Origin: Candidatus Staskawiczbacteria bacterium RIFCSPHIGHO2_01_FULL_39_25
GTDB lineage: Bacteria > Patescibacteriota > Minisyncoccia > Minisyncoccales > Staskawiczbacteraceae
Length of the DNA stretch: 64,000 nucleotides
Direction of reading: 5' to 3'
Assembly (NCBI GenBank): GCA_001820095.1
Contig: MHOO01000011.1
Location: 199,227-263,226, forward strand
Part shown: piece after piece, positions 1 through 64,000 of the stretch
Position numbering within the stretch: position 1 is the stretch's first letter
Layout of the letters: every line of letters begins with the position of its first letter
Program-made: the position numbers and the translations under genes
Notes under the pieces: generated by a model
Seen by the model: only the letters and a program-made list of their open reading frames with translations
The model's database searches: none
Told to the model about the DNA's origin: nothing

Positions 1-32
1 AGAAAAAATTATCGGTAGGATTTGCCAGCAAT

Positions 33-329
33 ATGAAAGCAGACTCTGAAAAGAAAGCAGCAGAGGCAGAAAATAATTTAATAGGAGCGATTAACTTTAT
101 TGATAGTAAAAAAGGTTACTTGAGTGAAGATTTTTATATATTAGCAAAAACAAACATCCATAATGCTAATAGTCTTATCATCCAGGGCCAAACAAAATTG
201 CAGTTGGGCGAATATAAAGAGGCATTTATATTATTTCAAGAAGCAATAAGGACTATAGAAGAGATAAAAATTAATGTAGACGCGGCAATTCATTTAAAGG
301 TCAACGTATTGCCGATATTAAATCAGTAA
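33..329 (+). CDS. hypothetical protein (helical; may be 5'-truncated by window edge)
   Basis: ORF track; frame stays open upstream to window start; followed by hairpin terminator; no motif recognised. Confidence 0.4.
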   Translation: MKADSEKKAAEAENNLIGAINFIDSKKGYLSEDFYILAKTNIHNANSLIIQGQTKLQLGEYKEAFILFQEAIRTIEEIKINVDAAIHLKVNVLPILNQ

Positions 330-378
330 CGAATTTCCAGTTTTAAATTTATCATTTTAAATTTTTAATTTGCATCAA

Positions 379-404
379 ACCCGCTACCCTGCGGGTCTTT
401 TTTT
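379..404 (+). terminator. rho-independent terminator
   Basis: acccgc-taccct-gcgggt hairpin followed by T-run. Confidence 0.6.
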
Positions 405-442
405 ATGATACTATGGAAATAATAAGCTAATAATTAACTAAT

Positions 443-826
443 ATGAATATGAGTAAAAAAACCATAAGTTTTATAGCGCTTGCCGTTGTAGCCACAGGTA
501 TTCTTATATTTATGTGGGTGTCTTACTATAACACTCCGGGGAAACTTGATGCTTTTGCCCAGTGCCTAAAAGATAAAGGCGTGAAGTTCTATGGAACATT
601 TTGGTGCCCTCATTGCCAGAACCAAAAAGCCTTATTTGGAAGCTCTAAGAAATATCTTCCTTATGTTGAATGTTCTACGGCTGACAGCAGGGGGCAGCTG
701 CAGGTGTGCAAAAATGAGAATATAGAGGCGTATCCTACATGGAAATTCCCAGATGGCACCAGTGAACAAGGAGAGGTTGCGTTGGAGAAATTAGCAGAAA
801 AATCAGGCTGCCAGTTGCCGCAATAA
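443..826 (+). CDS. membrane-anchored thioredoxin-fold oxidoreductase
   Basis: N-terminal TM helix then WCPHC redox motif; adjacent to DsbB-like gene. Confidence 0.7.
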   Translation: MNMSKKTISFIALAVVATGILIFMWVSYYNTPGKLDAFAQCLKDKGVKFYGTFWCPHCQNQKALFGSSKKYLPYVECSTADSRGQLQVCKNENIEAYPTWKFPDGTSEQGEVALEKLAEKSGCQLPQ

Positions 827-897
827 CAATTGACTGTTGACAATTGACAATTAACATCGGTGTCAAATGTTAAATGTCAAATGTTAAATGTTGCATT

Positions 898-1437
898 ATG
901 CTTATAGACTTTGTTAATACGGGGCTTGCTTTGGGCACTATTGCAGCCCAGGCCTTTATTTTATTTACGATTGTCTGGTTTTTCTTTTTACAAAAACGAA
1001 ATATTAAAATAATGGAGTTGTTAGGAAAAAATGCGGTGCTTTATGCCGGAGTCGCTGCTTTATTAAGCACACTAGGCAGCTTGTTTTATTCTAATGTTGC
1101 GGGTTTTGCCCCTTGTGCACTATGCTGGATCCAGAGAATTTTCATGTATCCATTAGTCATTATGACAGGAGTAGCCTTAGCTAAAAAAGACCATCAGATC
1201 ATTGATTATATTTTATCCCTTTCGGTGGTTGGGTTTTTAGTAGCTTTATACCATAACTACATGAATTACGGGGGAGTAAGCGCCCTATGCCAGATATTAA
1301 GCACCGATGTTTCTTGTGTAAAAAGATATGTCTTTGAATTTGGATACATTACGATTCCCGTAATGTCCCTTACGGCTTCTGCATTGATAATTACCCTTTC
1401 CCTTCTGTATAAGTTTTACCATCGCAAAAGTTTTTAG
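898..1437 (+). CDS. DsbB/BdbC-family disulfide bond formation protein
   Basis: multiple TM segments, CALCW motif plus second Cys pair (CQILSTDVSC); ORF track gives 874..1437 but 874-897 lies in a tandem word repeat, so ATG 898 preferred. Confidence 0.7.
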   Translation: MLIDFVNTGLALGTIAAQAFILFTIVWFFFLQKRNIKIMELLGKNAVLYAGVAALLSTLGSLFYSNVAGFAPCALCWIQRIFMYPLVIMTGVALAKKDHQIIDYILSLSVVGFLVALYHNYMNYGGVSALCQILSTDVSCVKRYVFEFGYITIPVMSLTASALIITLSLLYKFYHRKSF

Positions 1438-1449
1438 GATAACATTTTT

Positions 1450-2319
1450 ATGATGAATCAAGGCGCCTATACCATTATTCTTTTTTATAAGTTCACTCAT
1501 ATAAAAAATCCCGAGAAATTTAAAATACAGCAACGCAAGATTGCCGAGTCCTTTGGTTTAAAGGGCAGAATGTTAATTGCCACAGAAGGGGTCAATGCCA
1601 CGTTTGAGGGAACTACCAAAAACATCAAAGGCTATATGAAGTCATTGAGACAGCAAAGGGTATTTAAGGATGTAACTTTTAAGGATAGCGCCGGAAATGG
1701 AAAAGCCTTTACAAAATTAATGGTGAAAGTACGGCCTGAGGTAGTAACCTTGGGTGCAGGAGATTTTAATATTAAAAAAGAAACGGCAAGGGCGATTACC
1801 GCAAAAGAACTTGACCAGTTTTACCAAAAGAAGGAAGATTTTGTGGTGCTTGATTTACGCAATGACTATGAAATCCAAGCAGGACACTTTACAAATACCG
1901 TAAACCCAAAATTAAGGAATTTTAGGGAGCTGCCTGAAAAAATGAATGAATTAGCGCATTTGAAAAGTAAAAAAGTAGTGGCAGTATGCACGGGAGGCAT
2001 CAGATGTGAAAAGGCAACCTGCTTGTTAAAGAAAAAAGGATTTAAAAATATATATCAATTAAAAGATGGCATTCATGCGTATATTAAAAAGTTTCCCGGA
2101 AAAAATTTTAAAGGGTCTCTTTTTGTATTTGATAACAGGATGACTACCCCTATTGTTGATTCTGCAAACAGGGAAGTAGTAGCCCGTTGCGCTTTTTGCA
2201 ATGCACCATGTGAGGAATTTTATAATGATGACTCATTCAGGCCTTCAAAAAAGGTGATATGCTGCGATAATTGCATTGCGCGATATCAGCATAAGCTCCG
2301 CCGATGCATCCCAGCGTAA
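1450..2319 (+). CDS. trhO: rhodanese-domain protein, TrhO/YceA (UPF0176) family
   Basis: N-terminal ILFYKF region, rhodanese active-site loop CTGGIRCE, C-terminal Cys cluster. Confidence 0.7.
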   Translation: MMNQGAYTIILFYKFTHIKNPEKFKIQQRKIAESFGLKGRMLIATEGVNATFEGTTKNIKGYMKSLRQQRVFKDVTFKDSAGNGKAFTKLMVKVRPEVVTLGAGDFNIKKETARAITAKELDQFYQKKEDFVVLDLRNDYEIQAGHFTNTVNPKLRNFRELPEKMNELAHLKSKKVVAVCTGGIRCEKATCLLKKKGFKNIYQLKDGIHAYIKKFPGKNFKGSLFVFDNRMTTPIVDSANREVVARCAFCNAPCEEFYNDDSFRPSKKVICCDNCIARYQHKLRRCIPA

Positions 2320-2326
2320 AATTTTT

Positions 2327-2917
2327 ATGATAGAAAAAAATATAAAAAAAGATTGGTCAGAGTATTATGAACTAACTAAAAATAAGCCACCTTCAAAACT
2401 TCTTATCAAAGCGCTTAGTTATGTAAAAAATAAAGGGAAGGCAGTTGATATTGGTGGAGGGGGACTCAAAGATACTCGGTATCTTCTGGCAGAAGGATTT
2501 GATGTAGCAGTAATTGATAGTAGTGAATTAATGGCGAAAGAAGCTGAAAAAATCACGTCAGATAAACTGCATTACTTTGTTGTTTCTTTTGATAGATTTA
2601 ATTTTCCTGAAAGTACCTTTAATATTGCGAATGCTCAATTTTCACTTTCGTTTAATCCACCAGCTACTTTTGATGATGTTTTTAGAAATATCAAAAATTC
2701 TCTTGTTGAAGGAGGAATATTTTGCGGTCAACTATTTGGCGTGAGAGATGAATGGAAAGATAAACCTAATATGATCTTTCATACAAAAGAACAAGTTGGA
2801 AAATTATTCTCAGATATGGAAATAATTTATTTTCGAGAAGAAGAAAAAGATGATAAAACGGCAAATGGCACCCCAAAACACTGGCATGTATTCCATATTA
2901 TTGCCAGAAGGCCATGA
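2327..2917 (+). CDS. class I SAM-dependent methyltransferase
   Basis: motif I VDIGGGG, acidic loop VIDSS; ATG 2327 in frame with ORF 2276..2917 and just after trhO stop. Confidence 0.7.
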   Translation: MIEKNIKKDWSEYYELTKNKPPSKLLIKALSYVKNKGKAVDIGGGGLKDTRYLLAEGFDVAVIDSSELMAKEAEKITSDKLHYFVVSFDRFNFPESTFNIANAQFSLSFNPPATFDDVFRNIKNSLVEGGIFCGQLFGVRDEWKDKPNMIFHTKEQVGKLFSDMEIIYFREEEKDDKTANGTPKHWHVFHIIARRP

Positions 2918-2936
2918 AAATACAAATAACGAAAAA

Positions 2937-2960
2937 AGCGACCAGCTAGTCGCTTTTTTT
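2937..2960 (+). terminator. rho-independent terminator
   Basis: agcgac-cagct-agtcgct hairpin plus T7 run. Confidence 0.6.
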
Positions 2961-3314
2961 GTTATTTGCTCAATTTTTTAGGTGGCCGATAGCGCCACTT
3001 TTTGTTTGCAAAATTTTTTGAAAATAAGAAGCAGGAACGGCAAATCGAGTCCCAGCCGAAAGGTTCACGGATCGTGGCCGAACTCCAGCGACAGATTGTC
3101 ATGAGTGGCGAAGATCGCAATGCTCAGCAAATCGGTTGCCACAACGACAATTCGGGCGGCGGTCACAATGACAACTAGTTCGTTGTGGGTGCAAGCTCTT
3201 TACTGTCAAACAGGCCCCGGAACTTCATCGAAGTTTCGGGGCTATTCATTTATACAAAAACTAAAAGCGGCTCTTTAACTTGAATGGATTTTTTGTTAAT
3301 ATAATCAAATAAAT

Positions 3315-4148
3315 ATGAGCCAAGATTGGGAATCAAAATTAATGACCTTTGAAGAATATGCCAGAAAAAAACATGATCCAGTATATATTTTTGACGTAGA
3401 ATTTGGCAGTAAAAAAGTAACTTATTTTGGTGCCGAACATAACCACAATCCTGAAAGCCCGATGTTTGATCGCATTGAAGCAGAGTTTAAAAAAGCTGAT
3501 CCCCAGATTGTATTTGTGGAAGGAATGTATTTTTCGCAAGGTGGAAAACAAAAGGCGATCGAAAAATATAAAAATACCGATAGAGAATCGGTTATTAAAA
3601 ATCACGGAGAATCAGTGTATGTTTTCAGGTTAGCGGCTGACGCCGGGATTGAAGTTGATTCTCCAGAATCATCGCTTAGTGATGAAATTACTTTTTTACT
3701 GCAGCAAGAATTTTCAAAGGAACAAATTTTTTGCTTCTATGGGTATCGTCAAATCAATGGATTGCATCGCTTAGCAGATAAATCTAAATTTAATGAAGAA
3801 TTAACAAGATATATTTCAGTTTTTCAAAGGGATAGTCAGTGGAAAGATTTTGATTATTCGCCTGAACATTTGGAAAAAATTGGAAAATCAGTTTGGGGAG
3901 AAGTGCGCGGCGACGTTATGATTAACGATGGGTACCGAACAACACCCGTACCGCCAGAAGATAAGAAATTATTTACACTCATTAATCAGATCAACCAAGA
4001 GGTAACTCATTTTAGAGACTGCAATGTCGTACGGAGAGTTGTAGATGCCTTAAAAACCCACGATCGACTATTTATTATTTTTGGATCAACTCATGCTGTC
4101 ATGCAGGAACCAGCTTTGAGATATTTAGCAGAAAGTTATGATAAATAA
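3315..4148 (+). CDS. hypothetical protein (tentatively TraB/GumN-like)
   Basis: long ORF with AT-rich codon use; FGAEHNH near N-terminus and FGSTHAV near C-terminus resemble the TraB/GumN layout; weak. Confidence 0.45.
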   Translation: MSQDWESKLMTFEEYARKKHDPVYIFDVEFGSKKVTYFGAEHNHNPESPMFDRIEAEFKKADPQIVFVEGMYFSQGGKQKAIEKYKNTDRESVIKNHGESVYVFRLAADAGIEVDSPESSLSDEITFLLQQEFSKEQIFCFYGYRQINGLHRLADKSKFNEELTRYISVFQRDSQWKDFDYSPEHLEKIGKSVWGEVRGDVMINDGYRTTPVPPEDKKLFTLINQINQEVTHFRDCNVVRRVVDALKTHDRLFIIFGSTHAVMQEPALRYLAESYDK

Positions 4149-4149
4149 A

Positions 4150-4239
4150 ATGGCAAAATACGATTCAACAACCAAAGACAATAAATGCATTTTTTGTGAA
4201 ATAGTTTCGGGAAACATAAAAACTCCTGGGCTGTTCTGA
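4150..4239 (+). pseudogene. 5' fragment of a HIT-family (histidine triad) gene
   Basis: encodes MAKYDSTTKDNKCIFCEIVSGNIKTPGLF*, a typical HIT N-terminus (CIFC..V.G); stop TGA is the first 3 nt of the repeat at 4237. Confidence 0.6.
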
Positions 4240-4298
4240 TAAAGGTGGCTGACACCTTTACTCACCTTTACTCCTTTACTTTGACACCTTTACTCGAG
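4237..4298 (+). repeat. direct repeat copy 1 (tgataaaggtggctgacaccttta + cctttac words)
   Basis: 24 nt identical to 12411-12434, followed by similar cctttac/ctttaac word run; contains hairpin taaaggtg-gctga-caccttta. Confidence 0.7.
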
Positions 4299-4427
4299 AA
4301 AATAATATACCTTATAAACCGTTACGCGACGGGGAGGTAATTATCGTTAATGATAATAATTTGGAAATCATAAAATAAAAGAAGGGTGACAACTCGAGTA
4401 GTTATCACCCTTTTGGTTTGCAGGAAA

Positions 4428-5732
4428 TTACGGCGTCAGCCGGTTAGGGCCACGGTAGAGATACGTGGCTTCTCGGATGTTTTTGACACCCAGAAGCATC
4501 ATCAGTACCCGAGCCAGGCCGAGTCCGAAGCCTCCGTGTGGCGGACAGCCATAGCGGAAGCATTCCAAATAGTACTTGATTGGATCCAGGGTCAGGCCTT
4601 TCTCCTGGGCTTGCTGGACCAGAACATCGTACCTATGCTCACGCTGGGCACCCGTCGTCACTTCGAGTCCTTTCCAAAGAAGGTCGAAGCTCTTGGTGGC
4701 TTTCGGGCTATCAGCGTGGCGCATGTGGTAGAACGGACGCACGCTGATCGGGTAGTCGGTCACAAACACGAAGTCGTGGCCGGTTTTTTCTTTCATGTGA
4801 GCGCAGAGTTGGCGCTCGCCTTCGGGATCAAGGTCGCCCTTGGTCTCGGCGGAGAGCACGTGGCCGCGCTGTGCGAGAATCGCGTACGCTTCCTGCATCG
4901 AAAGACGCGGGAAAGGCAGCGTGGGAACTTCCACTTCGACGCCGAAGTACTTGGCCACGGCTTCACTGTGCTTGTCCTTGAGGGACTGGAGTACGTACTG
5001 GAGCCACCGCTCTTCGAACTTCATGACATCGTCGTGGGATTCGATCCAGGAAATCTCCACGTCCACACTAGTAAACTCCGTCGCGTGTCTGGACGTGAAT
5101 GACGGTTCAGCACGGAACACCGGTCCGATCTCAAACACCTTGTCGAAGCCCGCCGACATCGCCATCTGCTTGTAAAACTGAGGCGACTGGGCAAGGTACG
5201 CATTGGTCTCGAAGTATTTGACGGTGAAAAGCTCTGATCCCGATTCACTCGGACTTCCCATGAACTTGGGTGAGTGGATCTCGATGAAACCTTCTCTGGT
5301 CCAGAACTCGCGCATGGCGTGTTCCGCCGCCGTTTGGATCTGGAAGATCAGGTAGTTGGCGGGACGGCGCAGGTCTAGGAAGCGCCAGTCGAGGCGCAGG
5401 TCCAGGCCGGATTCTTCCGTGATAGGAAGAGTCGGAGGAGCCACGTTGATGACTTTGAGGTCATCGATGGCGATTTCCAGACCGCCGAGCTTAATCTTTT
5501 CGTTGGCGACCACGGTGCCGGTCAACTCCACTGCGGTTTCTGCTGTGAGGCTAGAGATGAGGACGCTCAGGGGATCCTCCTTCTTTTCACGCACGGTCTG
5601 GACGAGGCCAGTATGGTCGCGAACGACGATGAACTGGACCCGCTTCTGGTCGCGGAGGGTCTGAACCCATCCTTTGACGCAGACGGTGCTGCCGACGGCA
5701 CTTTTGAGAGTGCTGATCAAGGTACGTTCCAT
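4428..5732 (-). CDS. aspS: aspartyl-tRNA synthetase, archaeal/short type, GC-rich copy
   Basis: class II motifs FRAE, GLEVTTGAQREH, GGFGLGLARVLM; 434 aa without the bacterial insertion domain; G/C-rich third positions unlike host genes; RBS gaaaggaagg upstream. Confidence 0.9.
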   Translation of the reverse strand: MERTLISTLKSAVGSTVCVKGWVQTLRDQKRVQFIVVRDHTGLVQTVREKKEDPLSVLISSLTAETAVELTGTVVANEKIKLGGLEIAIDDLKVINVAPPTLPITEESGLDLRLDWRFLDLRRPANYLIFQIQTAAEHAMREFWTREGFIEIHSPKFMGSPSESGSELFTVKYFETNAYLAQSPQFYKQMAMSAGFDKVFEIGPVFRAEPSFTSRHATEFTSVDVEISWIESHDDVMKFEERWLQYVLQSLKDKHSEAVAKYFGVEVEVPTLPFPRLSMQEAYAILAQRGHVLSAETKGDLDPEGERQLCAHMKEKTGHDFVFVTDYPISVRPFYHMRHADSPKATKSFDLLWKGLEVTTGAQREHRYDVLVQQAQEKGLTLDPIKYYLECFRYGCPPHGGFGLGLARVLMMLLGVKNIREATYLYRGPNRLTP

Positions 5733-5869
5733 AAGAACACCTTCCTTTCAGGTTAGATGACTTGTTAAGGTTCTTATTTTACAGATCTAGACGATAAGTA
5801 AAATACTATGCTACTTTACCTCTTTATTATATATTTGTCAATATTTTATAAAACAAAAATTATGCTATC

Positions 5870-7195
5870 ATGAATGACATGGAAAAGATACATATTGATC
5901 AAATAAAAAATAATATCGGTAAGCAGATAACTATTACCGGATTCGTCCAAACGATCAGAGATCAGAAAAACATTAAGTTTTTTTTGATCCGTGATATTTC
6001 AGGAGTCATCCAGGTTGTCATTACCAAAGACAAGGAAGAGGCATTCAAAAATTCTTCCGGTTTGAGTTTGGAGTCAGTAGTAGAAATTACCGGTTTAGCT
6101 AAAGAAGAAAAACAAGCGCTAGGAGGTTTTGAAATAGCCGTAGAAAGCATTGCGACACTCTCTTTATCTGATCCAGAACTTCCAATCCCTGTTATCGAAA
6201 AAGGCCAACAAGAAGAAACCGACCAGTCGATTCGTCTTGATTGGCGATGGATTGATTTACGTAAAGAAAAAAACACTTTGGTATTTAAAGTGTGGACCGT
6301 TATGGAGCAGGCGTTCCGGGAATACTGGGTTAAGAACAACTATATTGAAATCCATTCTCCAAAACTCATTGCTACCGCAAGTGAATCTGGTTCAGAAGTA
6401 TTTGAAGTGAAATATTTTGAACGCAAAGCTTATCTTGCCCAATCTCCGCAATTTTACAAACAAATGGCCATGGCCGGCGGATTTGAAAAGGTATTTGAAG
6501 TAGGGCCGGTATTTCGAGCTGAACCATCGTTCACATCACGGCATGCTACAGAGTTTACCGGTTATGATACTGAAATTTCTTACGTAAAATCCCATTACGA
6601 TATCATGGAAGAAGAAGAAAAAGTAATTCAATATGCATTAGAAAAAGTAAAAGAAAAATATGGCGAAGAAATCTTGAAAGTATTCGGCAGGGAAGTAGTA
6701 GTTCCTAAAATTCCTTTTCCAAAGATTTCTATGAAAGAGACTAAAGAAATACTAGCGAAGATGAGAATCAAAAGCGAAAAGGAAGGCGATATTTCTCCAG
6801 AAGAAGAACGAAAAATCTGCGAATACGTTAAAGAAAAAGAAAACCACGAATTCGTATTTATCACTGAATATCCGGTAAGTGTGCGGCCGTTTTATCACAT
6901 GCATGATGAAGAAGACCCAAAAGTTACTAAGAGTTTTGATTTGTTATGGAACGGTCTTGAGGTAACTACGGGGGCGCAACGTGAACACAGATACGACGTG
7001 CTGGTTGCGCAGGCCAAAGAAAAAAAGATGGATATTGAACATTTGCAATTTTATCTTAACTTTTTTAAATATGGCTGTCCTCCGCATGGCGGTTATGGTA
7101 TGGGTCCCAACAGAATGATTATGCAGCTTTTGGGACTTGATAATGTTCGAGATGCGATGTTTGTATATCGCGGAGTTAATCGATTGACGCCGTAA
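5870..7195 (+). CDS. aspS: aspartyl-tRNA synthetase, archaeal/short type, AT-rich copy
   Basis: 441 aa with the same class II motifs; long blocks identical to the 4428-5732 product; host-like codon use. Confidence 0.9.
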   Translation: MNDMEKIHIDQIKNNIGKQITITGFVQTIRDQKNIKFFLIRDISGVIQVVITKDKEEAFKNSSGLSLESVVEITGLAKEEKQALGGFEIAVESIATLSLSDPELPIPVIEKGQQEETDQSIRLDWRWIDLRKEKNTLVFKVWTVMEQAFREYWVKNNYIEIHSPKLIATASESGSEVFEVKYFERKAYLAQSPQFYKQMAMAGGFEKVFEVGPVFRAEPSFTSRHATEFTGYDTEISYVKSHYDIMEEEEKVIQYALEKVKEKYGEEILKVFGREVVVPKIPFPKISMKETKEILAKMRIKSEKEGDISPEEERKICEYVKEKENHEFVFITEYPVSVRPFYHMHDEEDPKVTKSFDLLWNGLEVTTGAQREHRYDVLVAQAKEKKMDIEHLQFYLNFFKYGCPPHGGYGMGPNRMIMQLLGLDNVRDAMFVYRGVNRLTP

Positions 7196-7209
7196 AGATA
7201 TTTTGCGTA

Positions 7210-7251
7210 AAAAAATAGCTCGGGGTGAAATGATTCACTCCGAGCTTTATT
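7210..7251. terminator. bidirectional hairpin terminator between convergent genes
   Basis: agctcggggtga-aatgat-tcactccgagct flanked by an A-run and a T-run. Confidence 0.6.
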
Positions 7252-8304
7252 TTACGTCGGGGTTGCCAGATGATCAAGGAAATCGCAATAGGCTGCAGTC
7301 AATGGAGCCTCTTTACTACGTTCCCCGATAATCCGCCTTGCAATGCCTTGAATCCATGTCGCACTGTGCTTGTTATGAAGCCGGAAGGCTTCGCAAGCAA
7401 GAGTTGACAAGATGTCAGCCCAAACTGCCGCATATTCTCCCCAGAATTTGCTCATCTGGTCGAACATTGCGTTGGCTGAGTGTGCGCTTTTGCTTCTTAT
7501 GTCTGCTTCCTCCTGGACCAGCCTGAGCCTCAACGTTTCTGAGAACGACGAGATTGCAGGCATGGCGCAGGATTCAGCCGTTTCTCGCGAAAGTTTTTGA
7601 GCTTTGGCAATATTTTCACCTCTGATGTGCATTGACACCGCGGTGTGCCAATAATTGCCAAGCCTTAAACCTGTGCAAGCAGACATGCATTCCTGCAAAA
7701 GCGAGAACTCGAACACGTTGTAGGGCAACAGTTGTATTGCATCGTTCGCGCGCATAGCGACTGTTGTGTGCAACGTGTCACTTCGCGGCATGAAAGCGAT
7801 ATTGAGCGTGCATGGAATGTCTTGTGATTCCAAGCGCGCAAGATCACTTGCGTCATGGAGGTCGATTACCGCCCGCTTCGTGTCGGAACGAGTCGAAATG
7901 GTTTTTGAAGCCAAATCAAACTGGTTCTTTCCTGAAGCTCCTCCAAAAATCCTCATGCCGTATGAAGAACCTGGTATGGTGATACCGTCGTCTGAAAAAC
8001 AGCAGGCTGATTTGGAGTAGAACGCAATCGGCTCAAGCAGATTCGATCCGGATAGCATATAGATGAAGCGCGCTGCCGCAAGTCCTGGATTGAACAGGGG
8101 CAATGCGCTTTTGAATATGCGTTTTCGCGGATCAGTCAGACAGAGCTGGGCATTGAACACTTCCTGAATCGAGAAGTCCCGGTTCATAGAGTGTTCGCCC
8201 GATTGGTAAGTAATGCCATGCGCACTAATCCTGCCGATCATTTCGCGTATGACCGCATTCGTGTCGTCACCCATGACGACACCTACCGAATGTAGTGAGT
8301 CCAC
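7252..8304 (-). CDS. thymidylate synthase / dCMP-hydroxymethylase-fold protein with C-terminal extension
   Basis: IPCTLNIAFMPRSDTLHTTVAMRANDAIQLLPYNVFEFSLL aligns by eye with ThyA [37 protein letters not shown] (Pro-Cys nucleophile, R-x-x-D, LP-x-N); GTG start 1 nt after upstream stop; GC-rich. Confidence 0.7.
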   Translation of the reverse strand: MDSLHSVGVVMGDDTNAVIREMIGRISAHGITYQSGEHSMNRDFSIQEVFNAQLCLTDPRKRIFKSALPLFNPGLAAARFIYMLSGSNLLEPIAFYSKSACCFSDDGITIPGSSYGMRIFGGASGKNQFDLASKTISTRSDTKRAVIDLHDASDLARLESQDIPCTLNIAFMPRSDTLHTTVAMRANDAIQLLPYNVFEFSLLQECMSACTGLRLGNYWHTAVSMHIRGENIAKAQKLSRETAESCAMPAISSFSETLRLRLVQEEADIRSKSAHSANAMFDQMSKFWGEYAAVWADILSTLACEAFRLHNKHSATWIQGIARRIIGERSKEAPLTAAYCDFLDHLATPT

Positions 8305-8305
8305 A

Positions 8306-9856
8306 TCAAGTCCTCCTTTCTTGTCGGATGAATTCCGTCAGATCCTTCAGGTTTGCCGATGGCTGACAGAGTTGGTTGAGATCTTCGGTCCAGATGCTCA
8401 TCTGGTTTCCTATGATCGGATCAATCACTTCCGGATGAGAAGCCTCATCCTTTTCGACGAGCCGAAAGTGCTTTGCGGCTTGATACGCATTTGCCAAGTC
8501 GTTTTGTGGAATGCCGGTCAACTCGCGTACCACATGATCCGCAAACATGATTCCATGTTTTGCATAGTCCTGAAGCAGGCGCATTGTAGTGTACAGGCGC
8601 AGAGCGGGCGTTTCCATTGCCGAATATGCGACTTGGAATACAAAGTTGCGCATGTCCAGCAAAGAATCGATTCCGGGTTCCACTTCCCGAGCATAGCCAA
8701 GAAGAACATCAGTTGGGCGGGTAACTGCAGTAAGCTGTAGCACATCCCTAGAAATAGTTTCCCAGTAGCCTTTCCAGGAATTTATATGTTCCACCGGCTG
8801 CCAAGAATCGGGCGATGATGCGTTGACGATCATTCTTCCGTTTGCGGGAAGATAGACCGATAGCCTCCTTGAGTGGAATTGACGGGGAGTGTTGTAATTG
8901 GGAACTTGTCCCAATTTTGACCGCCAGTAGGTGTATCCTCGAAGGACGGTTTCGTAAAAATTGTGCCCTTCTCCGTGGGTGCCGCGCATAGAAAGGTTAA
9001 AGAAACTGTCGCCAATTTCTTCCACTTTCTTGACATCGCTCCACGAAGTTCCAGGCACATCCTGTTTCGACATTTTCTTGGCAAAGCCAAGAAAATAGGT
9101 TGGTTTGTAGATTACCGGAATTTCCATGTCTCCGGTAACCAGCCAGCGGGTGGGGAATGCGTCGATGATGGGCAGATTGATTACCGGATCAGAAGGATTC
9201 TTTTCCGGCAGCAATTCTGCTCCAAGTCTTTGCGCCAGTTGGATGTCCAGGTTTTGGTTCGGATCAAGGATAGTGCGAACGACGGGACGGATATTGATTC
9301 CGTCGTCGCTTCGTGCGACCGCATACCTGATTGCATGCAGCACATTCTCAACGGACACGTTGTGGAACGTGTCGTAGCTGATGCGCAGGATGAATGTTAA
9401 ATTCCGTCCTCGCATCTTGTTTCCGCGACGCATGGCGTCGATGAACCTGTCCAACATCCGTTCGGTGGCTTCCGCGCTTTCAGCGAAATAAACGCTGGTG
9501 ATGGTCACCACTTCGTGGATGTTTTCCAGATTTTCGACTGCGTAGCACATGGCATCCATGTTCTCATACGATTCTCCGCCGCCGGAAAATACCAGCAACT
9601 GAGCCTTGGCCTCGTTCATGATCTTCACGAAAATTCGCATCTGATCCATGGAGAGCCGAGGCGGAGAACCACCAAAAATCTTTTTTGCCATTGCCGCCGA
9701 AAAGAGGCAGTTTGGGCATGTCAGTGCGCATTGGTCGGCAGCGTTGACGACCATAACCGAAACTTCGAGATTTTCAGCAGACCCGATTTCCGGTACATGT
9801 CGCGCAAGATAGGCGCGCAGTAAATGGGCGTTGCGATCATCAAACAAAGCGTTCAT
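8306..9856 (-). CDS. radical SAM protein with ~300-aa uncharacterised C-terminal domain
   Basis: CxxxCxxC motif CALTCPNC, glycine-rich FSGGGES; GC-rich; aggag RBS. Confidence 0.75.
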   Translation of the reverse strand: MNALFDDRNAHLLRAYLARHVPEIGSAENLEVSVMVVNAADQCALTCPNCLFSAAMAKKIFGGSPPRLSMDQMRIFVKIMNEAKAQLLVFSGGGESYENMDAMCYAVENLENIHEVVTITSVYFAESAEATERMLDRFIDAMRRGNKMRGRNLTFILRISYDTFHNVSVENVLHAIRYAVARSDDGINIRPVVRTILDPNQNLDIQLAQRLGAELLPEKNPSDPVINLPIIDAFPTRWLVTGDMEIPVIYKPTYFLGFAKKMSKQDVPGTSWSDVKKVEEIGDSFFNLSMRGTHGEGHNFYETVLRGYTYWRSKLGQVPNYNTPRQFHSRRLSVYLPANGRMIVNASSPDSWQPVEHINSWKGYWETISRDVLQLTAVTRPTDVLLGYAREVEPGIDSLLDMRNFVFQVAYSAMETPALRLYTTMRLLQDYAKHGIMFADHVVRELTGIPQNDLANAYQAAKHFRLVEKDEASHPEVIDPIIGNQMSIWTEDLNQLCQPSANLKDLTEFIRQERRT

Positions 9857-9934
9857 CTTTTTCTCCTGGGTTTGAGTTCGGTGCTATATTCTCTCTCGAT
9901 AGAGAGCTTTGACAAGGAGCAATCTTTTGCGTAA

Positions 9935-9963
9935 ATAATAATATAGAATTATAAAAATGTCAA
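9935..9963 (-). promoter_or_regulatory. sigma70-like promoter for 8306-9856/7252-8304 unit
   Basis: minus strand TTGACA, 17 nt spacer, TATTAT in the AT-rich spacer. Confidence 0.5.
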
Positions 9964-9984
9964 CAATAAAAAAGATAATTTTAC

Positions 9985-10017
9985 CATAATAAAACCCCCG
10001 ATTTCTGGTCGAGGGTT
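9985..10017 (-). terminator. terminator after methyltransferase gene
   Basis: minus strand aaccctcga-ccagaaa-tcgggggtt hairpin followed by a T-rich tract. Confidence 0.5.
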
Positions 10018-10038
10018 ATGGCTGAAAAACAGCCTTTA

Positions 10039-10776
10039 TTACTTTGAGGCGCTGCAATGTTTGAAAATTGCGCGCACTGATCCATGGCGATGGTTTTCTT
10101 CGGAACCGGCATGGCTGTGAACGATGTCAGTTTCATCCCAGTGGAGCAGGCTCCAATTTTCCGGCCCGAATAGAGTTTTGATCCGTTCGGGGTTCATAAT
10201 GACTCCTTTCAGTTCCGGCTGGATGTCTGGAGCGGGGTATTTGTCTGTCAGGCTTTGCATGATCAGGTAACCGCTTTTGAGAACGATTTGCCTGATGGCA
10301 TCAATTACTTGATGTAGGACAGATTCTTCCTTGAACACATGCAGAAGGCCGTAACAGACTACGATGTCGAATTGCTCACGGTTGTGTTTCAGGAAGCTGA
10401 GCGCGTCATCTTTGACGAGCGCGATTCTTCCTTCTGGCAACAGTCCCGATTCTTCAAGTTTCACGGTAACATCAAGCAATGTTGCCATGGCAAGAGAATC
10501 TATTTCGACAGCGATAGCCCGTTTAACATCTCGACGGACAAATTCCATGATGTTTTTGCCCGTACCGGCACCCAGTTCCAGAACCGAAAATTCGGTCCAT
10601 GGCAAAGATGCCATCTGGTTGAAGAAATGAACCACTTCGCTTCCAGGCTTTAAGCCCCAGAAATCCAATCCATGGGAGCGATAGCCGTTCCTGTAGAGGC
10701 CGATGCCTTCGCCACTTCCTTTTTGAGGATGGGCGAGGACTTCTTGCATTTCTTCGACAGTGAAGAGTGGATTCAC
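10039..10776 (-). CDS. class I SAM-dependent methyltransferase
   Basis: motif I VLELGAGTGKN, acidic AVEID, post-I VVCYGLLH; GC-rich; 14 nt downstream of radical SAM gene. Confidence 0.8.
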   Translation of the reverse strand: MNPLFTVEEMQEVLAHPQKGSGEGIGLYRNGYRSHGLDFWGLKPGSEVVHFFNQMASLPWTEFSVLELGAGTGKNIMEFVRRDVKRAIAVEIDSLAMATLLDVTVKLEESGLLPEGRIALVKDDALSFLKHNREQFDIVVCYGLLHVFKEESVLHQVIDAIRQIVLKSGYLIMQSLTDKYPAPDIQPELKGVIMNPERIKTLFGPENWSLLHWDETDIVHSHAGSEENHRHGSVRAIFKHCSASK

Positions 10777-10790
10777 TTTGACCCCCTTTC

Positions 10791-11786
10791 TTAATAAGTT
10801 TTTTGGGCGTTTGCGGTTATGGTGAACAGACCGTTGACTGACTGGAGTCGGTTGATGATAGCTTTGGGTTGATCTGTCAGGATATTACTCATGAACACAT
10901 CCTTGGTTCCCTGAGTGACTGTCACGACACCGGTAGGTTGCACGAGGAGTGCCGGACTTGCGTAGAAGTCGGCAAGGCTGTGGATGGTCACCCGGATTTT
11001 GTCTCTGAACAGGCGCAGTGCTTCTTCTACGATTGTCCTGTAAGTGTCATCCGAAACACTCATTCGGTCGGCGTTCAATCCTGAAGTACGTCCGACTTCC
11101 CGCCCGAAGAACTGTGTCAGCTTCCAGTTGTCCACGCCAAGGTCTACCATCATGTGGCCCAGTTGGACAATCTTGTTGATGTCTGAGGTCACTGAGGTGA
11201 TCGTGGTACCGACCTTTACTTTGAAGCCGTACTTTTTCAGTTCGGGGATTAGGGCAATCGTTTTGGTGAAGGCAGCATCGTCTCCCCTGATTTCGCTGTT
11301 GGACTTGGCATCCGGGCCGTCCAGTGAAAGCGAGAACCACTTCACATTTCTGTTTGCACAGAATGCCAGCATGGAATTTGTGACATGCATGCCCGTGGTT
11401 TGCACGATCGTTTCCCGGTTGCGCCGAGAAATTTCATCTACCAGTAGGAGAACGTCGTTGCGGTGAGATTCCGGGTCAGCCCTGACGAAAATCTCGCCAC
11501 CAGTGAGTTGAATCCTGTCCGTCAAAATGGCAAGACTGTTGATGATTTTTGCCATTTGTTCGGTGGAGGCGTCCCTGGTGAGTCCCTGGAACTCCTCTTC
11601 CGCATAGCAGTGCGGACACTGCAGATGACAGCGTCCCGTCACGTAGAGGGAAACAAAACCGATGCGAGCAGCCAGGGCAGGCAGTTTTTCATACTGTTCG
11701 AATATTTCAGCGAGTGCTTGGGCGCGTTTGTCGCCCAATTCCTGGCGGGAAGTAACGTACTTCCTGCTAACCTGTGGTAGTTCCAT
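10791..11786 (-). CDS. radical SAM protein, viperin-like (tentative) / MoaA-like fold
   Basis: CHLQCPHC cluster motif, LTGGEIF, SLSLDG; C-terminal NWKLTQFF...SVSDDTY parallels viperin RWKVFQCL...SDEEF by eye; GC-rich. Confidence 0.7.
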   Translation of the reverse strand: MELPQVSRKYVTSRQELGDKRAQALAEIFEQYEKLPALAARIGFVSLYVTGRCHLQCPHCYAEEEFQGLTRDASTEQMAKIINSLAILTDRIQLTGGEIFVRADPESHRNDVLLLVDEISRRNRETIVQTTGMHVTNSMLAFCANRNVKWFSLSLDGPDAKSNSEIRGDDAAFTKTIALIPELKKYGFKVKVGTTITSVTSDINKIVQLGHMMVDLGVDNWKLTQFFGREVGRTSGLNADRMSVSDDTYRTIVEEALRLFRDKIRVTIHSLADFYASPALLVQPTGVVTVTQGTKDVFMSNILTDQPKAIINRLQSVNGLFTITANAQKTY

Positions 11787-11964
11787 GGCATCTTCCTTTC
11801 GTTGATGGGGTTGATTGTAAAAGAGCCGTTCATGCTCTCTAGTACTAGTGTATCAGTGTGCTAATATAATATCACTTATAATTACTTTTGTAAAGACTTT
11901 TGACCATTGAAAATTATTGCATTTTGGTTAGAAAAAAGGCAAAATGGATTTATTAGAAATTAAT

Positions 11965-12378
11965 ATGAATATTTTTGAAAGGGTTAAAAAATTGAATTTT
12001 CCACTAGGAGAATATGTTGTCATCGGAGCTGGTATCCTTGAAGCTATTGGGATAAGGAATACTCATGATGTCGATATTATTGTGGCGCCACAATTGTTTG
12101 AGAAGCTTAGAGAATCTAAAATCTATAAAGAAGAAATAAAGTGGGGCAAAATATTTTTAATTGGAGATGAAATTGAAATTGGTACCAAATTAGATTGGGA
12201 AAACTATTCAACTACTATTGAAGAAGCAATTAATACTGCAGCTATTATTAACGGTGTGCCGTTTTTAAACCTTGAAGAAACTATAAAATTTAAAAGGGCG
12301 ATGGGCAGGAAAAAAGACTTTAAAGATATTGAATTGATAGAAAGTTATTTAAAAAATTATGATAAAAATCTACTTTAA
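11965..12378 (+). CDS. hypothetical protein, nucleotidyltransferase-fold-like
   Basis: VVIGAGILEAIGIRNTHDVDIIV resembles a minimal NTase G-x-motif plus DxD; ATG 11965 preferred over 11944 because the fragment at 13263 starts at the equivalent residue. Confidence 0.45.
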   Translation: MNIFERVKKLNFPLGEYVVIGAGILEAIGIRNTHDVDIIVAPQLFEKLRESKIYKEEIKWGKIFLIGDEIEIGTKLDWENYSTTIEEAINTAAIINGVPFLNLEETIKFKRAMGRKKDFKDIELIESYLKNYDKNLL

Positions 12379-12396
12379 TTTTAATAAGTATAGAGT

Positions 12397-12475
12397 GGAT
12401 AAAGGTGTCATGATAAAGGTGGCTGACACCTTTAACTCCTTTAACTTTAACTCTTTAACATGACACCTTTAACCC
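12397..12475 (+). repeat. direct repeat copy 2 (tgataaaggtggctgacaccttta + ctttaac words)
   Basis: 12411-12434 identical to 4237-4260, same orientation. Confidence 0.7.
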
Positions 12476-12504
12476 TAAAATTGTAATATAATGCACATAA
12501 ATTT

Positions 12505-12564
12505 ATGGAAGATTGTATATTTTGTAAAATTGTGAAAAAAGAAACAAAAGGAGATATTATTTAG
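12505..12564 (+). pseudogene. second 5' fragment of a HIT-family gene
   Basis: MEDCIFCKIVKKETKGDII* : HIT N-terminal CIFCKI motif truncated after 19 codons. Confidence 0.55.
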
Positions 12565-12593
12565 CAAAAAATAAAAAAATTCTCAAAGGTGAT

Positions 12594-13196
12594 ATGAAAA
12601 AACAAATTGTAATAATCCATGGGGGAACAACTTTTGACAATTATGAAGAGTATATTAATTTTCTCAAAAATAGTAAAGTTAATGCCGAAAAGTTTAAAAC
12701 ATCTAAACATTGGCAAAATTTTCTAGATAAGGAGCTAGAGGAAATTTTTGAAGTATTTACACCTAGGATGCCAAATAGGAATAATGCCCGTTATCAGGAG
12801 TGGCGCATTTGGTTTGAGAAAATAATTCCTTTTATCAATGATGATGTAATACTTTTAGGGTATTCTTTGGGAGGGATTTTTTTGGCAAAATATCTTTCTG
12901 AAAATATATTTCCTAAAAAAATAAAAGCAGTATTATTGGTTGCGACTCCTTTTAATAGTGTTGGCTTGAAAGAATCTTTGGGTGATTTTACTTTATCTAC
13001 GCCTCTTAAAGATTTCTCTTTGCAAACTAAAAAAACCTATTTAATATTCAGTAAAGATGATTCAGATGTGCCATTTGAACAATTAGATAAATACAAAAAA
13101 ATATTATCGAATTCAGAAATAATGAATTTTATAGATAAGGGTCATTTTTACCAAGATTCTTTCCCTGAGATAGTCGAGTTAATAAAAAATATCTGA
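12594..13196 (+). CDS. alpha/beta serine hydrolase (YdeN/RBBP9-like)
   Basis: nucleophile elbow GYSLGG, later SKDD and DKGHF consistent with a Ser-Asp-His triad. Confidence 0.6.
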   Translation: MKKQIVIIHGGTTFDNYEEYINFLKNSKVNAEKFKTSKHWQNFLDKELEEIFEVFTPRMPNRNNARYQEWRIWFEKIIPFINDDVILLGYSLGGIFLAKYLSENIFPKKIKAVLLVATPFNSVGLKESLGDFTLSTPLKDFSLQTKKTYLIFSKDDSDVPFEQLDKYKKILSNSEIMNFIDKGHFYQDSFPEIVELIKNI

Positions 13197-13262
13197 ATCA
13201 AATAAATTATAGTGATTTTAATGTAGTTGATCTGCAATTATTAATTATTCCAGGAAATAACA

Positions 13263-13346
13263 ATGACTATTTTTGATGATGTAAAAAAACTTAATCTGCC
13301 GTTAGTGAGAGGCACAGATAAATGTGCTGGCCTCCTCGTCACCTAA
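13263..13346 (+). pseudogene. 5' fragment paralogous to gene 11965-12378
   Basis: MTIFDDVKKLNLPL matches MNIFERVKKLNFPL, then diverges and stops; followed by hairpin gcctcctcgtcac...gtgatgaggaggc. Confidence 0.5.
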
Positions 13347-13375
13347 AAAGTGATGAGGAGGCAATTTGAAAATAT

Positions 13376-13690
13376 ATGAAAAAATATATCTTTTGGAAAA
13401 TTAAACCGGGTAAAAAACAGACATGGATTAATTGGTGTAATGAAATTATACAACACCAAAATGAAGTGATTGAAACAATGAAAGAAGAAAATTTAATTCA
13501 TGAACGATGTGTTATTTTTGAAGATTATGTATTTTATGAACATGAAACAGTTGAAGGTAAAGAAAAAAAACCAATGAATCCAAATCGAGAGATTAATCAA
13601 AAACACCAGCGCATCCTTAATGAATGTCTTGAACATATTGAAGGTAATATTGGAGTAATTGGTTATGATTTGAAGATTACAAATGAATAA
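13376..13690 (+). CDS. hypothetical protein
   Basis: ORF track only; no motif recognised. Confidence 0.4.
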   Translation: MKKYIFWKIKPGKKQTWINWCNEIIQHQNEVIETMKEENLIHERCVIFEDYVFYEHETVEGKEKKPMNPNREINQKHQRILNECLEHIEGNIGVIGYDLKITNE

Positions 13691-13964
13691 AGAAAAAAAT
13701 GAAAAAAGAAATAGAGAAATCACAAGAAATTATTAAAGATATAAAATATTCTCAAAAATCACCAAACTATAAAAAAGCCTGGGAAATTGTAAAAAAAGAA
13801 GGATATAAAAATATAATCAAAAAACTAAAAAATCATAAGTAAAATTTTAGGGTGGCGGGCGGCGCCGCTTTTCGTTTTTGCTAATTGATATTATAATATA
13901 ATAAGTTTATAGTTGTTTATATGTCTAATCTGCTTTTTAACAACCTAATTAAGGGAGTGATTTC

Positions 13965-14549
13965 ATGATTACTGCTGATTTTCTAGGGAAGGTGGCGGGG
14001 GGAGTTGCTTTGTTTGCTTTTGTTCCATATATTATATCAATTCTCCGCGGTAAAACAAAACCCAGTTTTGCATCCTGGTTCATTTGGACAGTTGTTGGGT
14101 TCATGATAGCTTCCAGTTACTATTATTCTGGAGCAGATAGTACTATTTGGATGGCCATCAGTTACTTTGTTGGTCCATTAATTGTTACTATTCTTTCGGT
14201 AAAGTACAGCGATAGTAATCTCAATTTGCTTGATAAAACCTGTCTTTTCTTAGTCGGGTTGAGTGTTGTTGTTTGGGGTTTATCTGGTTCGCCCTTGTTA
14301 GCACTCTTAATCAATATTTTTGCTGACTTTTTAGGCGCTATTCCGACAATTCGGAAAGCATATAAGGGACCTGCCAGCGAAGATCGTCTAGCGTGGAGTC
14401 TGTATTTTGCTAGTAGTATGATTAATTTATTTGCTGTTGAAGAATGGGTATTCTCTATTGCTGTGTATCCGATTTATATGTTCCTTGGCGTCGGATTAAC
14501 CACAATATTGGTATTTAAGAGTAAATCTCGCACACATACAAATCCATAA
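13965..14549 (+). CDS. integral membrane protein (PQ-loop-like, tentative)
   Basis: about six hydrophobic segments; followed by accgcca...tggcggt T-run terminator. Confidence 0.5.
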   Translation: MITADFLGKVAGGVALFAFVPYIISILRGKTKPSFASWFIWTVVGFMIASSYYYSGADSTIWMAISYFVGPLIVTILSVKYSDSNLNLLDKTCLFLVGLSVVVWGLSGSPLLALLINIFADFLGAIPTIRKAYKGPASEDRLAWSLYFASSMINLFAVEEWVFSIAVYPIYMFLGVGLTTILVFKSKSRTHTNP

Positions 14550-14686
14550 CCGCCATGTCGTTTTAATTTCTGGCGGTTTTTTTATGATTTGTATTGTATG
14601 TTTTTAGCAATTTTGTATAATCACAGTATACAATATTAAATCTGAAAGTTTGGGCACAAAATAAGTTTTAAAATGATAAATTTTTT

Positions 14687-15196
14687 ATGAAGAAAGAACT
14701 AGTGCCTCGTTTTGCATTTTTTGTATCTGGTACCGGAAAACATGATGATCGTCTCCAAGCGTTTGATAAGGCTCTACTTAGTGCTGGGCCACTTGCTCAT
14801 AATTTAGTTTCCGTATCAAGCATATTTCCAGCCGGTTGTAAAGTTATATCTGCTCAAAAGGGCTTTTCTATGCTTACTCCTGGTCAGATTACCTTCTGTA
14901 TTATGGCTAGACAAGAAACAAATCAATTCGGTGATGTCGCTTCAGCAGCAGTTGGTCTCGCAATAAAAAACAACAAAAATTTTGGTTATATCTCTGAATA
15001 TCATGGAGCCGCAAAAAATGTGAGTGAGGCTAAATTAATTGCTGAAAAATTGGCTAAAGAAATGTTTGCTAGGAAAATTAGTGTAGATTCTGAAAACCTT
15101 AAACTTGAAATGATTCAGGCAACTTCAGCTTCAATTACTTGTGATAAAAAAAACGAATGGGTGTGTGCTGTTGCCCTTTGTATTTTTGTTTTATAG
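14687..15196 (+). CDS. pdaD: pyruvoyl-dependent arginine decarboxylase
   Basis: size and FFVSGTG...NLVSVSSIFP pattern with a Ser-Ser self-cleavage site, typical of the PvlArgDC family. Confidence 0.7.
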   Translation: MKKELVPRFAFFVSGTGKHDDRLQAFDKALLSAGPLAHNLVSVSSIFPAGCKVISAQKGFSMLTPGQITFCIMARQETNQFGDVASAAVGLAIKNNKNFGYISEYHGAAKNVSEAKLIAEKLAKEMFARKISVDSENLKLEMIQATSASITCDKKNEWVCAVALCIFVL

Positions 15197-15203
15197 AACA
15201 AAT

Positions 15204-16925
15204 CTATTTACTTACTAGATAATTTCCAATTGCTAGATAATCCATTTTAGTTCTCTTAAAAGTTTTTATGGCATCTTCTGGAGAGCATACGATAGGCTCA
15301 TTGTCGTTAAAGGAAGTGTTAAGCACAATAGGTACTCCAGTGCGTTTATAGAACTGATATATAAGTTTGTGATATAGTGGATTAGTTTTTTTGCTAACTA
15401 CTTGCAGACGACCTGTCCCATCTATGTGAATTACTGATGGTATTTTTTTTTGTTTAATTTTTTTTGCATCAAAGTTTACTTCCATAAATTCTGCAGATAA
15501 AGATTTTCCCCATCGGTGTTCTTTGAACCAACTTGATAAAAACTCCTTAAGTACGCTTGGTGCAAACGGTCGGAAGGATTCACGTCGCTTAATGCGTTCG
15601 TTAAGAATTTCTTTCATATCCTTTCGACGTGGATCAGCAAGAAGCGAACGATTTCCTAATGCTCTAGGACCCCATTCTTCTCTTCCCTGAAACCAGCCTA
15701 TAATTTTTCCCTCGGATAATTTTTCTGCTACTTTTTCTGTAATATCCGTAGTTTTTTTATAGGAAGAAATTTTAAATTTTTTTAGAGCTGAAATAATTTC
15801 TAAATCAGAGTATTTCGGACCCCAGTATACATTTTCCATTATAAATGAGCGTGGTTTATTTAACTCTTGATGCCAAATATAATAAGCTGCTCCCAGGGCT
15901 GTGCCCGCATCATTAGCTGCCGGCTGAACATATAAATTTTTACAGATAGAATTTTTCAAGAGTAAACTATTAGATACACAATTCAACGCTACGCCACCAG
16001 CAAGACATATATTTTTTGAACCTGTTTTTTTGGAGAGAAAAGTAACAAGATGGATAACTACATCGTCGGTAATTGCCTGGAGGGCAGCTGCTATATCTTT
16101 ATGATTTTTCGTTGGTTTTAATGGACGCCTAATCTCTTTTGGTGTTTTAAATAAATCTTCAAGCTGGCTGAAATCATCCATTCGGAAACGCATAATGCTA
16201 TTATCTACAGTAAATTCTCCGTCCGCTTTTAGTTGAACTATTTTTTGAAAAATTTTATAGAATCTTCTCGGATTGCCATAAGCAGCTAGACCCATAATTT
16301 TTGAAGCGTCATATTCTGTAAACCCTAAATATTTGCTAATTTTTTCCCAAAGAAAACCTAGGGAATTTGGATAATAAATTTCTTTAAGGACTTGAATGGC
16401 ATTATTCTTCCCATATCCCATCCAAGTAGATGAGAGCTCACCAATACCATCAATAGATAGTATTGCAGATTTAGAAAATGGTGAAACAAAAAAGGCGCTA
16501 CTTGCGTGACAAATATGATGGGGAATCCACCGGATTTTTCTACTTAAATCTTCACCAGCTAGATGGTTTAATAATAATGGGACTCTGGTAATTTTTTTAT
16601 AAAATAATCTTTCTCCTCTTTCACTGCCCCAGTTTCCGGGCATGTAATAAGAATCGACATTAATATTCTTCAGTCGTTCTTTTGGGGAGAATGAAAGACC
16701 AATGTAATTAACGCGCTTAAGTGGGATTTGTGCTATATCTAAGCAATAGTTTATCGCTTCTTTTGGTAAAACATCTGGATTATTAATTAAGGCTTGCTTA
16801 CCACGCTTTATACGTGAGAACCTTTCTTCTTCAACGGCCGCTAATAATTTACCGTTTTTAATAATACAAGCCGATAACTCGTGATAAGCAAAATTAAGTC
16901 CTAAGATGTATGTAGGTTTTTTCAT
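15204..16925 (-). CDS. carbamoyltransferase (NodU/CmcH family)
   Basis: N-terminal ILGLNFAYHELSACIIKNGKLLAAVEEERFSRIK and 573-aa length typical of the family. Confidence 0.8.
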   Translation of the reverse strand: MKKPTYILGLNFAYHELSACIIKNGKLLAAVEEERFSRIKRGKQALINNPDVLPKEAINYCLDIAQIPLKRVNYIGLSFSPKERLKNINVDSYYMPGNWGSERGERLFYKKITRVPLLLNHLAGEDLSRKIRWIPHHICHASSAFFVSPFSKSAILSIDGIGELSSTWMGYGKNNAIQVLKEIYYPNSLGFLWEKISKYLGFTEYDASKIMGLAAYGNPRRFYKIFQKIVQLKADGEFTVDNSIMRFRMDDFSQLEDLFKTPKEIRRPLKPTKNHKDIAAALQAITDDVVIHLVTFLSKKTGSKNICLAGGVALNCVSNSLLLKNSICKNLYVQPAANDAGTALGAAYYIWHQELNKPRSFIMENVYWGPKYSDLEIISALKKFKISSYKKTTDITEKVAEKLSEGKIIGWFQGREEWGPRALGNRSLLADPRRKDMKEILNERIKRRESFRPFAPSVLKEFLSSWFKEHRWGKSLSAEFMEVNFDAKKIKQKKIPSVIHIDGTGRLQVVSKKTNPLYHKLIYQFYKRTGVPIVLNTSFNDNEPIVCSPEDAIKTFKRTKMDYLAIGNYLVSK

Positions 16926-17017
16926 GTATTATTAGCTGTGAATAACTTTTGGTATTGTATATTAATTATTTTCTTATCATAATACAAGTAATACTATAGG
17001 TAAAGCATTATAAAGGG

Positions 17018-17836
17018 ATGAAATTAAATTTTCTTACGAAACTCCTAGTCTTGAATTATGTTTTAGCCGTTGTTATGGTTGTGTTTTTGTATGTTTCTGG
17101 CATCCAAACTTCGCTTTTAAATAATTTATATGGGGTGCTATTTTTAGGATTTATTCCGCTCATCGGAGGCCTTAATGGGTTAATTCTCTCAAAGCACTGG
17201 GGATATTTTAAAAGTGCTATCGGTAAATCTATTATCTTTCTGTCACTGGGATTAATCTCTTGGGGTTTAGGCACATACATTTTTTCTGGTGTATATAATT
17301 TTTTACTTGGTGTAGCAGTACCGTATCCATCTATTGCAGATGTGGGGTACATTTTGAGTATCCCTCTTTGGATAATGGGGGTATTACAATTAGCTAAAGC
17401 TACTGGCGCCAAGTATGGATTGCGTTCGTTAAAGGGTAAATCCTTATTATTGATTATCCCGATATTAGTAATCGGTATTTCATATTATCTTCTTATCACG
17501 GTGGCACGGGATGGTGTAATTGATACTTCTGATTCAGAAATTTTAAAATTATTTTTTGACTTTGCTTATCCTGTAGGAGATTTATTAATCTTAACTGTGG
17601 TGACTCTTGTTTATTCTTTATCCTATAGATATTTAGGTGGGATATTTAAAAATGCTGTTTATTTAATATTATTAGGATTTATTTTAATGTATCTTGCTGA
17701 TTTTGCCTTTTCTTATACAACGACAACAGAAACTTTTTATCCTGCGAATTGGGTAGACCTTTTGTTTACTACAGCTATGTTTATTATAGTATTAGGCGTA
17801 TCGCAATTTACTCCTAAGACTGTTAATCAAGACTAA
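17018..17836 (+). CDS. integral membrane protein
   Basis: about eight hydrophobic segments; no catalytic motif recognised. Confidence 0.5.
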   Translation: MKLNFLTKLLVLNYVLAVVMVVFLYVSGIQTSLLNNLYGVLFLGFIPLIGGLNGLILSKHWGYFKSAIGKSIIFLSLGLISWGLGTYIFSGVYNFLLGVAVPYPSIADVGYILSIPLWIMGVLQLAKATGAKYGLRSLKGKSLLLIIPILVIGISYYLLITVARDGVIDTSDSEILKLFFDFAYPVGDLLILTVVTLVYSLSYRYLGGIFKNAVYLILLGFILMYLADFAFSYTTTTETFYPANWVDLLFTTAMFIIVLGVSQFTPKTVNQD

Positions 17837-17853
17837 TCTAACTTGTAAATTAT

Positions 17854-18132
17854 ATGGTAACGTTTGCTCAAATCCCAATACGTATCATAAAAGAACAGGA
17901 ACTTATTATAGGTCCCTTGGCTTGGGATGAGGCACTTAAGGTGGGCGGGCTTACTATTGATCAATCGCACAGCTCTGTTTCTTTTGCCGGAGATGAAAAA
18001 GATGTCATAAACCGCCTGGTTGCCCAATACGAGCGGCTTTTTGGAAAAGCCTCCCACGAAGTCTGCAAAGAAGCCGTCCAAGATTTGATAGCCGAAATGG
18101 CGCCAGACCAGATACCATCTAGTTTGAAGTAA
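17854..18132 (+). CDS. small conserved hypothetical protein (recombination-target gene)
   Basis: 92-aa ORF ending APDQIPSSLK; 3' parts recur at 18802, 19788 and 23864; strong terminator downstream. Confidence 0.55.
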   Translation: MVTFAQIPIRIIKEQELIIGPLAWDEALKVGGLTIDQSHSSVSFAGDEKDVINRLVAQYERLFGKASHEVCKEAVQDLIAEMAPDQIPSSLK

Positions 18133-18283
18133 TTGATTGATTTTGCGATAATAGTACAAAACGGATCATGATCCGTTTTTTGCATTTTTATTAAAAAACC
18201 TTCATAATAAAAGAAAAATTTATGTCAGAACAACCAAGAAATAATAAAGAAGAAAATAGAGTACCAATAGATTATATAAAAGA
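18061..18283 (+). repeat. ~222-nt direct repeat, copy 1
   Basis: 3' end of the small gene + terminator + first ~20 codons of the methyltransferase gene; near-identical to 19789-20010. Confidence 0.8.
18157..18181 (+). terminator. rho-independent terminator
   Basis: aaaacggatcatgatccgtttttt palindrome plus T-run; duplicated at 19885-19908. Confidence 0.7.
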
Positions 18284-18306
18284 ATGGATTTTCTATTACA
18301 TAAATT

Positions 18307-18780
18307 ATGAATATTAAAATAAGAAAATTTAAAGATTCTGATATTTTAGGTGTTGTTTCTTTAATAAAAGAGACTTTTTATAAATATAATAAAAAAGAGG
18401 CAACTAAAACAGGGATTAAAAATTATCTTACTTACTACAGTATTAATAAAGATAATTTAGAAAAGGTTAAAATTAGTTTTTTAAAAACACCTATATTTTT
18501 TGTTGCTTTAGATAATAAGAAAATTGTAGGCATGATACGGGGTACAAAAAGTTATATGGTTAATCTTTTTGTTAATGGTAATTATCATAATCAGGGAATT
18601 GGTAGAGAATTAGTTAATAAATTTGAAAATGAGGCAAAAAAACAAGTTTCCAGTGAGATAAAAATAAGAGCTTCCTTATTTGCTGTGCCATTTTATCAAA
18701 AAATAGGTTATAAAAAAACTACAGGAATTAAAAACTATAAAGGCATAAAAGTATATCCAATGAAAAAATTAATATTTTAA
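18307..18780 (+). CDS. GNAT family N-acetyltransferase
   Basis: acetyl-CoA motif A NQGIGRELV; 157 aa. Confidence 0.8.
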   Translation: MNIKIRKFKDSDILGVVSLIKETFYKYNKKEATKTGIKNYLTYYSINKDNLEKVKISFLKTPIFFVALDNKKIVGMIRGTKSYMVNLFVNGNYHNQGIGRELVNKFENEAKKQVSSEIKIRASLFAVPFYQKIGYKKTTGIKNYKGIKVYPMKKLIF

Positions 18781-18801
18781 AAATATTAGAAAGGTGAATC
18801 A

Positions 18802-19036
18802 ATAGGGTCGGTCACCATTTATTATCAATTGATCAATCTCATAGTTCTGTTTCTTTCGCCGGAGATGAAAAAGATATTATAGAAATCCCCGCTGCTTCGC
18901 AGCTCTCTAATAATTTTTAAAGATTTATTTTCATTCTGTGAAAACTTTAAAAATTATTGGATTTATATATTTTCCTCCGCTGCGGCTCCGGGCAGGCATT
19001 CGCCTGAAAATATAAACCGCCTGGTTGCCCAGTATA
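18802..19036 (+). pseudogene. internal fragment of the 17854-18132 gene family, split by a 133-nt insert
   Basis: attgatcaatct..ggagatgaaaaagat and aaccgcctggttgcccagtat match 17950-18035; insert 18882-19014 carries several hairpins. Confidence 0.6.
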
Positions 19037-19224
19037 TTTTCATAAAAAAACGACTATCGCCGTTTTTTTATTTGCATTTCCGTTTGCATTTTTGTTACTA
19101 AAAAGGCAAAATAAGTTTACAAATGAAAATATGCCGGTACTGGAGCCTTTTGGTCTTTCAAATAAAGAATCAAGAGGTCATGATACACTTATGTATTTAT
19201 TGGAGAATAAAAAGTAAAAAAAGT

Positions 19225-19698
19225 ATGGCTCACATTAATGAACTCATCGATTTTACAATTGCTGTATATATTGTACATGATGATAAGGTCCTACTTATCC
19301 ATCACAAGCAACTTTTGAAATGGTTGCCTATTGGCGGCCATATCGAACTACACGAAGATCCCGAAGAAGCATTGTTTCGTGAAATTCAAGAAGAGTGCGG
19401 GCTTGAAGTAGAAGTCGCTGGGACAAAACAGACACTCAATGAAGTTGGCACAAAGTCTCTTTTGCCTCCCATATACTTGAATATTCACGATATCAAACTG
19501 CCTCATCGGCATGTTGGATTCATCTATTTTGCTAAGGCAAAATCGGATAAATTTGCCCATAACAAAGAGGAACACGATAATATCCGTTGGTTTACGGCGA
19601 ATGAGCTTTTAGATCCACAGTATGTGATTGGTGAATATGTTCGCTACTACGCCGAACAGGCTATTAAGTACTTCCATAAAGGAGAAAGTAATGCTTAA
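19225..19698 (+). CDS. Nudix hydrolase
   Basis: Nudix box GGHIELHEDPEEALFREIQEECGLEV; ATG 19225 in frame within ORF 19123..19698. Confidence 0.85.
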   Translation: MAHINELIDFTIAVYIVHDDKVLLIHHKQLLKWLPIGGHIELHEDPEEALFREIQEECGLEVEVAGTKQTLNEVGTKSLLPPIYLNIHDIKLPHRHVGFIYFAKAKSDKFAHNKEEHDNIRWFTANELLDPQYVIGEYVRYYAEQAIKYFHKGESNA

Positions 19699-19795
19699 GC
19701 TCGCTGTTATTGGTTTAGGGAAACGAGCTCTTAAGAGCCATATTCCCTCAGTTCTTGAAAGTGAAAAGTTTGATTTAGTCGCATTATATGTGTAA
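19691..19795 (+). pseudogene. 5' fragment of a Gfo/Idh/MocA-type oxidoreductase
   Basis: MLKLAVIGLGKRALKSHIPSVLESEKFDLVALYV* : Rossmann N-terminus cut at the repeat junction. Confidence 0.5.
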
Positions 19796-19859
19796 AGATG
19801 CAGTCCAAGATTTAATTGCTGAAATGCCTCCAGAACAAATCCCATCTAGTTTAAAATAA
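19788..19859 (+). pseudogene. 3' fragment of the 17854-18132 gene family
   Basis: encodes (M)CKDAVQDLIAEMPPEQIPSSLK*, matching the C-terminus of the full gene. Confidence 0.65.
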
Positions 19860-19948
19860 TTGATTGATTTTGCAATACTAGTACAAAACGGATCATGATC
19901 CGTTTTTTGCATTTTTATTAAAAAACCTTCATAATAAAAGAAAAATTT

Positions 19949-20611
19949 ATGTCAGAACAATCAAGAAATAGTAAAGAAGAAAATAGAGTACCAATAGATT
20001 ATATAAAAGACAAATATAATAAAATATATTCTGAAAACGAAGTTACTTTTGGTAAGGGTAAACCAGAAAAAATTATTGAGGATATAATCCAGTATTGTAC
20101 CTCTGGGTCGGTTTTAGAATTAGGTGCTGGTGAAGGAAGAAATTCTTTATTTTTAGCTGGACATGGGCTTGAAGTAACAGCAAAAGACATATCCGATGTA
20201 GGTGTAGATAAGATTAACAAGTTAGCAGAGGCGAAGGGTTTAAATATAAAAGCAGAAGTTGCAGATGTTAGTGATTTAAGTCTTGATAATAATTTTGATG
20301 TACTTATTTCTACTTTTATGTTGCATCATCTATCTCGCAGGGAAGCAATAAAGTTAATTGAGCAAATGAAGGAACATACAAATGTTGATGGATTAAATGC
20401 CATAACTGCCTTCACTAAAAATGGCGATTTTTTCAAAAGAAACCCTGAAACAGATGATTTTTATCCTGAAGAGGGAGAACTAAAAGATATATACTCGGAT
20501 TGGGAAATTTTAGAATACGAAGAAGTTGAAGGCGGGGCGTTTGACAAAAATCCAGATGGAAGTCCTATTTTAAATATATCTGCGAAAATATTAGCTAAAA
20601 AACTGAAATAA
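19949..20611 (+). CDS. class I SAM-dependent methyltransferase (TehB-like)
   Basis: motif I VLELGAGEGRNSLFLA, acidic AKDIS, FMLHHL; first ~20 codons duplicated at 18222. Confidence 0.8.
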   Translation: MSEQSRNSKEENRVPIDYIKDKYNKIYSENEVTFGKGKPEKIIEDIIQYCTSGSVLELGAGEGRNSLFLAGHGLEVTAKDISDVGVDKINKLAEAKGLNIKAEVADVSDLSLDNNFDVLISTFMLHHLSRREAIKLIEQMKEHTNVDGLNAITAFTKNGDFFKRNPETDDFYPEEGELKDIYSDWEILEYEEVEGGAFDKNPDGSPILNISAKILAKKLK

Positions 20612-20614
20612 AAA

Positions 20615-21235
20615 ATGAAACTATATTTAGTAAGGCATGGTCAAACAGAACACAACGCTTCATCATTACATCAAGATGAAAAAGTTGAATTGTCTAAGCA
20701 GGGTAAAAAACAAGCTATAATTCTAGCCAAAAGATTTTCAAAAATTCCCATAGAATTGATTTATTCCAGCCCAATGAATAGGGCCAGAAAGACTGCAGAA
20801 GTTATTAATAAAAAAATTAAAAAAGAAATTATCTATAGTGATTTTTTGAAAGAGTGGAAAAATCCATCGGAAGTTATTGATAAGAGCATTGATGATCCTG
20901 AAGTTAAAAAAATTCATGAACTGACCTATAAACATAGAGACGATCCTTTTTGGCACTATTCTGATGAGGAAAATTTTTTTGAATTTAAAAAAAGAGTTTT
21001 TAAATTCATTAATCTTTTAAGTAAAACTAAAAAAGAAAATATTTTAGCAGTAACCCATGGAGGCCCGATAAGAGTAATGATTCTTTTAATGATGCTTGGA
21101 GACAATATTAATGGAGATGATTTCAGAAAATTTAAATCCACATTCAGATTAGATAATACGGGCATAACTCTGTGCAAGAAAGAAAATGGGTACTGGGTAA
21201 TTCAAACCTTTAACGACCATTCTCACTTAGGTTGA
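20615..21235 (+). CDS. histidine phosphatase family protein (phosphoglycerate mutase-like)
   Basis: LVRHGQTEHN catalytic RHG motif and later THGGPIR. Confidence 0.85.
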   Translation: MKLYLVRHGQTEHNASSLHQDEKVELSKQGKKQAIILAKRFSKIPIELIYSSPMNRARKTAEVINKKIKKEIIYSDFLKEWKNPSEVIDKSIDDPEVKKIHELTYKHRDDPFWHYSDEENFFEFKKRVFKFINLLSKTKKENILAVTHGGPIRVMILLMMLGDNINGDDFRKFKSTFRLDNTGITLCKKENGYWVIQTFNDHSHLG

Positions 21236-21328
21236 TTCATTAATTTTATTTAAATAAATTTATAAGGAACTAATGGATATTGCTAAATTAAAGAAAATAT
21301 AGTATAGTCTTATTAGCTTCTTTGATAA

Positions 21329-22381
<1,053 letters not shown>

Positions 22382-22592
22382 AGGTAAACCCTTATGTTCT
22401 CAAGAGAGAATGTAGGGGTTTTTATATTTTATCTAATATCTTTTAAGAAAATTTACCAAATAAAATTCAAAATATAAGTGAACAAAATAAACTAAAAACT
22501 TGCAATAATTTAAAAGTATGTTACTATAATAAAAAAAGACGCCTATAGCAGGCTTGCCGAAAACTCAGGCCTTTGACAAAAGGAGCATTGGA

Positions 22593-23168
22593 ATGAATCT
22601 TGCACCAGAAATTGCAAAACCAGCTACTTCTACACTGTTGAAAAGATCACATGCCATTATTATCGCTGGGCCTGCGGGTGTTGGTAAGACGGCCGCCGCT
22701 CACTATCTGAAAGATGCCTTACATGCTCATCTTCCGTGGGTAGTAAGATATCTATCAGGAGATATGTATTCGCACATCTCATTTCCGTGGGTTGCGAATA
22801 CTGAGCAGCTTGATAGGAAGTATGATTGCCTCTGTTCTTCAATAGAACATCTGATCAGGAGGGATCATAACATTATTCTTGTTATGGATGATCTCTTCAG
22901 GAGAGACGAAGACTGGAGGCGTGTTCTTGATGCGCTAGATCGGAACGGTGTTTCTGCACAAACATTCCTCTTAGCTACAGAGTTGCCAGAACTACTTGCA
23001 AGGAATGCAAAACGTACTGGTTTCCAGAAAGCTTCGGAGGATCAGATCAGAGAAGCGTTTCGGTTGAGCAGTCTCATTAATTGGATACCATCCATTAGTG
23101 TATCCGCCGACCAGGAAACTGATAGCGTGGTGAAGGAAATCCTGAGTCTCTTTTTATGTAAAATATAA
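22593..23168 (+). CDS. P-loop NTPase, kinase-like
   Basis: Walker A GPAGVGKT, Walker B-like ILVMDD; aggag RBS before ATG 22593 (ORF track starts at 22554); GC-rich. Confidence 0.6.
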   Translation: MNLAPEIAKPATSTLLKRSHAIIIAGPAGVGKTAAAHYLKDALHAHLPWVVRYLSGDMYSHISFPWVANTEQLDRKYDCLCSSIEHLIRRDHNIILVMDDLFRRDEDWRRVLDALDRNGVSAQTFLLATELPELLARNAKRTGFQKASEDQIREAFRLSSLINWIPSISVSADQETDSVVKEILSLFLCKI

Positions 23169-23175
23169 AAAGAGA

Positions 23176-23208
23176 GCGCTGCCTAGTGATAGACAGCGCA
23201 TTTTTTTT
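23176..23208. terminator. bidirectional terminator between convergent genes
   Basis: gcgctg...cagcgc hairpin plus T8. Confidence 0.6.
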
Positions 23209-23223
23209 GGAACGACACTTATA

Positions 23224-23724
23224 CTAGCTGCTGCAACTGCACCAACCGTACACTTCGCACTCCTTGCAGTCCGGATTGCTGTGGACGTACTTGGAGTCAT
23301 CGGCGTGCTTGCGCTTCGGTTCGAGCCAGACAGGGTATGGTTCGCCAAACTCGGCCTTGTATAGCTCGATGGCGTTGAGGTACGCCGTGCGTTGCGGGCT
23401 TCCGGTAGTCGCATGGTGGACGAAAATTCCGAGACGACGGGACAGCTGGCGATAATCTTTCGTTTGAATGATCATCGCGTGCCACATCTCGTCCAACTGG
23501 TCCGAGGGCGTGATATTGTCTGCGTGGAAGCACGCGAGACAGAGAAACTTGAGCATTTCAACGAAATGCTCATTCGCCGTTTTCTGATCGAGGCCGAAGA
23601 TGCGAGCGTAGTAGCTGATCGCGCCTTCGTTTCGAAAGTCTTTCACGGTCTCGAAGAGTGCGGCGGGCGAGGACGGTCGCCGTGGTGATATGCCAATATT
23701 CCTCTCGAGGATAGCAGTGCTCAT
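23224..23724 (-). CDS. hypothetical protein with DExWH...HH motif (glycine-rich-domain-protein/DUF1399-like, tentative), Cys-rich tail
   Basis: DEMWHAMIIQTKDYRQLSRRLGIFVHHATTG; C-terminus NPDCKECEVYGWCSCSS; paralog of 24445-24945; GC-rich. Confidence 0.55.
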   Translation of the reverse strand: MSTAILERNIGISPRRPSSPAALFETVKDFRNEGAISYYARIFGLDQKTANEHFVEMLKFLCLACFHADNITPSDQLDEMWHAMIIQTKDYRQLSRRLGIFVHHATTGSPQRTAYLNAIELYKAEFGEPYPVWLEPKRKHADDSKYVHSNPDCKECEVYGWCSCSS

Positions 23725-23793
23725 AGAGCAGCTCCTTAAAGAACATTCTGAGATTTTGTTAGCGAAATTGCTAACCTAACCCCTTGATTAAAT

Positions 23794-23821
23794 ATTTTAC
23801 ATAAATTTAATACTTTGTCAA
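23794..23821 (-). promoter_or_regulatory. sigma70-like promoter for 23224-23724
   Basis: minus strand TTGACA, 16 nt spacer, TAAAAT; perfect palindrome gttagc-gaaatt-gctaac at 23758-23775 lies between promoter and start. Confidence 0.45.
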
Positions 23822-23863
23822 TAATTTTCGGTCTTTTTGCTTTCATCTCCACGATAATATCTT

Positions 23864-24006
23864 GAGACGAAAAAGATGTGATCAAGCGCCTGGTTGCCCA
23901 ATATGAACGGCTTTTTGGGAAAGCTTCCCACGAAGTGTGTAAGGAAGCCGTGCAAGACCTTATCGCCGAAATGGCGCCAGACCAGATACCATCTAGTTTG
24001 AAGTAG
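23864..24006 (+). pseudogene. GC-richer 3' fragment of the 17854-18132 gene family
   Basis: encodes DEKDVIKRLVAQYERLFGKASHEVCKEAVQDLIAEMAPDQIPSSLK*, almost the same peptide as the full gene but with synonymous G/C changes; own terminator at 24036-24057. Confidence 0.7.
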
Positions 24007-24058
24007 AATGCACAATATCAAGCAATGAATTTTTAAGTGGCTATACTGCCACTTTTTG

Positions 24059-24086
24059 TTGACAGAATCATCTTATGATGTATTAT
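24059..24086 (+). promoter_or_regulatory. sigma70-like promoter
   Basis: TTGACA, 16 nt spacer, TATTAT upstream of 24160. Confidence 0.45.
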
Positions 24087-24159
24087 AAATATAGAGAATT
24101 GCAGAACTCGGCATTGCGCAGAATTTGTGATTTCTACTGTTCTTTTAAGGAGGTATTTT

Positions 24160-24348
24160 ATGCTGACCGAATTGGAGAAAGAACGACTATGTCGTCTTCC
24201 TCTCGATCCTCAAATGTTTGATAAAGAGGATTGGAATGATCTTCAGTTTCGCCTTATGCGCGTTCTCGAAGAAGAGGAGATTTTTTCTTCTTATCAGGAA
24301 TTGTCATTAGTTCCAACTCCACCTCAAAATGGTGAGAATGTTCCATAA
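24160..24348 (+). CDS. small acidic hypothetical protein
   Basis: aaggagg RBS 7 nt before ATG 24160; in frame with ORF 24127..24348. Confidence 0.4.
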   Translation: MLTELEKERLCRLPLDPQMFDKEDWNDLQFRLMRVLEEEEIFSSYQELSLVPTPPQNGENVP

Positions 24349-24444
24349 CATTGACAATTCTCCATGAATGTTCAGAATTGAGTATAAGGTTTGGTAATGT
24401 GCCTTACCTTGAAGATTCCCTGTCCTTTTCACAAAGGAGTTCCA

Positions 24445-24945
24445 ATGACCGTGTATCGTGGGATCAAGATTACCAACAGCTGGGTTGCCACTTCATCGGG
24501 ACCTGGTGGTGGTACTCCCTCGAGGGCGAGTTCGCTCAAGGGTTGCAAGAAAGCGACTCTGGAAGAAGTGTTGGAGTACCAAAACTCCAACGTCGTTCTG
24601 CGAATTCAGAGGGAACTTGGGGTTGAAGTGTCCAAGGCACAGGAATTCTTCACTGATTTGAAGCGCTTCCTGTGGCTGGTTGCCAACTCCTCGGTTGAAT
24701 GTCTCGTTCCTAGTCCTGTCGTCGATGAGGCGTGGCATTCTTTTGTACTCTTCACGCAAGAGTACACCGACTTCTGCGATCGCTACTTCGGTCGCTTCAT
24801 CCATCATTCTCCCGTGCATCAGGGTGAAGCTCGGATGACCGCGGAAGATCTGCAGCCAACCATTGACGCAGTTCAAGCCGCATTCGGCGGGATCCCGTCA
24901 ACCAACTGGCACTACGTGCCGGTCAAGGAATTGCTTGCTGCATAG
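24445..24945 (+). CDS. hypothetical protein with DExWH...HH motif, paralog of 23224-23724
   Basis: DEAWHSFVLFTQEYTDFCDRYFGRFIHHSPV; aaaggag RBS before ATG 24445; terminator hairpin at 24958-24999. Confidence 0.55.
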   Translation: MTVYRGIKITNSWVATSSGPGGGTPSRASSLKGCKKATLEEVLEYQNSNVVLRIQRELGVEVSKAQEFFTDLKRFLWLVANSSVECLVPSPVVDEAWHSFVLFTQEYTDFCDRYFGRFIHHSPVHQGEARMTAEDLQPTIDAVQAAFGGIPSTNWHYVPVKELLAA

Positions 24946-25009
24946 TGAGCAATTCACATGCCCGCTTCTGATGAAAATCATGAGCGGGCTAATTTTTTAT
25001 AAAAACTAT

Positions 25010-25540
25010 ATGAATTATTTGTATCATCGAGTTCCAGAAAATATGCAAGGCAGTGTTTTGTATCCACTGAATGTAATAAAAGAAAAGTACCCCGAAATTT
25101 ACCAAAAGCAGGTTAGTAAATATGTGGGGCGGGAAGAATTAACCAAGCGCATTATTCCAATCTTAAATTGCCTATGGAGCGATGTATTGCATTTTTCTCC
25201 TGTACATCCTGCAGAAGTTAAAAAAGCCCTCATTGAAGCTGGGTGGTCTTCAGATTTTTCTATGCAATATTATCAAATTGATCCTAGAATACTGGAATCG
25301 AAAAATACTATTGTCTATTTTGCGAGTCCTGATAATAAAATAAATGATCCTAATCCAGATAATTTTATATCGTATAATCCCGCTGATTTAGAAAAGTTTT
25401 CTGTGATGCCAGAAAAAAATAAGCAGTACTACAAGGAAGTTATTAATCAGGGTGGACGGCCATTACTTTATCCTTGGATTACACACATTTTATATAAAGG
25501 TAGTATTAATATTACTGATTTTCCAATTATTTCTGTATAA
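25010..25540 (+). CDS. hypothetical protein
   Basis: ATG 25010 lies just after the upstream terminator, so the longer ORF 24863..25540 is unlikely; AT-rich. Confidence 0.5.
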   Translation: MNYLYHRVPENMQGSVLYPLNVIKEKYPEIYQKQVSKYVGREELTKRIIPILNCLWSDVLHFSPVHPAEVKKALIEAGWSSDFSMQYYQIDPRILESKNTIVYFASPDNKINDPNPDNFISYNPADLEKFSVMPEKNKQYYKEVINQGGRPLLYPWITHILYKGSINITDFPIISV

Positions 25541-25664
25541 CTATACATTTTTTAAGATAAATTCTCGGGTTAATTTTCAGATTTTTTTATAAACAACCAC
25601 AAACTAAAAAGCGGCTTTAAAACCGCTTTTTAGTTGTAATATTGTTTCTTATGTCTTAGTTGTT

Positions 25665-26165
25665 CTATTTATCTATTACTTTGTAAGAATAATTAAAATC
25701 TCTTTTTTTAACTTCAATAACAAAAAGATAGTCCTGTTCCTTGCCCTTGGATAACGGCTTTATATATTCGGCAACGCCCTGTGTATCTTCATTTGAAAAT
25801 CCAACACCCTCTAGGACATAAATATAACCTTTTTGCCGTATTACTTCTCCCTCAGGCTTTCCCTCAATAATAACTTCTTGAGAGTTGCCTTTATTGAGTC
25901 TATAATCTAGGTTAGTTTGACCAGGAAGGTTGTTTGGAAAGAGAGCCTTGATAATTGCCACTCCTCCGTCATCGGTAGCATGAAAAATTCCTCTCCCTGA
26001 AATTAATTTCTCACCTTGAGGAATAAGTGTTCCACTGCCATGAAATAAGTATCCTTTTTCTTTATTGAGCCAGTTTAAAAAATCTTCTAGCCTAGAAGAT
26101 GTGAAATTCTCATGTGAAATATATTTATGAGACAATCCTACATTAAGAATTTTTTCAAAATCCAT
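25665..26165 (-). CDS. hypothetical protein
   Basis: ORF track; bidirectional terminator at 25600-25635; no motif recognised. Confidence 0.5.
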   Translation of the reverse strand: MDFEKILNVGLSHKYISHENFTSSRLEDFLNWLNKEKGYLFHGSGTLIPQGEKLISGRGIFHATDDGGVAIIKALFPNNLPGQTNLDYRLNKGNSQEVIIEGKPEGEVIRQKGYIYVLEGVGFSNEDTQGVAEYIKPLSKGKEQDYLFVIEVKKRDFNYSYKVIDK

Positions 26166-26328
26166 TATATTTTTCTAAAGAAGCTTATTTTTATATTTTA
26201 ATTTTAAATCGCCCCGAGACTTTATACAAGTCTCGAGTTTGAAATAATGATAAAACAATTTAAAGATAATAATCAGTTCAAATGCTTTGTATTATTTACT
26301 TTTTCCCCATTTGAATTATGATAAGTCT

Positions 26329-26919
26329 ATGATTGAAGTAGAGAAGAAGTTTATCTTAACCCCAGAGCAAGAAAAAAGCCTTATTGAAGGGGCTGAATTT
26401 TTAGGTGAGAAACAATTTACTGATATTTATTACGACGACAAGGATTTTTCATTAACTACCAAAGATATTTGGTTTCGCCAAAGGGATGGAAGATTTGAAT
26501 TAAAACTTCCTATGAACGTTTCTTTGGAAGAAAGGGTTTCAGACCAATACAAAGAAATAGAAGATGAAAAAGAAATAAAAAAGTATTTTAATTTTAATAA
26601 TGATGCTAGCTTGTCGGATTTATTAAAAGAGAGGGAATACGAATCATTTTGCATTATGACGACTATAAGAAAAAAATACAAAAAAGAAGATTTTGGGATA
26701 GATATGGATATTGTGGATTTTGGTTATGCTATTGCTGAAATAGAATATATGGCCCAAGACAATTCAAATTTACAACAGGCAACTGATAAAATTATTGAAT
26801 TTGCAAAGAAACATAATCTGACGTTTGATGAATTAACACGGGGAAAGGGGTCTGAATACATAAGAAGAAATAATCCAAAGCATTTCCAAGCACTTATTGA
26901 TGTGAAAGTAATTAAATAA
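26329..26919 (+). CDS. CYTH-domain protein (triphosphate tunnel metalloenzyme-like)
   Basis: N-terminal MIEVEKKF (ExExK signature); ATG 26329 in frame with ORF 26287. Confidence 0.6.
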   Translation: MIEVEKKFILTPEQEKSLIEGAEFLGEKQFTDIYYDDKDFSLTTKDIWFRQRDGRFELKLPMNVSLEERVSDQYKEIEDEKEIKKYFNFNNDASLSDLLKEREYESFCIMTTIRKKYKKEDFGIDMDIVDFGYAIAEIEYMAQDNSNLQQATDKIIEFAKKHNLTFDELTRGKGSEYIRRNNPKHFQALIDVKVIK

Positions 26920-26924
26920 AAACC

Positions 26925-27425
26925 ATGGAATTATTACCCGTAAAACCATTTCAAGAAACTCTTTTTAAGAGTATGTGTGGGCCAGCAAGCCTCAAAATGG
27001 TTTTTGATTACTATGGAATTGAGAAAAGTGAAGAAGAAATTGCTAAACTGGCTGGAACCACCGAAGATTTGGGCACAGACGAGGAAGGCATTAAGAAAGC
27101 AGTCGAAAGTTTAGGATTTAAAATAGAAATCAAAAATAATTCTACTTTTGAAGATATAGAAGGCTTTTTGAATAAAAAAATACCAGTCATGGTAAACTGG
27201 TTTACCAGAGGCAGAATAGATTATGATGATTCCCAAGTCCCTGATGGTCATTATTCAGTTGTTGTGGGATTGGATGACGAATTTATTTACCTCCAAGATC
27301 CAGAGATAGGAAAGTTACGGAAAATTGAAAGAAGTGATTTTATGAAAGTTTGGTTTGATTTCAAAGGAGAATATATTAAGTCTAATGAACTCATAATCAG
27401 GCAGATTATTGCAATTTTTCAATAA
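26925..27425 (+). CDS. C39-like papain-fold cysteine peptidase domain protein
   Basis: catalytic Cys context SMCGPASLKMV and His context DGHYSVVVG. Confidence 0.65.
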   Translation: MELLPVKPFQETLFKSMCGPASLKMVFDYYGIEKSEEEIAKLAGTTEDLGTDEEGIKKAVESLGFKIEIKNNSTFEDIEGFLNKKIPVMVNWFTRGRIDYDDSQVPDGHYSVVVGLDDEFIYLQDPEIGKLRKIERSDFMKVWFDFKGEYIKSNELIIRQIIAIFQ

Positions 27426-27546
27426 ATAAGATAGACCATAGGCAGCCTTTTATCTTCAACCTAAACTTTTGGAAGGACGAGCGAAGCTAACCACTTCGCT
27501 TTTTATTTTGTGGTATAATAAAATAATTACTTAAATTTCATACATT

Positions 27547-28923
27547 ATGTTTGGATTTGGCCAGCGTAAAAAAATTACCGAAAAGCTTTACGAACAGAAT
27601 CTTGAGCTTGCGGTGAAAAATAAAACACTTTCCCTCCTTGAAAAGTTGTATCAAACGAGTGTTTTGACCCTGATGCCAGAAGAAATGGCAAGGGAAATAA
27701 CCGATACGATTCGCAAAGACTTGAATCTTGAGTTTGCGGGCGTGTTGATATTCAACAAAGAGTCTGATGCTTTAATACCTCTGGTTTTTTCTAAATCTGA
27801 AAGGCTCGTCAATACGTTGCAAAAGTTAGGCTTTCTTTTGCGGGATGTAACAATAACTAATATTTCAAAGCGGGATTTTTTTAAGCAAGTTGTATATGCT
27901 CAAAAAGAAAATATAACTGATAATATTGAAGAGGTCTGGGAGGAACTTGTAAAACAAGAACATTTACAAGAAATAAAGAAAGCGTCACATATTAAAACGG
28001 TATTGCTGTATCCGCTTATCAAAGGCAAAGAAGCGCTTGGGGTGTTAATATTGGGCCTTAACCGTGACTATCAGACGCTTAATACATTTGAAAAAGCCTC
28101 TATAAAAAGTTTTATCAATGTGATAGCCCTTTTGCTTGATAAGGCATACTTGTATAAAGACTTGCAGGATTCTTATGAAATAACCAAAAAGGCATACGCG
28201 GTTGAAAAACAAGCTAAAGAAGAATTAGAGCAATTAGATAAAATAAAAGACCAGTTTCTTGCCCAGACCCAGCATGATTTGCGTACGCCTCTGACTTCTA
28301 TTATGGGTTATAGTGATCTTCTTTTGGGGGGCACGTTTGGAAAATTGTCTAAAAAAACTACTGAAATAATACAAAAAATACAACTGTTGACGAATGGAAT
28401 GATTAAGAAAGCAAATAACTTTTTGGATTTAGCCCAATTCCAGCTTGGTAAATCTGCCGTTGAGTTGAAACCCGATGTACCGGTGTTGTCTATATTAGAA
28501 GAGATAAAAACCGAACTTGAATTTAAAGCCCAGTCAAAAGGAGTCTCTTTGGATTTAGAAAAGCCAAAACAGGAGCTTATGATCAACGCTGATAGGGAAA
28601 AATTAAAAGCTGCGCTGTTTAATATTGTTGATAACTCAATTAAATATACCCCAAAAGGAGGCGTGACAATAAAAATAGAAAATCACACGAGTGTTAAAAT
28701 TATTATTTCAGATACCGGCATTGGTATTTCTAGGGAAAGAGTTGGAACCATTTTTGAAACTATGTTTGACCGGTCTGAACAGGCTAAAAAAACGGCCACG
28801 GGCATTGGCGTAGGCTTATACCTTTCAACCCAAATTATCAAGGCGCACCAAGGCAAGGTTTGGGCGGAATCAGAAGGAGAGGGGAAGGGATCTACGTTTT
28901 ACATTGAATTACCTCTGGTCTAG
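27547..28923 (+). CDS. cytoplasmic sensor histidine kinase with GAF-like N-terminal domain
   Basis: H-box HDLRTPLTSIMGYSDLL, N-box NIVDNSIKYTP, G1 DTGIGI, G2 GIGVGLYL; no TM segment. Confidence 0.85.
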   Translation: MFGFGQRKKITEKLYEQNLELAVKNKTLSLLEKLYQTSVLTLMPEEMAREITDTIRKDLNLEFAGVLIFNKESDALIPLVFSKSERLVNTLQKLGFLLRDVTITNISKRDFFKQVVYAQKENITDNIEEVWEELVKQEHLQEIKKASHIKTVLLYPLIKGKEALGVLILGLNRDYQTLNTFEKASIKSFINVIALLLDKAYLYKDLQDSYEITKKAYAVEKQAKEELEQLDKIKDQFLAQTQHDLRTPLTSIMGYSDLLLGGTFGKLSKKTTEIIQKIQLLTNGMIKKANNFLDLAQFQLGKSAVELKPDVPVLSILEEIKTELEFKAQSKGVSLDLEKPKQELMINADREKLKAALFNIVDNSIKYTPKGGVTIKIENHTSVKIIISDTGIGISRERVGTIFETMFDRSEQAKKTATGIGVGLYLSTQIIKAHQGKVWAESEGEGKGSTFYIELPLV

Positions 28924-29043
28924 GGTATAGGCCGTCAATTTTTTTTTGGTGTGATTTATAGGATTGTCTTTTTGATAGTTTTTGGTATGGTCAGTTAAGC
29001 TAAAAATTAATTTGTAAAAATATGAGCGGATTTTCTAAAAATT

Positions 29044-30405
29044 ATGATAAGTAAAAAAAACTTTTTGTCATTCGCACATGTTAATCAAGAAGTCATAAAA
29101 GAGAAGTTGGCCTATACTGAAGTTTCTTTTGATTCTGATATTGGATGGTTAAAGTATTTTGTTTCCGAAACACCCAACGGGGTACTTTTCCAGAAAAATA
29201 TTCTCTATGATATTGTTTGTAGTCAAAAAGTTTATCTAGCTCACATCACCACAAATTTACCAGCTATTCAGGCAGAAGGAAGACTGTTATCGAGCAGTGG
29301 ATGTTTGGTTGGTAGTATTTATAGCACACCGGTAATTCAAGAGGGCGAGAATTTTAGATTACACAATCTAGGGGAATATATTCTTCTAAAAGAAGCTCCT
29401 GCTTTCAGTAAAAACAAAAATGTTTGCCCATTATTAGTTGAGCTAGAATTTTCACATCCAGCGATCCGTCCAGCAGTAGGCGTCGACTATCTTAAACTTG
29501 GCCAAGTTCACTTTGATATTTTCTCTGAGCTAAGCTACCTGCTATCTCATCATGAATTGGAAGAATTGAATCTATCAACCATAAATTCTATTCGTAAAAT
29601 CAGCAACTTACTAATAGTAGTCGGGAAGCACAGTCCTGAATCTATCTTGAAAAATTTCGGCAAATTTTATGAGTTATATTTGTGTGCCATAAGTGATTCG
29701 CCTATTCTCGGGTATATATTATTTGAGGTGTTGTGTGAATATATCGCCCTATTTCAAAGGGGAGAACGAGTAGAACGATATAAAGAAAAAGGCGAGCTTT
29801 ACTGTTCAAACTTCAAAAGCATGTTATTTGAAATCTGTCCCAATGTCACAACATCTTTTAATCTCGGCCTTTTTCGTCCAGAATTGAGTAGGATTAAAAG
29901 TTATATAGCCACAATGGCAATTTCTAGCAATGATAAACTATCCTTTGAACAATTTCTTGCCAAGCGCTTACATTATCTGATATCTGGACGTTTCTACCGT
30001 ACTGACAGCGATGAGAATTTAAAAAAATCTTTTTGGGAGAATATCGAATGGAATCTGCCATATTTACAACATCAACTTGCGCCGTTGCTCGGTCACACTA
30101 TCCACCGTTTTCTGAGAAATATGAAGCGATACCCCAACTTCTATTTTTATTTTGATCAATATAAAGCACTACAAGTATGGAACTATTGGAATCAAGCTTC
30201 AATAGCATTACCTTACAATGCCATATTACCAAAAGGAGAGATAGGTATTAATCCCGCAAATCCATATATGAAATATTCTGTCTATACAGCTAAATCTTAT
30301 CAAAAGGATGGTTTGACTTACTTAACAAAAGATAAAAAAATTCAAATAACCATTGAGCCTCGGCTGACCGAATTAAATATGTCGTCGATGAGAAAAAAGA
30401 TATGA
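29044..30405 (+). CDS. hypothetical protein (453 aa)
   Basis: first gene of four overlapping co-directional genes; no motif recognised. Confidence 0.55.
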   Translation: MISKKNFLSFAHVNQEVIKEKLAYTEVSFDSDIGWLKYFVSETPNGVLFQKNILYDIVCSQKVYLAHITTNLPAIQAEGRLLSSSGCLVGSIYSTPVIQEGENFRLHNLGEYILLKEAPAFSKNKNVCPLLVELEFSHPAIRPAVGVDYLKLGQVHFDIFSELSYLLSHHELEELNLSTINSIRKISNLLIVVGKHSPESILKNFGKFYELYLCAISDSPILGYILFEVLCEYIALFQRGERVERYKEKGELYCSNFKSMLFEICPNVTTSFNLGLFRPELSRIKSYIATMAISSNDKLSFEQFLAKRLHYLISGRFYRTDSDENLKKSFWENIEWNLPYLQHQLAPLLGHTIHRFLRNMKRYPNFYFYFDQYKALQVWNYWNQASIALPYNAILPKGEIGINPANPYMKYSVYTAKSYQKDGLTYLTKDKKIQITIEPRLTELNMSSMRKKI

Positions 30406-31163
30406 AAAAAAGACAAGCAGAACTTACATATCGTAAAGTAAAACAAATAGATAAATTCACGAAACAACTGTTGAAAAACAAACAACTCCAACCGGCGTTT
30501 TATATTACATTGCTACAATTACAAAAAGACACAAACGCGGCGCTGTCTTTCTGGAACAGTGTTCGGAATAACAAAACACAAAAAAACAAACCTGAGGTCG
30601 CCAGTAGTGATAAGCTACAGATTGGGGGCGGTAAACGTTATATGCACGGGTTTGTTAATCTTGATATATTTCCACCAGCAGATATTATCTGGGATTCTCG
30701 TTATGGTTTGCCGTTCCAAAAGGATACCTTTAGTTTTATTTTTTCTGAACATTTTCTTGAACATCTTGATTTCCCAATTTCTGTAAATTGTGTGCTGCAA
30801 GAAATCTACAGGATATTGAAACCAAGTGGGAAAGTAGTGATTGGGGTTCCCGATGGTGGGAAAGTGATTAAAGCATACGGTGAAAGAAATAAAAAATTTT
30901 TACACAAACTAAGACAACAAGCTTACAATAGACGCCAACTACCAATCGAAACCTATAGCGATATTGATTTGGTAAATTACCTCTTCCGCGATCAATTAGA
31001 AAACCCCAACTATACCATTCATTATTGGGCATACGATAAAAATTCTTTGGAGAATATTTTACGTTCTGTTGGTTTCAAAAAAGTGGAGAAATACCCCTTC
31101 AACCCTTTATATTGTAATCCAAAGAGAAAATTCTTTACCCTGTATCTACAAGCAGCCAAGTGA
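30402..31163 (+). CDS. class I SAM-dependent methyltransferase
   Basis: QIGGGKRYMHGFVNLD and ILKPSGKVVIGVPD; 4-nt overlap with upstream gene. Confidence 0.65.
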   Translation: MKKRQAELTYRKVKQIDKFTKQLLKNKQLQPAFYITLLQLQKDTNAALSFWNSVRNNKTQKNKPEVASSDKLQIGGGKRYMHGFVNLDIFPPADIIWDSRYGLPFQKDTFSFIFSEHFLEHLDFPISVNCVLQEIYRILKPSGKVVIGVPDGGKVIKAYGERNKKFLHKLRQQAYNRRQLPIETYSDIDLVNYLFRDQLENPNYTIHYWAYDKNSLENILRSVGFKKVEKYPFNPLYCNPKRKFFTLYLQAAK

Positions 31164-31164
31164 T

Positions 31165-31917
31165 ATGAATTTACGCGAACAATTATTAAACTCTCCAAAA
31201 CCACCTCATCAATTTCACGATGCGGATTCCATAGAATGGCTTTCGCTTAATCGCCCAGAGTTTCTTCCAAAAATATATAAACTTAAACAGTCTTTTGTTG
31301 AAATTGTTGAGAGAAAAAAACCATGGGAAAGATGCAATAATGATTGGTTTACAAATAAACTAATCAGAGATGGTATTCATGGGTTTCGCCATGTATGTCG
31401 AGTGGCTATTTATTCAATATCACTGGCCCTACAGGCAAGACCAGAGATATCTGAACAAGAAATAGAAGCCCTGATTTTTGCCGCATTATTACATGACTGT
31501 CGAAGAGTAAATGATAATGCCGACTTCCGACATGGAGTAAGAGCCAAAGAATGGCTCGGTAAAAACAATCATATTTTGCCAAAAAAACTACAGCCGTTAT
31601 ACAAAGCAATACATTTTGCTATAGCCGTTCATAATGATCAGTATGATCAAATAATTAGAAAGGTAAATTATCAAAAATTTAAATTTTTTGTAGACATTCT
31701 TAAAACCGCAGATGCTTTAGACAGGTATCGTTTTCCCAGGGAAGACTGGTGGTTAAAAAATGAATTTGTTGTTCTAATTCCCAACCAACAGAATATGGCT
31801 TTTGCGTATGATCTGGTCTTGGGGTGTGAGAGACTATTCTTACAGACGAAAGACAATCAAGGTTCGGTAGAAAGAGCTTGGAAAAAATTAAATCAGGATA
31901 ATTATGCGAACAGGTAA
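31165..31917 (+). CDS. HD-domain protein
   Basis: GFRHVCRV...AALLHDCRR metal-binding H...HD pattern; ATG 31165 two nt after upstream stop, in frame with ORF 31069. Confidence 0.6.
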   Translation: MNLREQLLNSPKPPHQFHDADSIEWLSLNRPEFLPKIYKLKQSFVEIVERKKPWERCNNDWFTNKLIRDGIHGFRHVCRVAIYSISLALQARPEISEQEIEALIFAALLHDCRRVNDNADFRHGVRAKEWLGKNNHILPKKLQPLYKAIHFAIAVHNDQYDQIIRKVNYQKFKFFVDILKTADALDRYRFPREDWWLKNEFVVLIPNQQNMAFAYDLVLGCERLFLQTKDNQGSVERAWKKLNQDNYANR

Positions 31918-32563
31918 TACAAGAAAAGAAATTTTCACCACTATCTATAAAACTCACCACTGGAAGTCTTCTGAGTCTGTGTCAGGACCGGGTTCAGAAT
32001 TGTGTCAAACCGAAAGTTTGCGTTATGCGCTTCCCATTATTTTTAAAAAATACAATATCAAGACAGTACTCGATATTCCGTGCGGTGATTTTAACTGGAT
32101 GCGATACGTAAATATGAGCTATCTCGACCGTTATGTGGGTGCTGATATAGTGAAAGATATTGTACAGGATAATTCTAAACTTTATACAAATCAAAAAGTA
32201 TCTTTTCAAAAAATTGATATCGTGGAAGATACGCTTCCAATGGTTGATCTTGTATTTACTCGAGATTGTTTTGTCCACTTATCCAATATTGAAGTTTTAG
32301 ATGCAATAAAGAACATTGCAAAAAGCAAATCGAAATACTTTTTATCAACTACATACCAAAATCATTCTAAAAACGAGGATACTTCTCAAGGAAAATGGAG
32401 GCCCATAAATCTTAATCGGACACCATTCAACCTACCACCATACATTGACTATATAGATACAGATTTTCAAGATAGCGGTAAAAATTATCCGGGTAATGGT
32501 TTGGGATTATGGCGTATAGAAAATTTGCTGTTCCTCAAAATTGACATTATGACGCCAAAATGA
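31904..32563 (+). CDS. class I SAM-dependent methyltransferase
   Basis: HWKSSESVSGPGSE...VLDIPCGDFNWM, a pattern seen in glycan-cluster methyltransferases; overlaps upstream gene by 14 nt. Confidence 0.6.
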   Translation: MRTGNTRKEIFTTIYKTHHWKSSESVSGPGSELCQTESLRYALPIIFKKYNIKTVLDIPCGDFNWMRYVNMSYLDRYVGADIVKDIVQDNSKLYTNQKVSFQKIDIVEDTLPMVDLVFTRDCFVHLSNIEVLDAIKNIAKSKSKYFLSTTYQNHSKNEDTSQGKWRPINLNRTPFNLPPYIDYIDTDFQDSGKNYPGNGLGLWRIENLLFLKIDIMTPK

Positions 32564-32612
32564 TAGCGTTAAAGTAGATCGTTCAAAATAAACCACAAAG
32601 TAAGGAGAATGT

Positions 32613-33164
32613 ATGAAAAAACAAATCGAAATTGAACATCGTGCGCGCTTCTCGAAAGAAGAGCGTGACCAGTTGCTATCTTTCCTACAAGAGAACGGCA
32701 AGGACATTGGGGAAGACGATAAGAACGTCTATTTCTTTACCCTTCCCGATAAGCTCTTGAAGGTAACGGATAATATCTCCAAAAACACCGCCAAAATCAC
32801 CGGTAAAATGGGTAGAATTGGTGAAGGCAGTGGATTCGAAGAGATAGAGTTTCCTATTGAGAGAACGGACGTGTTGAAGGCGGTCGAACTCTTTAAAAAG
32901 TTCGGTTTCACTAATGTACACGATTCGTTCCAAAGTCGTCATAATTTCGAGTACAAAGATGTAGAAATTGCCCTCAAGTACAGTGAAATGTGGGGGTATC
33001 ATGCTGAATTTGAGATCGTGATTGATGACGAAACGAAAAAGGGTGTAGCCGACCAAAAGATTATGAGTGTTGCCAAAGAACTTGGTGTGAGGCTCATGAC
33101 CGAAGAAGAACTCAAAGTGTTTATCCGGCAGAAGGAAATCGAGATTAAGTCTGCTCGTTCATAG
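32613..33164 (+). CDS. CYTH-domain protein (CyaB/ThTPase-like)
   Basis: N-terminal IEIEHRARF ExExK-type signature, 183 aa; intermediate GC. Confidence 0.55.
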   Translation: MKKQIEIEHRARFSKEERDQLLSFLQENGKDIGEDDKNVYFFTLPDKLLKVTDNISKNTAKITGKMGRIGEGSGFEEIEFPIERTDVLKAVELFKKFGFTNVHDSFQSRHNFEYKDVEIALKYSEMWGYHAEFEIVIDDETKKGVADQKIMSVAKELGVRLMTEEELKVFIRQKEIEIKSARS

Positions 33165-33269
33165 CCGCATCGTTTCGATTAAACAGAATGATGTGGCTTT
33201 TTTTTGCAAAGAAAAAGCCCTGTCCAGTTGCGATAACTAGACAGGGCCGTCGTCCAGATTAGACGATTG

Positions 33270-34196
33270 TTAGAGCTTGAGCGGCTGCAGCCGATCCCGC
33301 ACCACGTCCTGGTGAATAAGATCGGGAAGCGCCACTCCTTCGACGACCACGTTACGCGCCGCGCACTCTTCCATCGTATCCATCCGACACTTGTCGAAAA
33401 GGGCGATGGCCTCGCGACCGAATCGAATCGCCTGCTCGTCGTTGCCTGCCTGCTTGTGAAGCATGGCAAGGACATAAGCGTACTCGGCGGCGTTGCGAGG
33501 ATCCACTTCGTGTAACGAATTCAGGGTCTGTTCCAGAACTGTGTACTGCATGATGTCACCTCCTTTGGTTTGGTTCTCGGTGAATTCTCCGAGAACGAAA
33601 TGCATAAAATCATCCGTCCTCTGCCATACCACCAGTTCAGCGGGGCTGAACCAATTGGCAACTTCTTGCTCGGCTTCCTCGGTCGTGCCAGAGGCATGAA
33701 CAAGATTCTTGCAGGCGCTTCCCACCACGTTTGCCAAGTCTGGCGCGTTGATGGAAAAGTCTCCACGAATCGTACCCGGCCCTGCCTTGTATGGCAAGGT
33801 GTGTCCGATGAGCTTTCGTACCGTATCAACGGCATGAATGCCTTCGAGTACCATGACCATCACCGGACCGAGCGTCAAGTAGCGGTAGTTCCACTCCTTG
33901 ATTTTCTGCCCGATCTCGAGCGGGTCAGCTGTACCGAGAATCTCGACGGGATCAATCCTATACTCCTGATACGTCTCGAGAGTCTTCTCGCCCATTCCCC
34001 GAATCCAGTCTTCGGACTTGGGGAAATGACCGTCCAGCAGCTTTCTGGTCGGAAAGACCAACTTGCATGCCACGATCTTGAGACCGGCCTGCTCGAAGCG
34101 CTGACAGATAATCCCGATGAGACCCCGCATGACTGCGTCTGGCTTGATGAGTACTAACGTTTTTTCACCAAGCATTTGTTGCAGACGTTCGTGCAT
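33270..34196 (-). CDS. nucleoside diphosphate kinase-like protein with internal insertion and ~100-aa helical C-terminal extension
   Basis: LVLIKPDAVMRGLIGIICQRFEQAGLKIVACKL, GPGTIRGDFS, catalytic His context NLVHASGTTEEAEQEVANWF; GC-rich. Confidence 0.75.
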   Translation of the reverse strand: MHERLQQMLGEKTLVLIKPDAVMRGLIGIICQRFEQAGLKIVACKLVFPTRKLLDGHFPKSEDWIRGMGEKTLETYQEYRIDPVEILGTADPLEIGQKIKEWNYRYLTLGPVMVMVLEGIHAVDTVRKLIGHTLPYKAGPGTIRGDFSINAPDLANVVGSACKNLVHASGTTEEAEQEVANWFSPAELVVWQRTDDFMHFVLGEFTENQTKGGDIMQYTVLEQTLNSLHEVDPRNAAEYAYVLAMLHKQAGNDEQAIRFGREAIALFDKCRMDTMEECAARNVVVEGVALPDLIHQDVVRDRLQPLKL

Positions 34197-34538
34197 TTAA
34201 GACACTTCCTTTCCAAAAATGTTTTTGCTGAATTCTCTGTAAGCATAGATTGATCCTTCCAGAATTACCACAAGGTCAGCGATCTTTGCGACAGCTTGTT
34301 TTTCATCCCACGATACCCAGATCTACTGATAGTGTTGATCCTTCTAGACCACGAAGGAATAGACCGGATGGTTTGTTTTTCCGTCAACTGACAGAACGAA
34401 CGAGTGTCCGTTTTGCAGTTGAGCAACCAAATCCGTCCATGCCCTTCTTTGGTATTGGGCAAATTGCCGCAGGACAGAACTTTTTGTGCAATCCTCACGA
34501 ATAAAATCCTTTGTAAAAAGAACTAAGGGAGCTAGCAC
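34197..34538 (-). pseudogene. upstream ORF translationally coupled to the NDK-like gene, interrupted by two in-frame TAG codons
   Basis: one frame reads through to TAA-ATG junction with the NDK start; TAG at 34344-34346 and 34323-34325; no frameshift. Confidence 0.4.
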
Positions 34539-34562
34539 TATGCCAACTTTACCTTTGATGGT

Positions 34563-34591
34563 AGTATATACTAACAAGCTTTATTTGTCAA
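34563..34591 (-). promoter_or_regulatory. sigma70-like promoter for the 34538-33270 unit
   Basis: minus strand TTGACA, 17 nt spacer, TATACT. Confidence 0.5.
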
Positions 34592-34860
34592 ATCTTATGT
34601 ACATTCGTCAAGCGTTGTATACACCTTTTTCTTAAAAGCTCGTTCAAAACCTATAAAAAGCGTAACCAACCCGCTAGAAATGTACAAAAGTAATAAAAGC
34701 ATGCATCTAAAACAGAGAACAGAGTTTTACACAGCTCTGTTCTTTTTTGCTGTGTTGTTACGTAGTATAATAAATGAATAATCGGGTAGTCTCCCAATTT
34801 GGAGCTAGGCTTAGCCTAGCTCTAACCTAAGATAAGACCCTTATGTTTGCGCATATCTAA

Positions 34861-36660
34861 ATGAATATTGAACCTTTACGCCTTAAAAAATTTCTCTTAG
34901 ATGCAGAACTGATTACTGAAGAGGATTTTGACAGGGCGCTGGATATCAGCACGAAAAATGACCAAGAAATTGGCCAGGTTTTGGTGTCCGAAAAACTGAT
35001 TGACCAGGAACGGCTAACAAAATTTGAAGCTTACCTTTTAGGAATACCTTTTGTAAATATAGAAAAGGAAAGCATAGAACCAGGAGTGCTCAACCTTATT
35101 CCCAAGCAGGTAGCAAAATCCCATAATATTATTGCCTTTAGGAAACGGGATAACAATCTTGAGGTTGCCATGCTTGACCCGGAAGATTTGATTACCATAG
35201 AATTTATTAAAAAAACAAACCCGCTTTTAAAGATTTTGCCTAGGCTTACCACTCCTGACGGCATAAAAAATGCATTGCATCAGTACGAGGCTTCGTTGGA
35301 TATAGAGTTTGGAAATATGATAAAATTAGATGCAAAAGATTTACAGGATGAGAAAGGAAAAAAAGCTGAGCCGTTAACTAGGGGTATAAGGAACATTAAA
35401 GAAGATGCCGGAACGCCGGAAAAAAAGGAAGAATTAATAAAAATTGCCGAGGAGCTGCCGATTATCAATATTGTTGATACGCTGTTAAAGCACGCCATTT
35501 TGCAACGGGCGTCGGATGTCCATATTGAGCCGTTGGAAAAAGAAGTAGTAGCTAGATTCAGGATTGACGGCATCTTATATGATGTAATGACTTTGCCCGT
35601 CGCAACTTCTTTGGGCATTGTAGCAAGGATAAAAGTGCTTTCTAATTTAAAGCTTGATGAGCATAGGCTGCCCCAGGACGGCCGGTTTAAAATTGAAACT
35701 GATGAGTATAAATATTCAATTAGGGTATCGGTGCTGCCGGTATTTAATGGGGAAAAAATCGTCATGAGATTATTGGCTGAAAATGTAAAGACGCAAACTC
35801 TGGATGGTCTGGGTTTTGCGGGCCTGGCGCTTGAAAAAGTCCGCAATAATCTAGTCAAACCTACTGGTATGATATTAATTACCGGGCCTACGGGATCTGG
35901 AAAAACTACTACCCTATATGCCATGATGGAAATTCTCAATACCCCTAGCGTCAATATATCTACTGTTGAGGACCCCATTGAATATAGAATGCCTAGGATT
36001 AACCAAACCCAAGTTAACCCTGCCATAGGTCTGACATTTGCCAACGGATTGCGGGCTTTGGTGAGGCAGGACCCCAATATTATCATGGTTGGTGAAATCA
36101 GAGATAATGAAACGGCAGGTTTAGCTATTAATGCTTCTCTTACCGGTCATTTGGTGTTGTCCACGCTTCATACCACTGAAGCCGCAGGAGCCATTTCAAG
36201 GCTCATTGATATGAAGGTGGAGCCCTTTTTAATTTCTTCAACCTTGAATGTGGTGATAGCCCAAAGGCTGGTAAGAAAATTTGATGGCGATAAGGAAAGG
36301 TATAAACTAAAGCCGGCAGACTTGGAAAACTTGGCAAAATATTGCGATTTGGATAGAATCTTAAAAATATTGAAAGAAGAAAAATTATTAAAACCAAAAG
36401 CTACGCTAAAAGACATTGAACTCTATAGGCCTAGGCCGTCCAAAGATTCTGAAAGCGGCTATAGAGGCAGGGTGGGCATCGTAGAGGTGCTTGTAGTAAA
36501 TGATGCCATCAAAGAGCTTATTGTTAAAAAAACTTCTACCAAGGAAATTAAAATGCGGGCGATCCAAGATGGGATGCGAACTATGGTTGAAGACGGTTTT
36601 GTTAAAGCTGCGCAAGGGATAACTTCCATAGAAGAAGTTCTAAGAGTGATCGTAGACTAA
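34861..36660 (+). CDS. pilB: type IV pilus assembly ATPase PilB/GspE
   Basis: Walker A GPTGSGKTTT, Asp/His boxes, N-terminal GspE-N-like domain. Confidence 0.9.
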   Translation: MNIEPLRLKKFLLDAELITEEDFDRALDISTKNDQEIGQVLVSEKLIDQERLTKFEAYLLGIPFVNIEKESIEPGVLNLIPKQVAKSHNIIAFRKRDNNLEVAMLDPEDLITIEFIKKTNPLLKILPRLTTPDGIKNALHQYEASLDIEFGNMIKLDAKDLQDEKGKKAEPLTRGIRNIKEDAGTPEKKEELIKIAEELPIINIVDTLLKHAILQRASDVHIEPLEKEVVARFRIDGILYDVMTLPVATSLGIVARIKVLSNLKLDEHRLPQDGRFKIETDEYKYSIRVSVLPVFNGEKIVMRLLAENVKTQTLDGLGFAGLALEKVRNNLVKPTGMILITGPTGSGKTTTLYAMMEILNTPSVNISTVEDPIEYRMPRINQTQVNPAIGLTFANGLRALVRQDPNIIMVGEIRDNETAGLAINASLTGHLVLSTLHTTEAAGAISRLIDMKVEPFLISSTLNVVIAQRLVRKFDGDKERYKLKPADLENLAKYCDLDRILKILKEEKLLKPKATLKDIELYRPRPSKDSESGYRGRVGIVEVLVVNDAIKELIVKKTSTKEIKMRAIQDGMRTMVEDGFVKAAQGITSIEEVLRVIVD

Positions 36661-36754
36661 GCATTTGACCTTTGACATTTGACATTTGACTTTCGATTTT
36701 TAAAAGGTAAAATCGTGCGTCAATGGTCAATTGTTAATTGTCAATTGTCACATT

Positions 36755-37975
36755 GTGCCTAATTATTTTTACACTGCAAAATCGTTTGAAGGAGAAAGCC
36801 AAAAGGGAGTTTTAGATGCTAAAGACGAACGCGAGCTTGCCCAAAGCCTTAAAAACCAGGGGCTGATTTTAATCCAGTGCGCTACTCAAGAGAGCAAAGA
36901 GAAAAGAACATTATCTATTGCCCTTCCCTTCCCTAGGATTTCCTTAATTGAAAAAATACTGATGATTAGGAATCTGGGGGTCATGTTTTCTACGGGTCTT
37001 CCCTTGGTGAAAAGCTTTGATATCCTATCTGCCCAAACAAAAAATAAATATCTGAAAAAAGCGCTCACCAATATTAAAGACCAAATTAATAAAGGGGAAA
37101 ACCTTTCTGATGCGCTAAGCAAATTTCCCGATATTTTTTCAGAGCTATTTGTGAATATGATCAAGGTAGGGGAAGAATCAGGAACCTTAGATGAAATTTT
37201 CCAAATTTTATCCTTGCAGCTCACCAAGGAGCATGATTTAAGGTCTAAAATAAAGAATGCCATGATTTACCCTTCCATTATTGTCATGGTAATGATTGTG
37301 GTGGGAATCATCATTGTCACCGTAGTTCTCCCCAGCCTGACGGTATTTTTTACTTCCCTTAATGTAAATCTTCCCATATATACTAAAATCCTCCTTTTTG
37401 TGGGAGGATTCTTGTTAAAGCAATGGTATCTGTTGATAGTGCTTCCAATTTCACTGGCGCTTATCTTCTGGCTTATTATAAGGACAAGACAAGGAAAATG
37501 GATGATAGATACATTTCTCTTGAAGGCGCCGCTTATTTCTCCCATTATTAAAAAAAGCAATTCTGCTTTTCTTATACGTTCGTTAAGTTCGCTCATTACT
37601 GCGGGAGTGCCCTTGATCAGGTCGCTGGAAATTTCTTCAAAAATCGTAGGGAACCATTATTTCAGGGAAGCAATCATGGATGCGGAAAAAAAAATTAGAA
37701 AAGGGGAAAAATTATCAAGTGCTTTAAAGCCTTACCAAAATCTGTTCCCTTTTGGGGTCGTTGAAATGGTTGAAGTTGGGGAAGAAACCGGAAAAACATC
37801 CGCTATTTTAAAAAAATTAGCAGATTTCTATGAGCAAGAAGCGGTTAATGCAATTGAAAAACTGTCTATTTTAATAGAGCCGATTTTAATTATTATCCTT
37901 GGGCTTGCTGTGGGGATCTTTGCGCTATCTATCATCCAGCCGATGTACTCATCGCTAAAATCAGTAAATCAATGA
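36755..37975 (+). CDS. pilC: type IV pilus platform protein PilC/GspF
   Basis: two GspF repeats, three TM regions; GTG 36755 gives the typical N-terminus PNYFYTAKSFEG; ORF track starts at 36731 inside a word repeat. Confidence 0.85.
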   Translation: MPNYFYTAKSFEGESQKGVLDAKDERELAQSLKNQGLILIQCATQESKEKRTLSIALPFPRISLIEKILMIRNLGVMFSTGLPLVKSFDILSAQTKNKYLKKALTNIKDQINKGENLSDALSKFPDIFSELFVNMIKVGEESGTLDEIFQILSLQLTKEHDLRSKIKNAMIYPSIIVMVMIVVGIIIVTVVLPSLTVFFTSLNVNLPIYTKILLFVGGFLLKQWYLLIVLPISLALIFWLIIRTRQGKWMIDTFLLKAPLISPIIKKSNSAFLIRSLSSLITAGVPLIRSLEISSKIVGNHYFREAIMDAEKKIRKGEKLSSALKPYQNLFPFGVVEMVEVGEETGKTSAILKKLADFYEQEAVNAIEKLSILIEPILIIILGLAVGIFALSIIQPMYSSLKSVNQ

Positions 37976-38841
37976 AGCAAGGCGGATTTACTCTCATTGA
38001 GGTATTAGTAGTAGTGGCAATCATCATGGTTTTATCTACCATATTTGTTACGGATTTCGGGGTTATTCAAAAGAAATCAGATTTAGATGCCGGCGTCCAG
38101 GAGGTTGCGGGAATTTTAAAACTTGCGCAAAGCAAAACATTAGCTTCAGAGAATAATAATCAGTATGGAGTGTACCTTAATACTGCCGCTTCTCCCCATC
38201 AATACATATTATTTAAGGGTTCAAGTTATGCTGCCAGAGATACTTCTTATGACCAACAATATCCCTTGCCAAAGACCATAGAATTTTTCGCTATTGACTT
38301 AAATGGCGGTAACGAAGTGGTATTTGATAAAATAACCGGGGCATCCCAGCAATCAGGCAGCATCCCTTTTAGGGTTCAGCTGGATACAACTCAAACTAAA
38401 ACGATTTATGTGGCAAGTTCCGGGACCGTAGGCTTTGAAGCGCCCGTAGCTCCTTCGGATGCAAGCAGGGTAAAAGATTCTCGGCATGTTCACTTTGATT
38501 ATAGCAGGATCATTCTTACCGCCGCTGAAAATATTGTATTGGATTTTAACAATGGCCAAGTAGTGCAAACATTGCCTATTAGCAGCCACCTGGCAAACGG
38601 CCAAATTGATTTAGAAACAACGGCTAATGCGGGAGGTTCTGACCAGACGGTTCAAATCCATACCCACCGGCTTAATAATTTAGATACCCAATTCAGCATC
38701 CACCGCGATAGGCGGTTTAATGATGTGCCGTTGAAGATTACGTTATCGGGGGATATTTCTGGATATCTGGTAAATTATTCAGCAGACGGCTTGACCACCG
38801 ATTTTTCATCTTTATTTACATCAAATTTGAATTGGCAATAA
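37972..38841 (+). CDS. type IV pilin (prepilin-type N-terminus)
   Basis: MKQGGFTLIEVLVVVAIIMVL class III signal with G-F-T-L-I-E. Confidence 0.8.
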   Translation: MKQGGFTLIEVLVVVAIIMVLSTIFVTDFGVIQKKSDLDAGVQEVAGILKLAQSKTLASENNNQYGVYLNTAASPHQYILFKGSSYAARDTSYDQQYPLPKTIEFFAIDLNGGNEVVFDKITGASQQSGSIPFRVQLDTTQTKTIYVASSGTVGFEAPVAPSDASRVKDSRHVHFDYSRIILTAAENIVLDFNNGQVVQTLPISSHLANGQIDLETTANAGGSDQTVQIHTHRLNNLDTQFSIHRDRRFNDVPLKITLSGDISGYLVNYSADGLTTDFSSLFTSNLNWQ

Positions 38842-38885
38842 TAGGTAAAGTTAAATCCGAAGCGCGAAATCCGAAATACGAAACA

Positions 38886-39404
38886 ATGTTTAAAAAAAAT
38901 AAAATTTTAAATAATAAAGAGAAGGGTTTTATTTTTTTGGAAATTCTCATAGGGTCTTCCCTGATTAGCATGGTATTTATCACTCTGTTGGGGATTGGCA
39001 CGCTGGCATTGAATACTTCTTCTTCCATAAAAAAAACCACTCAAATCGACTCTTTGATTAAAGAAGAAATTGAAGCGGTAAGAAGTTTTCGAGACGGGAC
39101 TGTGTGGGGAACCAACGGGCTGGGAACGGTAAGCGTGGGAGGCGCTAACCCTTATTATTTAGTGCTCGACACTGGCAATCCTCCCAAATGGATCTTGCAG
39201 ACGGGGACGGAAATGGTGAATGATGTTACCAGGAATGTTGTTTTTGACAATGTTTCCCGTGATCCTTCCACCAATAATATTGAAAGCGCCTATAATCCAG
39301 CTCATCTTGATCCTGATACAAAAAAGATTACGGTAACCGTTGTCTCGGGAACTAAAACATACCAGGTAGTTACGTACTTAACTAATTGGCTTCCATGGAA
39401 CTGA
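38886..39404 (+). CDS. pseudopilin / minor pilin
   Basis: KEKGFIFLEILIGSSLISMVFI prepilin-like segment; ATG 38886 in frame with ORF 38832. Confidence 0.65.
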   Translation: MFKKNKILNNKEKGFIFLEILIGSSLISMVFITLLGIGTLALNTSSSIKKTTQIDSLIKEEIEAVRSFRDGTVWGTNGLGTVSVGGANPYYLVLDTGNPPKWILQTGTEMVNDVTRNVVFDNVSRDPSTNNIESAYNPAHLDPDTKKITVTVVSGTKTYQVVTYLTNWLPWN

Positions 39405-39931
39405 ACCCTAAAAAAAGCATTATTTTTGAAGCTGGATTTACCGCATTGGAGATTTTAGTATCGGTGGGAGTTTTTTCTATCATATTGCTTACCATCATCT
39501 CATTTCTTTTCTGGATGAATTATTCAAATACCAAGACACAAGCCGATAGGGAAGCCCTAGAAAATGCAAGACGGGTTCTAGATATTATAAATTATGAAAT
39601 ACGAGAATCAAAGGGTATTTATAGTTCAACTTCTACCTCAAACCAGCTTTCTTTAGAAACCAGCAAATATCTGCCCACCGATGAAAAAACCACGTTTATT
39701 GATTTTTTCTTGTGTGGCTCAAGCCTCTGCATGAAAAAAGAATCTCAAAATCCTTTTGCGCTAATTTCAGATAGCGTTGAGGTAACAAGCCTTTCGTTTT
39801 CACAAATTGCAAATGGGACTACTCAATCAATCAAAACAAATATTACCGTCAGCCATAAAAATCCTAACAATCAGGCGCAAAGCGCCGCATCGGTCAATCT
39901 AACGTCAACCGTTTCATTAAGAAGCTACTAG
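39395..39931 (+). CDS. pseudopilin / minor pilin
   Basis: EAGFTALEILVSVGVFSIILL prepilin-like segment. Confidence 0.65.
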   Translation: MELNPKKSIIFEAGFTALEILVSVGVFSIILLTIISFLFWMNYSNTKTQADREALENARRVLDIINYEIRESKGIYSSTSTSNQLSLETSKYLPTDEKTTFIDFFLCGSSLCMKKESQNPFALISDSVEVTSLSFSQIANGTTQSIKTNITVSHKNPNNQAQSAASVNLTSTVSLRSY

Positions 39932-40000
39932 TATTAGCGTATAGCGTCTAGGGTATAGCGTCTAGTCACTAAACCCTAATCCCTATACCCTAAACGCTCA

Positions 40001-41236
40001 ATGAATAATCAGAATGGGTTCGTCATCTCTATCATCACCTTTTTCATTCTCACTTTAATGTTGAGCACTGGTCTTAGCATGAGCGCCGTAACATTGTACC
40101 GGCAGAAAATTGCCACTAATGCGGTAAAGTCAACCCAGTCATATTATGCCGCTGAAGCAGGGGCAGAAGACGCGTTATGGCGCTTGAACAATAATAGCCA
40201 AATGGCGCCCCTTTCATATGCATTAACCATGAATGGCGCTACGGCAAGTGTGGTAGTTTCTGCCATAGTTGGAGGGTCAAGAACTATTACCTCCCAAGGA
40301 GATAATAGCGGAATCATAAGAAAATTGCAGCTAGTTTATAGCATAGACGCCCAAGGGGTGTCTTTTCACTACGGCGTTCAGGTGGGGATTGGCGGCTTGC
40401 AAACTGCAAATGAGAGCGAGGTGCAGGGCAATGTATTTTCCAATGGGAGCGTAACTGGCACAGGAACCATTGTAAATAATGTGATAGTTGCTGGAACAAA
40501 TAATATTAATGGGGTGCATATCATGGGAGATGCTCTTGTGCATAGTTGTCTTAATGCTACTGTGGATGGCAATTTAACCTATGTGACAGGGGGAACGGTA
40601 GTAAATTGCACGGTTGGAGGCGCTACGTTGACCCAAAGCGGCGCCGTAGATCCAGAGCCCTTACCTATTTTACAAAGCCAAATTGATGCATGGAAAGCAG
40701 AGGCGGAAGCCGGCGGGGTGATAGCCGATAATATCGTTATTACCGATGATGCGCCGGTATCAATGGGTCCTGTAAAGATAGCGGGTAATTTAGTTCTTTT
40801 AAATAACGCTACCCTCAATCTTACCGGTACTCTCTATGTGACAGGAAGTATTTTGGCTAATAATGGGGCCACTATAAAATTAGATAATTCCTATGGATCA
40901 GTGGGAGGGGCGCTTTTATCTGACGGCGTTATCACACTTAGCAATAACACGTTAGTTACGGGATCCGGCCAGCCAGGAAGCTATCTTTTGATCCTTTCAT
41001 CCGACTCTTCATCATTAGCCATCGTTGCTGAAAATAACGTAAATGGCGCAGCGATTCTTTATACCACATTGGGTACGGTTCAAGTCCATAATAATGTGAA
41101 TGTGCGCGAAGTAACTGGAAACGCCGTGGCGCTTAGCAATAACGCAATCATCCAGTATGAGAGCGGACTGGAAAATGCTTTTTTTGCCAATGGTCCGGGG
41201 GGCGGTTGGAAAGTAACTAGCTGGGGAGAAAAATAA
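40001..41236 (+). CDS. large PilX-like minor pilin with beta-helix-like repeats
   Basis: N-terminal hydrophobic helix then YYAAEAGAEDALWRL; Gly/Asn/Val-rich repeats (GNVFSNGSVTGTGTIVNNVIVAG). Confidence 0.6.
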   Translation: MNNQNGFVISIITFFILTLMLSTGLSMSAVTLYRQKIATNAVKSTQSYYAAEAGAEDALWRLNNNSQMAPLSYALTMNGATASVVVSAIVGGSRTITSQGDNSGIIRKLQLVYSIDAQGVSFHYGVQVGIGGLQTANESEVQGNVFSNGSVTGTGTIVNNVIVAGTNNINGVHIMGDALVHSCLNATVDGNLTYVTGGTVVNCTVGGATLTQSGAVDPEPLPILQSQIDAWKAEAEAGGVIADNIVITDDAPVSMGPVKIAGNLVLLNNATLNLTGTLYVTGSILANNGATIKLDNSYGSVGGALLSDGVITLSNNTLVTGSGQPGSYLLILSSDSSSLAIVAENNVNGAAILYTTLGTVQVHNNVNVREVTGNAVALSNNAIIQYESGLENAFFANGPGGGWKVTSWGEK

Positions 41237-41287
41237 AAATTTTAATGGTATAATATAATAGGGAGCCTCTAATGCCCTTGGTTTCCG

Positions 41288-42385
41288 GTGTTTAAATTTT
41301 TAAATTTACAACCAGAAGTATTTGGAATAGATATCAATGATTTATCCTTAAGAATTGTTAAGCTTAAAAAGAAGCAGAAAGGTTTTGCGTTGGTTTCATT
41401 CAATGAAATAGAAATGAAGCCGGGGGTAGTGAAGGAAGGGGTTATTCAAGACCAGCAAGCCCTTGTAGAAATTATTAAGTTAGCTTGCAATACGGTTAAG
41501 GGAAAAAAACTGAATACAAGATATGTAATCCTTTCGTTGCCGGAAGAAAAGTCTTTTTCCCAAGTCATCCAGATGCCCAATATGACATACGAAGAATTAA
41601 AATTAGCCGTGCTCTTTGAAGCCGAAAACTACATACCTTTGGCCATTGATAAGGTTTATTTGGATTTTCAAATTATAGATACCCGAGAAGAGGATTCAAG
41701 CCACCTCCATTTGCTGATAAATGTAATGCCAAAGTCTATTGTAGATTCCTATGTTTCCTGTTTTAAAAAAGCGGGCCTTATCCCTTATATTTTGGAATTG
41801 GAATCACAGGCAATCGTGAGAGCCTTAATAAAAAATAGGGGTAGCGATTCATCGCTCATTTTCATTGACTTAGGAGGTTCAAATACGAATTTTATTATTT
41901 TTTCGGGCAACTCCATACGGTTTACTTCCTCAATCCCCATTTCGTCCCAGCAACTAACCAGCGCTATCGCTGAAAGTTTTAATATTAACTTTGATAAAGC
42001 TGAAACACTGAAAACAAAGTATGGTTTGGCGGGAAAAAAGGAAAATTACAATATAAAAGCAATAACAGCGCCTGTCTTGCATGATTTAACTACGCAAATA
42101 AAAAAATATATAAATTTTTATAAGGGACATGTATCACATGAATACTTTTCATCAAGCGGAAAGATAGAAAAAATTATTCTATGCGGCGGCGGCGCGAATT
42201 TGAGAAATTTGCCTGAATTCCTTTCTGATGAATTGAAAATTCCTGTTGAATTGGGAGATCCGTTGATAAATATTATTTCTAAGAAAAAAAATGGCGAGGA
42301 CATTATGCCAAGGGAAAGGGCGCTATCATTTACTACGGCATTAGGATTAGCCCTGCGGGGAACCCGCAACGAATCTGAAATCTAA
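41288..42385 (+). CDS. pilM: type IV pilus assembly protein PilM (actin-like ATPase fold)
   Basis: FGIDINDLSLRIVKLKK start, IDLGGSNTN and ILCGGGANL phosphate motifs. Confidence 0.8.
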   Translation: MFKFLNLQPEVFGIDINDLSLRIVKLKKKQKGFALVSFNEIEMKPGVVKEGVIQDQQALVEIIKLACNTVKGKKLNTRYVILSLPEEKSFSQVIQMPNMTYEELKLAVLFEAENYIPLAIDKVYLDFQIIDTREEDSSHLHLLINVMPKSIVDSYVSCFKKAGLIPYILELESQAIVRALIKNRGSDSSLIFIDLGGSNTNFIIFSGNSIRFTSSIPISSQQLTSAIAESFNINFDKAETLKTKYGLAGKKENYNIKAITAPVLHDLTTQIKKYINFYKGHVSHEYFSSSGKIEKIILCGGGANLRNLPEFLSDELKIPVELGDPLINIISKKKNGEDIMPRERALSFTTALGLALRGTRNESEI

Positions 42386-42410
42386 CGATATTAATTTTTA
42401 TTGTCTTATT

Positions 42411-42965
42411 ATGATTAATCTTTTACCGCCGCAAGAAAAAGAAGAATTGCTGCTGGAAAAAAGCAAAAAGCTAGCTATCATTATCGGAAGTATGATTTTA
42501 ATTTCCTTATGTTGCCTGGTTTTAGTTTTGATTTCATTGAAATTTTATATTCTCAAAGAAGTTTTTTATCAGAAAACTATTTTAAGCAATATAGAAAAAC
42601 AATACCAAACTCCAGATTCTATGCAGGTTAAGGGTATTTTGCAAAAGTATAATAAAACATTTGCCAGCATAGATAATTTTTATAAAACAGAAATATATTT
42701 CAGTGATATCTTAAAAATTATCTTAGAAGTTCAAAGGCCCCAGGACTTATATTTTACTAATATCGTTATGGAAAAGAGCAAGGATAAAGAAAACAGGGTT
42801 AAGGTGGGTATTTCCGGTGTAAGCAATACTCGCGACGATCTCTTGGTTTTTAAAGATAATATCAACGGCAATAAAAAAATAGAAAATGTATATTTTCCGC
42901 CTGATAGCTGGATAAAGCAAAAAGATATCAATTTTTCATTAACATTTGAAATTAATATACCTTGA
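42411..42965 (+). CDS. PilN-like protein
   Basis: MINLLPPQEKEE N-terminus, single TM. Confidence 0.6.
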   Translation: MINLLPPQEKEELLLEKSKKLAIIIGSMILISLCCLVLVLISLKFYILKEVFYQKTILSNIEKQYQTPDSMQVKGILQKYNKTFASIDNFYKTEIYFSDILKIILEVQRPQDLYFTNIVMEKSKDKENRVKVGISGVSNTRDDLLVFKDNINGNKKIENVYFPPDSWIKQKDINFSLTFEINIP

Positions 42966-43131
42966 ATTACGAAATGCCTCATGAAAAAGCAAGTTTCAGG
43001 TCTTTCCTCCAAATTTGGGTCGAAAATCCGCAATAATTATTTTACGTAGCAAGCTACGTAAAATAATTCTATCAAATTTTCGTCTTCCAAATTTGGAGGA
43101 AATACCATGAAAGCATTTCGTAATTCAAGGT
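42960..43131. repeat. ~170-bp imperfect palindrome
   Basis: ccttgaattacgaaatgc...gcatttcgtaattcaagg outer arms, tttcctccaaatttgg / ccaaatttggagga middle arms, ttttacgtagc-aa-gctacgtaaaa centre. Confidence 0.8.
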
Positions 43132-43145
43132 AAGGATATGCAAAA

Positions 43146-43691
43146 ATGAAAATTCAACCTACTTTCTACATAGCCCTCATTATTTTCATGGCATCGGGTG
43201 CTTTAGTTTTGTTGATGGTATATCCACTTTTAAAGGATATTAACCATAGTACTATAGAAATTTTATCGGATCAGGACAGGGTAATTTTAGTAGAGTCAGA
43301 AACAAGAGAATTAGATAATTTTAAGAGCAAGCGCAAGGATTACGAACCCAACTTTAGCAAAGCAGATGCTTTATTTGTTGACTTGCAAAACCCCGTAAAT
43401 TTTATCAGGTTTCTAGAAGATACCGCATCAAGCTTAAATATCAAACTAGATATTAATCTGCCCACCCTTCCAAAAGAACGTACGGGTAATATGCCTCTGG
43501 CTCTTTTCCAGGTTTCTGCCAAGGGGAGTTTTTTAAATATCTTAGAATTTTCCAAAAAACTGGAAACCGGTCCCTATCTTATGGGAATCCGCAAGCTGGC
43601 AATAAGCAAGTTAACTGAAAAAACCGCTGATGGAGAAAGCCCTTCTCATAACGTCAATGCAGATTTCTTGTTAGAAATTATGGGCAAATAA
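43146..43691 (+). CDS. PilO-like protein (tentative)
   Basis: single N-terminal TM plus coiled segment, position after pilN-like gene. Confidence 0.45.
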   Translation: MKIQPTFYIALIIFMASGALVLLMVYPLLKDINHSTIEILSDQDRVILVESETRELDNFKSKRKDYEPNFSKADALFVDLQNPVNFIRFLEDTASSLNIKLDINLPTLPKERTGNMPLALFQVSAKGSFLNILEFSKKLETGPYLMGIRKLAISKLTEKTADGESPSHNVNADFLLEIMGK

Positions 43692-43693
43692 TA

Positions 43694-43961
43694 GGGACAT
43701 GGGACTCGAACAGAATCACTTGAGCTCTCGTATATTGCTTGTATTCAAGGATTGAGGAGTGAGACGATGCAAATCGCATCGTTGAGCTCTGAATACGAAG
43801 AAGACAAGCAATATACGAGAGCCCGAAGGGAAGCGAAAAAATGGCTCATTTCTTCGTTTTTGCTTCTCAAGGTAGCTAAAGCTACCTTTCGTCGCAAGAA
43901 ACATTGAAATGATCACATTTTTTCGCTTCTCAAGCTGATTCGCGTTCGAGCCCCACGTCCC
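43694..43961 (+). repeat. TIR-bounded structured element, copy 1 (MITE-like or structured RNA)
   Basis: ends gggacatgggactcgaacagaatcacttgag / ctcaagctgattcgcgttcgagccccacgtccc are inverted repeats; nested internal stems; related to 51715-51979 in opposite orientation. Confidence 0.75.
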
Positions 43962-43980
43962 TAAGCCAGCAATTAAAAAG

Positions 43981-44304
43981 ATGGTAAAAAAAATACTAGA
44001 AAAGAATTTTCAAGGTACTAAAAAGGCAGCAGCCATGTACTTGCATAAGATTAAAAAAATCCCTTGGATTTTAGGTTATAACGCATTTTTCTTTATGTTG
44101 ATTTTTATTTTGCTGGATTTAATTTTTGGCGAGATATTGCTTTATAATTATATTGTGTCGGTAAATCTTAAAGATCATAAATTTACCTATACGCCCGCCA
44201 AGTTCCACGAAGAAACTTATCAGTCGGTAGTAAATAAGTGGCAGGCAAGAGAGGACATTTTTAAAAATAGCGATCAAGAAAATTACCGGGATCCTTTTCA
44301 ATAG
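43981..44304 (+). CDS. small membrane protein
   Basis: ORF track; one strong TM segment. Confidence 0.45.
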   Translation: MVKKILEKNFQGTKKAAAMYLHKIKKIPWILGYNAFFFMLIFILLDLIFGEILLYNYIVSVNLKDHKFTYTPAKFHEETYQSVVNKWQAREDIFKNSDQENYRDPFQ

Positions 44305-44464
44305 GAACCTAATATTGTATATTAGAGTAATTTCTAATTAACCTAATTATTCTAATTAACCTAATCAAATCCCAATAAGTGAATGTCAAAATTAGAAATT
44401 AGGATTTAGGAATTATTTAGAATAATTAGAGCAATTAGTATAATTAGAATAATTCTAAAATATA

Positions 44465-44875
44465 ATGACTCAAGAAAACAAAAAAAATATTCTTCTTATT
44501 GAAGATGACTCTGCCATTATAGACATTTACACAACCATGATTAAAAAGGCTGATTTTAAGGTAGAAGTTATTACCCTTGGGCAAGAAGCCATTAAAAAAA
44601 TAAAAAGCCTAAAATCTATTAAAGAGGTGCCAGATATCATACTGCTTGATTTAATATTGCCGGATATTAACGGGGTAGAAGTGTTAAAGGAAATAAGAAA
44701 AAATAATATAACTAAGGATGGCGTAGTTTTTATATTAACTAACCAGCAGAATGTAGAATTTCGGGGCTTAGACAATATAAAACCGGATAAGTTTATCATT
44801 AAGGCAAATATTACCCCTTCCCAACTTTTAGAAACTATCAAAGAATACTTAGGCCAAAAAGGCCTAAAATTTTAA
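44465..44875 (+). CDS. single-domain response regulator (CheY-like receiver)
   Basis: ILLIEDD, phospho-acceptor context ILLDLILPDINGVEV, conserved Lys in IIKANI. Confidence 0.8.
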   Translation: MTQENKKNILLIEDDSAIIDIYTTMIKKADFKVEVITLGQEAIKKIKSLKSIKEVPDIILLDLILPDINGVEVLKEIRKNNITKDGVVFILTNQQNVEFRGLDNIKPDKFIIKANITPSQLLETIKEYLGQKGLKF

Positions 44876-44895
44876 GCTCCGATAAAATCGTTAGA

Positions 44896-45279
44896 ATGAG
44901 CAAATTTAGTAACAAAAAAATTCTTATCGTTGAAGATGATAAAGATTTCCTTTGGATTTTCAGGGAGAGTTTTAATAATCAAAATTTATCAGTCGTATAT
45001 GCGATGGATGGCTTAGAAGGGCTGGCTATGGCAGAAAAAGAGAAGCCTGATTTAATTGTACTGGACATTATGCTGCCTAAAATGAATGGCATAGATGTGG
45101 CGAGGGAGTTAAAGCGCAAAGGCATTAAATCCCAGATAATTTTTTTGACGAATATGAAAGATTCAGAACATATCAGCCAAGCCATAGATGTCGTAGGGGA
45201 AACCGATTATATTGTTAAGGCAGATATGCATATTGACGCTATTGTTGAGAGGATCAAAGAAAAATTGGGAGTCAAATAA
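44896..45279 (+). CDS. single-domain response regulator (CheY-like receiver)
   Basis: ILIVEDD, IVLDIMLPKMNGIDV, VKADM. Confidence 0.8.
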   Translation: MSKFSNKKILIVEDDKDFLWIFRESFNNQNLSVVYAMDGLEGLAMAEKEKPDLIVLDIMLPKMNGIDVARELKRKGIKSQIIFLTNMKDSEHISQAIDVVGETDYIVKADMHIDAIVERIKEKLGVK

Positions 45280-45367
45280 CCGTTTCCGTCGCATGTTAGA
45301 TCATTTCTAGAAGGAATGGTCTCTTTTAATATTGTAAAAATTCCATAAATATATTATAAACGATGAT

Positions 45368-46099
45368 ATGGAGGAAATTTCTTTAAAGGCGGAAGAACTT
45401 TTTAATGTGGGCGGATTTATCGTTACCAATAGCTTGTTGCTAACTTTTATTGTTTCTCTGGCATTAATCATCATTTCTTTGTTGCTGTATAAAAAAATCA
45501 GCATGGTGCCTGGAAAATTCCAGTCCGGGGTGGAAATGGGCATAGAATGGTTTTTAGACTTAATGCATTCTACGTTAGGGTCTCTTGAAAAAGCCGAAAG
45601 ATATTTTCCCCTGGTTGCCACGATTTTCATATTCATCCTGTTTTCCAACTTATTGGGCATTTTTCCCGGCGTTGGATCTTTTACCATTGATCGCCATAGC
45701 AACCATGTGCCGCTCTTTCGTTCCCCGGCGGCAGATTTAAATTTTACCATGGCTTTTGCCGTCATTTCCGTAATAGTGACGAATGTGCTGGGAGCAATGG
45801 CAGTTGGCGTATTTCCCCACATTAAAAAATTTTTAAATTTTAGAAATCCGATTACATTTTTTATAGGCATACTAGAAATTGTTTCTGAAGTTGCAAAAAT
45901 TATTTCTTTGTCTTTCAGGTTATTTGGCAATGTATTTGCGGGGGAGGTGCTATTAACTATTATTTTTTTTCTAGCGCCCTATTTCATTCCACTCCCGTTT
46001 CTGATCTTAGAGCTTTTTGTCGGATTAATACAGGCATTCTTATTTGCCATGCTTACGTTGGTTTCAATATCGCTGCATACGGCAGCGCATGAACACTAA
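45368..46099 (+). CDS. atpB: F0F1 ATP synthase subunit a
   Basis: conserved Arg helix SFRLFGNVFAGE, multi-TM. Confidence 0.9.
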   Translation: MEEISLKAEELFNVGGFIVTNSLLLTFIVSLALIIISLLLYKKISMVPGKFQSGVEMGIEWFLDLMHSTLGSLEKAERYFPLVATIFIFILFSNLLGIFPGVGSFTIDRHSNHVPLFRSPAADLNFTMAFAVISVIVTNVLGAMAVGVFPHIKKFLNFRNPITFFIGILEIVSEVAKIISLSFRLFGNVFAGEVLLTIIFFLAPYFIPLPFLILELFVGLIQAFLFAMLTLVSISLHTAAHEH

Positions 46100-46192
46100 A
46101 ATAATTAAAAACTAGGGTCTAGCGTCTAGGGTATAGGGTATAGTGAACGCGTTTCACTAGACGCTAAACCCTATCCCCTAAACCCTCAAAAC

Positions 46193-46423
46193 ATGGATAT
46201 AGATCAAGTGCGTTTATGGGCAACGGTAGGATCTATTGCAATTGGCACCATAGCTCCCGCTATTTCAATCGGCTTTATTGGTTCAACCGCCGTAAAATCA
46301 ATTAGCAGGAATCCGGAAGCCGCCGCTAAAATCCAAACAGCCATGATTTTAGCAATTGCGTTTGCTGAAGCTATTGCTATTTATTCATTGGTTATTGCGC
46401 TAATCATTAAGTTCGTCGCCTAA
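46193..46423 (+). CDS. atpE: F0F1 ATP synthase subunit c
   Basis: two-helix hairpin with carboxylate in AFAEAIAIY. Confidence 0.9.
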   Translation: MDIDQVRLWATVGSIAIGTIAPAISIGFIGSTAVKSISRNPEAAAKIQTAMILAIAFAEAIAIYSLVIALIIKFVA

Positions 46424-46511
46424 TATAATGCAAATATGCAAATGACGTGCCAATGATGCAAATACGTATTCGCAATATTGGCGTAACATTCGCATATTGG
46501 CATTTTATATA

Positions 46512-47021
46512 ATGGAGGAAGCTGGTTTACTGGGACAACTTGGCATTAATTGGAAGCTTTTTTTAAGCCAAGCTTTTAATTTTTTTATTCTCTTGTTGAT
46601 CCTTAGGGCTTTTGTGTACAAACCGCTTTTAGCTGTCATTAAAAAGCGGAATGAAAAAATAGAAGAAGGGCTGGAAAAGGCCAAAGTAGCCGACATCAGG
46701 TTAAAAGAAATTGATGGCATCGCAAAAGATAAAATAAAACAGGCGGAATTGCAATCAATAGATATCATTAAAGACACCGAAGAAAAAGCAAAAAATTTAG
46801 AGCAATCTTTAACAACGAAAGCGGAGATGCATCAAAAAGAATTAATGGCGCAAATTGAAAAAGAGCACCAGCGCCAGCAGGAAGAATCAAGAAAGCTGGT
46901 GGTAAAAAATGCCGCTGAATTGATAAGGAAATTCATTGTAAAAACGGTTGAATTAAAGCCCGAGACCATAGACCAGGCTCTTATTGAAAAAGCGGTAGCC
47001 CAATATGAAACAGAAAGCTAA
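46512..47021 (+). CDS. atpF: F0F1 ATP synthase subunit b
   Basis: N-terminal TM then long charged helix; ATG 46512 in frame with ORF 46497. Confidence 0.8.
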   Translation: MEEAGLLGQLGINWKLFLSQAFNFFILLLILRAFVYKPLLAVIKKRNEKIEEGLEKAKVADIRLKEIDGIAKDKIKQAELQSIDIIKDTEEKAKNLEQSLTTKAEMHQKELMAQIEKEHQRQQEESRKLVVKNAAELIRKFIVKTVELKPETIDQALIEKAVAQYETES

Positions 47022-47376
47022 AAATTACGCAGCAGCATTGGTTGATTCTCTGGCGACCGTAAAGCCAGGGCGGGAAAAAAGCATCGTCGCTAATTTTCTC
47101 AAGCTTCTGGAAGCGAATGGCGATATGAAAAAAGCCAAAGAAATTATTGCTTTGGCAGAGGGCCTTTTTTTAAAAAAAACCGGCAACAAGAAAATTGTGC
47201 TGGAAACGGCACGACCGCTCAATAGCCGCAGCGTATTTAAAAAAATTAAAAAGGAGGGGGATATCATTGAGGAAAAAATTAACCCCGAATTAATAGCTGG
47301 AATAAAAATAATAGTGAATAATAGCAGGCAATTAGATTTTTCATTGCGAAAAAAATTACAGCAAATTTTTCAATAG
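47005..47376 (+). CDS. atpH: F0F1 ATP synthase subunit delta (short, 123 aa)
   Basis: operon position; C-terminal LIAGIKIIVNNSRQLDFSLRKKL resembles the delta C-terminal motif. Confidence 0.65.
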   Translation: MKQKAKNYAAALVDSLATVKPGREKSIVANFLKLLEANGDMKKAKEIIALAEGLFLKKTGNKKIVLETARPLNSRSVFKKIKKEGDIIEEKINPELIAGIKIIVNNSRQLDFSLRKKLQQIFQ

Positions 47377-47394
47377 GTATAGATATAAAAATCC

Positions 47395-48924
47395 ATGGGA
47401 AATGAAATTTTAAATACATTAAAACAAGCTATTGAAGGTTATAAACATAACCCCGAATGGGAAGAAATCGGCACGGTGGTGGAAGTAGGAGACGGCATAT
47501 TAAAAATATCCGGCCTTTTGGATGTCCAAAGCCAAGAAGTGTTAATTGTTGAAGCCGGCAAGGAAAAAATTAAAGCGGTTGCTTTGAACCTTGAAGAAGA
47601 CTCGGTGGGAGCTTTGGTATTAGGAGACTTTTCCCTTATTAAGGCCGGCCAAACCGTAAAAAGGACAAAACAGATTCTATCTATTTCAGTGGGAGAACAG
47701 TTATTGGGGAGGGTAGTGGATCCTTTGGGGAACGCGTTAGATGGGAAAGGCCCGATATTTTCTGAAAAAGATAAGCCTCAACTTAATTTTTTAGAAAATA
47801 ATGCGCCAGATGTGCTGGCCCGGGAATCGGTCCATCAGCCGTTGCATACGGGCATTAAAGCCGTTGATGCGATGATCCCTATTGGAAGAGGCCAGCGAGA
47901 GCTTATTATCGGTGACCGCCAAACCGGAAAAACTGCCATTGCCTTGGATATGATAATAAATCAAATGCAAGACAGTGACCGTAAAAAACCTTTAATCTGC
48001 ATTTACGTTGCGGTGGGTCAAAAAGAGTCAAAAATTGCCAAAATAGTTGAAACACTAAAGAAACACAATGCATTTTCTTACACGATTGTAGTTTTGGCAT
48101 CAGCCTCAAGCCCGGCGGCTTTCTGGTATTTGGCTCCCTTTGCAGGGTGCGCCATTGGGGAATACTTTCGCGATAAGGGGCAGGATGCGCTTATTATTTA
48201 CGATGACTTATCAAAGCACGCCTGGGCCTACCGGCAAATTTCTTTGCTATTAAGAAGGCCGCCAGGCAGGGAAGCCTACCCTGGCGATGTTTTTTATCTG
48301 CACTCAAGGTTATTGGAAAGGGCAGCCAAACTTTCTAAAGAAAAAGGGGGAGGGTCGTTGACGGCCATGCCCATTATTGAAACCCAATTAGGGGACGTTA
48401 CCGCCTACATTCCCACCAATGTCATTTCTATTACCGATGGACAGATTTATTTAGAATCGGATTTATTTTACCAAGGCATGAGGCCGGCGGTAAATGTGGG
48501 GCTTTCGGTTTCGCGGGTAGGTTCATCAGCCCAGACCAAAGCCATGAAAAAGGTTGCCGGCAAGCTAAGGCTACAGCTGGCCCAATTCAGGGAATTACAG
48601 ACGTTTGTGCAGTTTGCTTCCGATGTTGACCAGCAAACCCGCGAAAAAATCCATAAAGGCAGGATTGTTACTGAAATTTTAAAGCAAACTGACTTGGCTC
48701 CCATTCCTTTTGAAAAGCAGGTGTTAGTGTTGTATGCCGCTCTTAATGGATATTTTGACAAATTCCAGCCAGAGCAAATCCAGGGCATTGAAGCAAAATT
48801 TTTGGAATATGTAAAAGACCTGCATGGAGAATTATTACATCAATTAAAAGAGAAAAGAGAGGTTACCGAAGAAATTGAAGGCATCATGAAAGAGGTAATC
48901 GTGAAATTTATTGAATCACAATAA
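47395..48924 (+). CDS. atpA: F0F1 ATP synthase subunit alpha
   Basis: Walker A GDRQTGKT and full-length alpha pattern. Confidence 0.95.
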
Positions 48925-48939
48925 GTTTTTGAATTCCTA

Positions 48940-49914
48940 ATGGAAAATACACAACATCTTAAAAAGCGACTGAAAAGCGTTGCCAACATCAACAAAATCA
49001 CCAAAGCGATGGAGTTGGTTGCGGCCACTAAAATGCGCAGGTCCCAGGAAATTGCGCTGGCTTCGCGTCCCTATGCGTTAACGGCGCTGGACTTACTTGC
49101 AAATTTAACGTTAATTGAAAAATCAACAAAATTTCCTATGCCCGAATTACTCCAGCAGCGGAAGATAAAAAGGGTTTTATTTGTATTGATTTCCTCTGAT
49201 AAGGGCTTGGCAGGTTCATTTAACAGCGCGGTATTTAAGAAATTTGAACAGCACATGGAGCGGGATAAGGAAAAATACCGGCAAGAAGAAAAGTTTTTTG
49301 TAGCGGTTGGGGAAAAAGCGTTCCAGTATCTTTCAAAGAAGGGAATTGCGGTATTAAGAAAATTTGTGCAAGCGGGTGATTATACAACTGCGGAACAGGT
49401 AAAACCATTGACCGATTTTATTGTAAAAGGGTATTTAAAAACTTCTGCCCCAGGTGGGGCAAGCTGGGACAGGGTTGTCATATTTTCCACGCATTTTAGA
49501 TCAGCATTGAAACAAGAACCTCATGTAAGAAAGGCATTGCCCATCCAATTTGACCACCTTTTAGAAACCATAAAAGAAATTACTCCGAGCACCGGAAAAT
49601 TCGCTGATATTATCAAAGAGCAGAATATAACATTTGGCGGAGAGATAAAAGATATTAAAGAATACCTCATTGAACCATCGCCAGAAGCGGTGCTGGAAGA
49701 TCTGGCGAAACATTTGTTGTTTATGCAAATGTACCATTTGATTTTAGAAGCAAACGCATCGGAACATTCAGCTCGCAGGATGGCGATGAAAACAGCTTCC
49801 GATAACGCATCTGATTTATCTGAAACGTTGAACTTGCAGTATAATAAGTCCCGCCAGTCAGCGATTACCAAAGAAATTATTGAAATTACTGCGGGCTCGG
49901 AAGCACTTTCATAA
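48940..49914 (+). CDS. atpG: F0F1 ATP synthase subunit gamma
   Basis: N-terminal IKSVANINKITKAMELVAATKMRR and C-terminal ITKEIIEITAGSEAL. Confidence 0.9.
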   Translation: MENTQHLKKRLKSVANINKITKAMELVAATKMRRSQEIALASRPYALTALDLLANLTLIEKSTKFPMPELLQQRKIKRVLFVLISSDKGLAGSFNSAVFKKFEQHMERDKEKYRQEEKFFVAVGEKAFQYLSKKGIAVLRKFVQAGDYTTAEQVKPLTDFIVKGYLKTSAPGGASWDRVVIFSTHFRSALKQEPHVRKALPIQFDHLLETIKEITPSTGKFADIIKEQNITFGGEIKDIKEYLIEPSPEAVLEDLAKHLLFMQMYHLILEANASEHSARRMAMKTASDNASDLSETLNLQYNKSRQSAITKEIIEITAGSEALS

Positions 49915-49974
49915 AACACATAACATAGAACACACCTGCCTGCCGGCAGGCAGGTAAAAAATTAAACTTATTAA

Positions 49975-51360
<1,386 letters not shown>

Positions 51361-51480
51361 ATCTAGAATCTCGTATCTTGAATCTGGAATAGAATAAAGA
51401 ATAGAGAATGTGAAAAGCCATATTCCAAATTCACCATTCAATTCAAGATACCAGATACTAAATTCAAGATTCTAGTTAAA

Positions 51481-51723
51481 ATGAAACTATCTATTTACTC
51501 ACTAAAAAAAGTGCTATTCCAAGGGCAGGCGCAGATGTTAAACTGCCAGACTGTCATGGGAGAAATTACGATATTGGATAACCACGAAACCTTTATTGGG
51601 GTTTTAAAGCCTGGCGTGGCTAAAGTTGTTGATTCTGCCCAAAAAGAGCATTTCTTTGAGATAACATCAGGGTTTTTAGAAGTGCGCGAAGGCAACGAAG
51701 TTCGTTGTATAGTAGAGGTGTGA
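51481..51723 (+). CDS. atpC: F0F1 ATP synthase subunit epsilon, N-terminal beta-sandwich only (80 aa)
   Basis: GEITILDNHETFIGVLKPG motif; no C-terminal helical hairpin; last codons and stop lie in the element at 51715. Confidence 0.75.
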   Translation: MKLSIYSLKKVLFQGQAQMLNCQTVMGEITILDNHETFIGVLKPGVAKVVDSAQKEHFFEITSGFLEVREGNEVRCIVEV

Positions 51724-51979
51724 GACTCGAACAGAACCAGCTTGAGAAGCGAAAACAGAGATGAGGTCAAGGCGCGACGAGGAAACATAGCCTTGCGCTA
51801 TGTTTCCGAAGTCGCAACGCAGACATCATCTCTGTTTTCGCTTCCCTTCGGGCTCTGTCACTTGCTTGTCTTCTGCGTATTCAGAATGAAACGATGCGCA
51901 AGGCATCGTTTCATTCCTCAATCCTTGAATACAAGCAATATACGAGAGCTCAATTGGTTCTGTTCGAGTCCCACACCTC
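51715..51979 (-). repeat. TIR-bounded structured element, copy 2 (inverted relative to copy 1)
   Basis: gaggtgtgagactcgaacagaacca / tggttctgttcgagtcccacacctc inverted ends; reverse complement shares ~135 nt conserved module with 43694-43961. Confidence 0.75.
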
Positions 51980-52164
51980 TAGAGCAATAAAAATATACTG
52001 CGGGCTGTGGATAAGCTATTGACACGTTGCATGGTATAATAAGAGTGTAGAGTCATGGAACCTAATCTGTCCTATGGCCCTTTAAAGACGTTTTACGAAT
52101 AATCGAGTGAAACCAGTATTCTAAATATCTGGCAAAGGTCGATGTATTTTAAAACATTATTCTT

Positions 52165-52365
52165 ATGCAAAAACTAACAACATTAGATATTGTAGCCCTT
52201 GTTTTACTAGTAGTAGGCGGATTGAATTGGGGATTATTGGGATTAGTTAACATGAATGTGGTAGATACGGTCTTTGGCATGACGATCTCCCGATTCATCT
52301 ACATTGTAGTGGGTTTGGCGGCTCTCTATGTGGCATGGCTTTGGATGAAGCTAGAGAGGAAATAA
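52165..52365 (+). CDS. DUF378-family small membrane protein
   Basis: LDIVALVLLVVGGLNWGLLG pattern, two TM helices. Confidence 0.7.
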   Translation: MQKLTTLDIVALVLLVVGGLNWGLLGLVNMNVVDTVFGMTISRFIYIVVGLAALYVAWLWMKLERK

Positions 52366-52378
52366 CGTATTAAGCGAA

Positions 52379-52456
52379 TTTACGGTTCACACTATAGTGT
52401 GAACCGTAAAATATGCTTAAAAAGCGACAAAAAAACGGCAAAAATGCCGTTTTTTG
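52379..52456. terminator. two hairpin terminators between convergent genes
   Basis: perfect palindrome ttacggttcacac-tata-gtgtgaaccgtaa, and acggca-aaaa-tgccgt flanked by A/T runs. Confidence 0.65.
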
Positions 52457-52470
52457 TTAGATTTGTCCTT

Positions 52471-52659
52471 TTAGCGGCTGAATCTTGGAGGTCTCTTTTT
52501 AGACCAGCAATCTCTGCAGTAAATTGGTCGGTCAGGAGCTGGTTCAAAAGGGAGTTCTGTGATTTCGGTACCACATTCTCCGCATTTCCAGTTTCCTTTC
52601 ACCATTTCACGAGGAGCAAAGCTCCCTCTTCCAGAGTTATCAAATTTATTGAATGCCAT
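52471..52659 (-). CDS. CxxC...CxxC zinc-ribbon protein
   Basis: WKCGECGTEITELPFEPAPDRPIYCRDCW, resembles the CxxC-x17-CxxC family. Confidence 0.65.
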   Translation of the reverse strand: MAFNKFDNSGRGSFAPREMVKGNWKCGECGTEITELPFEPAPDRPIYCRDCWSKKRPPRFSR

Positions 52660-52861
52660 CGAATTTTTGTTTGCTTAATAAAACGACCTTTACCTGGTTT
52701 TAAAAAAATTGCCAGGATTTATGACTCTAAGGTCGTCTTATGTGAACGACTTATTGTCTACATTCACTATACGCCTTGCCGGCAGGATGTCAACCTTAGC
52801 AAACTGGCCTCTCTTTTCTTTTCTCTTTTTATGGGTATGATTAATATAGAAGTAAAAATAT

Positions 52862-53698
52862 ATGAATAAAATTTCTATAATTATCATAATTGCATTATTT
52901 CTCCTGGCGGGTGTGGCGGGATATTTCTTTTTGCAAAAAGAAATGCCAAATACCAACATCCCTATGAACGAAGAGAAAAAAGGCATTCAAGTTTTTTCGC
53001 CAAAGGCGAATGAAACTGTTTCCTCTCCTTTAGAAGTGACGGGTTCGGTAAACGGGGAAGGCTGGATTGGGTTTGAGGGCCAAGTAGGAACCGTAAAATT
53101 ATTTGATTCTTTTGGCAAAGAATTGGCGTTGGGTATTCTAACGGCGACGGAAGATTGGATGAAGTCTTCCGTTAACTTTGAATCAACATTGTGGTTTGAT
53201 TATCCGGAAAACGGCACCGGAAAACTGGTATTTTACAATGAAAATCCCAGCGGAGAGCCGGAAAGGAATAAAACCTTTGAAATTCCGGTAAAGCTTGCCA
53301 AAAGTTCTGCGGCAAAAACAACTTTTAATGTATATTTCAGCCAGCAGGATGCCTCCGATGTCAGTTGTGAAGAAGTAAATCCTTACAAACGAGAAGTGCC
53401 TAAGACCCAATCGGTGGCAAGGGCTGCGCTGGAGGAGCTAATAAAAGGCCCGACTGGTTTTGAAAAATACGCAGGGGCTTTCACTAGCATTAACCCCGGA
53501 GTTGTCATACAAAATTTAACAATAACCAATGGCATAGCGCGCGTTGACTTTAATGAAGCTCTGCAAAAAGACGTGGCGGGATCTTGCAAGGTAAGCGCCA
53601 TACGCGCCCAAATTACCCAAACCCTGCTCCAATTTCCAACGGTAAAAGAGGTGGTAATTTCTATTAATGGCAAAACAGAAGGTATATTACAGCCGTAA
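52862..53698 (+). CDS. secreted/anchored protein with Ig-like (Gmad2-like) and GerMN-like domains
   Basis: N-terminal TM/signal, VFSPKANETVSSPLEVTG segment, later ARAALEELIKGPT typical of GerMN. Confidence 0.55.
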   Translation: MNKISIIIIIALFLLAGVAGYFFLQKEMPNTNIPMNEEKKGIQVFSPKANETVSSPLEVTGSVNGEGWIGFEGQVGTVKLFDSFGKELALGILTATEDWMKSSVNFESTLWFDYPENGTGKLVFYNENPSGEPERNKTFEIPVKLAKSSAAKTTFNVYFSQQDASDVSCEEVNPYKREVPKTQSVARAALEELIKGPTGFEKYAGAFTSINPGVVIQNLTITNGIARVDFNEALQKDVAGSCKVSAIRAQITQTLLQFPTVKEVVISINGKTEGILQP

Positions 53699-55587
53699 TG
53701 GTGCGGCCAATAAGACAAAGCATGAATCTTTTTAAAAGAACAGCACTAACGAGGACTTTGTTTTTTGTTTCCTCTGATATTGCATTAATTGTTATTTCTA
53801 TCCTGCTGGCTTTTTTAATGAGATTTGACGGCCAGATTCCGCCCCACTACTATCAATTTATTATAAGAATGGCGGCATTGGCAATCATATTCACGATTCC
53901 TATATTTTATTTCCAGAGGCTGTATTCTTTCTCGTGGTCATATGTGAGCGCCAATGAAGCGATTTCCTTGTTTAAAGCCTCCCTTATTTCCTTCCTCTTT
54001 CTAAGCATTGCCATTTATATATCTAATTACTTCCCTAAATTCCAAAATTTTCCCAGGTCAACTATTTTCATCAGTTATATCTTGATATTTACCTTATGCG
54101 GCGCCCTGAGATTCTCTAAGAAAATTTATTTGCATATAAGGGGGTCCAGCCGCTTAATGGAAAAAGAAAGAACGTTAATTGTGGGGGCAGGCGACGCCGG
54201 CGAGCAGATTTTAAGGAATATGCTGTCTTCTGCAAAAAACAATTATTATCCGGTTGGATTTGTTGATGACAGCAACATAAAGCAAGGGGTGAAAATACAC
54301 GGCTTAAAAGTACTGGGCAAGATTTCAGATCTCCCCAGAATTATTGTTAACAGTGAAATAAGGCAACTAATCATTGCTCTTCCCTCTGCTAGCAACAAAG
54401 TGATAAAACAGGCGGTTGAATTGGGGAGAAGCGCAGGTTTGAAGAAAATTAAAATTGCTCCGCCGATGAATGAAATCATACGCGGAGAAGTTTCCCTTAA
54501 GAATTTAAAAGATGTTGGCGTAGAGGATTTACTAGGCAGGGATCCCGTTGGGCTGGATAAAAAACAAATAGAAAATTTTATAAAGGATAACGTAGTTTTA
54601 ATTACCGGGGCTGCAGGCTCCATTGGCTCTGAATTAACCAGGCAGGTTGCAAAGTTCAGGCCAAGCAAGCTGGTGCTGTTAGATCAAGATGAAACTGGCA
54701 TCTTTGCCATTGCAAAAGAAATGCAGGATAAGTTTCCCATGCTCCAGATGCCATCATTAATTGCAGATATACGGGATAAGGAAAAGATGGATGCTGTTTT
54801 TAAGGAATTCCATCCGCAGATAGTATTCCATGCCGCTGCCTATAAGCATGTTCCCTTAATGGAGCTGCAGCCTGACGAGGCCGTAAAAAATAATGTTTTT
54901 GGCACGGAGATACTAGCTGATATTAGCGCAGAACATGGAGTAGAAAAATTTATTTTTATTTCAACGGACAAGGCGGTCAACCCCACATCGGTCATGGGGG
55001 CTACTAAAAGGGCGGGGGAGATGATCTGCCAAGAGCACAACCAGGCCGGAGGCGCCAAATTTATTTCGGTAAGGTTCGGGAATGTATTAAATAGCCGGGG
55101 CAGCGTTATCCCTATTTTCCGCGAGCAGATAAGAAAGGGAGGGCCGGTTGAAGTTACCGATCCAGAAATGAAAAGATATTTTATGCTGACTTCAGAAGCC
55201 TGCCTTTTGGTCATGCAAGCTGGCGCCATGGGCCAGGGCGGGGAAGTGTTTGTTTTAGACATGGGCAAGCCGGTTAAGATTTTAGACCTAGCTAGAGAAA
55301 TGATAAAGTTATCAGGGTTTGAGCCGGATAAAGATATTGCCATTGTCTTTGTGGGCATCAGGCCCGGAGAAAAATTATTTGAAGAGATTTTAACGGCAGA
55401 AGAAGGAACGGTAGTAACCGAAAACCAGAAAATTTTTATGGCGAAACTTTCCCAAATTAATGTAGGTGAATTCGCTGAAAAATTAGAAAAGTTAAAAGAG
55501 TCTGCGGTAAAAAATAACAAAGAAGAAATAATAAAAAATTTGAAAGATATAATTCCTTCTTTTGCTAACCAAACTTATGAGAAATAG
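53698..55587 (+). CDS. polysaccharide biosynthesis protein CapD/PglF-like (membrane NDP-sugar 4,6-dehydratase)
   Basis: four N-terminal TM, Rossmann VLITGAAGSIGSEL, YKHVPLME; alternative start ATG 53722. Confidence 0.85.
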   Translation: MVRPIRQSMNLFKRTALTRTLFFVSSDIALIVISILLAFLMRFDGQIPPHYYQFIIRMAALAIIFTIPIFYFQRLYSFSWSYVSANEAISLFKASLISFLFLSIAIYISNYFPKFQNFPRSTIFISYILIFTLCGALRFSKKIYLHIRGSSRLMEKERTLIVGAGDAGEQILRNMLSSAKNNYYPVGFVDDSNIKQGVKIHGLKVLGKISDLPRIIVNSEIRQLIIALPSASNKVIKQAVELGRSAGLKKIKIAPPMNEIIRGEVSLKNLKDVGVEDLLGRDPVGLDKKQIENFIKDNVVLITGAAGSIGSELTRQVAKFRPSKLVLLDQDETGIFAIAKEMQDKFPMLQMPSLIADIRDKEKMDAVFKEFHPQIVFHAAAYKHVPLMELQPDEAVKNNVFGTEILADISAEHGVEKFIFISTDKAVNPTSVMGATKRAGEMICQEHNQAGGAKFISVRFGNVLNSRGSVIPIFREQIRKGGPVEVTDPEMKRYFMLTSEACLLVMQAGAMGQGGEVFVLDMGKPVKILDLAREMIKLSGFEPDKDIAIVFVGIRPGEKLFEEILTAEEGTVVTENQKIFMAKLSQINVGEFAEKLEKLKESAVKNNKEEIIKNLKDIIPSFANQTYEK

Positions 55588-55639
55588 TATTGCAAACTAG
55601 GTTCAGAAACAGTAAAATGTAAAATTACCGGTGATAAAA

Positions 55640-57352
55640 ATGAATCTTATATATAAAAATATTATCTTGGCCGCTGCTATATTAGTCTCGGTGCTTGTCA
55701 CACCAGAAGCTAAAGCTTTTACGGTAGGCGAGGCGGTAAATTTTAATGTTGATAAAGACTTTGATGCAAGCGCTCGTTCCCAAGTATCGGCGGTCTTGGT
55801 GAAAACTTCTTCCAATCTCTACTTTTATGTTGAAAAAAATTGGTGGGAAGTTCAGGCCCCTGCCAAGCAGAATGAAATTTTAGGCTACCTGGATGAGCTA
55901 TCATTGGAATTTGACAAGAAGATTTATCCCAACCTAACATCTATTTTTGGTTCAGAGTGGAAACCGGGAGTTGACGGCGATCCTAAAATTACCATTCTAT
56001 TCCACGCATTAAAAGAAAATGCCGGCGGATACTTTCGTTCGGCAGACGAGTACCTTAAGCTGCAAATCCCCGATTCAAATGAGCGGGAGATGGTTTACCT
56101 GCCCATTGCCCATATTGACAGCCGCCAATTGAAAGTATTTTTAGCCCATGAGTTCGTGCACCTTATTACCTTTAACCAAAAAGATAAACTGCGTGAAGTC
56201 CAAGAAGAAATCTGGTTGAATGAGGCGCGGGCGGATTATTCTTCAACCATCTTAGGTTATGACAGTTTGTACGACGGGAGCAACCTCCAAAGAAGAGTGA
56301 GAAATTTTTTAGAAAAGCCATTTGATTCATTGACCGAATGGCAAGAGAATAAATATGACTATGCGGTGGCTAGCTTATTCACCCATTATTTAGTGGACCA
56401 TTACAGCATTAATGTCTTAGCTGATTCCCTTAAATCCAAGGCGGTCGGCATTGCCAGCATTAATGAAGTCCTTCAGAAAAACAATGAAAAAGAGGATTTC
56501 GCCCAAATATTCATTCATTGGACGATTGCCACTCTTATTAACGATTGTTCGGTTGAAATAAAGCATTGCTATTTAAACCAAAACCTTAGGGGCTTGAGAA
56601 TAAATCCAACGCTTAACTTCTTGCCGCTATCGGGCAGCAGTTCTCTGTCGGTAACCAATGTGACAAAAAACTGGGCGGGCAATTGGCAAAAGTTTATTGG
56701 CGGAAAAGGGGATCTTACTTTGGAGTTTACCAGCCTAGCCGGCCTTAGTTTTAAAGTTCCCTACCTGATCTTTAACAAAGATGGAAGCTATGCCATACGA
56801 TATTTGGATCTTGACCAAAAAGAGAAGGGCCAATTGGAAATTGAAAATTTTGGAGATACGGTTGCTTCTTTGGTCATTATTCCATCGTTGCAAAGCAAAA
56901 CATCGGATTTTAATGGGTTAGAATTAACGTATCCTTACACGTTTACGGTTTCCATTGTAGATAAGACGATGAGCGAAGAAGAAGCGCTTATCCAGAAATT
57001 ATTAGTCCAAATTGAATTCCTTAAAAAGCAGATTGTCGCCCTCCAGTCCGGCGTTGGCAATCCTGTTCCAACTTTTGCCTGCGGCCCCTTGAATAATAAT
57101 TTATACAAAGGTACTGCTTATAGCAGCGATGTTACCTGCCTGCAAAATTTCTTAAAATCCCAAGGGCCGTCAATCTACCCGGAAGGGCTTGTTACGGGAA
57201 GTTTTGGGAACCTCACAAAGTCAGCTGTCATCCGTTTCCAGGAAAAATACAAAGAAGAGATTTTAGCGCCATTAGGATTATTGAGAGGAACCGGTTTCGT
57301 TGGCCCTTCTACCCGGATAAAAATAAATAAGCTGCTGCTCGGCGGCGCATAG
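55640..57352 (+). CDS. secreted HExxH-motif protein with C-terminal peptidoglycan-binding-like domain
   Basis: signal peptide ...TPEAKA, LAHEFVHLITF, C-terminal LQNFLKSQG...GSFGNLTKSAVIRFQEKY. Confidence 0.55.
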   Translation: MNLIYKNIILAAAILVSVLVTPEAKAFTVGEAVNFNVDKDFDASARSQVSAVLVKTSSNLYFYVEKNWWEVQAPAKQNEILGYLDELSLEFDKKIYPNLTSIFGSEWKPGVDGDPKITILFHALKENAGGYFRSADEYLKLQIPDSNEREMVYLPIAHIDSRQLKVFLAHEFVHLITFNQKDKLREVQEEIWLNEARADYSSTILGYDSLYDGSNLQRRVRNFLEKPFDSLTEWQENKYDYAVASLFTHYLVDHYSINVLADSLKSKAVGIASINEVLQKNNEKEDFAQIFIHWTIATLINDCSVEIKHCYLNQNLRGLRINPTLNFLPLSGSSSLSVTNVTKNWAGNWQKFIGGKGDLTLEFTSLAGLSFKVPYLIFNKDGSYAIRYLDLDQKEKGQLEIENFGDTVASLVIIPSLQSKTSDFNGLELTYPYTFTVSIVDKTMSEEEALIQKLLVQIEFLKKQIVALQSGVGNPVPTFACGPLNNNLYKGTAYSSDVTCLQNFLKSQGPSIYPEGLVTGSFGNLTKSAVIRFQEKYKEEILAPLGLLRGTGFVGPSTRIKINKLLLGGA

Positions 57353-57374
57353 AAACCGTATCAACGAAACGGAG

Positions 57375-57403
57375 TTGACGGATGTTGTTTTTTGTTATAT
57401 AAT
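57375..57403 (+). promoter_or_regulatory. sigma70-like promoter overlapping murB start region
   Basis: TTGACG, 17 nt spacer, TATAAT. Confidence 0.45.
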
Positions 57404-58394
57404 GTCTTTATTAATGCGAGACGAAATTTATAGGCGATTTAAACAAATATTGCCAGAGGTTAAGCGCAATGTATTGCTGCAAAAGCACACTACCTTTAAA
57501 GTTGGCGGACCGGCCAGATATTTTTTGGTTGCCCACAAGCAAGAAACCATTGTAAAAGCGCTTCAATTAGCAAAAAAAATAGGCATGCCATTTTTTATTT
57601 TAGGCGGAGGCAGCAATATTTTGGCTTCTGACAAGGGTTTCTCGGGGCTCGTAATAAAAATTTACCACCAAGAAAAGAGCTTTCCGGTAAAAAAAATAGG
57701 ACAGGATTTTTTAGTTGAGGTAAAAGCGGGCGTAGCAATGAAGGATCTGGTCAGTTTTTTGGCTGGCCGCTCATTAAGCGGGTTGGAGTGGGCCGGCGGG
57801 CTTCCCGGCACCTTTGGCGGAGCCATACGGGGAAACGCGGGGGCATTTGGCGGAGAAACCAAAGATTCTATTTTTGAAGTTTTAGCGTTAGATAGTAATT
57901 TAAAACTAAGAAAATTTTCAAATAAGCAGTGCCAGTTTTCTTACCGCAATTCAATCTTCAAAGAGAAAAATTGGATTGTCCTTTCAGCTACCCTAAAAGT
58001 GAAAAAGGGAGATAAGAAAACTATCTGGCAAATTGCAAAAAATAATATCAACTATCGCAAAACTCGGCATCCTTTGGATTTGCCGAACGCCGGGTCTATT
58101 TTTAAAAATTGCGATCTAAAATATTTTTCAGAACCGTTAAGAAAACAGCTGGCAGGCGTAGTGAAAAAAGATCCCTTTGAAGTGGTGCCGACCGCCTATT
58201 TAATTTCAGAAGCGGGATTAAAGGGAACTACCATTGGAAAAGCCCAAGTGTCAGACAAGCATCCTAATTTTATTGTAAATCTGGGAGCGGCGCAAGCCGA
58301 GCATATTTTACAGATTATTGACCTTAATAAAAAAGAAATTAAAAAACGGTATGGCGTTGACTTGGAACAGGAAGTGCAATTTTTGAAAGATTGA
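57402..58394 (+). CDS. murB: UDP-N-acetylenolpyruvoylglucosamine reductase
   Basis: FAD-binding FKVGGPARYF, GGGSNIL; in-frame starts at 57375(TTG)/57402/57414, the last may be nearly leaderless. Confidence 0.85.
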   Translation: MSLLMRDEIYRRFKQILPEVKRNVLLQKHTTFKVGGPARYFLVAHKQETIVKALQLAKKIGMPFFILGGGSNILASDKGFSGLVIKIYHQEKSFPVKKIGQDFLVEVKAGVAMKDLVSFLAGRSLSGLEWAGGLPGTFGGAIRGNAGAFGGETKDSIFEVLALDSNLKLRKFSNKQCQFSYRNSIFKEKNWIVLSATLKVKKGDKKTIWQIAKNNINYRKTRHPLDLPNAGSIFKNCDLKYFSEPLRKQLAGVVKKDPFEVVPTAYLISEAGLKGTTIGKAQVSDKHPNFIVNLGAAQAEHILQIIDLNKKEIKKRYGVDLEQEVQFLKD

Positions 58395-58408
58395 TATATC
58401 ATGGATAT

Positions 58409-58786
58409 ATGCAAATCATTATAAAAACAAAAAATCTGGAACTTACCGGGCAGCTGGAGAGTTTTATCAATAAAAAAATCGGGGGTTTAAAAAAATTTCT
58501 CACCTCTTTTGAAGGCCATGCGCTTCCCATTGCGGGAGGGAGAAACTTATTTGATACATTTGTAGAAGTAGAAAAAGAAACCAACCACCATAGGAAAGGA
58601 GATATATTTTCAGCAGAGGCAAAGCTGTACCTTCCAGGAAAAAGCTTATTTGCCAAAGCCCATGGCGATGATCTGATGAAAGTAATTAGTGAATTACGAG
58701 ATGAATTGGAGAGCGAAATCCGGCGATACAAAAGCAAGGTAATTGAATTTCCCCGAAGACAGTCAAAAAAACTAAAGAGCCGCTAA
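58409..58786 (+). CDS. hpf: ribosome hibernation promoting factor / RaiA family
   Basis: MQIIIKTKNLELTGQLESFINKKI N-terminus typical of the S30AE family; ATG 58409 in frame with ORF 58391. Confidence 0.7.
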   Translation: MQIIIKTKNLELTGQLESFINKKIGGLKKFLTSFEGHALPIAGGRNLFDTFVEVEKETNHHRKGDIFSAEAKLYLPGKSLFAKAHGDDLMKVISELRDELESEIRRYKSKVIEFPRRQSKKLKSR

Positions 58787-58870
58787 CAAAAACTGGATGA
58801 TCATCCAGTTTTTTGTTCGGTAGCAGATTTACAAGACCCCTCTTTTAAGGTACTATTATGGCATAAAAAG

Positions 58871-61312
58871 ATGTCACTATTTACTAAAATTTTTGGAGAC
58901 GCCAACCAGAAATTCATAAAAAATATACAGCCGGCCGTAGAACAAATAAACTCTCTTGAACCGGAGATGCAGAAGCTTTCTGCCGAACAGTTAAAAGAAA
59001 AAACGAAAGAGTTTAAGGAAAGACTACAGAAGGGAGCTACTCTAGATGATCTGCTCCCCGAGGCTTTTGCCTTAGTCAGGGAAGCAGGAAAAAGAACGCT
59101 GAACCAGCGCCATTTTGACGTTCAATTGATCGGCGGGATTGCACTGCACCAAGGCAACATTGCTGAAATGCGCACCGGCGAGGGAAAAACCCTGTCGGCC
59201 ACGCTGCCTGCCTACCTGAACGCGCTAGAAGGCAAGGGAGTGCATATTGTTACCGTAAACGAATATTTGGCCAAACGAGACATGATATGGATGGGGCAGA
59301 TTTACGCGGCGTGCGGGCTATCTACCGGATGCATCACCAATGCATCAGGATACGTTTACGACGCTTCCTATGTAAATACTGAAAAAGACCAGCAGCGGGA
59401 TTTAGTGGGTTCCTTCAAAGTTGTGGAAGATTATTTAAGGCCGGTTTCTAAAAAAGAAGCCTATCAAGCCGATATTACCTATGGCACCAACAACGAATTT
59501 GGGTTTGATTATTTACGAGATAATATGGCCTATGATCTCAACCAGCAGGCCCAGCGAGGACATCGCTTTGCCATTGTAGATGAGGTGGATTCTATCTTAA
59601 TTGACGAAGCGCGCGTTCCTTTGATTATCTCCGGAGAGGCTGAAAAAGCGACGGACAAATACTACCAGTTTGCAAAAATAGTAATTCCATTAGTGAAAGA
59701 AGAGGATTATATCATTGATGAGAAAATGAAAGCAGTAAGCTTTACCGAAAACGGCCAAAATAACGTGGTAAAAAGCTTGGGCCATGATCCATGGGCTGAA
59801 AACGATATTGCCGCAACCCACCAATTAGAATCCGCCCTGCGGGCTAAAACCCTCTTTTTGAAAGACCGGGATTATGTAGTTAAGAATGGAGAAATTATTA
59901 TTATTGATGAATTTACGGGCAGAATGCTTCCGGGGCGCCGCTGGTCAGCCGGCCTCCACCAGGCCGTAGAAGCTAAAGAAGGTGTTGATATTCAGCCAGA
60001 ATCTACTACCTTGGCAACCATTACATTGCAGAATTATTTCCGCCTCTATAAAAAGCTTTCAGGCATGACGGGAACCGCGCTCACGTCAGCTGAAGAATTT
60101 GATAAAGTGTATAAGCTGGATGTGGTGGTAATTCCAACGCACCGGCCCATGGTAAGAAAAGATTTTCAGGACAAAATTTATAAAACCGAGGCAGGCAAAT
60201 TCAAGGCAGTGATAAAAACTATCAAGGAGCTGCATGAAAAAGGCCAGCCGGTATTAGTAGGCACTAAGTCAGTGGAACGGAATGAGTACTTAGGAAAATT
60301 GTTAAGCATGGAGGGAATTCCACACCAGATTCTAAATGCCAAAAACCATGAGCAAGAGGGCCAAATCATTGCCCAAGCGGGAAAAATGGGTTCAGTTACC
60401 ATTGCCACTAACATGGCGGGCAGAGGAGTTGATATCCTCTTGGGTGGGAATCCCGCAACCCCTGAAGAATCCCAGAAAGTCAGGGACATAGGGGGGCTTT
60501 GCGTCGTAGGCACTGAACGCCATGATGCCAGAAGAATTGACAACCAGCTGCGCGGCCGGGCAGGCAGGCAGGGCGACCTGGGAGCCTCTGAATTTTTTGT
60601 TTCTTTAGAGGATGACCTCATGAGGATTTTTGGCGGCGACCGGATAAAGTCGTTAATGACGGCTTTGAATGTTCCGGAAGACGAACCCATCCAGGCGGGC
60701 ATGATTTCTGGAGCCATTGAGTCAGCCCAAGAAAAAATTGAGGGCTTTAATTTTGATGCCAGGCGCCATTTGTTAGAATACGATGATGTTATGAATAAGC
60801 ACCGTGAAATTATCTACAAAAAACGCAGGGAAATGCTGGAAAATTTTGAATTCGAGATTTCGGACTTTGAGAAATTAGAGTTCAAGGCAGAAGATTTTGA
60901 AAAAAAGAAAAAGGAGCTGGGAGAAGAAAATTTTAACCAGGCAGCCAGATTTGTCAGTTTGAAAGTACTTGATAATCTGTGGCAGGAACACCTATCTAAT
61001 ATGGACCATATGCGAGATTCTGTTCGCTTGCGGGCCTATGGCGGACATGATCCTTTAATTGAATATAAGAACGAAGGCAGAAGATTATTTCAGCAGCTGT
61101 TAGAGCAGATGGATTTTGAAACCGCCGATAATATCTTGAAAGCTAGCGCGCAGGTGCAATCTGCGCCGCGGAATAATATGATAGTTAATATTGGATTACA
61201 GGGAAAAGAAGTGGGGCGAAATGACTTTTGCCCGTGCGGTTCAGGTAAAAAGTTCAAGAAATGCGGGATGCTGAATACGGAGGAACATAAGAAACTAATA
61301 AGCCAAAAATAG
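58871..61312 (+). CDS. secA: preprotein translocase ATPase SecA
   Basis: MRTGEGKTL Walker A, DEVDSILIDEA, C-terminal zinc motif CPCGSGKKFKKCG. Confidence 0.95.
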   Translation: MSLFTKIFGDANQKFIKNIQPAVEQINSLEPEMQKLSAEQLKEKTKEFKERLQKGATLDDLLPEAFALVREAGKRTLNQRHFDVQLIGGIALHQGNIAEMRTGEGKTLSATLPAYLNALEGKGVHIVTVNEYLAKRDMIWMGQIYAACGLSTGCITNASGYVYDASYVNTEKDQQRDLVGSFKVVEDYLRPVSKKEAYQADITYGTNNEFGFDYLRDNMAYDLNQQAQRGHRFAIVDEVDSILIDEARVPLIISGEAEKATDKYYQFAKIVIPLVKEEDYIIDEKMKAVSFTENGQNNVVKSLGHDPWAENDIAATHQLESALRAKTLFLKDRDYVVKNGEIIIIDEFTGRMLPGRRWSAGLHQAVEAKEGVDIQPESTTLATITLQNYFRLYKKLSGMTGTALTSAEEFDKVYKLDVVVIPTHRPMVRKDFQDKIYKTEAGKFKAVIKTIKELHEKGQPVLVGTKSVERNEYLGKLLSMEGIPHQILNAKNHEQEGQIIAQAGKMGSVTIATNMAGRGVDILLGGNPATPEESQKVRDIGGLCVVGTERHDARRIDNQLRGRAGRQGDLGASEFFVSLEDDLMRIFGGDRIKSLMTALNVPEDEPIQAGMISGAIESAQEKIEGFNFDARRHLLEYDDVMNKHREIIYKKRREMLENFEFEISDFEKLEFKAEDFEKKKKELGEENFNQAARFVSLKVLDNLWQEHLSNMDHMRDSVRLRAYGGHDPLIEYKNEGRRLFQQLLEQMDFETADNILKASAQVQSAPRNNMIVNIGLQGKEVGRNDFCPCGSGKKFKKCGMLNTEEHKKLISQK

Positions 61313-61356
61313 TTACGTAGCTTGTTACGTAACATGTTACGTAACAATATAATGTT

Positions 61357-61539
61357 ATGAAAAAATATATAAGAAAAGTTACGCGGGTAGGCAAGCGAAG
61401 TTTAGCCTTGGTAATCCCTGCAGTGATTGCAGATGACCTTAAGATAAAAGAAAAACAGAAATTAGTTATAACTTCTGCCAGAAAGACCATTACCGTTAAA
61501 GACTGGAAAAAACCTGCCAACAAAAAGCTCCATAGGTAA
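61357..61539 (+). CDS. AbrB/SpoVT-like small DNA-binding protein (tentative)
   Basis: KVTRVGKRSLALVIPAVIADDLKIKEKQKLVI resembles a swapped-hairpin domain. Confidence 0.45.
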   Translation: MKKYIRKVTRVGKRSLALVIPAVIADDLKIKEKQKLVITSARKTITVKDWKKPANKKLHR

Positions 61540-61609
61540 CCTCTAGTTAGAGTTAGGCTAAGCCTAACTCTCAAGCCTACAGAGCTAGGCTTAGCCTAAC
61601 TCTCGGAGG

Positions 61610-62230
61610 ATGGAAGTAAATTATATGGAAGAAAGCAGAACAGAATTATTGCGCCAGATTAAAAACGAGGTGATTAATTTGAAAGAATCATCGCTTTATA
61701 AATTCAGAATAGAAAATAAAGTCTTTCCGGTGATTGGAGAAGGAAGCCATGAGGCCGAAATAATGTTTATCGGCGAGGCGCCCGGGAAAAATGAAGCGGC
61801 AACTGGCAGGCCATTCTGTGGAGCGGCCGGGCGCGTATTGACTGAATTAATAGAATCTATAGGATTAAACAGGAAAGAAGTGTATATTACTAATATTGTT
61901 AAAGATCGGCCGCCTGACAATCGCGACCCTTTGCCAGAAGAAATAAGAATATACTCACCATTTTTAGACCGGCAGATTGATATTATCCAGCCAAAAATCA
62001 TTGCTACGTTGGGCAGGTATTCTATGGCATATGTGATGGAAAAATTTAGCTTGCAGAATGAATTAAAGTCTATAAGCCAGATTCATGGAAAAGTGTTTGA
62101 TGCTAAAGCTTCCTATGGAGAAATTAAGGTTATTCCCTTATACCATCCTGCCGTTGCCTTGTATCAAAACAGCTTAAAAGAGCAAATGTTCAAAGATTTT
62201 AAGGTAATTAAAAGTTTTTATGGAAAATAG
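61610..62230 (+). CDS. uracil-DNA glycosylase, family 4
   Basis: GEGSHEAEIMFIGEAPGKNEAATGRPFCGAAG and LYHPA motifs; alternative start 61625. Confidence 0.85.
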   Translation: MEVNYMEESRTELLRQIKNEVINLKESSLYKFRIENKVFPVIGEGSHEAEIMFIGEAPGKNEAATGRPFCGAAGRVLTELIESIGLNRKEVYITNIVKDRPPDNRDPLPEEIRIYSPFLDRQIDIIQPKIIATLGRYSMAYVMEKFSLQNELKSISQIHGKVFDAKASYGEIKVIPLYHPAVALYQNSLKEQMFKDFKVIKSFYGK

Positions 62231-62232
62231 TT

Positions 62233-63105
62233 ATGAATAAAAAAGTTTTAGTTTTATTATTACTGTTAGCAGCTATAGGGCTGGGTTTTTATTTTAAAAA
62301 TGATATTTTAAAAATTTATAATAATACCGCCAAAAATCTGCAGTATTTCCAGAAAAATGATTTAGGGGATATCATCAATGAAGTAAAAAGGGAAATTTTC
62401 ACTCCTCCGCCGCTTAATATCGGAGGGAAGGCGAATAATGTAGTTCTTACTAAAGATAAAATAATTGCGGCGACAAATATCCAACGGTATGATAATGGAT
62501 TATTGCCGCCCTTAATTGAAAATGCACAGCTAACTGCGGCCGCAAAGGCAAAAGCGGAAGATATGTTTGCCAAGCAATACTTTGAGCACGTTTCGCCTTC
62601 GGGGTTAGATCCGGGAACCTTGGTGAAAAGTTTTGGGTATGATTATATTGTTACGGGAGAAAATTTAATCCTGGGTAATTTTTCAAGCGAACAGGAAGTG
62701 GTTCAGCTTTGGATGAACAGCCCCGGGCATCGGGCAAACATTTTGAACAGCAGATTTACTGAAATTGGCGTTGCCATGGTTAAGGGAACCTATAAAGGCC
62801 AAACCGCCTGGATAGGGGTGCAGGAATTCGGCTTGCCGATATCGGCGTGCGCCCAACCCAGCGGCAGTTTGAAAAACCAGATTGCGGCCAATAAGAGCAG
62901 GCTAGACATTCTTGCGGCGCAAATAGAGGCAAAAAAAGCTGAAATTGATAATACCAACCCGCATTCTCCAGAATATAATAGGCTGGTTGACGAGCATAAT
63001 GCCTTGGTGGCAGAATATAATTCTTTGAATCAGGAAACCAGGAATCTTATCATCCAATACAACAGCCAGGTGAGCAAGTTTAACCAGTGCGTAGCGGGGA
63101 GCTAA
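62233..63105 (+). CDS. CAP/SCP-domain secreted protein with C-terminal coiled coil
   Basis: signal/TM, YFEHVSPSG, GENL, NSPGHRANIL. Confidence 0.75.
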   Translation: MNKKVLVLLLLLAAIGLGFYFKNDILKIYNNTAKNLQYFQKNDLGDIINEVKREIFTPPPLNIGGKANNVVLTKDKIIAATNIQRYDNGLLPPLIENAQLTAAAKAKAEDMFAKQYFEHVSPSGLDPGTLVKSFGYDYIVTGENLILGNFSSEQEVVQLWMNSPGHRANILNSRFTEIGVAMVKGTYKGQTAWIGVQEFGLPISACAQPSGSLKNQIAANKSRLDILAAQIEAKKAEIDNTNPHSPEYNRLVDEHNALVAEYNSLNQETRNLIIQYNSQVSKFNQCVAGS

Positions 63106-63203
63106 CGAATTTGAAATTTGAAATTTACAATTTGAAATCAATTTGAATTCATTGAATTTGAAATTTTTAAACACGTTTTAAAATTACGTTAAAATATCAA
63201 TTT

Positions 63204-63470
63204 ATGGCGATTATAAAAAACAAAATTTGGCCGGAATACTTTGAATCGGTGACTTCAGGCAAAAAGAAATTTGAGCTTCGTCTCAATGATTTTGAGGTGA
63301 ATGAAGGAGATACTCTTATTCTTCAAGAATATGATCCCATTAGTAAAGAATATACAGGCAGGCAGGTTGAAAAAAAGGTAACCTATGTGGGAAAATTTAT
63401 GATCGATAAATTATTTTGGCCCAAAGAAGATATTGAAGAAAAAGGCATACAAATTATTTCAATAGAGTAA
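63204..63470 (+). CDS. ASCH/DUF3850-like protein
   Basis: IWPEYFESVTSGKKKFELRLNDFEVNEGDTLILQEYD. Confidence 0.6.
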   Translation: MAIIKNKIWPEYFESVTSGKKKFELRLNDFEVNEGDTLILQEYDPISKEYTGRQVEKKVTYVGKFMIDKLFWPKEDIEEKGIQIISIE

Positions 63471-63471
63471 T

Positions 63472-63972
63472 ATGAAATTTGCGATTGTTTCTGATACCCA
63501 CGATAATATGGCTAACTTTAATAAAGTGATTGATTTTTTGAATGTCCAAAAAATTGATAGGATGTTGCATTGCGGGGATATTTGCAATCAAGATACCATA
63601 GAAGAGGCAGAAAAAAATTTTAAGGGTGAGATTATTTTTGTCAGGGGCAATGGAGATTTTAACCTAAAAGACGTTCCCGATACTATGGAGGTTGATTTAG
63701 GCAATAAAAAAGTGGCTTTTATCCATTATCCTGACTTGGCAAAAAAATTGGCAGAGTCTGGCAAATATGATTTGGTGTTTTACGGCCATACGCACCGGCC
63801 GTGGGAAGAGAGAATACTTGTCTCGCCGAAGCCAAATGGCGAAGGCGGAGGGAACTGCAGGCTAGTAAATCCCGGCGAAGTTGCCGGCCAGCGTTTCAAG
63901 CCCACATTTGCCATATATGACACCGAAACCGACAAGCTAGAACTCAAAATCCTAGAAAAAATGCAAGATTAA
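63472..63972 (+). CDS. YfcE/MJ0936-family metallophosphoesterase
   Basis: IVSDTHDN, CGDICN, VRGNGD, YGHTH motifs. Confidence 0.8.
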   Translation: MKFAIVSDTHDNMANFNKVIDFLNVQKIDRMLHCGDICNQDTIEEAEKNFKGEIIFVRGNGDFNLKDVPDTMEVDLGNKKVAFIHYPDLAKKLAESGKYDLVFYGHTHRPWEERILVSPKPNGEGGGNCRLVNPGEVAGQRFKPTFAIYDTETDKLELKILEKMQD

Positions 63973-64000
63973 ATTCTTGCGTTTTTTATTTAGATGAGGT

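What the first reader, a model, noticed from the sequence alone, without database searches (positions are those of the whole stretch)
3040..34591. GC-rich coding blocks scattered in an AT-rich genome, each wired to AT-rich promoters and terminators, with a nucleotide-metabolism bias
Seen: the following blocks are clearly GC-richer by eye than all surrounding genes. They are 3040-3250 (non-coding), 4386-5740, 7200-11830, about 21380-22381, 22560-23730, 23864-24006, 24100-24960 and 33180-34560, with 32613-33164 intermediate. Their flanks still carry host-style AT-rich spacers with TTGACA/TATAAT-type promoters and hairpin terminators. Some terminators are shared with AT-rich neighbours (for example 7210-7251). 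Products are enriched for nucleotide or aminoacyl chemistry: two aaRS, a TS-fold enzyme, two radical SAM proteins, a P-loop kinase-like protein, an NDK fusion and a CYTH protein. Inference: repeated acquisition from a related higher-GC donor. The GC-rich copy of a host gene fragment at 23864-24006 supports a related donor. The dispersed genes may cooperate (NTP supply, modification, resistance).
Basis: partly seen in the sequence, partly recalled or inferred. Interest (0 to 1): 0.55.

Follow-up and report, generated by a model that had tools for sequence, protein, structure and literature searches.

The report
Foreign GC-rich genes; AspRS-linked nucleotide-modifying module
The GC-rich genes are real, horizontally acquired cassettes in an AT-rich ultra-small (CPR) bacterium, and the largest is a rare module of four nucleotide-modifying enzyme genes that lies beside aspartyl-tRNA synthetase genes in nearly every informative locus, as expected for a gene set making a synthetase-directed compound.

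Summary
Twelve genes between 4.4 and 34.2 kb average GC 0.50 and GC3 0.55, against 0.34 and 0.29 for 28 neighbouring genes (p = 3e-6). Their spacers are AT-rich and carry promoter-like and terminator-like sites. Assembly chimerism is excluded: each junction recurs in 14-19 contigs from independent assemblies.

The organism is a Candidatus Staskawiczbacteria (CPR). The "one related donor" idea is not supported. GC3 ranges from 0.40 to 0.72, the genes have different phylogenetic affinities, and the 23864-24005 fragment is not GC-enriched over its parent.

The main result concerns 4398-12016. It encodes a viperin-like radical SAM enzyme, a methyltransferase, an EpeE-like radical SAM enzyme, a MilA-like pyrimidine C5-hydroxymethylase and a GC-rich archaeal-type AspRS. 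The host-type aspS is embedded among them. The long radical SAM family is tiny (22 proteins in 5.8 billion). Its gene lies next to one to three AspRS genes in nearly every informative locus, from CPR to 70%-GC actinobacterial-type contigs.

Best reading: a nucleotide-derived product directed at, or dependent on, AspRS, with the extra AspRS as immunity. That function is inferred. I saw no evidence that the TrpRS and NDK blocks cooperate with this module; their conservation elsewhere was not examined.

The parts
4398..12016 (.). 7.6-kb mosaic block: GC-rich AspRS, host-type aspS and the four-enzyme module. It is shared as a unit with a second Staskawiczbacteria-like genome.
   Evidence: L114 matches window 4398-12016 at 86% nucleotide identity, with different flanks. 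Other genes shared by the two genomes are 67-70% identical at nucleotide level, apart from one at 84%; dS 0.31-0.91 and dN/dS 0.02-0.13 across the six genes.
4428..5732 (-). GC-rich archaeal-type non-discriminating AspRS (434 aa), a xenologous extra copy.
   Evidence: GC .571, GC3 .717. NF003483 scores 495 bits against a cutoff of 353. It is 54% identical to the neighbouring aspS. Nearest relatives are Peribacteria at 71% and Chloroflexi/Actinobacteria-type sequences at 60-66%.
5870..7195 (+). Host-composition AspRS (441 aa), the lineage's housekeeping type, embedded between GC-rich genes.
   Evidence: GC .384. NF003483 scores 511 bits. The 120 listed relatives are 70-96% identical, and the named ones are all Patescibacteria, Minisyncoccia or Sungbacteria.
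7217..7246 (.). Hairpin terminator shared by the convergent aspS(+) and the TS-like gene(-).
   Evidence: 13-bp stem with 7 GC pairs, flanked by an A run and a T run.
7252..8304 (-). MilA-like thymidylate-synthase-fold enzyme, a predicted ribonucleotide pyrimidine C5-(hydroxy)methylase. The start may be at 8274.
   Evidence: Best PDB match is the CMP 5-hydroxymethylase MilA (5b6d/5jnh), E = 5e-28 over residues 35-265. True thymidylate synthases reach only E = 2e-6. C155, K133, A176 and H216 are kept. D186 is N, E68 is R and Y218 is R.
8306..9856 (-). Long radical SAM enzyme (516 aa, CX3CX2C at C43/C47/C50) with a family-specific C-terminal half.
   Evidence: motif. Family size: 22 proteins among 5.8e9 and about 15 full-length representatives among 1.84e9. 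AF2 model: pLDDT 84, pTM .88. Best fold match is EpeE/YydG-type radical SAM epimerase 8ai6, E = 7e-8, TM .66-.69 on the target.
9935..10017 (-). Spacer holding a terminator (10017-9993) after the methyltransferase and a promoter-like site (9963-9935, TTGACA-17-TATTAT) before the long radical SAM gene.
   Evidence: Spacer GC is .341.
10039..10776 (-). Class I SAM-dependent methyltransferase (245 aa).
   Evidence: Methyltransf_25/11 and a weak spermidine-synthase-like match. Conserved in every module locus.
10791..11786 (-). Viperin-like radical SAM enzyme (331 aa, CX3CX2C at C53/C57/C60).
   Evidence: Pfam Radical_SAM. PADLOC pVip models match at E = 1.7e-18 over residues 45-313. NCBIfam viperin model scores 56 bits against a cutoff of 180.
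3027..3250 (+). GC-rich non-coding segment ending in a strong hairpin (3213-3243). It starts exactly at a strain-variable breakpoint.
   Evidence: GC .526. Hairpin of 14 pairs. Strain contig L012 is identical to the window only from 3027 onward, and L013 only from 4158 onward. No Rfam or Pfam match.
21341..22381 (+). GC-rich TrpRS (346 aa) of a widely transferred type.
   Evidence: GC .479. TIGR00233 scores 251 bits. The listed relatives are 77-93% identical and span Patescibacteria, Berkelbacteria and Geobacteraceae. Elsewhere this type heads a four-gene operon.
22554..23168 (+). P-loop kinase-like protein (AAA_33), only mildly GC-enriched.
   Evidence: GC .441, GC3 .395. Pfam.
23224..23724 (-). 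UCP032817-like protein (166 aa), strongly GC-rich.
   Evidence: GC .555, GC3 .713. PF27765 (weak).
23864..24005 (+). Fragment (the 3' 142 nt) of small ORF X, a repeat at a cassette junction.
   Evidence: 89% identical to 17990-18131. GC .486 against .472 for the parent copy.
24160..24348 (+). Small ORF (62 aa) behind a strong promoter-like site (24059-24086).
   Evidence: No family match.
24445..24945 (+). Second UCP032817-like protein, GC-rich.
   Evidence: GC .535. PF27765. It shares the DExWH...HH motif with 23224-23724.
32613..33164 (+). CYTH-domain protein with intermediate GC.
   Evidence: GC .424, GC3 .500. PF01928 and TIGR00318, the latter below its cutoff.
33270..34196 (-). Nucleoside-diphosphate kinase with a C-terminal TPR-like extension, GC-rich.
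   Evidence: GC .545, GC3 .654. NDK at 9e-33. The NLVHAS active-site histidine is present. The junction is seen in 14 contigs.
17854..18132 (+). Small ORF X (92 aa), the parent of the repeated fragments that punctuate cassette boundaries at 18828-18881, about 19006-19030, 19789-19858 and 23864-24005.
   Evidence: The stretch 18064-18283 matches 19791-20010 at 92%. It holds the 3' end of X, a terminator and the 5' end of the TehB-like gene.

Best explanation
The window comes from a Candidatus Staskawiczbacteria (CPR/Patescibacteria) genome. Its first 34 kb is a plastic accessory region into which foreign cassettes of different origin have been inserted. These cassettes kept their GC-rich coding composition, but they are expressed from AT-rich, host-style promoters and terminators.

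The largest island (4398-12016) is one functional unit. It encodes a viperin-like radical SAM enzyme, a SAM methyltransferase, an EpeE-like radical SAM enzyme and a MilA-like ribonucleotide pyrimidine C5-hydroxymethylase. With them sit an extra GC-rich AspRS and the host-type aspS.

The four enzymes most likely convert a uridine or cytidine nucleotide into a modified nucleoside or nucleotide product whose target or partner is aspartyl-tRNA synthetase. The extra AspRS would then act as an insensitive copy that protects the producer. Less likely, it supplies Asp-tRNA for the pathway.

Shown:
- the composition difference;
- the absence of chimerism;
- the foreign phylogenetic affinities;
- purifying selection on the six genes;
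- the conserved module-AspRS linkage;
- the enzyme family assignments.

Inferred:
- the chemistry;
- that AspRS is the target;
- that the extra copy gives immunity.
For: Composition.

Not chimeric: the same junctions occur in 14-19 contigs from NCBI, ENA, JGI and Logan assemblies of different samples.

Organism: (source name for P0001) and the record MHPB01000013.

Foreign origin:
- The GC-rich AspRS is 60-71% identical to Peribacteria, Chloroflexi and Actinobacteria-type enzymes but 54% identical to its neighbour.
- The AT-rich copy has 120 listed relatives at 70-96% identity, and every named one is a Patescibacteria-group sequence.

Module linkage:
- The long radical SAM family is tiny.
- In 6 of 7 contexts fetched by exact-protein look-up, one to three archaeal-type AspRS genes lie directly beside the module. 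The seventh has a bacterial-type AspRS 7 kb away.
- Of 22 further metagenomic loci, 13 hold an AspRS-like gene (one a weak match), and in 8 of them it is directly adjacent. Of the 9 without one, 8 are short contigs or end close to the module.
- Three contigs of about 70% GC, actinobacterial by their neighbouring genes, carry the co-directional operon rSAM-MT-rSAM-TS-like-AspRS. This is the gene order of the window's minus strand.
- Several AspRS clades (D1-D3) were seen only beside this module.

Enzymology: MilA match and residue pattern, pVip-like radical SAM enzyme, EpeE-like fold.

Selection: all six genes are under purifying selection, dN/dS 0.02-0.13.

Precedent: albomycin is a tRNA-synthetase-inhibiting nucleoside whose gene cluster holds two radical SAM enzymes (PMC12691670). 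That antibiotic gene clusters often carry a resistant copy of their aaRS target is from my own knowledge.
Against: - No transporter, precursor peptide, ligase or other tailoring gene is conserved with the module.
- Both window AspRS copies keep the same active-site motifs, so nothing marks one as insensitive.
- The host-type aspS sits inside the island and is conserved there in a second genome. A simple "island plus immunity gene" model does not predict this.
- The GC-rich AspRS (GC3 .72) differs in composition from the four enzyme genes (GC3 .52-.61). It may therefore have arrived separately.
- Three loci (L112, L116, L118) show only one AspRS near the module, so a second housekeeping copy there is only assumed.
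- I could not inventory the rest of the genome for other aspS, asnS or gatCAB genes.
- The TS-like enzyme lacks two residues that are conserved in all characterised relatives (E68, Y218), so its chemistry may differ.
Confidence: 0.6

Rival explanations
1. The module uses AspRS as a biosynthetic partner rather than a target. Asp-tRNA(Asp/Asn) made by the linked synthetase donates aspartate to the modified nucleotide, or the aspartyl moiety is modified while on the tRNA. The extra copies secure substrate supply.
For: The linked AspRS genes keep their anticodon-binding OB domain and all catalytic motifs. In L118, L126, L129 and L130 the AspRS follows the long radical SAM gene directly, in some overlapping it, as in an operon. 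The long radical SAM enzyme resembles an amino-acid C-alpha epimerase.
Against: No aminoacyl-tRNA-dependent transferase (Fem/GNAT, cyclodipeptide-synthase or PacB-like) is conserved in the module. Up to three AspRS genes in one locus (L110) are hard to explain by substrate supply alone.
Confidence: 0.2
2. The module modifies tRNA(Asp)/tRNA(Asn), or another RNA or DNA pyrimidine, and the linked AspRS variants are adapted to the modified tRNA.
For: There is a conserved linkage of nucleotide-modifying enzymes with a tRNA-binding enzyme, and the divergent AspRS clades co-vary with the module.
Against: From my own knowledge and PMC5175136, the characterised TS-fold enzymes act on free mononucleotides, not on polynucleotides. 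The MilA-type ribose and phosphate pocket residues are kept. No tRNA gene lies in the window.
Confidence: 0.1
3. The GC-rich blocks are native genes whose composition is kept high by selection (expression level, amino-acid content or mRNA structure), not by transfer.
For: GC3 of the block genes has stayed .52-.75 in two genomes although dS between the copies is 0.3-0.9. GC-rich coding regions sit among perfectly host-like spacers.
Against: Phylogenetic affinities are foreign. The long radical SAM family, and with it the module, has a very sparse distribution. The same module is not GC-enriched in L117 or L118 and is only slightly enriched in L112. The block is far more similar between the two genomes (86% nt) than most other shared genes, such as PilB at 75% aa with saturated dS.
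Confidence: 0.07
4. The composition switches are binning or assembly chimeras of a MAG.
For: None beyond the abrupt composition changes themselves.
Against: Identical junctions occur on contigs of 9-253 kb from different samples, assemblers and archives, for all three groups of blocks. Strain variants are 99.85-100% identical across the junctions.
Confidence: 0.01

Closest known systems
Gene clusters for aaRS-inhibiting nucleoside antibiotics that carry a second copy of the target synthetase. Albomycin is the nearest case (SerRS inhibitor, two radical SAM enzymes, a methyltransferase, an extra SerRS). The same logic applies to mupirocin/IleRS and indolmycin/TrpRS. Sources: PMC12691670 and my own knowledge.
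   Same: Nucleotide-modifying radical SAM enzymes and a methyltransferase are clustered with an additional, divergent or xenologous copy of one aminoacyl-tRNA synthetase. A housekeeping-type copy is also present.
   Different: The linked enzyme here is AspRS, not SerRS. No siderophore-peptide, transporter or PLP enzymes are present. The radical SAM enzymes are not AbmM or AbmJ orthologues (AbmM is only a marginal fold match, E = 1.4e-2). The hosts are CPR bacteria with sub-megabase genomes as well as actinobacterial-type organisms. No product is known.
MilA (mildiomycin) and BcmA (bacimethrin) CMP 5-hydroxymethylases.
   Same: MilA is the best solved-structure match (E = 5e-28). The nucleophile C155, H216 and the ribose-preference pair K133/A176 are conserved.
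   Different: Position 186 is Asn (uracil-type) rather than the Asp of cytosine enzymes in 12 of 12 family members. The catalytic E68 is Arg in 12 of 12 and Y218 is Arg in 10 of 12. No MilB-like N-glycosidase lies nearby.
Microcin C and related peptidyl-nucleotide antibiotics, whose processed form is an aspartyl-adenylate or aspartyl-cytidylate mimic that inhibits AspRS (my own knowledge; review PMC12250964 listed).
   Same: It is the only well-known natural-product class aimed at AspRS, and it is nucleotide-based.
   Different: The module has no MccB/ThiF-type adenylyltransferase, no precursor peptide gene and no MccC/E/F-type immunity genes. In those systems immunity does not rely on an extra AspRS.
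Prokaryotic viperins (pVip), which make 3'-deoxy-3',4'-didehydro-NTP chain terminators.
   Same: The 331-aa radical SAM enzyme aligns with the pVip models over almost their full length (E = 1.7e-18).
   Different: It scores 56 bits against the NCBIfam viperin cutoff of 180. Its context is not a defence island, and none of the other module genes matches PADLOC apart from a generic methyltransferase domain.
Two-AspRS genomes such as Deinococcus and Thermus, which have a bacterial discriminating AspRS1 plus an archaeal-type non-discriminating AspRS2 for tRNA-dependent asparagine synthesis (my own knowledge).
   Same: Two AspRS genes occur in one genome, and one was acquired horizontally.
   Different: Here both copies are the archaeal non-discriminating type. 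They are adjacent and tied to a conserved enzyme module. Some loci have three copies.
Horizontally acquired islands in Patescibacteria (general phenomenon; for example PMC12455944, listed).
   Same: Compositionally atypical accessory genes lie in strain-variable regions of streamlined CPR genomes.
   Different: No integrase, tRNA target or phage genes are seen in this window. Cassette junctions are marked by fragments of a small ORF instead.

Membership tests
Archaeal-type non-discriminating AspRS (aspartate--tRNA(Asn) ligase) | Full-length match to the NCBIfam equivalog NF003483/TIGR00458 above the curated cutoff, with an N-terminal OB anticodon-binding domain and a class IIb core. | tested here: met
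   The GC-rich copy scores 495 and 419 bits; the AT-rich copy scores 511 and 407 bits. Cutoffs are 353 and 368. PF01336 and PF00152 are present in both.
Archaeal-type non-discriminating AspRS (aspartate--tRNA(Asn) ligase) | Charges both tRNA(Asp) and tRNA(Asn), with GatCAB present in the genome. | not testable with these tools
   This needs biochemistry and the whole genome. Only 64 kb plus flanks could be read.
MilA/BcmA-type CMP 5-hydroxymethylase | TS fold with the nucleophilic Cys and the ribose-preference residues Lys133 and Ala176. | tested here: met
   E = 5e-28 to 5b6d/5jnh. C155 and A176 are kept in 12 of 12 members and K133 in 10 of 12. Residue roles come from PMC5175136.
MilA/BcmA-type CMP 5-hydroxymethylase | Cytosine-specifying Asp186 and the catalytic Glu68 and Tyr218. 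| tested here: not met
   N186 in 12 of 12, R68 in 12 of 12 and R218 in 10 of 12. The enzyme is therefore not filed as a CMP hydroxymethylase. It is a distinct subfamily, probably directed at uracil.
Prokaryotic viperin (pVip) | Score above the curated family threshold, plus a defence-island or kinase context. | tested here: not met
   NF038283 scores 56 bits against a cutoff of 180. PADLOC pVip gives E = 1.7e-18, which shows homology only.
YydG/EpeE radical SAM peptide epimerase | Family-level sequence match and an adjacent precursor peptide gene. | tested here: not met
   TIGR04078 scores 22 bits against a cutoff of 300. There is fold similarity only (TM .66-.69 on the target, 13-14% identity). 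No small conserved ORF is present in the module.
Biosynthetic gene cluster with a duplicated, resistant target (aaRS type) | A second copy of the target gene is physically linked to the biosynthetic genes, and the linkage is conserved across taxa. | tested here: met
   An AspRS lies directly beside the module in 6 of the 7 exact-protein contexts, the window included (the seventh has one 7 kb away), and within 6 kb in 13 of 22 metagenomic loci, directly adjacent in 8.
Biosynthetic gene cluster with a duplicated, resistant target (aaRS type) | The product inhibits the housekeeping enzyme, and the linked copy is insensitive. | not testable with these tools
   A motif comparison shows no diagnostic change between the two window copies, so that test was inconclusive. 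Proof needs enzymology.
Biosynthetic gene cluster with a duplicated, resistant target (aaRS type) | An export or uptake-related gene in the cluster. | tested here: not met
   No transporter is conserved next to the module.
Classical integrative genomic island | An integrase or recombinase gene, insertion at a tRNA gene, and flanking direct repeats. | tested here: not met
   No tRNA gene and no integrase domain among the ORFs scanned. Direct repeats exist only as fragments of ORF X between 17.8 and 24 kb. One related locus, L116, lies next to type IV secretion genes.

The most novel reading that the evidence does not exclude
CPR/Patescibacteria and some Actinobacteria share a previously undescribed, compact five-gene pathway. 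In it a uridylate-directed MilA-like enzyme, a viperin-like radical SAM enzyme, an EpeE-like radical SAM enzyme and a methyltransferase would build a new aspartyl-nucleotide-mimicking inhibitor of AspRS. The producer would survive through one to three dedicated AspRS xenologues. In episymbiotic CPR cells this would be a small-molecule weapon or control lever acting on the translation of the host or of competitors.
Probability: 0.3. Interest if true: 0.8.

Novelty: new variant of a known kind. Interest (0 to 1): 0.6.

Why it matters
GC-rich foreign genes in an AT-rich genome are ordinary in themselves. The linkage found by following them is not.

A very rare four-enzyme nucleotide-modifying module sits next to aspartyl-tRNA synthetase genes in nearly every informative locus. 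This holds from sub-megabase CPR genomes to high-GC actinobacterial-type contigs, and some loci carry up to three AspRS copies.

CPR bacteria are thought to have very little secondary metabolism. A conserved, horizontally spreading pathway aimed at or built around an essential translation enzyme would change that view for this lineage.

If the reading is right, it would also provide:
- a candidate new class of AspRS-directed natural product;
- a new subfamily of thymidylate-synthase-fold enzymes (ribose-type pocket, uracil-type specificity residue, two Arg replacements of catalytic residues).

Each step can be tested directly with the five-gene operon.

Tried and rejected
- **Phage origin.** The mostly one-strand gene layout suggested a phage. 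I rejected this because the window holds PilB/T2SS-F pilus genes, no PHROG matches were found for the unknown ORFs, and the viral collection has no close relatives. The module has none there, AspRS reaches only 46-49% and TrpRS 66%.
- **RNA elements.** Rfam at gathering thresholds over the whole window found nothing. E-value scans of 2900-4450 and 34150-34650 found nothing significant. No tRNA genes were found.
- **Defence system.** Only the viperin-like and a generic methyltransferase domain match PADLOC.
- **The "GC-rich copy of a host gene" as donor evidence.** Rejected. It is one of several intragenomic fragments of ORF X and is not GC-enriched over its parent.
- **L110's 92-aa ORF as a homologue of ORF X.** No similarity.
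- **Short ORF remnants.** Those at 4150-4236, 3002-3175 and 19697-19795 gave no Pfam match. My impression that 4150-4236 resembles a HIT-protein N-terminus rests on memory only.
- **Campbell-type integration through aspS homology.** Rejected. The two AspRS genes are divergent in orientation and neither is chimeric.
- **Active-site comparison of AspRS clades for a resistance signature.** Inconclusive.
- **Sequence search of the PDB with the two radical SAM proteins.** Only marginal hits.

Full report
**Observation.** The window has 39.4% GC overall. Twelve genes between 4.4 and 34.2 kb average GC .497 and GC3 .551. The other 28 genes of the first 34.6 kb average .344 +/- .046 and .288 +/- .071 (Mann-Whitney p = 2.6e-6). 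No gene in the more uniform 34.8-64 kb part exceeds GC3 .471. The P-loop gene at 22554-23168 is only mildly enriched (GC3 .395). Spacers beside the GC-rich genes have GC .20-.45.

Strong promoter-like sites lie upstream of the transcription units: 5841-5813, 9963-9935, 11894-11866, 23821-23794, 24059-24086 and 34591-34563. Hairpin terminators follow them, including the hairpin at 7217-7246 that is shared with the AT-rich neighbour. Site counts exceed shuffled sequence only modestly. The GC-rich genes are also strongly biased to the minus strand: 7 of 12, against 2 of 57 other genes (p = 2e-5).

**Not an artefact.** Exact-protein look-ups for four genes returned 14-19 contigs each. These come from NCBI MAGs, ENA MEGAHIT assemblies, JGI and Logan, from different samples, and carry the same GC-rich/AT-rich junctions. 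Strain contigs are 99.85-100% identical to the window across the switches. The organism is a Candidatus Staskawiczbacteria bacterium from the Rifle aquifer data set (GCA_001820275.1, contig MHPB01000013).

**What the genes are.** Both 4428-5732(-) and its AT-rich neighbour 5870-7195(+) are archaeal-type non-discriminating AspRS, well above the NCBIfam equivalog cutoffs. They are 54% identical to each other. The AT-rich copy has 120 listed relatives at 70-96% identity. Every one that carries a source name is from Patescibacteria, Minisyncoccia or Sungbacteria, so it is the lineage's own housekeeping type.

The GC-rich copy is closer to a Peribacteria MAG (71%) and to Bacillota, Chloroflexi and Solirubrobacterales MAGs (60-66%) than to its neighbour. 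It nests in that broad clade in neighbour-joining trees.

The remaining genes were assigned as follows.
- The TrpRS at 21341-22381 belongs to a type that is 77-93% identical across Patescibacteria, Berkelbacteria, Paceibacterota and a Geobacteraceae MAG.
- 33270-34196 is a nucleoside-diphosphate kinase with its active-site His and a TPR-like tail.
- 23224-23724 and 24445-24945 are two UCP032817-like proteins.
- 32613-33164 is a CYTH protein.

**The module.** Genes 7252-11786(-) encode four enzymes.
- **Viperin-like radical SAM enzyme (331 aa).** The PADLOC pVip models match at E = 1.7e-18 over residues 45-313. The score is below the NCBIfam viperin cutoff.
- **Class I methyltransferase**.
- **Long radical SAM enzyme (516 aa)** with a CX3CX2C motif.
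- **Thymidylate-synthase-fold protein.** Its best solved relative is the CMP 5-hydroxymethylase MilA of mildiomycin biosynthesis (E = 5e-28). True thymidylate synthases reach only about 1e-6.

I mapped the residues defined in the MilA structure paper (PMC5175136) onto 12 family members. The nucleophile C155, H216 and A176 are kept in all twelve, and K133, which with A176 forms the ribose-preference pair, in ten. Position 186 is Asn (uracil-type) in all 12, not the Asp of cytosine enzymes. E68 is Arg in all 12 and Y218 is Arg in 10. This is therefore a distinct subfamily, best predicted to alkylate C5 of a ribo-uridylate-like substrate.

An AlphaFold model of the 516-aa enzyme (pLDDT 84, pTM .88) is most similar to the EpeE/YydG radical SAM epimerase. 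Viperin-like enzymes and DesII follow.

**The linkage.** The 516-aa family is tiny. A word-indexed search found 22 proteins among 5.8 billion. An exhaustive profile search found about 15 full-length representatives among 1.84 billion.

- In 6 of the 7 contexts fetched by exact-protein look-up, the window included, one to three archaeal-type AspRS genes lie directly beside the module. Examples are L110, a complete 692-kb Paceibacterota genome with three AspRS genes; L112; L114; L116, which is next to type IV secretion genes; and L118, where the AspRS is the last gene of a co-directional operon.
- The seventh context has a bacterial-type AspRS 7 kb away.
- A metagenome scan added 22 loci, which I annotated with local profiles. 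Thirteen hold an AspRS-like gene (one, in L122, a weak match). In eight it is directly adjacent, and in the other five it lies 1-6 kb away. Of the nine without one, six are short contigs, two end close to the module, and only L139 has room on both sides.
- Three contigs of about 70% GC, actinobacterial by their neighbouring genes, carry rSAM-MT-rSAM-TS-like-AspRS as one operon. This is exactly the gene order of the window's minus strand if the embedded AT-rich aspS is ignored.
- The linked AspRS genes fall into the standard clade, the Patescibacteria clade and at least three divergent clades that I saw only beside this module.

Chance adjacency of a single-copy gene within a few kilobases is a few percent per locus. 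The association is therefore functional even after allowing for relatedness among the loci.

**History of the block.** A second Staskawiczbacteria-like genome (L114) shares window 4398-12016 as one block at 86% nucleotide identity, in different flanks. Apart from one gene at 84%, the other shared genes are only 67-70% identical at nucleotide level; PilB is 75% identical at protein level with saturated dS. Within the block, dS is 0.31-0.91 and dN/dS is 0.02-0.13, so all six genes are functional.

The same mosaic of GC-rich genes around a host-composition aspS is present in L114. The module is also GC-richer than its flanks in L116, and slightly so in L110 and L112. It is not in L117 or L118. 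High GC is therefore not intrinsic to these genes.

Strain contigs diverge from the window exactly at 3027, the start of the GC-rich non-coding piece, and at 4158. This marks the left side of the block as a recombination hot spot.

**Other structure in the region.** Between 17.8 and 24 kb, fragments of a 92-aa ORF (17854-18132) recur at cassette boundaries. One is a 220-nt duplicate that holds the ORF's 3' end, a terminator and the 5' end of the next gene. The fragment at 23864-24005 is one of these repeats. It is not GC-enriched (.486 against .472), so it does not point to a related donor. The first 34 kb also holds unusually AT-rich genes (GC .22-.30), which makes the region mosaic in both directions.

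**Interpretation.** The foreign origin of the blocks is well supported. A single related donor is not supported, because composition and affinities differ between blocks.

For function, the conserved unit is the module plus AspRS. Its enzyme set points to chemistry on a free pyrimidine nucleotide: a MilA-like C5 enzyme with a mononucleotide pocket, a viperin-like enzyme, a methyltransferase and an epimerase-like radical SAM enzyme. The invariable AspRS partner, often present in extra and divergent copies, matches the pattern of antibiotic gene clusters that carry an insensitive copy of their aaRS target. Albomycin is a nucleoside precedent with radical SAM enzymes (PMC12691670; further details from my own knowledge). 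Microcin C shows that AspRS can be targeted by nucleotide mimics (my own knowledge).

I therefore favour a nucleotide-derived product directed at AspRS, with the extra AspRS as immunity (about 0.4 on its own). Next comes an Asp-tRNA-dependent biosynthetic role (about 0.2), then tRNA or nucleic-acid modification (about 0.1).

Points against the favoured reading:
- no transporter or further tailoring genes are conserved with the module;
- no diagnostic active-site change separates the two copies;
- the position of the host-type aspS inside the island is unexplained;
- some loci show only one AspRS near the module.

In six other loci with this module, the called genes near it include no TrpRS, P-loop, UCP032817-like, CYTH or NDK gene, and I did not examine their conservation further. 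The TrpRS type does, in other genomes, head its own four-gene operon with an APH-like kinase, a nucleotidyltransferase-like protein and a second, archaeal/eukaryotic-type TrpRS paralogue.

**Novelty.** Full-text searches found no description of this module. The general phenomenon, horizontal transfer into CPR genomes, is known. The AspRS-linked module appears to be a new variant of the "biosynthetic cluster with duplicated target" theme, and it includes a new TS-fold subfamily.

Noticed in passing
window 17854-18132; 18828-18881; about 19006-19030; 19789-19858; 18064-18283 = 19791-20010; 23864-24005: A 92-aa ORF of unknown family has at least four partial copies at cassette boundaries. One is a 220-nt duplicate (92%) that carries its 3' end, a terminator and the first codons of the TehB-like gene. 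This looks like the footprint of repeated cassette insertion or recombination at one site.
   Followed up: partly
window, all genes: GC-rich genes are 7 of 12 on the minus strand, against 2 of 57 for the remaining genes (Fisher p = 2e-5). Cumulative GC skew rises throughout the window, so the foreign genes mostly oppose the prevailing gene orientation, which that skew suggests is the leading strand.
   Followed up: partly
L119:6001-9992 and L120:6001-10006 (relatives of window 21341-22381): In a Berkelbacteria and a Patescibacteria genome, the same TrpRS type (83% identical) heads a conserved operon. The operon is TrpRS, an APH-like kinase (362 aa), a nucleotidyltransferase-like protein (266 aa) and an archaeal/eukaryotic-type TrpRS paralogue (348 aa). 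In L120 the operon is a GC-rich island (.48-.50 against .32-.39). It may be a second aaRS-linked system.
   Followed up: partly
window 34197-34555 (-): A 359-nt leader lies between a strong promoter-like site (34591-34563) and the NDK start codon. It has no convincing ORF. It folds better than shuffled sequence (z = -2.9) and has no Rfam match.
   Followed up: partly
window 3027-3250 and 4150-4239: A GC-rich non-coding piece with a 14-bp hairpin starts exactly where strain contig L012 diverges. A 29-codon ORF remnant starts near where strain contig L013 diverges (4158). Both look like scars at a strain-variable junction. Neither has a family match.
   Followed up: partly
window 43700-43858 and 51816-51973: Inverted repeats of about 150 nt (83-88% complementary) lie 8 kb apart and flank a set of genes in the otherwise uniform second half of the window.
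   Followed up: no
window 11944-13690, 18307-18780, 26287-26919: Several genes are unusually AT-rich even for this genome (GC .22-.30, GC3 .13-.27). The accessory region is therefore mosaic in both directions, not only towards high GC.
   Followed up: no
L110:10647-15228 (CP129473.1): A complete 692-kb Paceibacterota genome carries three AspRS-like genes in a row inside the module. One has host-like composition, one is GC-rich and of the standard type, and one is GC-rich and only 25-30% identical to all the others. A GC-rich 92-aa ORF lies with them.
   Followed up: partly
P0275: One representative of the long radical SAM family is a 1879-aa fusion protein, with the family domain at residues 453-952. 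Its other domains might reveal the substrate.
   Followed up: no

Follow-up and report, generated by a model that had tools for sequence, protein, structure and literature searches.

Why does a CPR bacterium with a 743-kb genome keep a GC-rich block of two radical SAM enzymes (rSAM1 and rSAM2), a class I transferase and a thymidylate-synthase-fold (TS-fold) protein beside surplus aspartyl-tRNA synthetase (AspRS) genes? We examined the gene set, folds, active-site residues, foreign base composition and conserved linkage to extra AspRS genes at this locus, in a window of 64,000 nucleotides (Table 1), and from these we infer a product, a target and the pathway steps. In our preferred reading, which we give an even chance of being right, the region was acquired horizontally and encodes biosynthesis of a modified uracil or uridine nucleoside or nucleotide that would inhibit AspRS, with the spare AspRS copies serving as self-resistance.

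Table 1. Features of the cluster and its surroundings (window coordinates).
Feature	Position	Strand	Remarks
HIT-family remnant	4150..4239	+	29 codons, MAKYDSTTKDNKCIFCEIVSGN...; ends where GC-rich AspRS-A segment starts
AspRS paralog A, archaeal type	4428..5732	-	434 aa; GC 0.57, GC3 0.72; NF003483 495 bits
AspRS paralog B, archaeal/non-discriminating type	5870..7195	+	441 aa; GC 0.38; NF003483 511 bits
13-bp hairpin, likely bidirectional terminator	7217..7246	.	between convergent AspRS-B and TS-fold genes; consensus scan only
MilA-like TS-fold protein	7252..8304	-	350 aa, GTG start
rSAM2, EpeE/YydG-like architecture	8306..9856	-	516 aa
Promoter-like TTGACA-17-TATTAT	9963-9935	-	consensus match, 11/12
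Terminator-like hairpin	10017-9993	-	consensus match
Class I SAM-dependent transferase	10039..10776	-	245 aa, GTG start
rSAM1, viperin-fold radical SAM enzyme	10791..11786	-	331 aa
Carbamoyltransferase	15204..16925	-	573 aa; Carbam_trans_N/C; possible accessory tailoring enzyme

The four minus-strand reading frames lie where the first-pass annotation placed them, 14 nt apart in the rSAM1/transferase pair and 1 nt apart in the rSAM2/TS-fold pair; the database entry for the TS-fold protein begins 10 residues downstream of the window's GTG start. As described earlier, they are GC rich in AT-rich surroundings, with a GC content of 0.49 to 0.52 (GC3 of 0.52 to 0.61) compared with 0.29 to 0.36 in neighboring genes and 0.39 over the window as a whole. 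The internal terminator and promoter reported previously were both located as putative elements, and on these consensus matches the cluster is predicted to be divided into two transcription units. The block is genuine and not an assembly chimera, because each junction is spanned by contigs assembled from independent metagenomes (window-identical contigs from other samples' runs cover 7003-12121, 4129-5286, 5586-6090, and 6132-7290). A second genome of the genus holds the same block, with protein identities of 84 to 92%. The distribution is patchy: the cluster occurs in only 2 of 41 related genomes and is therefore not housekeeping. We conclude that it is a horizontally acquired, uncharacterized cluster of foreign composition.

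The first-pass annotation called rSAM1 viperin-like. Its motifs CHLQCPHC, LTGGEIF, SLSLDG, NWKLTQFF, and SVSDDTY are all present, and Pfam and NCBIfam support the radical SAM assignment (PF04055, E 2.7e-15), as they do those of the class I methyltransferase and Thymidylat_synt proteins. The enzyme has C53/C57/C60, GGE and a conserved motif, W221-K222..Q..F226, and the best structural matches of its AlphaFold model (pLDDT 93) are viperins (Z 28.3, rmsd 2.4, 271 residues; next family ∼23.7). The partial barrel, the C-terminal extension, CxxxCxxC and GGE are shared with viperin/pVip; the C-terminal resemblance suggested earlier is borne out, as WK..QF (aligned to RWKVFQ) and SxxD-type motifs align with a viperin-like enzyme. 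Unlike viperins, rSAM1 has a 40-residue N-terminal extension, its family does not conserve the Arg of the RWK motif, and its gene context is biosynthetic rather than defensive. The fold, including the C-terminal extension, thus upholds the viperin-like description and curated family membership does not (NF038283 viperin_w_prok, 56 bits; cut-off 180), so that, judged from the predicted structure, the viperin label is valid for the fold only.

The TS-fold assignment holds, with the motifs IPC, RAND, and LPYN present and PF00303 matched at 43.9 bits (cut-off 24.3). The best solved relative is MilA (5b6d/5jnh; E 5e-28, versus ∼1e-6 for ThyA), which represents the MilA/BcmA CMP 5-hydroxymethylases of mildiomycin and bacimethrin. 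With residue roles taken from PMC5175136 and PMC13326640, the protein, which has D162, shares with these enzymes the conserved nucleophile (Cys165), the ribonucleotide-favoring Lys/Ala pair (K143/A186), a His, and, at the ThyA-L143 position, the conserved Asp that hydroxymethylases typically have. It differs in having Asn196, of the uracil type, for the cytosine-selecting Asp, which predicts uracil as the base, and in having Arg79 for catalytic Glu68 and Arg228 for Tyr218. The ThyA-like catalytic core pointed out earlier retains its Cys nucleophile, whereas the catalytic Glu is lost, which makes the base-modification step uncertain. A further difference from MilA is that a search of the window's neighboring genes revealed no MilB-type N-glycosidase.

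The transferase carries the motif VLELGAGTGKN and matches Methyltransf_25/11, Cons_hypoth95, and Spermine_synth in Pfam; its PDB matches, to RsmD-like proteins and spermidine synthases, are weak. Its gene invariably follows that of rSAM1 in related loci, and the protein could transfer a methyl or an aminocarboxypropyl/aminopropyl group. The second radical SAM enzyme, with the motif CALTCPNC, has no Pfam match and a weak match to TIGR04078 YydG (22 bits; cut-off 300), and the top fold match of its model (pLDDT 81) is EpeE (Z 17.7, 298 of 317 residues aligned; next 13.2). What had been described as a ∼300-aa unknown C-terminal domain is mostly the remainder of this EpeE-like architecture (residues 30 to 434). 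In contrast to EpeE/YydG, rSAM2 has large insertions and an extra ∼80-residue C-terminal tail, and across its family of 22 proteins the only invariant cysteines are C43, C47, and C50 (GGGE is also invariant), with none conserved for an auxiliary cluster or an H-donor thiol; no precursor peptide gene was found in the window.

Three AspRS genes occur in this genome: the two archaeal-type copies that adjoin the cluster and a housekeeping bacterial-type copy, common to relatives, on another contig (G000:C12:14914-16290). The same arrangement of an extra cluster-side AspRS plus a housekeeping copy is seen in genome G011, and the complete 0.69-Mb genome of locus L019 has three AspRS paralogs within the cluster in addition to its housekeeping gene. 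We compared 15 cluster loci (the window, L008, L009, L013, L015 to L024, and an ERZ1292631 contig). All 15 encode the rSAM1-transferase-rSAM2 core, 12 have the TS-fold gene, which one subfamily (L018, L023, and L024) lacks, and in 13 an archaeal-type AspRS gene lies no more than 10 kb away, a count that overstates the number of independent observations since the loci are kin by descent. Of the remaining two, one has a bacterial-type AspRS ∼4 kb away and the other stops at a contig edge. The co-occurrence of the four genes elsewhere bears out the original suggestion, but the four-gene unit needs redrawing: it includes the extra AspRS genes, and one subfamily can dispense with the TS-fold gene. 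At least three clades are represented among the linked synthetases, and clade membership does not follow rSAM2 subtype; the synthetase genes also differ in side and strand. The linkage has thus survived gene replacement and is not merely inherited.

AspRS-A, a second extra copy that was acquired horizontally, has its own promoter-like (5841-5813) and terminator-like (4412-4382) sites in a consensus scan, and its orthologues lie beside the cluster in L020, L019, and L015. AspRS-B, whose orthologues adjoin it in L008, L019, and L020, has intact class II motifs and QSPQ and is a candidate drug-insensitive AspRS. Because the paralogs retain motif 2 (FRAE), motif 3, and QSPQ, they look, by sequence, like working synthetases; one L019 copy lacks QSPQ and could be biosynthetic. 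Archaeal-type AspRS genes with no cluster inside 10 kb occur in G010, G029, G013, and G023, so the paralog may serve some independent purpose.

The cluster-less genome G023 has an intact 119-aa HIT gene directly upstream of AspRS-B (L011:9201-9560; PF01230, E 5e-24), and a HIT-family remnant persists in the window; the G023 AspRS-B locus also holds a GNAT (Acetyltransf_3) gene and a ThiF/MccB-like adenylyltransferase gene. These three families are employed in making AspRS-targeting peptidyl-nucleotides or in protecting against them (PMC7157772, PMC8323819). The window's carbamoyltransferase gene is AT rich, unlike the cluster, and was not found in 24 other genomes of the genus searched; the related L013 cluster contains a homologue (36% identical), and a role as accessory tailoring enzyme is possible. 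Variant clusters hold further tailoring-type genes (carbamoyltransferase, DegT aminotransferase, condensation domain, and glycosyltransferases) as well as ABC or MFS exporters, nucleoside phosphorylase, and a tRNA-synt_2b-like ligase.

The first-pass annotation proposed a pathway to a modified pyrimidine, acting as an antiviral, an antibiotic or a nucleic acid hypermodification. The pathway is a reasonable inference because of the viperin fold, the MilA-like TS fold, and the co-occurrence of the four genes, and the antibiotic option, with AspRS as target, is favored over the other two because of the extra AspRS genes and the dispensability of the TS-fold gene. Enzyme kinship also supports it: besides MilA, the fold match lists include BlsE and AbmM. 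So do the added genes of the variant clusters, the HIT, GNAT, and ThiF/MccB-like genes at the AspRS-B locus of G023, and the cluster's foreign composition and patchy distribution. In such a pathway, Cys165 of the TS-fold enzyme would attack a uracil ribonucleotide at C6, and C5 would then be functionalized; the closest precedent is hydroxymethylation, but the Glu-to-Arg change may alter the chemistry. Hydrogen abstraction from the nucleotide sugar by rSAM1 would result in dehydration of the viperin type or some other rearrangement of the ribose, the transferase would attach a methyl or aminocarboxypropyl group, and rSAM2 would epimerize or rearrange a sugar or alpha-carbon as a functional analogue of albomycin AbmJ. 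No amide- or phosphoramidate-forming ligase is obvious among the core enzymes, AspRS paralogs aside. One paralog may provide activated aspartate (aspartyl-adenylate) from which a mimic of aspartyl-adenylate would be built. Either paralog, or both, may be insensitive to the product, so that the producer's tRNA-Asp would stay charged; tRNA-Asn would too, because the genome makes Asn-tRNA via GatCAB.

By analogy, this self-resistance logic would match that of albomycin and agrocin 84, with different enzymes. The abm cluster of Streptomyces makes albomycin, a SerRS-targeting thionucleoside, and includes a resistant SerRS (AbmK), an aaRS-like protein (AbmF), a radical SAM epimerase (AbmJ), an N-methyltransferase named AbmI, and AbmE, a carbamoyltransferase (PMC9032320). 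Both systems involve pyrimidine-nucleoside chemistry, with a pair of aaRS homologues within or adjacent to the cluster (in albomycin, one confers immunity and supplies aminoacyl-adenylate and the other works as a condensing enzyme; PMC9032320) and the housekeeping aaRS elsewhere in the genome. However, the synthetase is AspRS rather than SerRS, the four core enzymes have no detectable sequence homology to Abm enzymes (AbmM is only a generic radical SAM fold match, Z 10.7), the siderophore/NRPS part, PLP transaldolase, and kinase are absent, and the host here, a CPR bacterium, has a genome of 0.74 Mb. Agrocin 84 (agn) is a nucleotide-type aminoacyl-adenylate mimic against which a spare LeuRS, AgnB2, ∼1000-fold less sensitive, gives self-immunity (PMC8323819); a second copy of the target as immunity is what we propose for AspRS, a likeness of spare-aaRS logic and not of enzyme homology. 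Microcin C-like peptidyl-nucleotides (aspartamidyl-adenylate or -cytidylate) share the target inferred here, and their pathways include a class I SAM transferase for aminocarboxypropyl transfer (MccD) plus immunity enzymes of the HIT and GNAT types (PMC8323819, PMC7157772). Some actinobacterial microcin C-like clusters contain an additional aspartate-tRNA synthetase gene as putative immunity (PMC8323819). The core here is instead two radical SAM enzymes and a TS-fold enzyme; neither an MccB/ThiF enzyme nor a precursor-peptide ORF was found in the window, and it is only at the corresponding locus in the relative G023 that a ThiF/MccB-like gene is present.

Against the AspRS-directed antibiotic stand the failure to find an exporter close to the cluster in the window, the archaeal-type AspRS genes that have no cluster nearby, the lack of an obvious core ligase other than the AspRS paralogs, the subfamily without a TS-fold gene, and the absent catalytic Glu. 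The synthetases could also serve another end. Paralogs of aminoacyl-tRNA synthetases with dedicated biosynthetic radical SAM partners are established (PylB/PylS and EpmB/EpmA), and in a pathway of the PylS/PylBCD, EpmA/EpmB, or GluQRS style rSAM1, rSAM2, and the transferase would together produce a modified aspartate or another small acyl group that an AspRS paralog, acting as a ligase and not in immunity, would load onto tRNA-Asp, another RNA, or protein. The similarity of rSAM2 to a peptide or amino-acid C-alpha epimerase, the position of AspRS as the last gene of the operon in L018, and the L019 paralog without the QSPQ aspartate-site motif are in keeping with this. We nevertheless consider it unlikely: most paralogs keep the canonical aspartate site and the anticodon-binding domain, at 14 loci with the cluster or AspRS-B the only tRNA genes found nearby are unrelated ones, for tRNA-Pro and tRNA-Ala, in L019, the relatives of rSAM1 and of the TS-fold protein (viperin and MilA) act on nucleotides, and several interchangeable AspRS clades fit a generic target copy better than a specialized ligase. 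Radical SAM enzymes and C5-uridine chemistry are also common in tRNA modification, and the weak RsmD-like matches of the methyltransferase (Cons_hypoth95) and the strict AspRS linkage would suit a pyrimidine hypermodified in tRNA-Asp or another RNA, with the extra AspRS recognizing the modified tRNA. This appears improbable, given that profile searches detected no PUA, THUMP, or TRAM domain in the four proteins, that a sporadic, horizontally moved cluster is unusual for a translation-critical modification, and that viperins use NTPs and characterized TS-fold enzymes all use free mononucleotides (PMC5175136, PMC13326640).

An antiviral system of the prokaryotic viperin type, releasing a chain-terminating or toxic nucleotide on phage infection, would account for the fold of rSAM1, for its best PADLOC match (pVip, E 1.7e-18), and for viperin_w_prok being the best match of all its nearest sequence neighbors. 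It has a low probability in our view, since rSAM1 falls under the curated viperin cut-off, neither a nucleotide kinase nor a defense-island neighborhood was found around the cluster, and the extra AspRS genes, rSAM2, and the natural-product tailoring genes of variant clusters would be left unexplained. Nucleic acid hypermodification or nucleotide salvage, such as a substitute thymidylate or deoxynucleotide route with the AspRS genes as unrelated neighbors, is very improbable. Besides the cluster's TS-fold gene, neither ThyA nor ThyX was found in this 99%-complete genome, SHMT is present, and distant TS-fold relatives occur in prophages beside DNA-hypermodification genes; yet the narrow distribution among related genomes, the missing catalytic Glu together with ribonucleotide-type residues, the absence of phage genes at the window locus, and an AspRS linkage that cannot be chance all argue against it.

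We therefore return to a nucleoside or nucleotide aimed at AspRS: the linkage of the cluster to AspRS genes is the pattern expected of an AspRS-directed antibiotic with producer immunity. If this is true, relatives that have the spare AspRS alone would be immune non-producers.

All four minus-strand open reading frames of the GC-rich cluster lie at exactly the coordinates that the first-pass annotation gave, and every protein motif quoted there was found in them. GC content is 0.49 to 0.52 in the cluster versus 0.29 to 0.36 in adjoining genes, and the two proposed units are set apart by a terminator-like hairpin and a near-consensus promoter-like site. An assembly chimera, a possibility raised at that stage, is ruled out by bridging contigs from other samples' sequencing runs, which are identical to the window across every GC-rich/AT-rich junction (7003-12121, 4129-5286, 5586-6090, and 6132-7290). 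The nine runs that cover most of the window are groundwater and soil metagenomes. The host of the cluster is an ultra-small CPR bacterium (genome of 743 kb, 99% complete); CPR bacteria have a host-attached lifestyle and genomes of <1 Mb. The four-gene context was nonetheless incomplete as first described, since it did not include two archaeal-type AspRS genes, AspRS-A and AspRS-B, which lie right next to the thymidylate synthase (TS)-fold gene as a pair.

Features of the window that enter the argument, in order of position
Feature	Position	Strand	Remarks
HIT-family gene remnant	4150-4239	+	29 codons; two terminal stop codons; at the GC-rich AspRS-A boundary
AspRS-A	4428-5732	-	GC 0.57; aspartate--tRNA(Asn) ligase score 495 bits
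AspRS-B	5870-7195	+	GC 0.38; aspartate--tRNA(Asn) ligase score 511 bits
TS-fold gene	7252-8304	-	350 aa
rSAM2 (radical SAM)	8306-9856	-	516 aa
Promoter-like site	9963-9935		near-consensus
Terminator-like hairpin	10017-9993		
Methyltransferase	10039-10776	-	245 aa
rSAM1 (radical SAM)	10791-11786	-	331 aa
Pyruvoyl-dependent arginine decarboxylase	14687-15196	+	
Carbamoyltransferase	15204-16925	-	Carbam_trans_N/C; AT-rich; 3.4 kb from cluster
Second TrpRS	21341-22381	+	TIGR00233, 251 bits (cut-off 177)

Fifteen loci with the core came out of protein searches, context look-ups, and 185,579 scanned species genomes; these loci share descent and are not phylogenetically independent. Whether the genes are neighbors in other genomes had been an open question; rSAM1, the methyltransferase, and rSAM2 occur together in 15 of 15 loci and the TS-fold gene in 12 of 15, being missing from one subfamily. 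An archaeal-type AspRS gene lies ≤10 kb from the core in 13 of the 15 loci; of the remaining two, L009 has a bacterial-type AspRS gene ∼4 kb away and L013 stops at a contig edge. The two cluster halves in the complete Paceibacterota genome CP129473.1 are separated by three AspRS paralogs, with the housekeeping AspRS 70 kb away, and in locus L018 AspRS is the last gene of the operon. The side and strand of the linked gene differ between loci, and in a maximum likelihood tree the linked AspRSs fall into at least three well-supported clades that do not match the rSAM2 subtypes. The linkage has outlived replacement of the AspRS gene itself, which argues for function over hitch-hiking. Archaeal-type AspRS orphans, with no cluster inside 10 kb, occur in four related genomes.

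There are thus three AspRS genes in a 743-kb genome, and extra copies besides a housekeeping one are likewise present in two other genomes (G011 and G041). The housekeeping enzyme is bacterial-type and GAD-less and is encoded on another contig (C12, 14914-16290; TIGR00459, 590 bits); the relatives searched have a similar GAD-less bacterial-type copy. The paralogs retain motif 2, motif 3, and QSPQ. The genome encodes GatB and has no AsnRS above cut-off; therefore, AspRS serves both Asp and Asn decoding, and the organism probably makes Asn-tRNA via transamidation. A third AspRS paralog in the Paceibacterota cluster L019 (15650-16972, minus strand) has ∼30% identity, a long branch, and no QSPQ, and is a candidate for a noncanonical, biosynthetic role. 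The second TrpRS gene of the window sits in another GC-richer patch (0.42 to 0.50), ∼10 kb from the cluster, and a class Ib match with a higher score (C11, 124099-124938) is probably the housekeeping TrpRS. Spare copies of two kinds of aaRS in one genome hint at further resistance to aaRS-directed antibiotics.

A biosynthetic cluster accompanied by a divergent extra copy of an essential enzyme, with the housekeeping copy elsewhere, is the classical signature of self-resistance. On this ground we take the region for a biosynthetic cluster whose product would be a modified uridine nucleoside or nucleotide directed at AspRS, a reading to which we give about even credence. The AspRS paralogs would give immunity and possibly also supply activated aspartate. 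Self-resistance by an extra target copy is established for albomycin (AbmK; PMC9032320), agrocin 84 (the spare LeuRS AgnB2; PMC8323819), and others. We infer the single steps of such a pathway from homology.

rSAM1 is a radical SAM protein (PF04055, E = 2.7e-15); C53, C57, C60, and G96-G97 do not vary among 36 relatives, and E98 is conserved in ≥90% of them. Residues 39-331 of its AlphaFold model (pLDDT 93) superpose on residues 70-353 of mouse viperin with Z 28.3 and an rmsd of 2.4 Å over 271 residues (VIA-align). The top ten entries of the fold ranking are all viperins, followed by the next family at ∼23.7 and MoaA at 19, and Foldseek matched viperin at E = 6.5e-15. The modeled fold is that of viperin, a partial barrel closed by a C-terminal extension. 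The C-terminal likeness to viperin noted in the first-pass annotation reappeared in a profile alignment, in which WK..QF and SxxD of rSAM1 fall on RWKVFQ...SDKQF in a viperin-like enzyme from a fungus. Among candidate NTP-binding residues, W221-K222 and Q..F match up with RWKVFQ, but conservation does not extend to the Arg of RWK. The protein does not pass as a curated viperin, since its NF038283 score of 56.1 bits falls short of the cut-off (180). In a search of 1.84 billion cluster representatives, NF038283 was the best model for all of its nearest sequence neighbors, at 82 to 139 bits and always below cut-off, and the lineage is rare, with 18 representatives at E ≤ 1e-30. Judged by sequence, rSAM1 probably stands outside the viperins proper, as an uncommon sister lineage.

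The TS-fold assignment of the 350-aa protein stands, with PF00303 at 43.9 bits versus a gathering score of 24.3. Its closest solved structure is MilA, the mildiomycin CMP 5-hydroxymethylase (E = 5e-28, residues 45-275; ThyA, ∼1e-6). The nucleophile is also in place: Cys165 aligns to MilA Cys155 (ThyA C146) and is invariant in 21 relatives. The column of the catalytic Glu (ThyA E58, MilA E68) is occupied by Arg79, with Arg in ≥90% of the family, and Glu is kept only in the two most distant relatives (P0030 and P0031). Residue roles were mapped from PMC5175136 and PMC13326640. Asn196 is of the uracil type, like ThyA N177, whereas MilA has the cytosine-selecting D186; K143 and A186 correspond to the ribonucleotide-favoring pair K133 and A176 of MilA; D162 is at the position of ThyA L143, where an acidic residue is of the hydroxymethylase type; and Arg228 replaces MilA Tyr218. 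Because Asn196 is of the uracil type and K143/A186 of the ribonucleotide type, we predict from these residues that the substrate is a uracil ribonucleotide, unlike the CMP of MilA. Another branch of the TS fold consists of flavin-dependent hydroxylases (PMC13326640). In relatives P0017, P0018, P0019, and P0024-P0028 (alignment A3), some of them cluster linked, the ThyA D169 position holds Asn or Ser (MRANN, MRANS, MRSNN), a pattern that recent work associates with TS homologues that hydroxylate C5 in a flavin-dependent manner (PMC13326640); the window protein retains Asp. SHMT is present in the genome. A search with the TS-fold protein found no ThyA besides it there, and profile searches found neither ThyX nor FolD; the organism probably salvages thymidine.

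The 245-aa methyltransferase is a class I SAM enzyme of generic type, and its similarity to spermidine synthases and RsmD-like proteins is weak. For rSAM2, there was no Pfam match and nothing from a sequence-only PDB search, and placement came from a fold search. Residues 30-434 of the predicted model resemble the peptide epimerase EpeE/YydG (Z 17.7; next match, 13.2), a genuine resemblance in fold; the score for the YydG family TIGR04078 was low (22 bits; cut-off, 300). CxxxCxxC and GGGE are invariant, and no cysteines for an auxiliary Fe-S cluster or hydrogen donation are conserved, the only invariant cysteines being the three of the radical SAM motif. Prediction of an rSAM2/TS-fold complex scored 0.00, which is uninformative on binding either way. 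The five intergenic gaps contain, as potential precursor peptides, only implausible 9- to 31-codon ORFs that overlap promoter-like sites, and a RiPP reading was set aside.

Variant clusters contain extra tailoring genes for a carbamoyltransferase, a DegT aminotransferase, a condensation domain, and glycosyltransferases, together with a nucleoside phosphorylase and a tRNA-synt_2b-like ligase; transporter genes of the MFS/ABC type are confined to two variants, L015 and L013. The carbamoyltransferase of the window, which was not found in 24 other genomes of the genus searched, has a 36%-identical homologue within the related L013 cluster and may be a tailoring enzyme. Genes of arginine/agmatine metabolism recur around the AspRS genes: the arginine decarboxylase of the window and an agmatinase-family gene (L011, 4367-5647, minus strand) in G023, a cluster-less genome of the same genus. 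In G023, the AspRS-B orthologue has an intact HIT gene directly upstream, and its locus (L011, 4367-6957 and 12583-13041) holds GC-rich ThiF-family, agmatinase-family, and Acetyltransf_3 GNAT genes as well as a DDE transposase. The 449-aa ThiF-family protein (wHTH plus ThiF adenylyltransferase) gave a near-tie in the PDB between ThiF (9e-26) and MccB (2e-24). HIT and GNAT proteins detoxify AspRS-targeting peptidyl-nucleotides, which MccB makes (PMC7157772, PMC8323819), and the G023 locus may be a microcin C-like module in the same “AspRS island.” An “MGNN” mini-ORF upstream of its ThiF-like gene overlaps a promoter-like −10 element and was dismissed. Of this HIT gene the window keeps just the 29-codon remnant, which looks like a scar of AspRS-A insertion.

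Four other explanations each account for part of these data. That an aaRS paralog acts as ligase in a pathway for a modified amino acid, following the logic of Pyl/Epm, strikes us as unlikely, and we consider a tRNA modification system improbable. Rfam at gathering thresholds gave no match in the window, and no tRNA genes were found in the window or adjoining the cluster in 14 other loci, except for unrelated tRNA-Pro/tRNA-Ala in L019; given these negatives, a dedicated tRNA partner was dropped. The chances of a pVip-like antiviral system are slim; PADLOC returned only a weak pVip match and a generic methyltransferase match. A salvage or hypermodification pathway, the latter among the outcomes suggested by the first-pass annotation, is very improbable. 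None of the four accounts at once for AspRS copies that are interchangeable and catalytically intact, for enzymes of the nucleotide type, and for genes of natural-product tailoring.

For the reading as an AspRS-targeting nucleoside cluster, the logic comes nearest to that of albomycin, which has two aaRS homologues, a radical SAM epimerase, an N-methyltransferase, a carbamoyltransferase, and a pyrimidine nucleoside of its own. The cluster shares with albomycin-, agrocin 84-, and mupirocin-type systems an extra aaRS besides the housekeeping one and the linkage of that gene to biosynthetic genes across clusters; in contrast, the dedicated exporter/uptake (Trojan-horse) module of aaRS-inhibitor clusters was not found in window positions 1 to 27 kb. 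The Photorhabdus 4′-thiothymidine cluster, with the radical SAM protein ThmA, the AbmG-like nucleoside kinase ThmB, and the nucleoside triphosphatase ThmC (PMC12691670), has a different gene set, a comparison by gene content only. We found no description in the literature of this gene combination or of AspRS-linked radical SAM clusters. Systems of this kind, in which genes for an aaRS inhibitor go with a resistant copy of its target, are already known; new are the combination of enzymes, the occurrence in CPR hosts, and the duplication of AspRS as target outside microcin-type clusters.

More tentatively, and with some doubt, we suggest that CPR bacteria, including Saccharibacteria, make a hitherto unknown class of aaRS inhibitor: a mimic of aspartyl-adenylate with a modified uridine as its scaffold, and with swappable archaeal-type AspRS immunity. 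Its makers would be the viperin-fold rSAM1, the EpeE-like rSAM2, and the glutamate-less TS-fold enzyme. These enzymes are noteworthy as a viperin sister group outside immunity, a TS-fold protein with Arg for Glu, and a large EpeE-like radical SAM protein without auxiliary clusters. In the cited literature, natural antibiotics directed at AspRS are limited to the microcin C family and one sulfamoyl-nucleoside, dealanylascamycin (PMC8323819, PMC12262901); antibiotic discovery would therefore have a direct interest in a new way of making an AspRS inhibitor. The spare AspRS offers a simple handle for genome mining and experiment. If the main reading holds, ultra-small CPR bacteria, whose interactions with their hosts are poorly understood, would possess a secondary-metabolite cluster of a rare sort that includes its own marker of resistance. 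If the more tentative suggestion is true, viperin-type sugar chemistry would serve antibiotic synthesis instead of antiviral defense, and the product would be a chemical weapon for these bacteria or a molecule for controlling the host.

What the first reader, a model, noticed from the sequence alone, without database searches (positions are those of the whole stretch)
7252..11786. GC-rich cluster: viperin-like radical SAM + methyltransferase, then second radical SAM + thymidylate-synthase-fold enzyme
Seen: four minus-strand GC-rich genes sit in an AT-rich genome as two tight units. Unit 1 is 10791-11786 (radical SAM, CHLQCPHC) followed after 14 nt by 10039-10776 (SAM MTase, VLELGAGTGKN), ending at a hairpin terminator near 9985-10017. 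Unit 2 has its own TTGACA-17-TATTAT promoter (9935-9963). It contains 8306-9856 (radical SAM, CALTCPNC, with a ~300-aa unknown C-terminal domain) and, 1 nt later, 7252-8304. The last protein aligns by eye to the ThyA catalytic core (IPC.., R-x-x-D, LP-x-N) and carries an extra C-terminal tail. The 331-aa radical SAM protein has LTGGEIF, SLSLDG and a C-terminal NWKLTQFF...SVSDDTY segment resembling viperin RWKVFQCL...SDEEF. Established: viperins dehydrate NTPs to 3'-deoxy-3',4'-didehydro-NTP chain terminators. TS-fold enzymes alkylate C5 of pyrimidine nucleotides (ThyA, dCMP/dUMP hydroxymethylases, CMP hydroxymethylases of nucleoside-antibiotic pathways, phage DNA hypermodification). Inference: this is a pathway producing a modified pyrimidine nucleotide or nucleoside, acting as an antiviral, an antibiotic or a nucleic-acid hypermodification. 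I do not know this four-gene combination from described systems.
Basis: partly seen in the sequence, partly recalled or inferred. Interest (0 to 1): 0.85.

Follow-up and report, generated by a model that had tools for sequence, protein, structure and literature searches.

The report
Nucleotide-modifying gene island with aspartyl-tRNA synthetase copies
In the tiny genome of an uncultured groundwater bacterium (Patescibacteria, probably Saccharibacteria), there is an 8-kb stretch of foreign DNA that some cells carry and others seem to lack. It holds four enzymes that probably build a modified pyrimidine nucleotide, plus extra copies of the enzyme that loads aspartate onto its tRNA (aspartyl-tRNA synthetase); that combination suggests, without proving it, a small-molecule weapon carried together with its own protection.

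Summary
Four minus-strand genes lie in an AT-rich genome (743 kb, 99% complete; window GC 0.39) and are GC-richer (0.49–0.52). They are: a 331-aa radical SAM enzyme (10791-11786); a class-I methyltransferase 14 nt downstream (10039-10776); an AT-rich terminator and an 11/12 promoter match; a 516-aa radical SAM enzyme with an unassigned C-terminal helical domain (8306-9856); and a thymidylate-synthase-fold enzyme 1 nt downstream (7252-8304). The 331-aa protein has a viperin-like fold but fails the viperin family cut-off; by sequence it sits as near to MoaA/SkfB. The TS-fold enzyme is closest to the CMP 5-hydroxymethylase MilA. It keeps the catalytic Cys, R..D and the uracil-binding Asn of ThyA where MilA has Asp, so a uracil-type substrate is predicted. 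Here two extra non-discriminating AspRS copies sit inside an 8.2-kb island bounded by a unique 23-nt direct repeat. One of them (GC3 0.72) belongs to a clade found only with the module. The host has its own bacterial-type AspRS elsewhere. Best reading: a mobile pathway that makes a modified pyrimidine nucleotide or antimetabolite, with the AspRS copies as self-protection. This is inferred, not shown.

The parts
4238..4260 (+). left copy of a 23-nt direct repeat that occurs only twice in the genome (29 nt at 93%), bounding the island
   Evidence: 2 matches genome-wide, both flanking the island
4428..5732 (-). aaRS_b: full-length archaeal-type non-discriminating AspRS paralog, GC 0.57/GC3 0.72, in a clade found only with the module
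   Evidence: clade with L007_b and L001_b, 100/100 support; motifs intact; E->D at a position invariant in 15 other ND-AspRS
5870..7195 (+). aaRS_a: second ND-AspRS, AT-rich, housekeeping-type lineage, inside the island bounds
7217..7246 (.). bidirectional terminator-like palindrome between aaRS_a and the TS-fold gene
7252..8304 (-). TS-fold C5-alkylating enzyme, MilA-like (CMP 5-hydroxymethylase fold) with the uracil-type Asn at ThyA N177; predicted (d)UMP hydroxymethylase or methylase
   Evidence: (MilA 5b6d E 4.8e-28; catalytic Cys in CTL, RAND, LPYN)
8306..9856 (-). rSAM516: radical SAM enzyme (CxxxCxxC, GGE) with an EpeE/YydG-like core and an unassigned helical C-terminal domain (~360-516); rare family
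9935..9963 (-). sigma-70-like promoter match for the rSAM516–TS operon
   Evidence: 11/12
9993..10017 (-). intrinsic-terminator-like hairpin ending the rSAM331–MTase operon
10039..10776 (-). class-I SAM methyltransferase with weak spermidine synthase/aminopropyltransferase similarity
10791..11786 (-). rSAM331: radical SAM enzyme without SPASM, viperin/MoaA-type fold; own family
11944..12378 (+). 144-aa AT-rich protein with no Pfam match, inside the island bounds (part of the island, role unknown)
12412..12434 (+). right copy of the 23-nt direct repeat bounding the island
   Evidence: (one contig in run X3 joins 4270 to 12415, skipping the island; weak)

Best explanation
The stretch 4238-12434 is a mobile genomic island. 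Its presence varies among cells. It carries a four-enzyme pathway that modifies a pyrimidine nucleotide:
- The MilA-like TS-fold enzyme adds a hydroxymethyl (or methyl) group at C5 of a uracil-type nucleotide, using methylene-tetrahydrofolate.
- The viperin/MoaA-type radical SAM enzyme (331 aa) probably remodels the sugar of a nucleotide, as viperin does with CTP.
- The second radical SAM enzyme (516 aa) carries out a further radical step, such as an epimerization or C–C bond formation.
- The methyltransferase caps the product.
The final product would be a nucleoside or nucleotide antimetabolite. The island also carries one or two extra aspartyl-tRNA synthetase copies, and the module sits next to an AspRS gene in every genome where it is found. 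This suggests the product inhibits aspartyl-tRNA formation and the extra copies protect the producer, as with mupirocin and its producer's second IleRS. Shown: the genes, their fold families, the key catalytic residues, the conserved order of the module, the steady link to AspRS genes, and the bounds of the island. Inferred: the substrates, the product, the target and the protective role.
For: Fold assignments: TS fold with MilA as the closest solved structure and its catalytic residues kept. The 331-aa enzyme folds like NTP-acting radical SAM enzymes: viperins and MoaA top the list, and BlsE, from the blasticidin S nucleoside pathway, also appears. The 516-aa enzyme is radical SAM. The module (rSAM331 + MTase + rSAM516 + TS-fold) keeps its order in at least 7 independent contexts: Saccharibacteria, a Paceibacterota genome (CP129473) and unclassified metagenome contigs. 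An AspRS-family gene lies within a few kb in all 7. In 3 loci the extra copy belongs to a separate, well-supported ND-AspRS clade (aaRS_b) that is seen only with the module. The host does not need these copies: it has its own bacterial-type AspRS and GatCAB. The island is bounded by a 23-nt repeat found only there in the genome. In three runs contigs break at both ends, and contig depth is lower inside the island than in the flanks; one contig joins 4270 to 12415 across the whole island. The gene family is rare: rSAM516 was found in only 1 of 401 Patescibacteria genomes sampled. This pattern fits an accessory, selfish module better than a housekeeping pathway.
Against: No product, substrate or inhibition has been measured. 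No AspRS-specific chemistry is evident: there is no adenylating enzyme (as in microcin C) and no aminoacyl-transferase. The aaRS_b copies have intact motifs, with only two consistent substitutions, so any resistance would have to be subtle. In two contexts the neighbouring AspRS is the ordinary housekeeping one, not an extra copy (L004 ND-type; L038 bacterial-type). So the AspRS adjacency could reflect an insertion hotspot rather than a target. The island-free form rests on one contig with only 20 nt on one side of the joint. The TS-fold's predicted uracil substrate is inferred from one residue.
Confidence: 0.45

Rival explanations
1. A phage-defence system built around a viperin-like enzyme. 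The radical SAM enzymes and the TS-fold enzyme together make chain-terminating or otherwise toxic modified nucleotides during infection. The AspRS adjacency reflects where the island inserts or simply travels with it.
For: The fold is viperin-like. The PADLOC pVip model hits at 65 bits. Defence islands vary in presence across a population, as this one seems to. In one relative (L039) the module sits next to conjugation/T4SS genes, and a distant relative sits next to an integrase.
Against: The 331-aa protein fails the curated viperin cut-off, and among its closest 43 relatives none is named viperin. No close relatives turned up in viral contigs. No defence-system models hit the other three proteins. 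The steady link to AspRS is left unexplained.
Confidence: 0.2
2. A pathway that hypermodifies DNA or nucleotides, like the phage 5-hydroxymethyl-dUMP pathways that lead to thymidine hypermodification, here used to modify the host's own DNA or nucleotide pool.
For: The TS-fold enzyme has the uracil-type Asn and hits phage thymidylate synthase PHROGs strongly. SAM-dependent and radical SAM tailoring enzymes are typical of nucleotide hypermodification.
Against: The known phage enzymes that act later (the 5-HMUDK kinase and the amino-acid:DNA transferases) are absent from the island. There is no phage context. The AspRS link is unexplained.
Confidence: 0.1
3. A tRNA-Asp/tRNA-Asn-linked modification system. 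The enzymes modify a nucleotide, or the tRNA itself, in a way that bears on aspartylation, and the extra AspRS copies are adapted to handle the modified tRNA.
For: AspRS genes are adjacent in every context. The extra AspRS copies keep full anticodon-binding domains, which suggests tRNA binding.
Against: TS-fold enzymes act on free nucleotides, not tRNA. The aaRS_b copies differ from housekeeping ND-AspRS at only two otherwise invariant positions, none in the anticodon domain.
Confidence: 0.1
4. An insertion hotspot next to aspS. The module and the AspRS genes share a neighbourhood by chance of how they move (e.g. a recombination site near aspS), with no functional link.
For: In L004 and L038 the neighbour is the ordinary housekeeping AspRS. 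The orientation of the module relative to aspS varies between loci.
Against: A separate, well-supported aaRS_b clade is found only with the module, and it shares the module's high GC. This is more than co-location.
Confidence: 0.15

Closest known systems
Prokaryotic viperins (pVip) and eukaryotic viperin (RSAD2), which turn NTPs into ddhNTP chain terminators
   Same: The 331-aa enzyme is a radical SAM enzyme without a SPASM domain. Its predicted structure superimposes best on viperins (mouse 6Q2P/6Q2Q, TMq 0.70/TMt 0.79; T. virens and Nematostella viperin-likes), and it scores 65 bits against the PADLOC pVip model.
   Different: It fails the NCBIfam prokaryotic-viperin cut-off (56 against 180 bits). 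By sequence profile it is as close to MoaA/SkfB, and it forms its own family. It is encoded with three other enzymes and AspRS copies, not as a stand-alone defence gene.
MilA, CMP 5-hydroxymethylase of the mildiomycin nucleoside-antibiotic pathway (PDB 5B6D/5JNH)
   Same: It is the closest solved structure to the TS-fold protein by sequence (E 4.8e-28), with the catalytic Cys and the R-x-x-D in register.
   Different: At the ThyA N177 position our protein has Asn, which recognises uracil, where MilA has Asp, which recognises cytosine. So the substrate is probably uracil-type. The protein also has an extra C-terminal tail, and the other mildiomycin enzymes (hydrolase, glycosyltransferase) are absent.
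Thymidylate synthase ThyA, and phage dUMP/dCMP hydroxymethylases
   Same: Same fold, with ThyA's catalytic core kept (IPC-nucleophile, RAND, LPYN). Phage TS PHROGs hit strongly.
   Different: It scores far below ThyA equivalog cut-offs. It sits in a biosynthetic module, not a nucleotide-salvage or phage context.
Radical SAM peptide epimerase EpeE/YydG (PDB 8AI1-8AI6), for the 516-aa enzyme
   Same: It is the top structural match for the radical SAM core (TMt 0.62), with a weak YydG-family profile hit.
   Different: The hit is 22 bits against a 300-bit cut-off. The ~150-aa helical C-terminal domain matches nothing. There is no sign of a peptide substrate.
Self-resistance by a duplicated aminoacyl-tRNA synthetase in antibiotic producers (e.g. 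the second IleRS in the mupirocin cluster; LeuRS with agrocin 84; SerRS with albomycin)
   Same: The island carries full-length extra copies of the aaRS class (AspRS), one from a distinct lineage found only with the pathway, while the host keeps its own AspRS.
   Different: No resistance has been shown. The two extra copies differ only subtly from housekeeping ND-AspRS. No known antibiotic made by this pathway is known to target AspRS.

Membership tests
Prokaryotic viperin (pVip) | Scores above the curated viperin family cut-off (NCBIfam NF038283, 180 bits) | tested here: not met
   56.1 bits
Prokaryotic viperin (pVip) | Viperin-type radical SAM fold without SPASM | tested here: met
   Foldseek top TM-scores against mouse and fungal viperins; AF2 model pLDDT 93.5
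Prokaryotic viperin (pVip) | Nearest sequence relatives are viperins | tested here: not met
   None of the 43 nearest homologs is named viperin; the next tier is named MoaA/NifB/PqqE/SkfB; profile nearest to MoaA/SkfB
Prokaryotic viperin (pVip) | Converts an NTP to a ddhNTP | not testable with these tools
   needs an in vitro assay
Thymidylate synthase superfamily (PF00303) | TS fold with the catalytic Cys nucleophile and the R-x-x-D/Asn residues that bind the pyrimidine | tested here: met
   PF00303 43.9 bits; alignments with MilA and ThyA keep the C, RAND and LPYN
ThyA (thymidylate synthase proper) | Above ThyA equivalog cut-offs; closest to ThyA | tested here: not met
   PRK01827 42.9 bits against a 327 cut-off; MilA much closer than ThyA
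CMP hydroxymethylase (MilA-type) | Asp at the cytosine-recognising position (ThyA N177 equivalent) | tested here: not met
   Asn at that position; MilA has Asp (55 alignment)
Aminoacyl-tRNA synthetase self-resistance (target duplication) | Extra full-length copy of the target aaRS, encoded with the biosynthetic genes | tested here: met
   aaRS_b is in the island and forms a clade found only with the module; host AspRS on another contig
Aminoacyl-tRNA synthetase self-resistance (target duplication) | The extra copy is resistant to the product | not testable with these tools
   product unknown
Phage thymidine hypermodification pathway (5-hmdU) | dUMP hydroxymethylase plus 5-HMUDK kinase plus amino-acid:DNA transferase, in a phage context | tested here: not met
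   Only the TS-fold part is present; no viral relatives
Microcin C-type aspartyl-nucleotide pathway | MccB E1-like adenylating enzyme and precursor peptide | tested here: not met
   No ThiF/E1-like gene in the island

The most novel reading that the evidence does not exclude
The island is a selfish toxin-and-immunity element of CPR (Patescibacteria) bacteria. It makes a modified pyrimidine nucleoside antimetabolite that blocks aspartyl-tRNA formation; its own AspRS copies make carrier cells immune, so carriers can kill sibling cells that lack it. That would be the first small-molecule antibiotic-like pathway described from the ultrasmall, metabolically reduced CPR bacteria.
Probability: 0.2. 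Interest if true: 0.85.

Novelty: new variant of a known kind. Interest (0 to 1): 0.55.

Why it matters
CPR/Patescibacteria are thought to have minimal biosynthesis and to depend on their hosts. A mobile island holding four tailoring enzymes for a modified nucleotide together with dedicated aspartyl-tRNA synthetase copies would show that these epibionts carry and trade specialised secondary metabolism. It would be a natural case of antibiotic and self-resistance genes travelling together in a mobile element of these organisms. The 516-aa radical SAM family, with its unassigned C-terminal domain, and the uracil-specific MilA-like hydroxymethylase are also unstudied enzyme families. The whole set would make a ready-made test case for nucleoside-analogue chemistry, for example ddh-type or C5-modified uridines.

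Tried and rejected
- **Pfam/NCBIfam/PADLOC/PHROG scans:** no Pfam family for the 516-aa protein, and no curated family above its cut-off for any of the four enzymes.
- **Viral contigs:** searches with the 516-aa, TS-fold and 331-aa proteins found no close relatives.
- **Metagenome contig scan:** found no relatives of the 516-aa protein, because of the exact-peptide patterns it uses.
- **Literature searches:** nothing combining viperin, TS, radical SAM and aaRS, Saccharibacteria biosynthetic clusters, or CMP hydroxymethylase with radical SAM.
- **Flanking repeats in other loci:** none evident in L001/L007; those loci may be too short to reach the island ends.
- **rSAM516 C-terminal domain (330-516):** no informative Atlas match; all TM under 0.35 and feature scores under 0.9.
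- **Solved-structure sequence search for rSAM516:** only a chance hit.
- **Expression:** no RNA holder is listed; this is no evidence either way.
- **Considered and rejected:**
The host has a separate bacterial-type AspRS and GatB, and both window copies lie inside the repeat-bounded island.
  - That the island is an assembly chimera. The same arrangement is in multiple independent assemblies and in contigs from three independent runs.
- **Not assessed:** whether the bacterial-type AspRS on contig C12 is discriminating.


Full report
**What is there.** The window is G000:C11:199227-263226 of a 743,289-bp, 12-contig, 99%-complete genome, probably a Saccharibacteria (Patescibacteria/CPR) bacterium. 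The closest relative of one island gene is an uncultured Candidatus Saccharibacteria MAG at 86% identity. The genome and its flanks are AT-rich (window GC 0.39; nearby host genes 0.27-0.38).

- a 331-aa radical SAM enzyme (10791-11786, -), with Radical_SAM at 57 bits;
- 14 nt downstream, a 245-aa class-I SAM methyltransferase (10039-10776, -), with Methyltransf_25 and weak spermidine-synthase/aminopropyltransferase hits;
- a terminator-like hairpin (10017-9993) and an 11/12 sigma-70 promoter match (9963-9935);
- a 516-aa radical SAM enzyme (8306-9856, -) with no Pfam hit;
- 1 nt downstream, a 350-aa TS-fold protein (7252-8304, -).

Coding GC is 0.49-0.52, with GC3 0.52-0.61. Assemblies from three independent sequencing runs cover the whole block, and the same module is assembled in other genomes. 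It is real, not a chimera.

**The enzymes.**

*TS-fold protein.* It matches PF00303 and phage TS PHROGs strongly (E 8e-36). Its closest solved relative is MilA, the CMP 5-hydroxymethylase of the mildiomycin pathway (PDB 5B6D, E 4.8e-28), far closer than ThyA (about 1e-6). It keeps the catalytic Cys (CTL), R-x-x-D (RAND) and the Asn of LPYN that, in ThyA (N177), binds uracil. At that Asn position MilA has Asp, the cytosine-recognising state. From the established specificity role of this residue, a uracil-type substrate (UMP/dUMP) is predicted; this is inference.

*331-aa radical SAM enzyme.* PADLOC pVip hits at 65 bits, but the NCBIfam prokaryotic-viperin model gives only 56 bits against a 180-bit cut-off, and several other radical SAM families score as well or better. 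Its 43 closest homologs form a separate family; the next tier is named MoaA/NifB/PqqE/SkfB, and none is called viperin. A profile of its family finds MoaA and SkfB first (1e-10) and viperins weaker (4e-6 to 1e-3). The AlphaFold model (pLDDT 93.5) superimposes best on viperins: mouse 6Q2P/6Q2Q TMq 0.70/TMt 0.79, plus T. virens and Nematostella viperin-likes. SkfB and BlsE, the blasticidin S radical SAM enzyme, also appear. It is therefore a viperin/MoaA-type nucleotide-acting radical SAM fold, not a viperin by family membership.

*516-aa radical SAM enzyme.* It belongs to a rare family: 22 proteins, and only this genome among 401 Patescibacteria genomes sampled. Its model (pLDDT 84) matches the radical SAM peptide epimerase EpeE/YydG for the core (TMt 0.62), then MoaA, SpeY and viperins. 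The helical C-terminal domain (about residues 360-516) matches nothing.

Two full-length archaeal-type non-discriminating aspartyl-tRNA synthetases (ND-AspRS) lie beside the cluster: 4428-5732 (-) and 5870-7195 (+). Yet the genome has its own bacterial-type AspRS on another contig (aspS_bact 590 bits), GatB and no AsnRS.

In a tree with 12 Patescibacteria ND-AspRS, the two copies fall in different places:
- The AT-rich copy (5870-7195) falls in the common housekeeping-type lineage.
- The GC-rich copy (4428-5732; GC3 0.72) forms a strongly supported clade (100/100) with the extra copies next to the same module in a Saccharibacteria MAG (L007/L014) and a Paceibacterota genome (CP129473, L001).

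The catalytic motifs of aaRS_b are intact. It differs at only two positions that are otherwise invariant (E→D just before motif 2, I→V).

Every other context of the full module has an AspRS gene within a few kb. That makes 7 of 7 contexts: L001, L004/L005, L007/L008/L014, L038 (bacterial-type AspRS), the P0019 locus and L039 (ND-AspRS). A distant, reduced relative lacking the TS-fold and 331-aa genes sits instead beside an integrase, and L039 sits beside conjugation/T4SS genes.

In this genome a 23-nt direct repeat, present only twice in the genome, flanks 4238-12434. It encloses both AspRS copies, the four enzymes and a 144-aa protein of unknown function. In three independent metagenome runs, contigs break at both ends of this stretch and are less deep inside it. 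One contig joins 4270 directly to 12415, hinting that some cells lack the island (weak: 20 nt of support on one side).

**Interpretation.** The four enzymes are a tailoring pathway for a pyrimidine nucleotide:
- C5 hydroxymethylation by the MilA-like TS-fold enzyme;
- a viperin/MoaA-type radical SAM step, probably on the sugar;
- a second radical SAM step;
- methylation by the methyltransferase.

This pathway is carried on a mobile, presence/absence island with dedicated AspRS copies. By analogy with aaRS target duplication in antibiotic producers (established for mupirocin, agrocin 84 and albomycin), the likeliest reading is an antimetabolite that blocks aspartyl-tRNA formation, with the island's AspRS copies as immunity. 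Substrates, product, target and immunity are all inferred; confidence is moderate (about 0.45).

Rival readings are weaker:
- a viperin-type phage-defence system (0.2), which fails the viperin membership tests and does not explain the AspRS link;
- an insertion hotspot next to aspS (0.15);
- DNA hypermodification (0.1), which lacks the kinase and transferase steps;
- a tRNA-Asp modification system (0.1).

**Why it matters.** The combination is not described in the literature searched. It would be unusual to find specialised small-molecule chemistry in CPR bacteria. Interest 0.55; a new variant of a known kind (a nucleoside-tailoring cluster with aaRS immunity).

**Next steps.** Decisive tests are enzyme assays with candidate pyrimidine nucleotides, LC-MS of co-expressed pathway products, and AspRS inhibition and resistance assays with the host-type and aaRS_b enzymes.

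Noticed in passing
window 4238-4260 and 12412-12434: A 23-nt direct repeat (29 nt at 93%) occurs only at these two places in the genome, flanking the GC-rich island. One contig in run X3 joins 4270 to 12415, skipping the island (weak support).
   Followed up: partly
window 4100-6500: Contigs in all three deep runs break repeatedly around the two AspRS genes (near 4143-4158, 5390, 5672, 5916, 6064, 6469). A loose end at 4158 continues into a GGAATGAGGAATG-type repeat, suggesting strain-level structural variation at the left end of the island.
   Followed up: partly
G000 contig C12 (locus L011 1462-2910) and C4 (L030): The host's own AspRS is a 482-aa bacterial-type enzyme (shorter than usual, probably lacking the GAD insertion). 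The genome also encodes GatB but no AsnRS, so Asn-tRNA is probably made by the indirect route.
   Followed up: partly
L039 11697-16849 (GCA_964648715.1 contig): In this relative the module is followed by a conjugation/type IV secretion cluster (TrbC/pilin, PrgI, TraG-like DUF87 ATPase, M23 peptidase), with QueC and a DNA methylase nearby. This hints that the module travels on conjugative elements.
   Followed up: no
L040/L041: A distant relative (30% identity) of the 516-aa radical SAM protein is paired only with a methyltransferase and a small ferredoxin, beside a phage-type integrase.
   Followed up: no
window 11944-12378: A 144-aa AT-rich protein with no Pfam match lies inside the island bounds; it may be an island gene of unknown role.
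   Followed up: partly
window 1450-2319; 2276-2917; 15204-16925: Nearby host genes: a TrhO-type tRNA uridine-34 hydroxylase (rhodanese), another class-I methyltransferase, and a NodU/CmcH-family O-carbamoyltransferase (573 aa).
   Followed up: no
L001 13650-14972: The Paceibacterota genome carries a third, long-branched AspRS-like copy next to the module, whose identity is uncertain in the tree.
   Followed up: no
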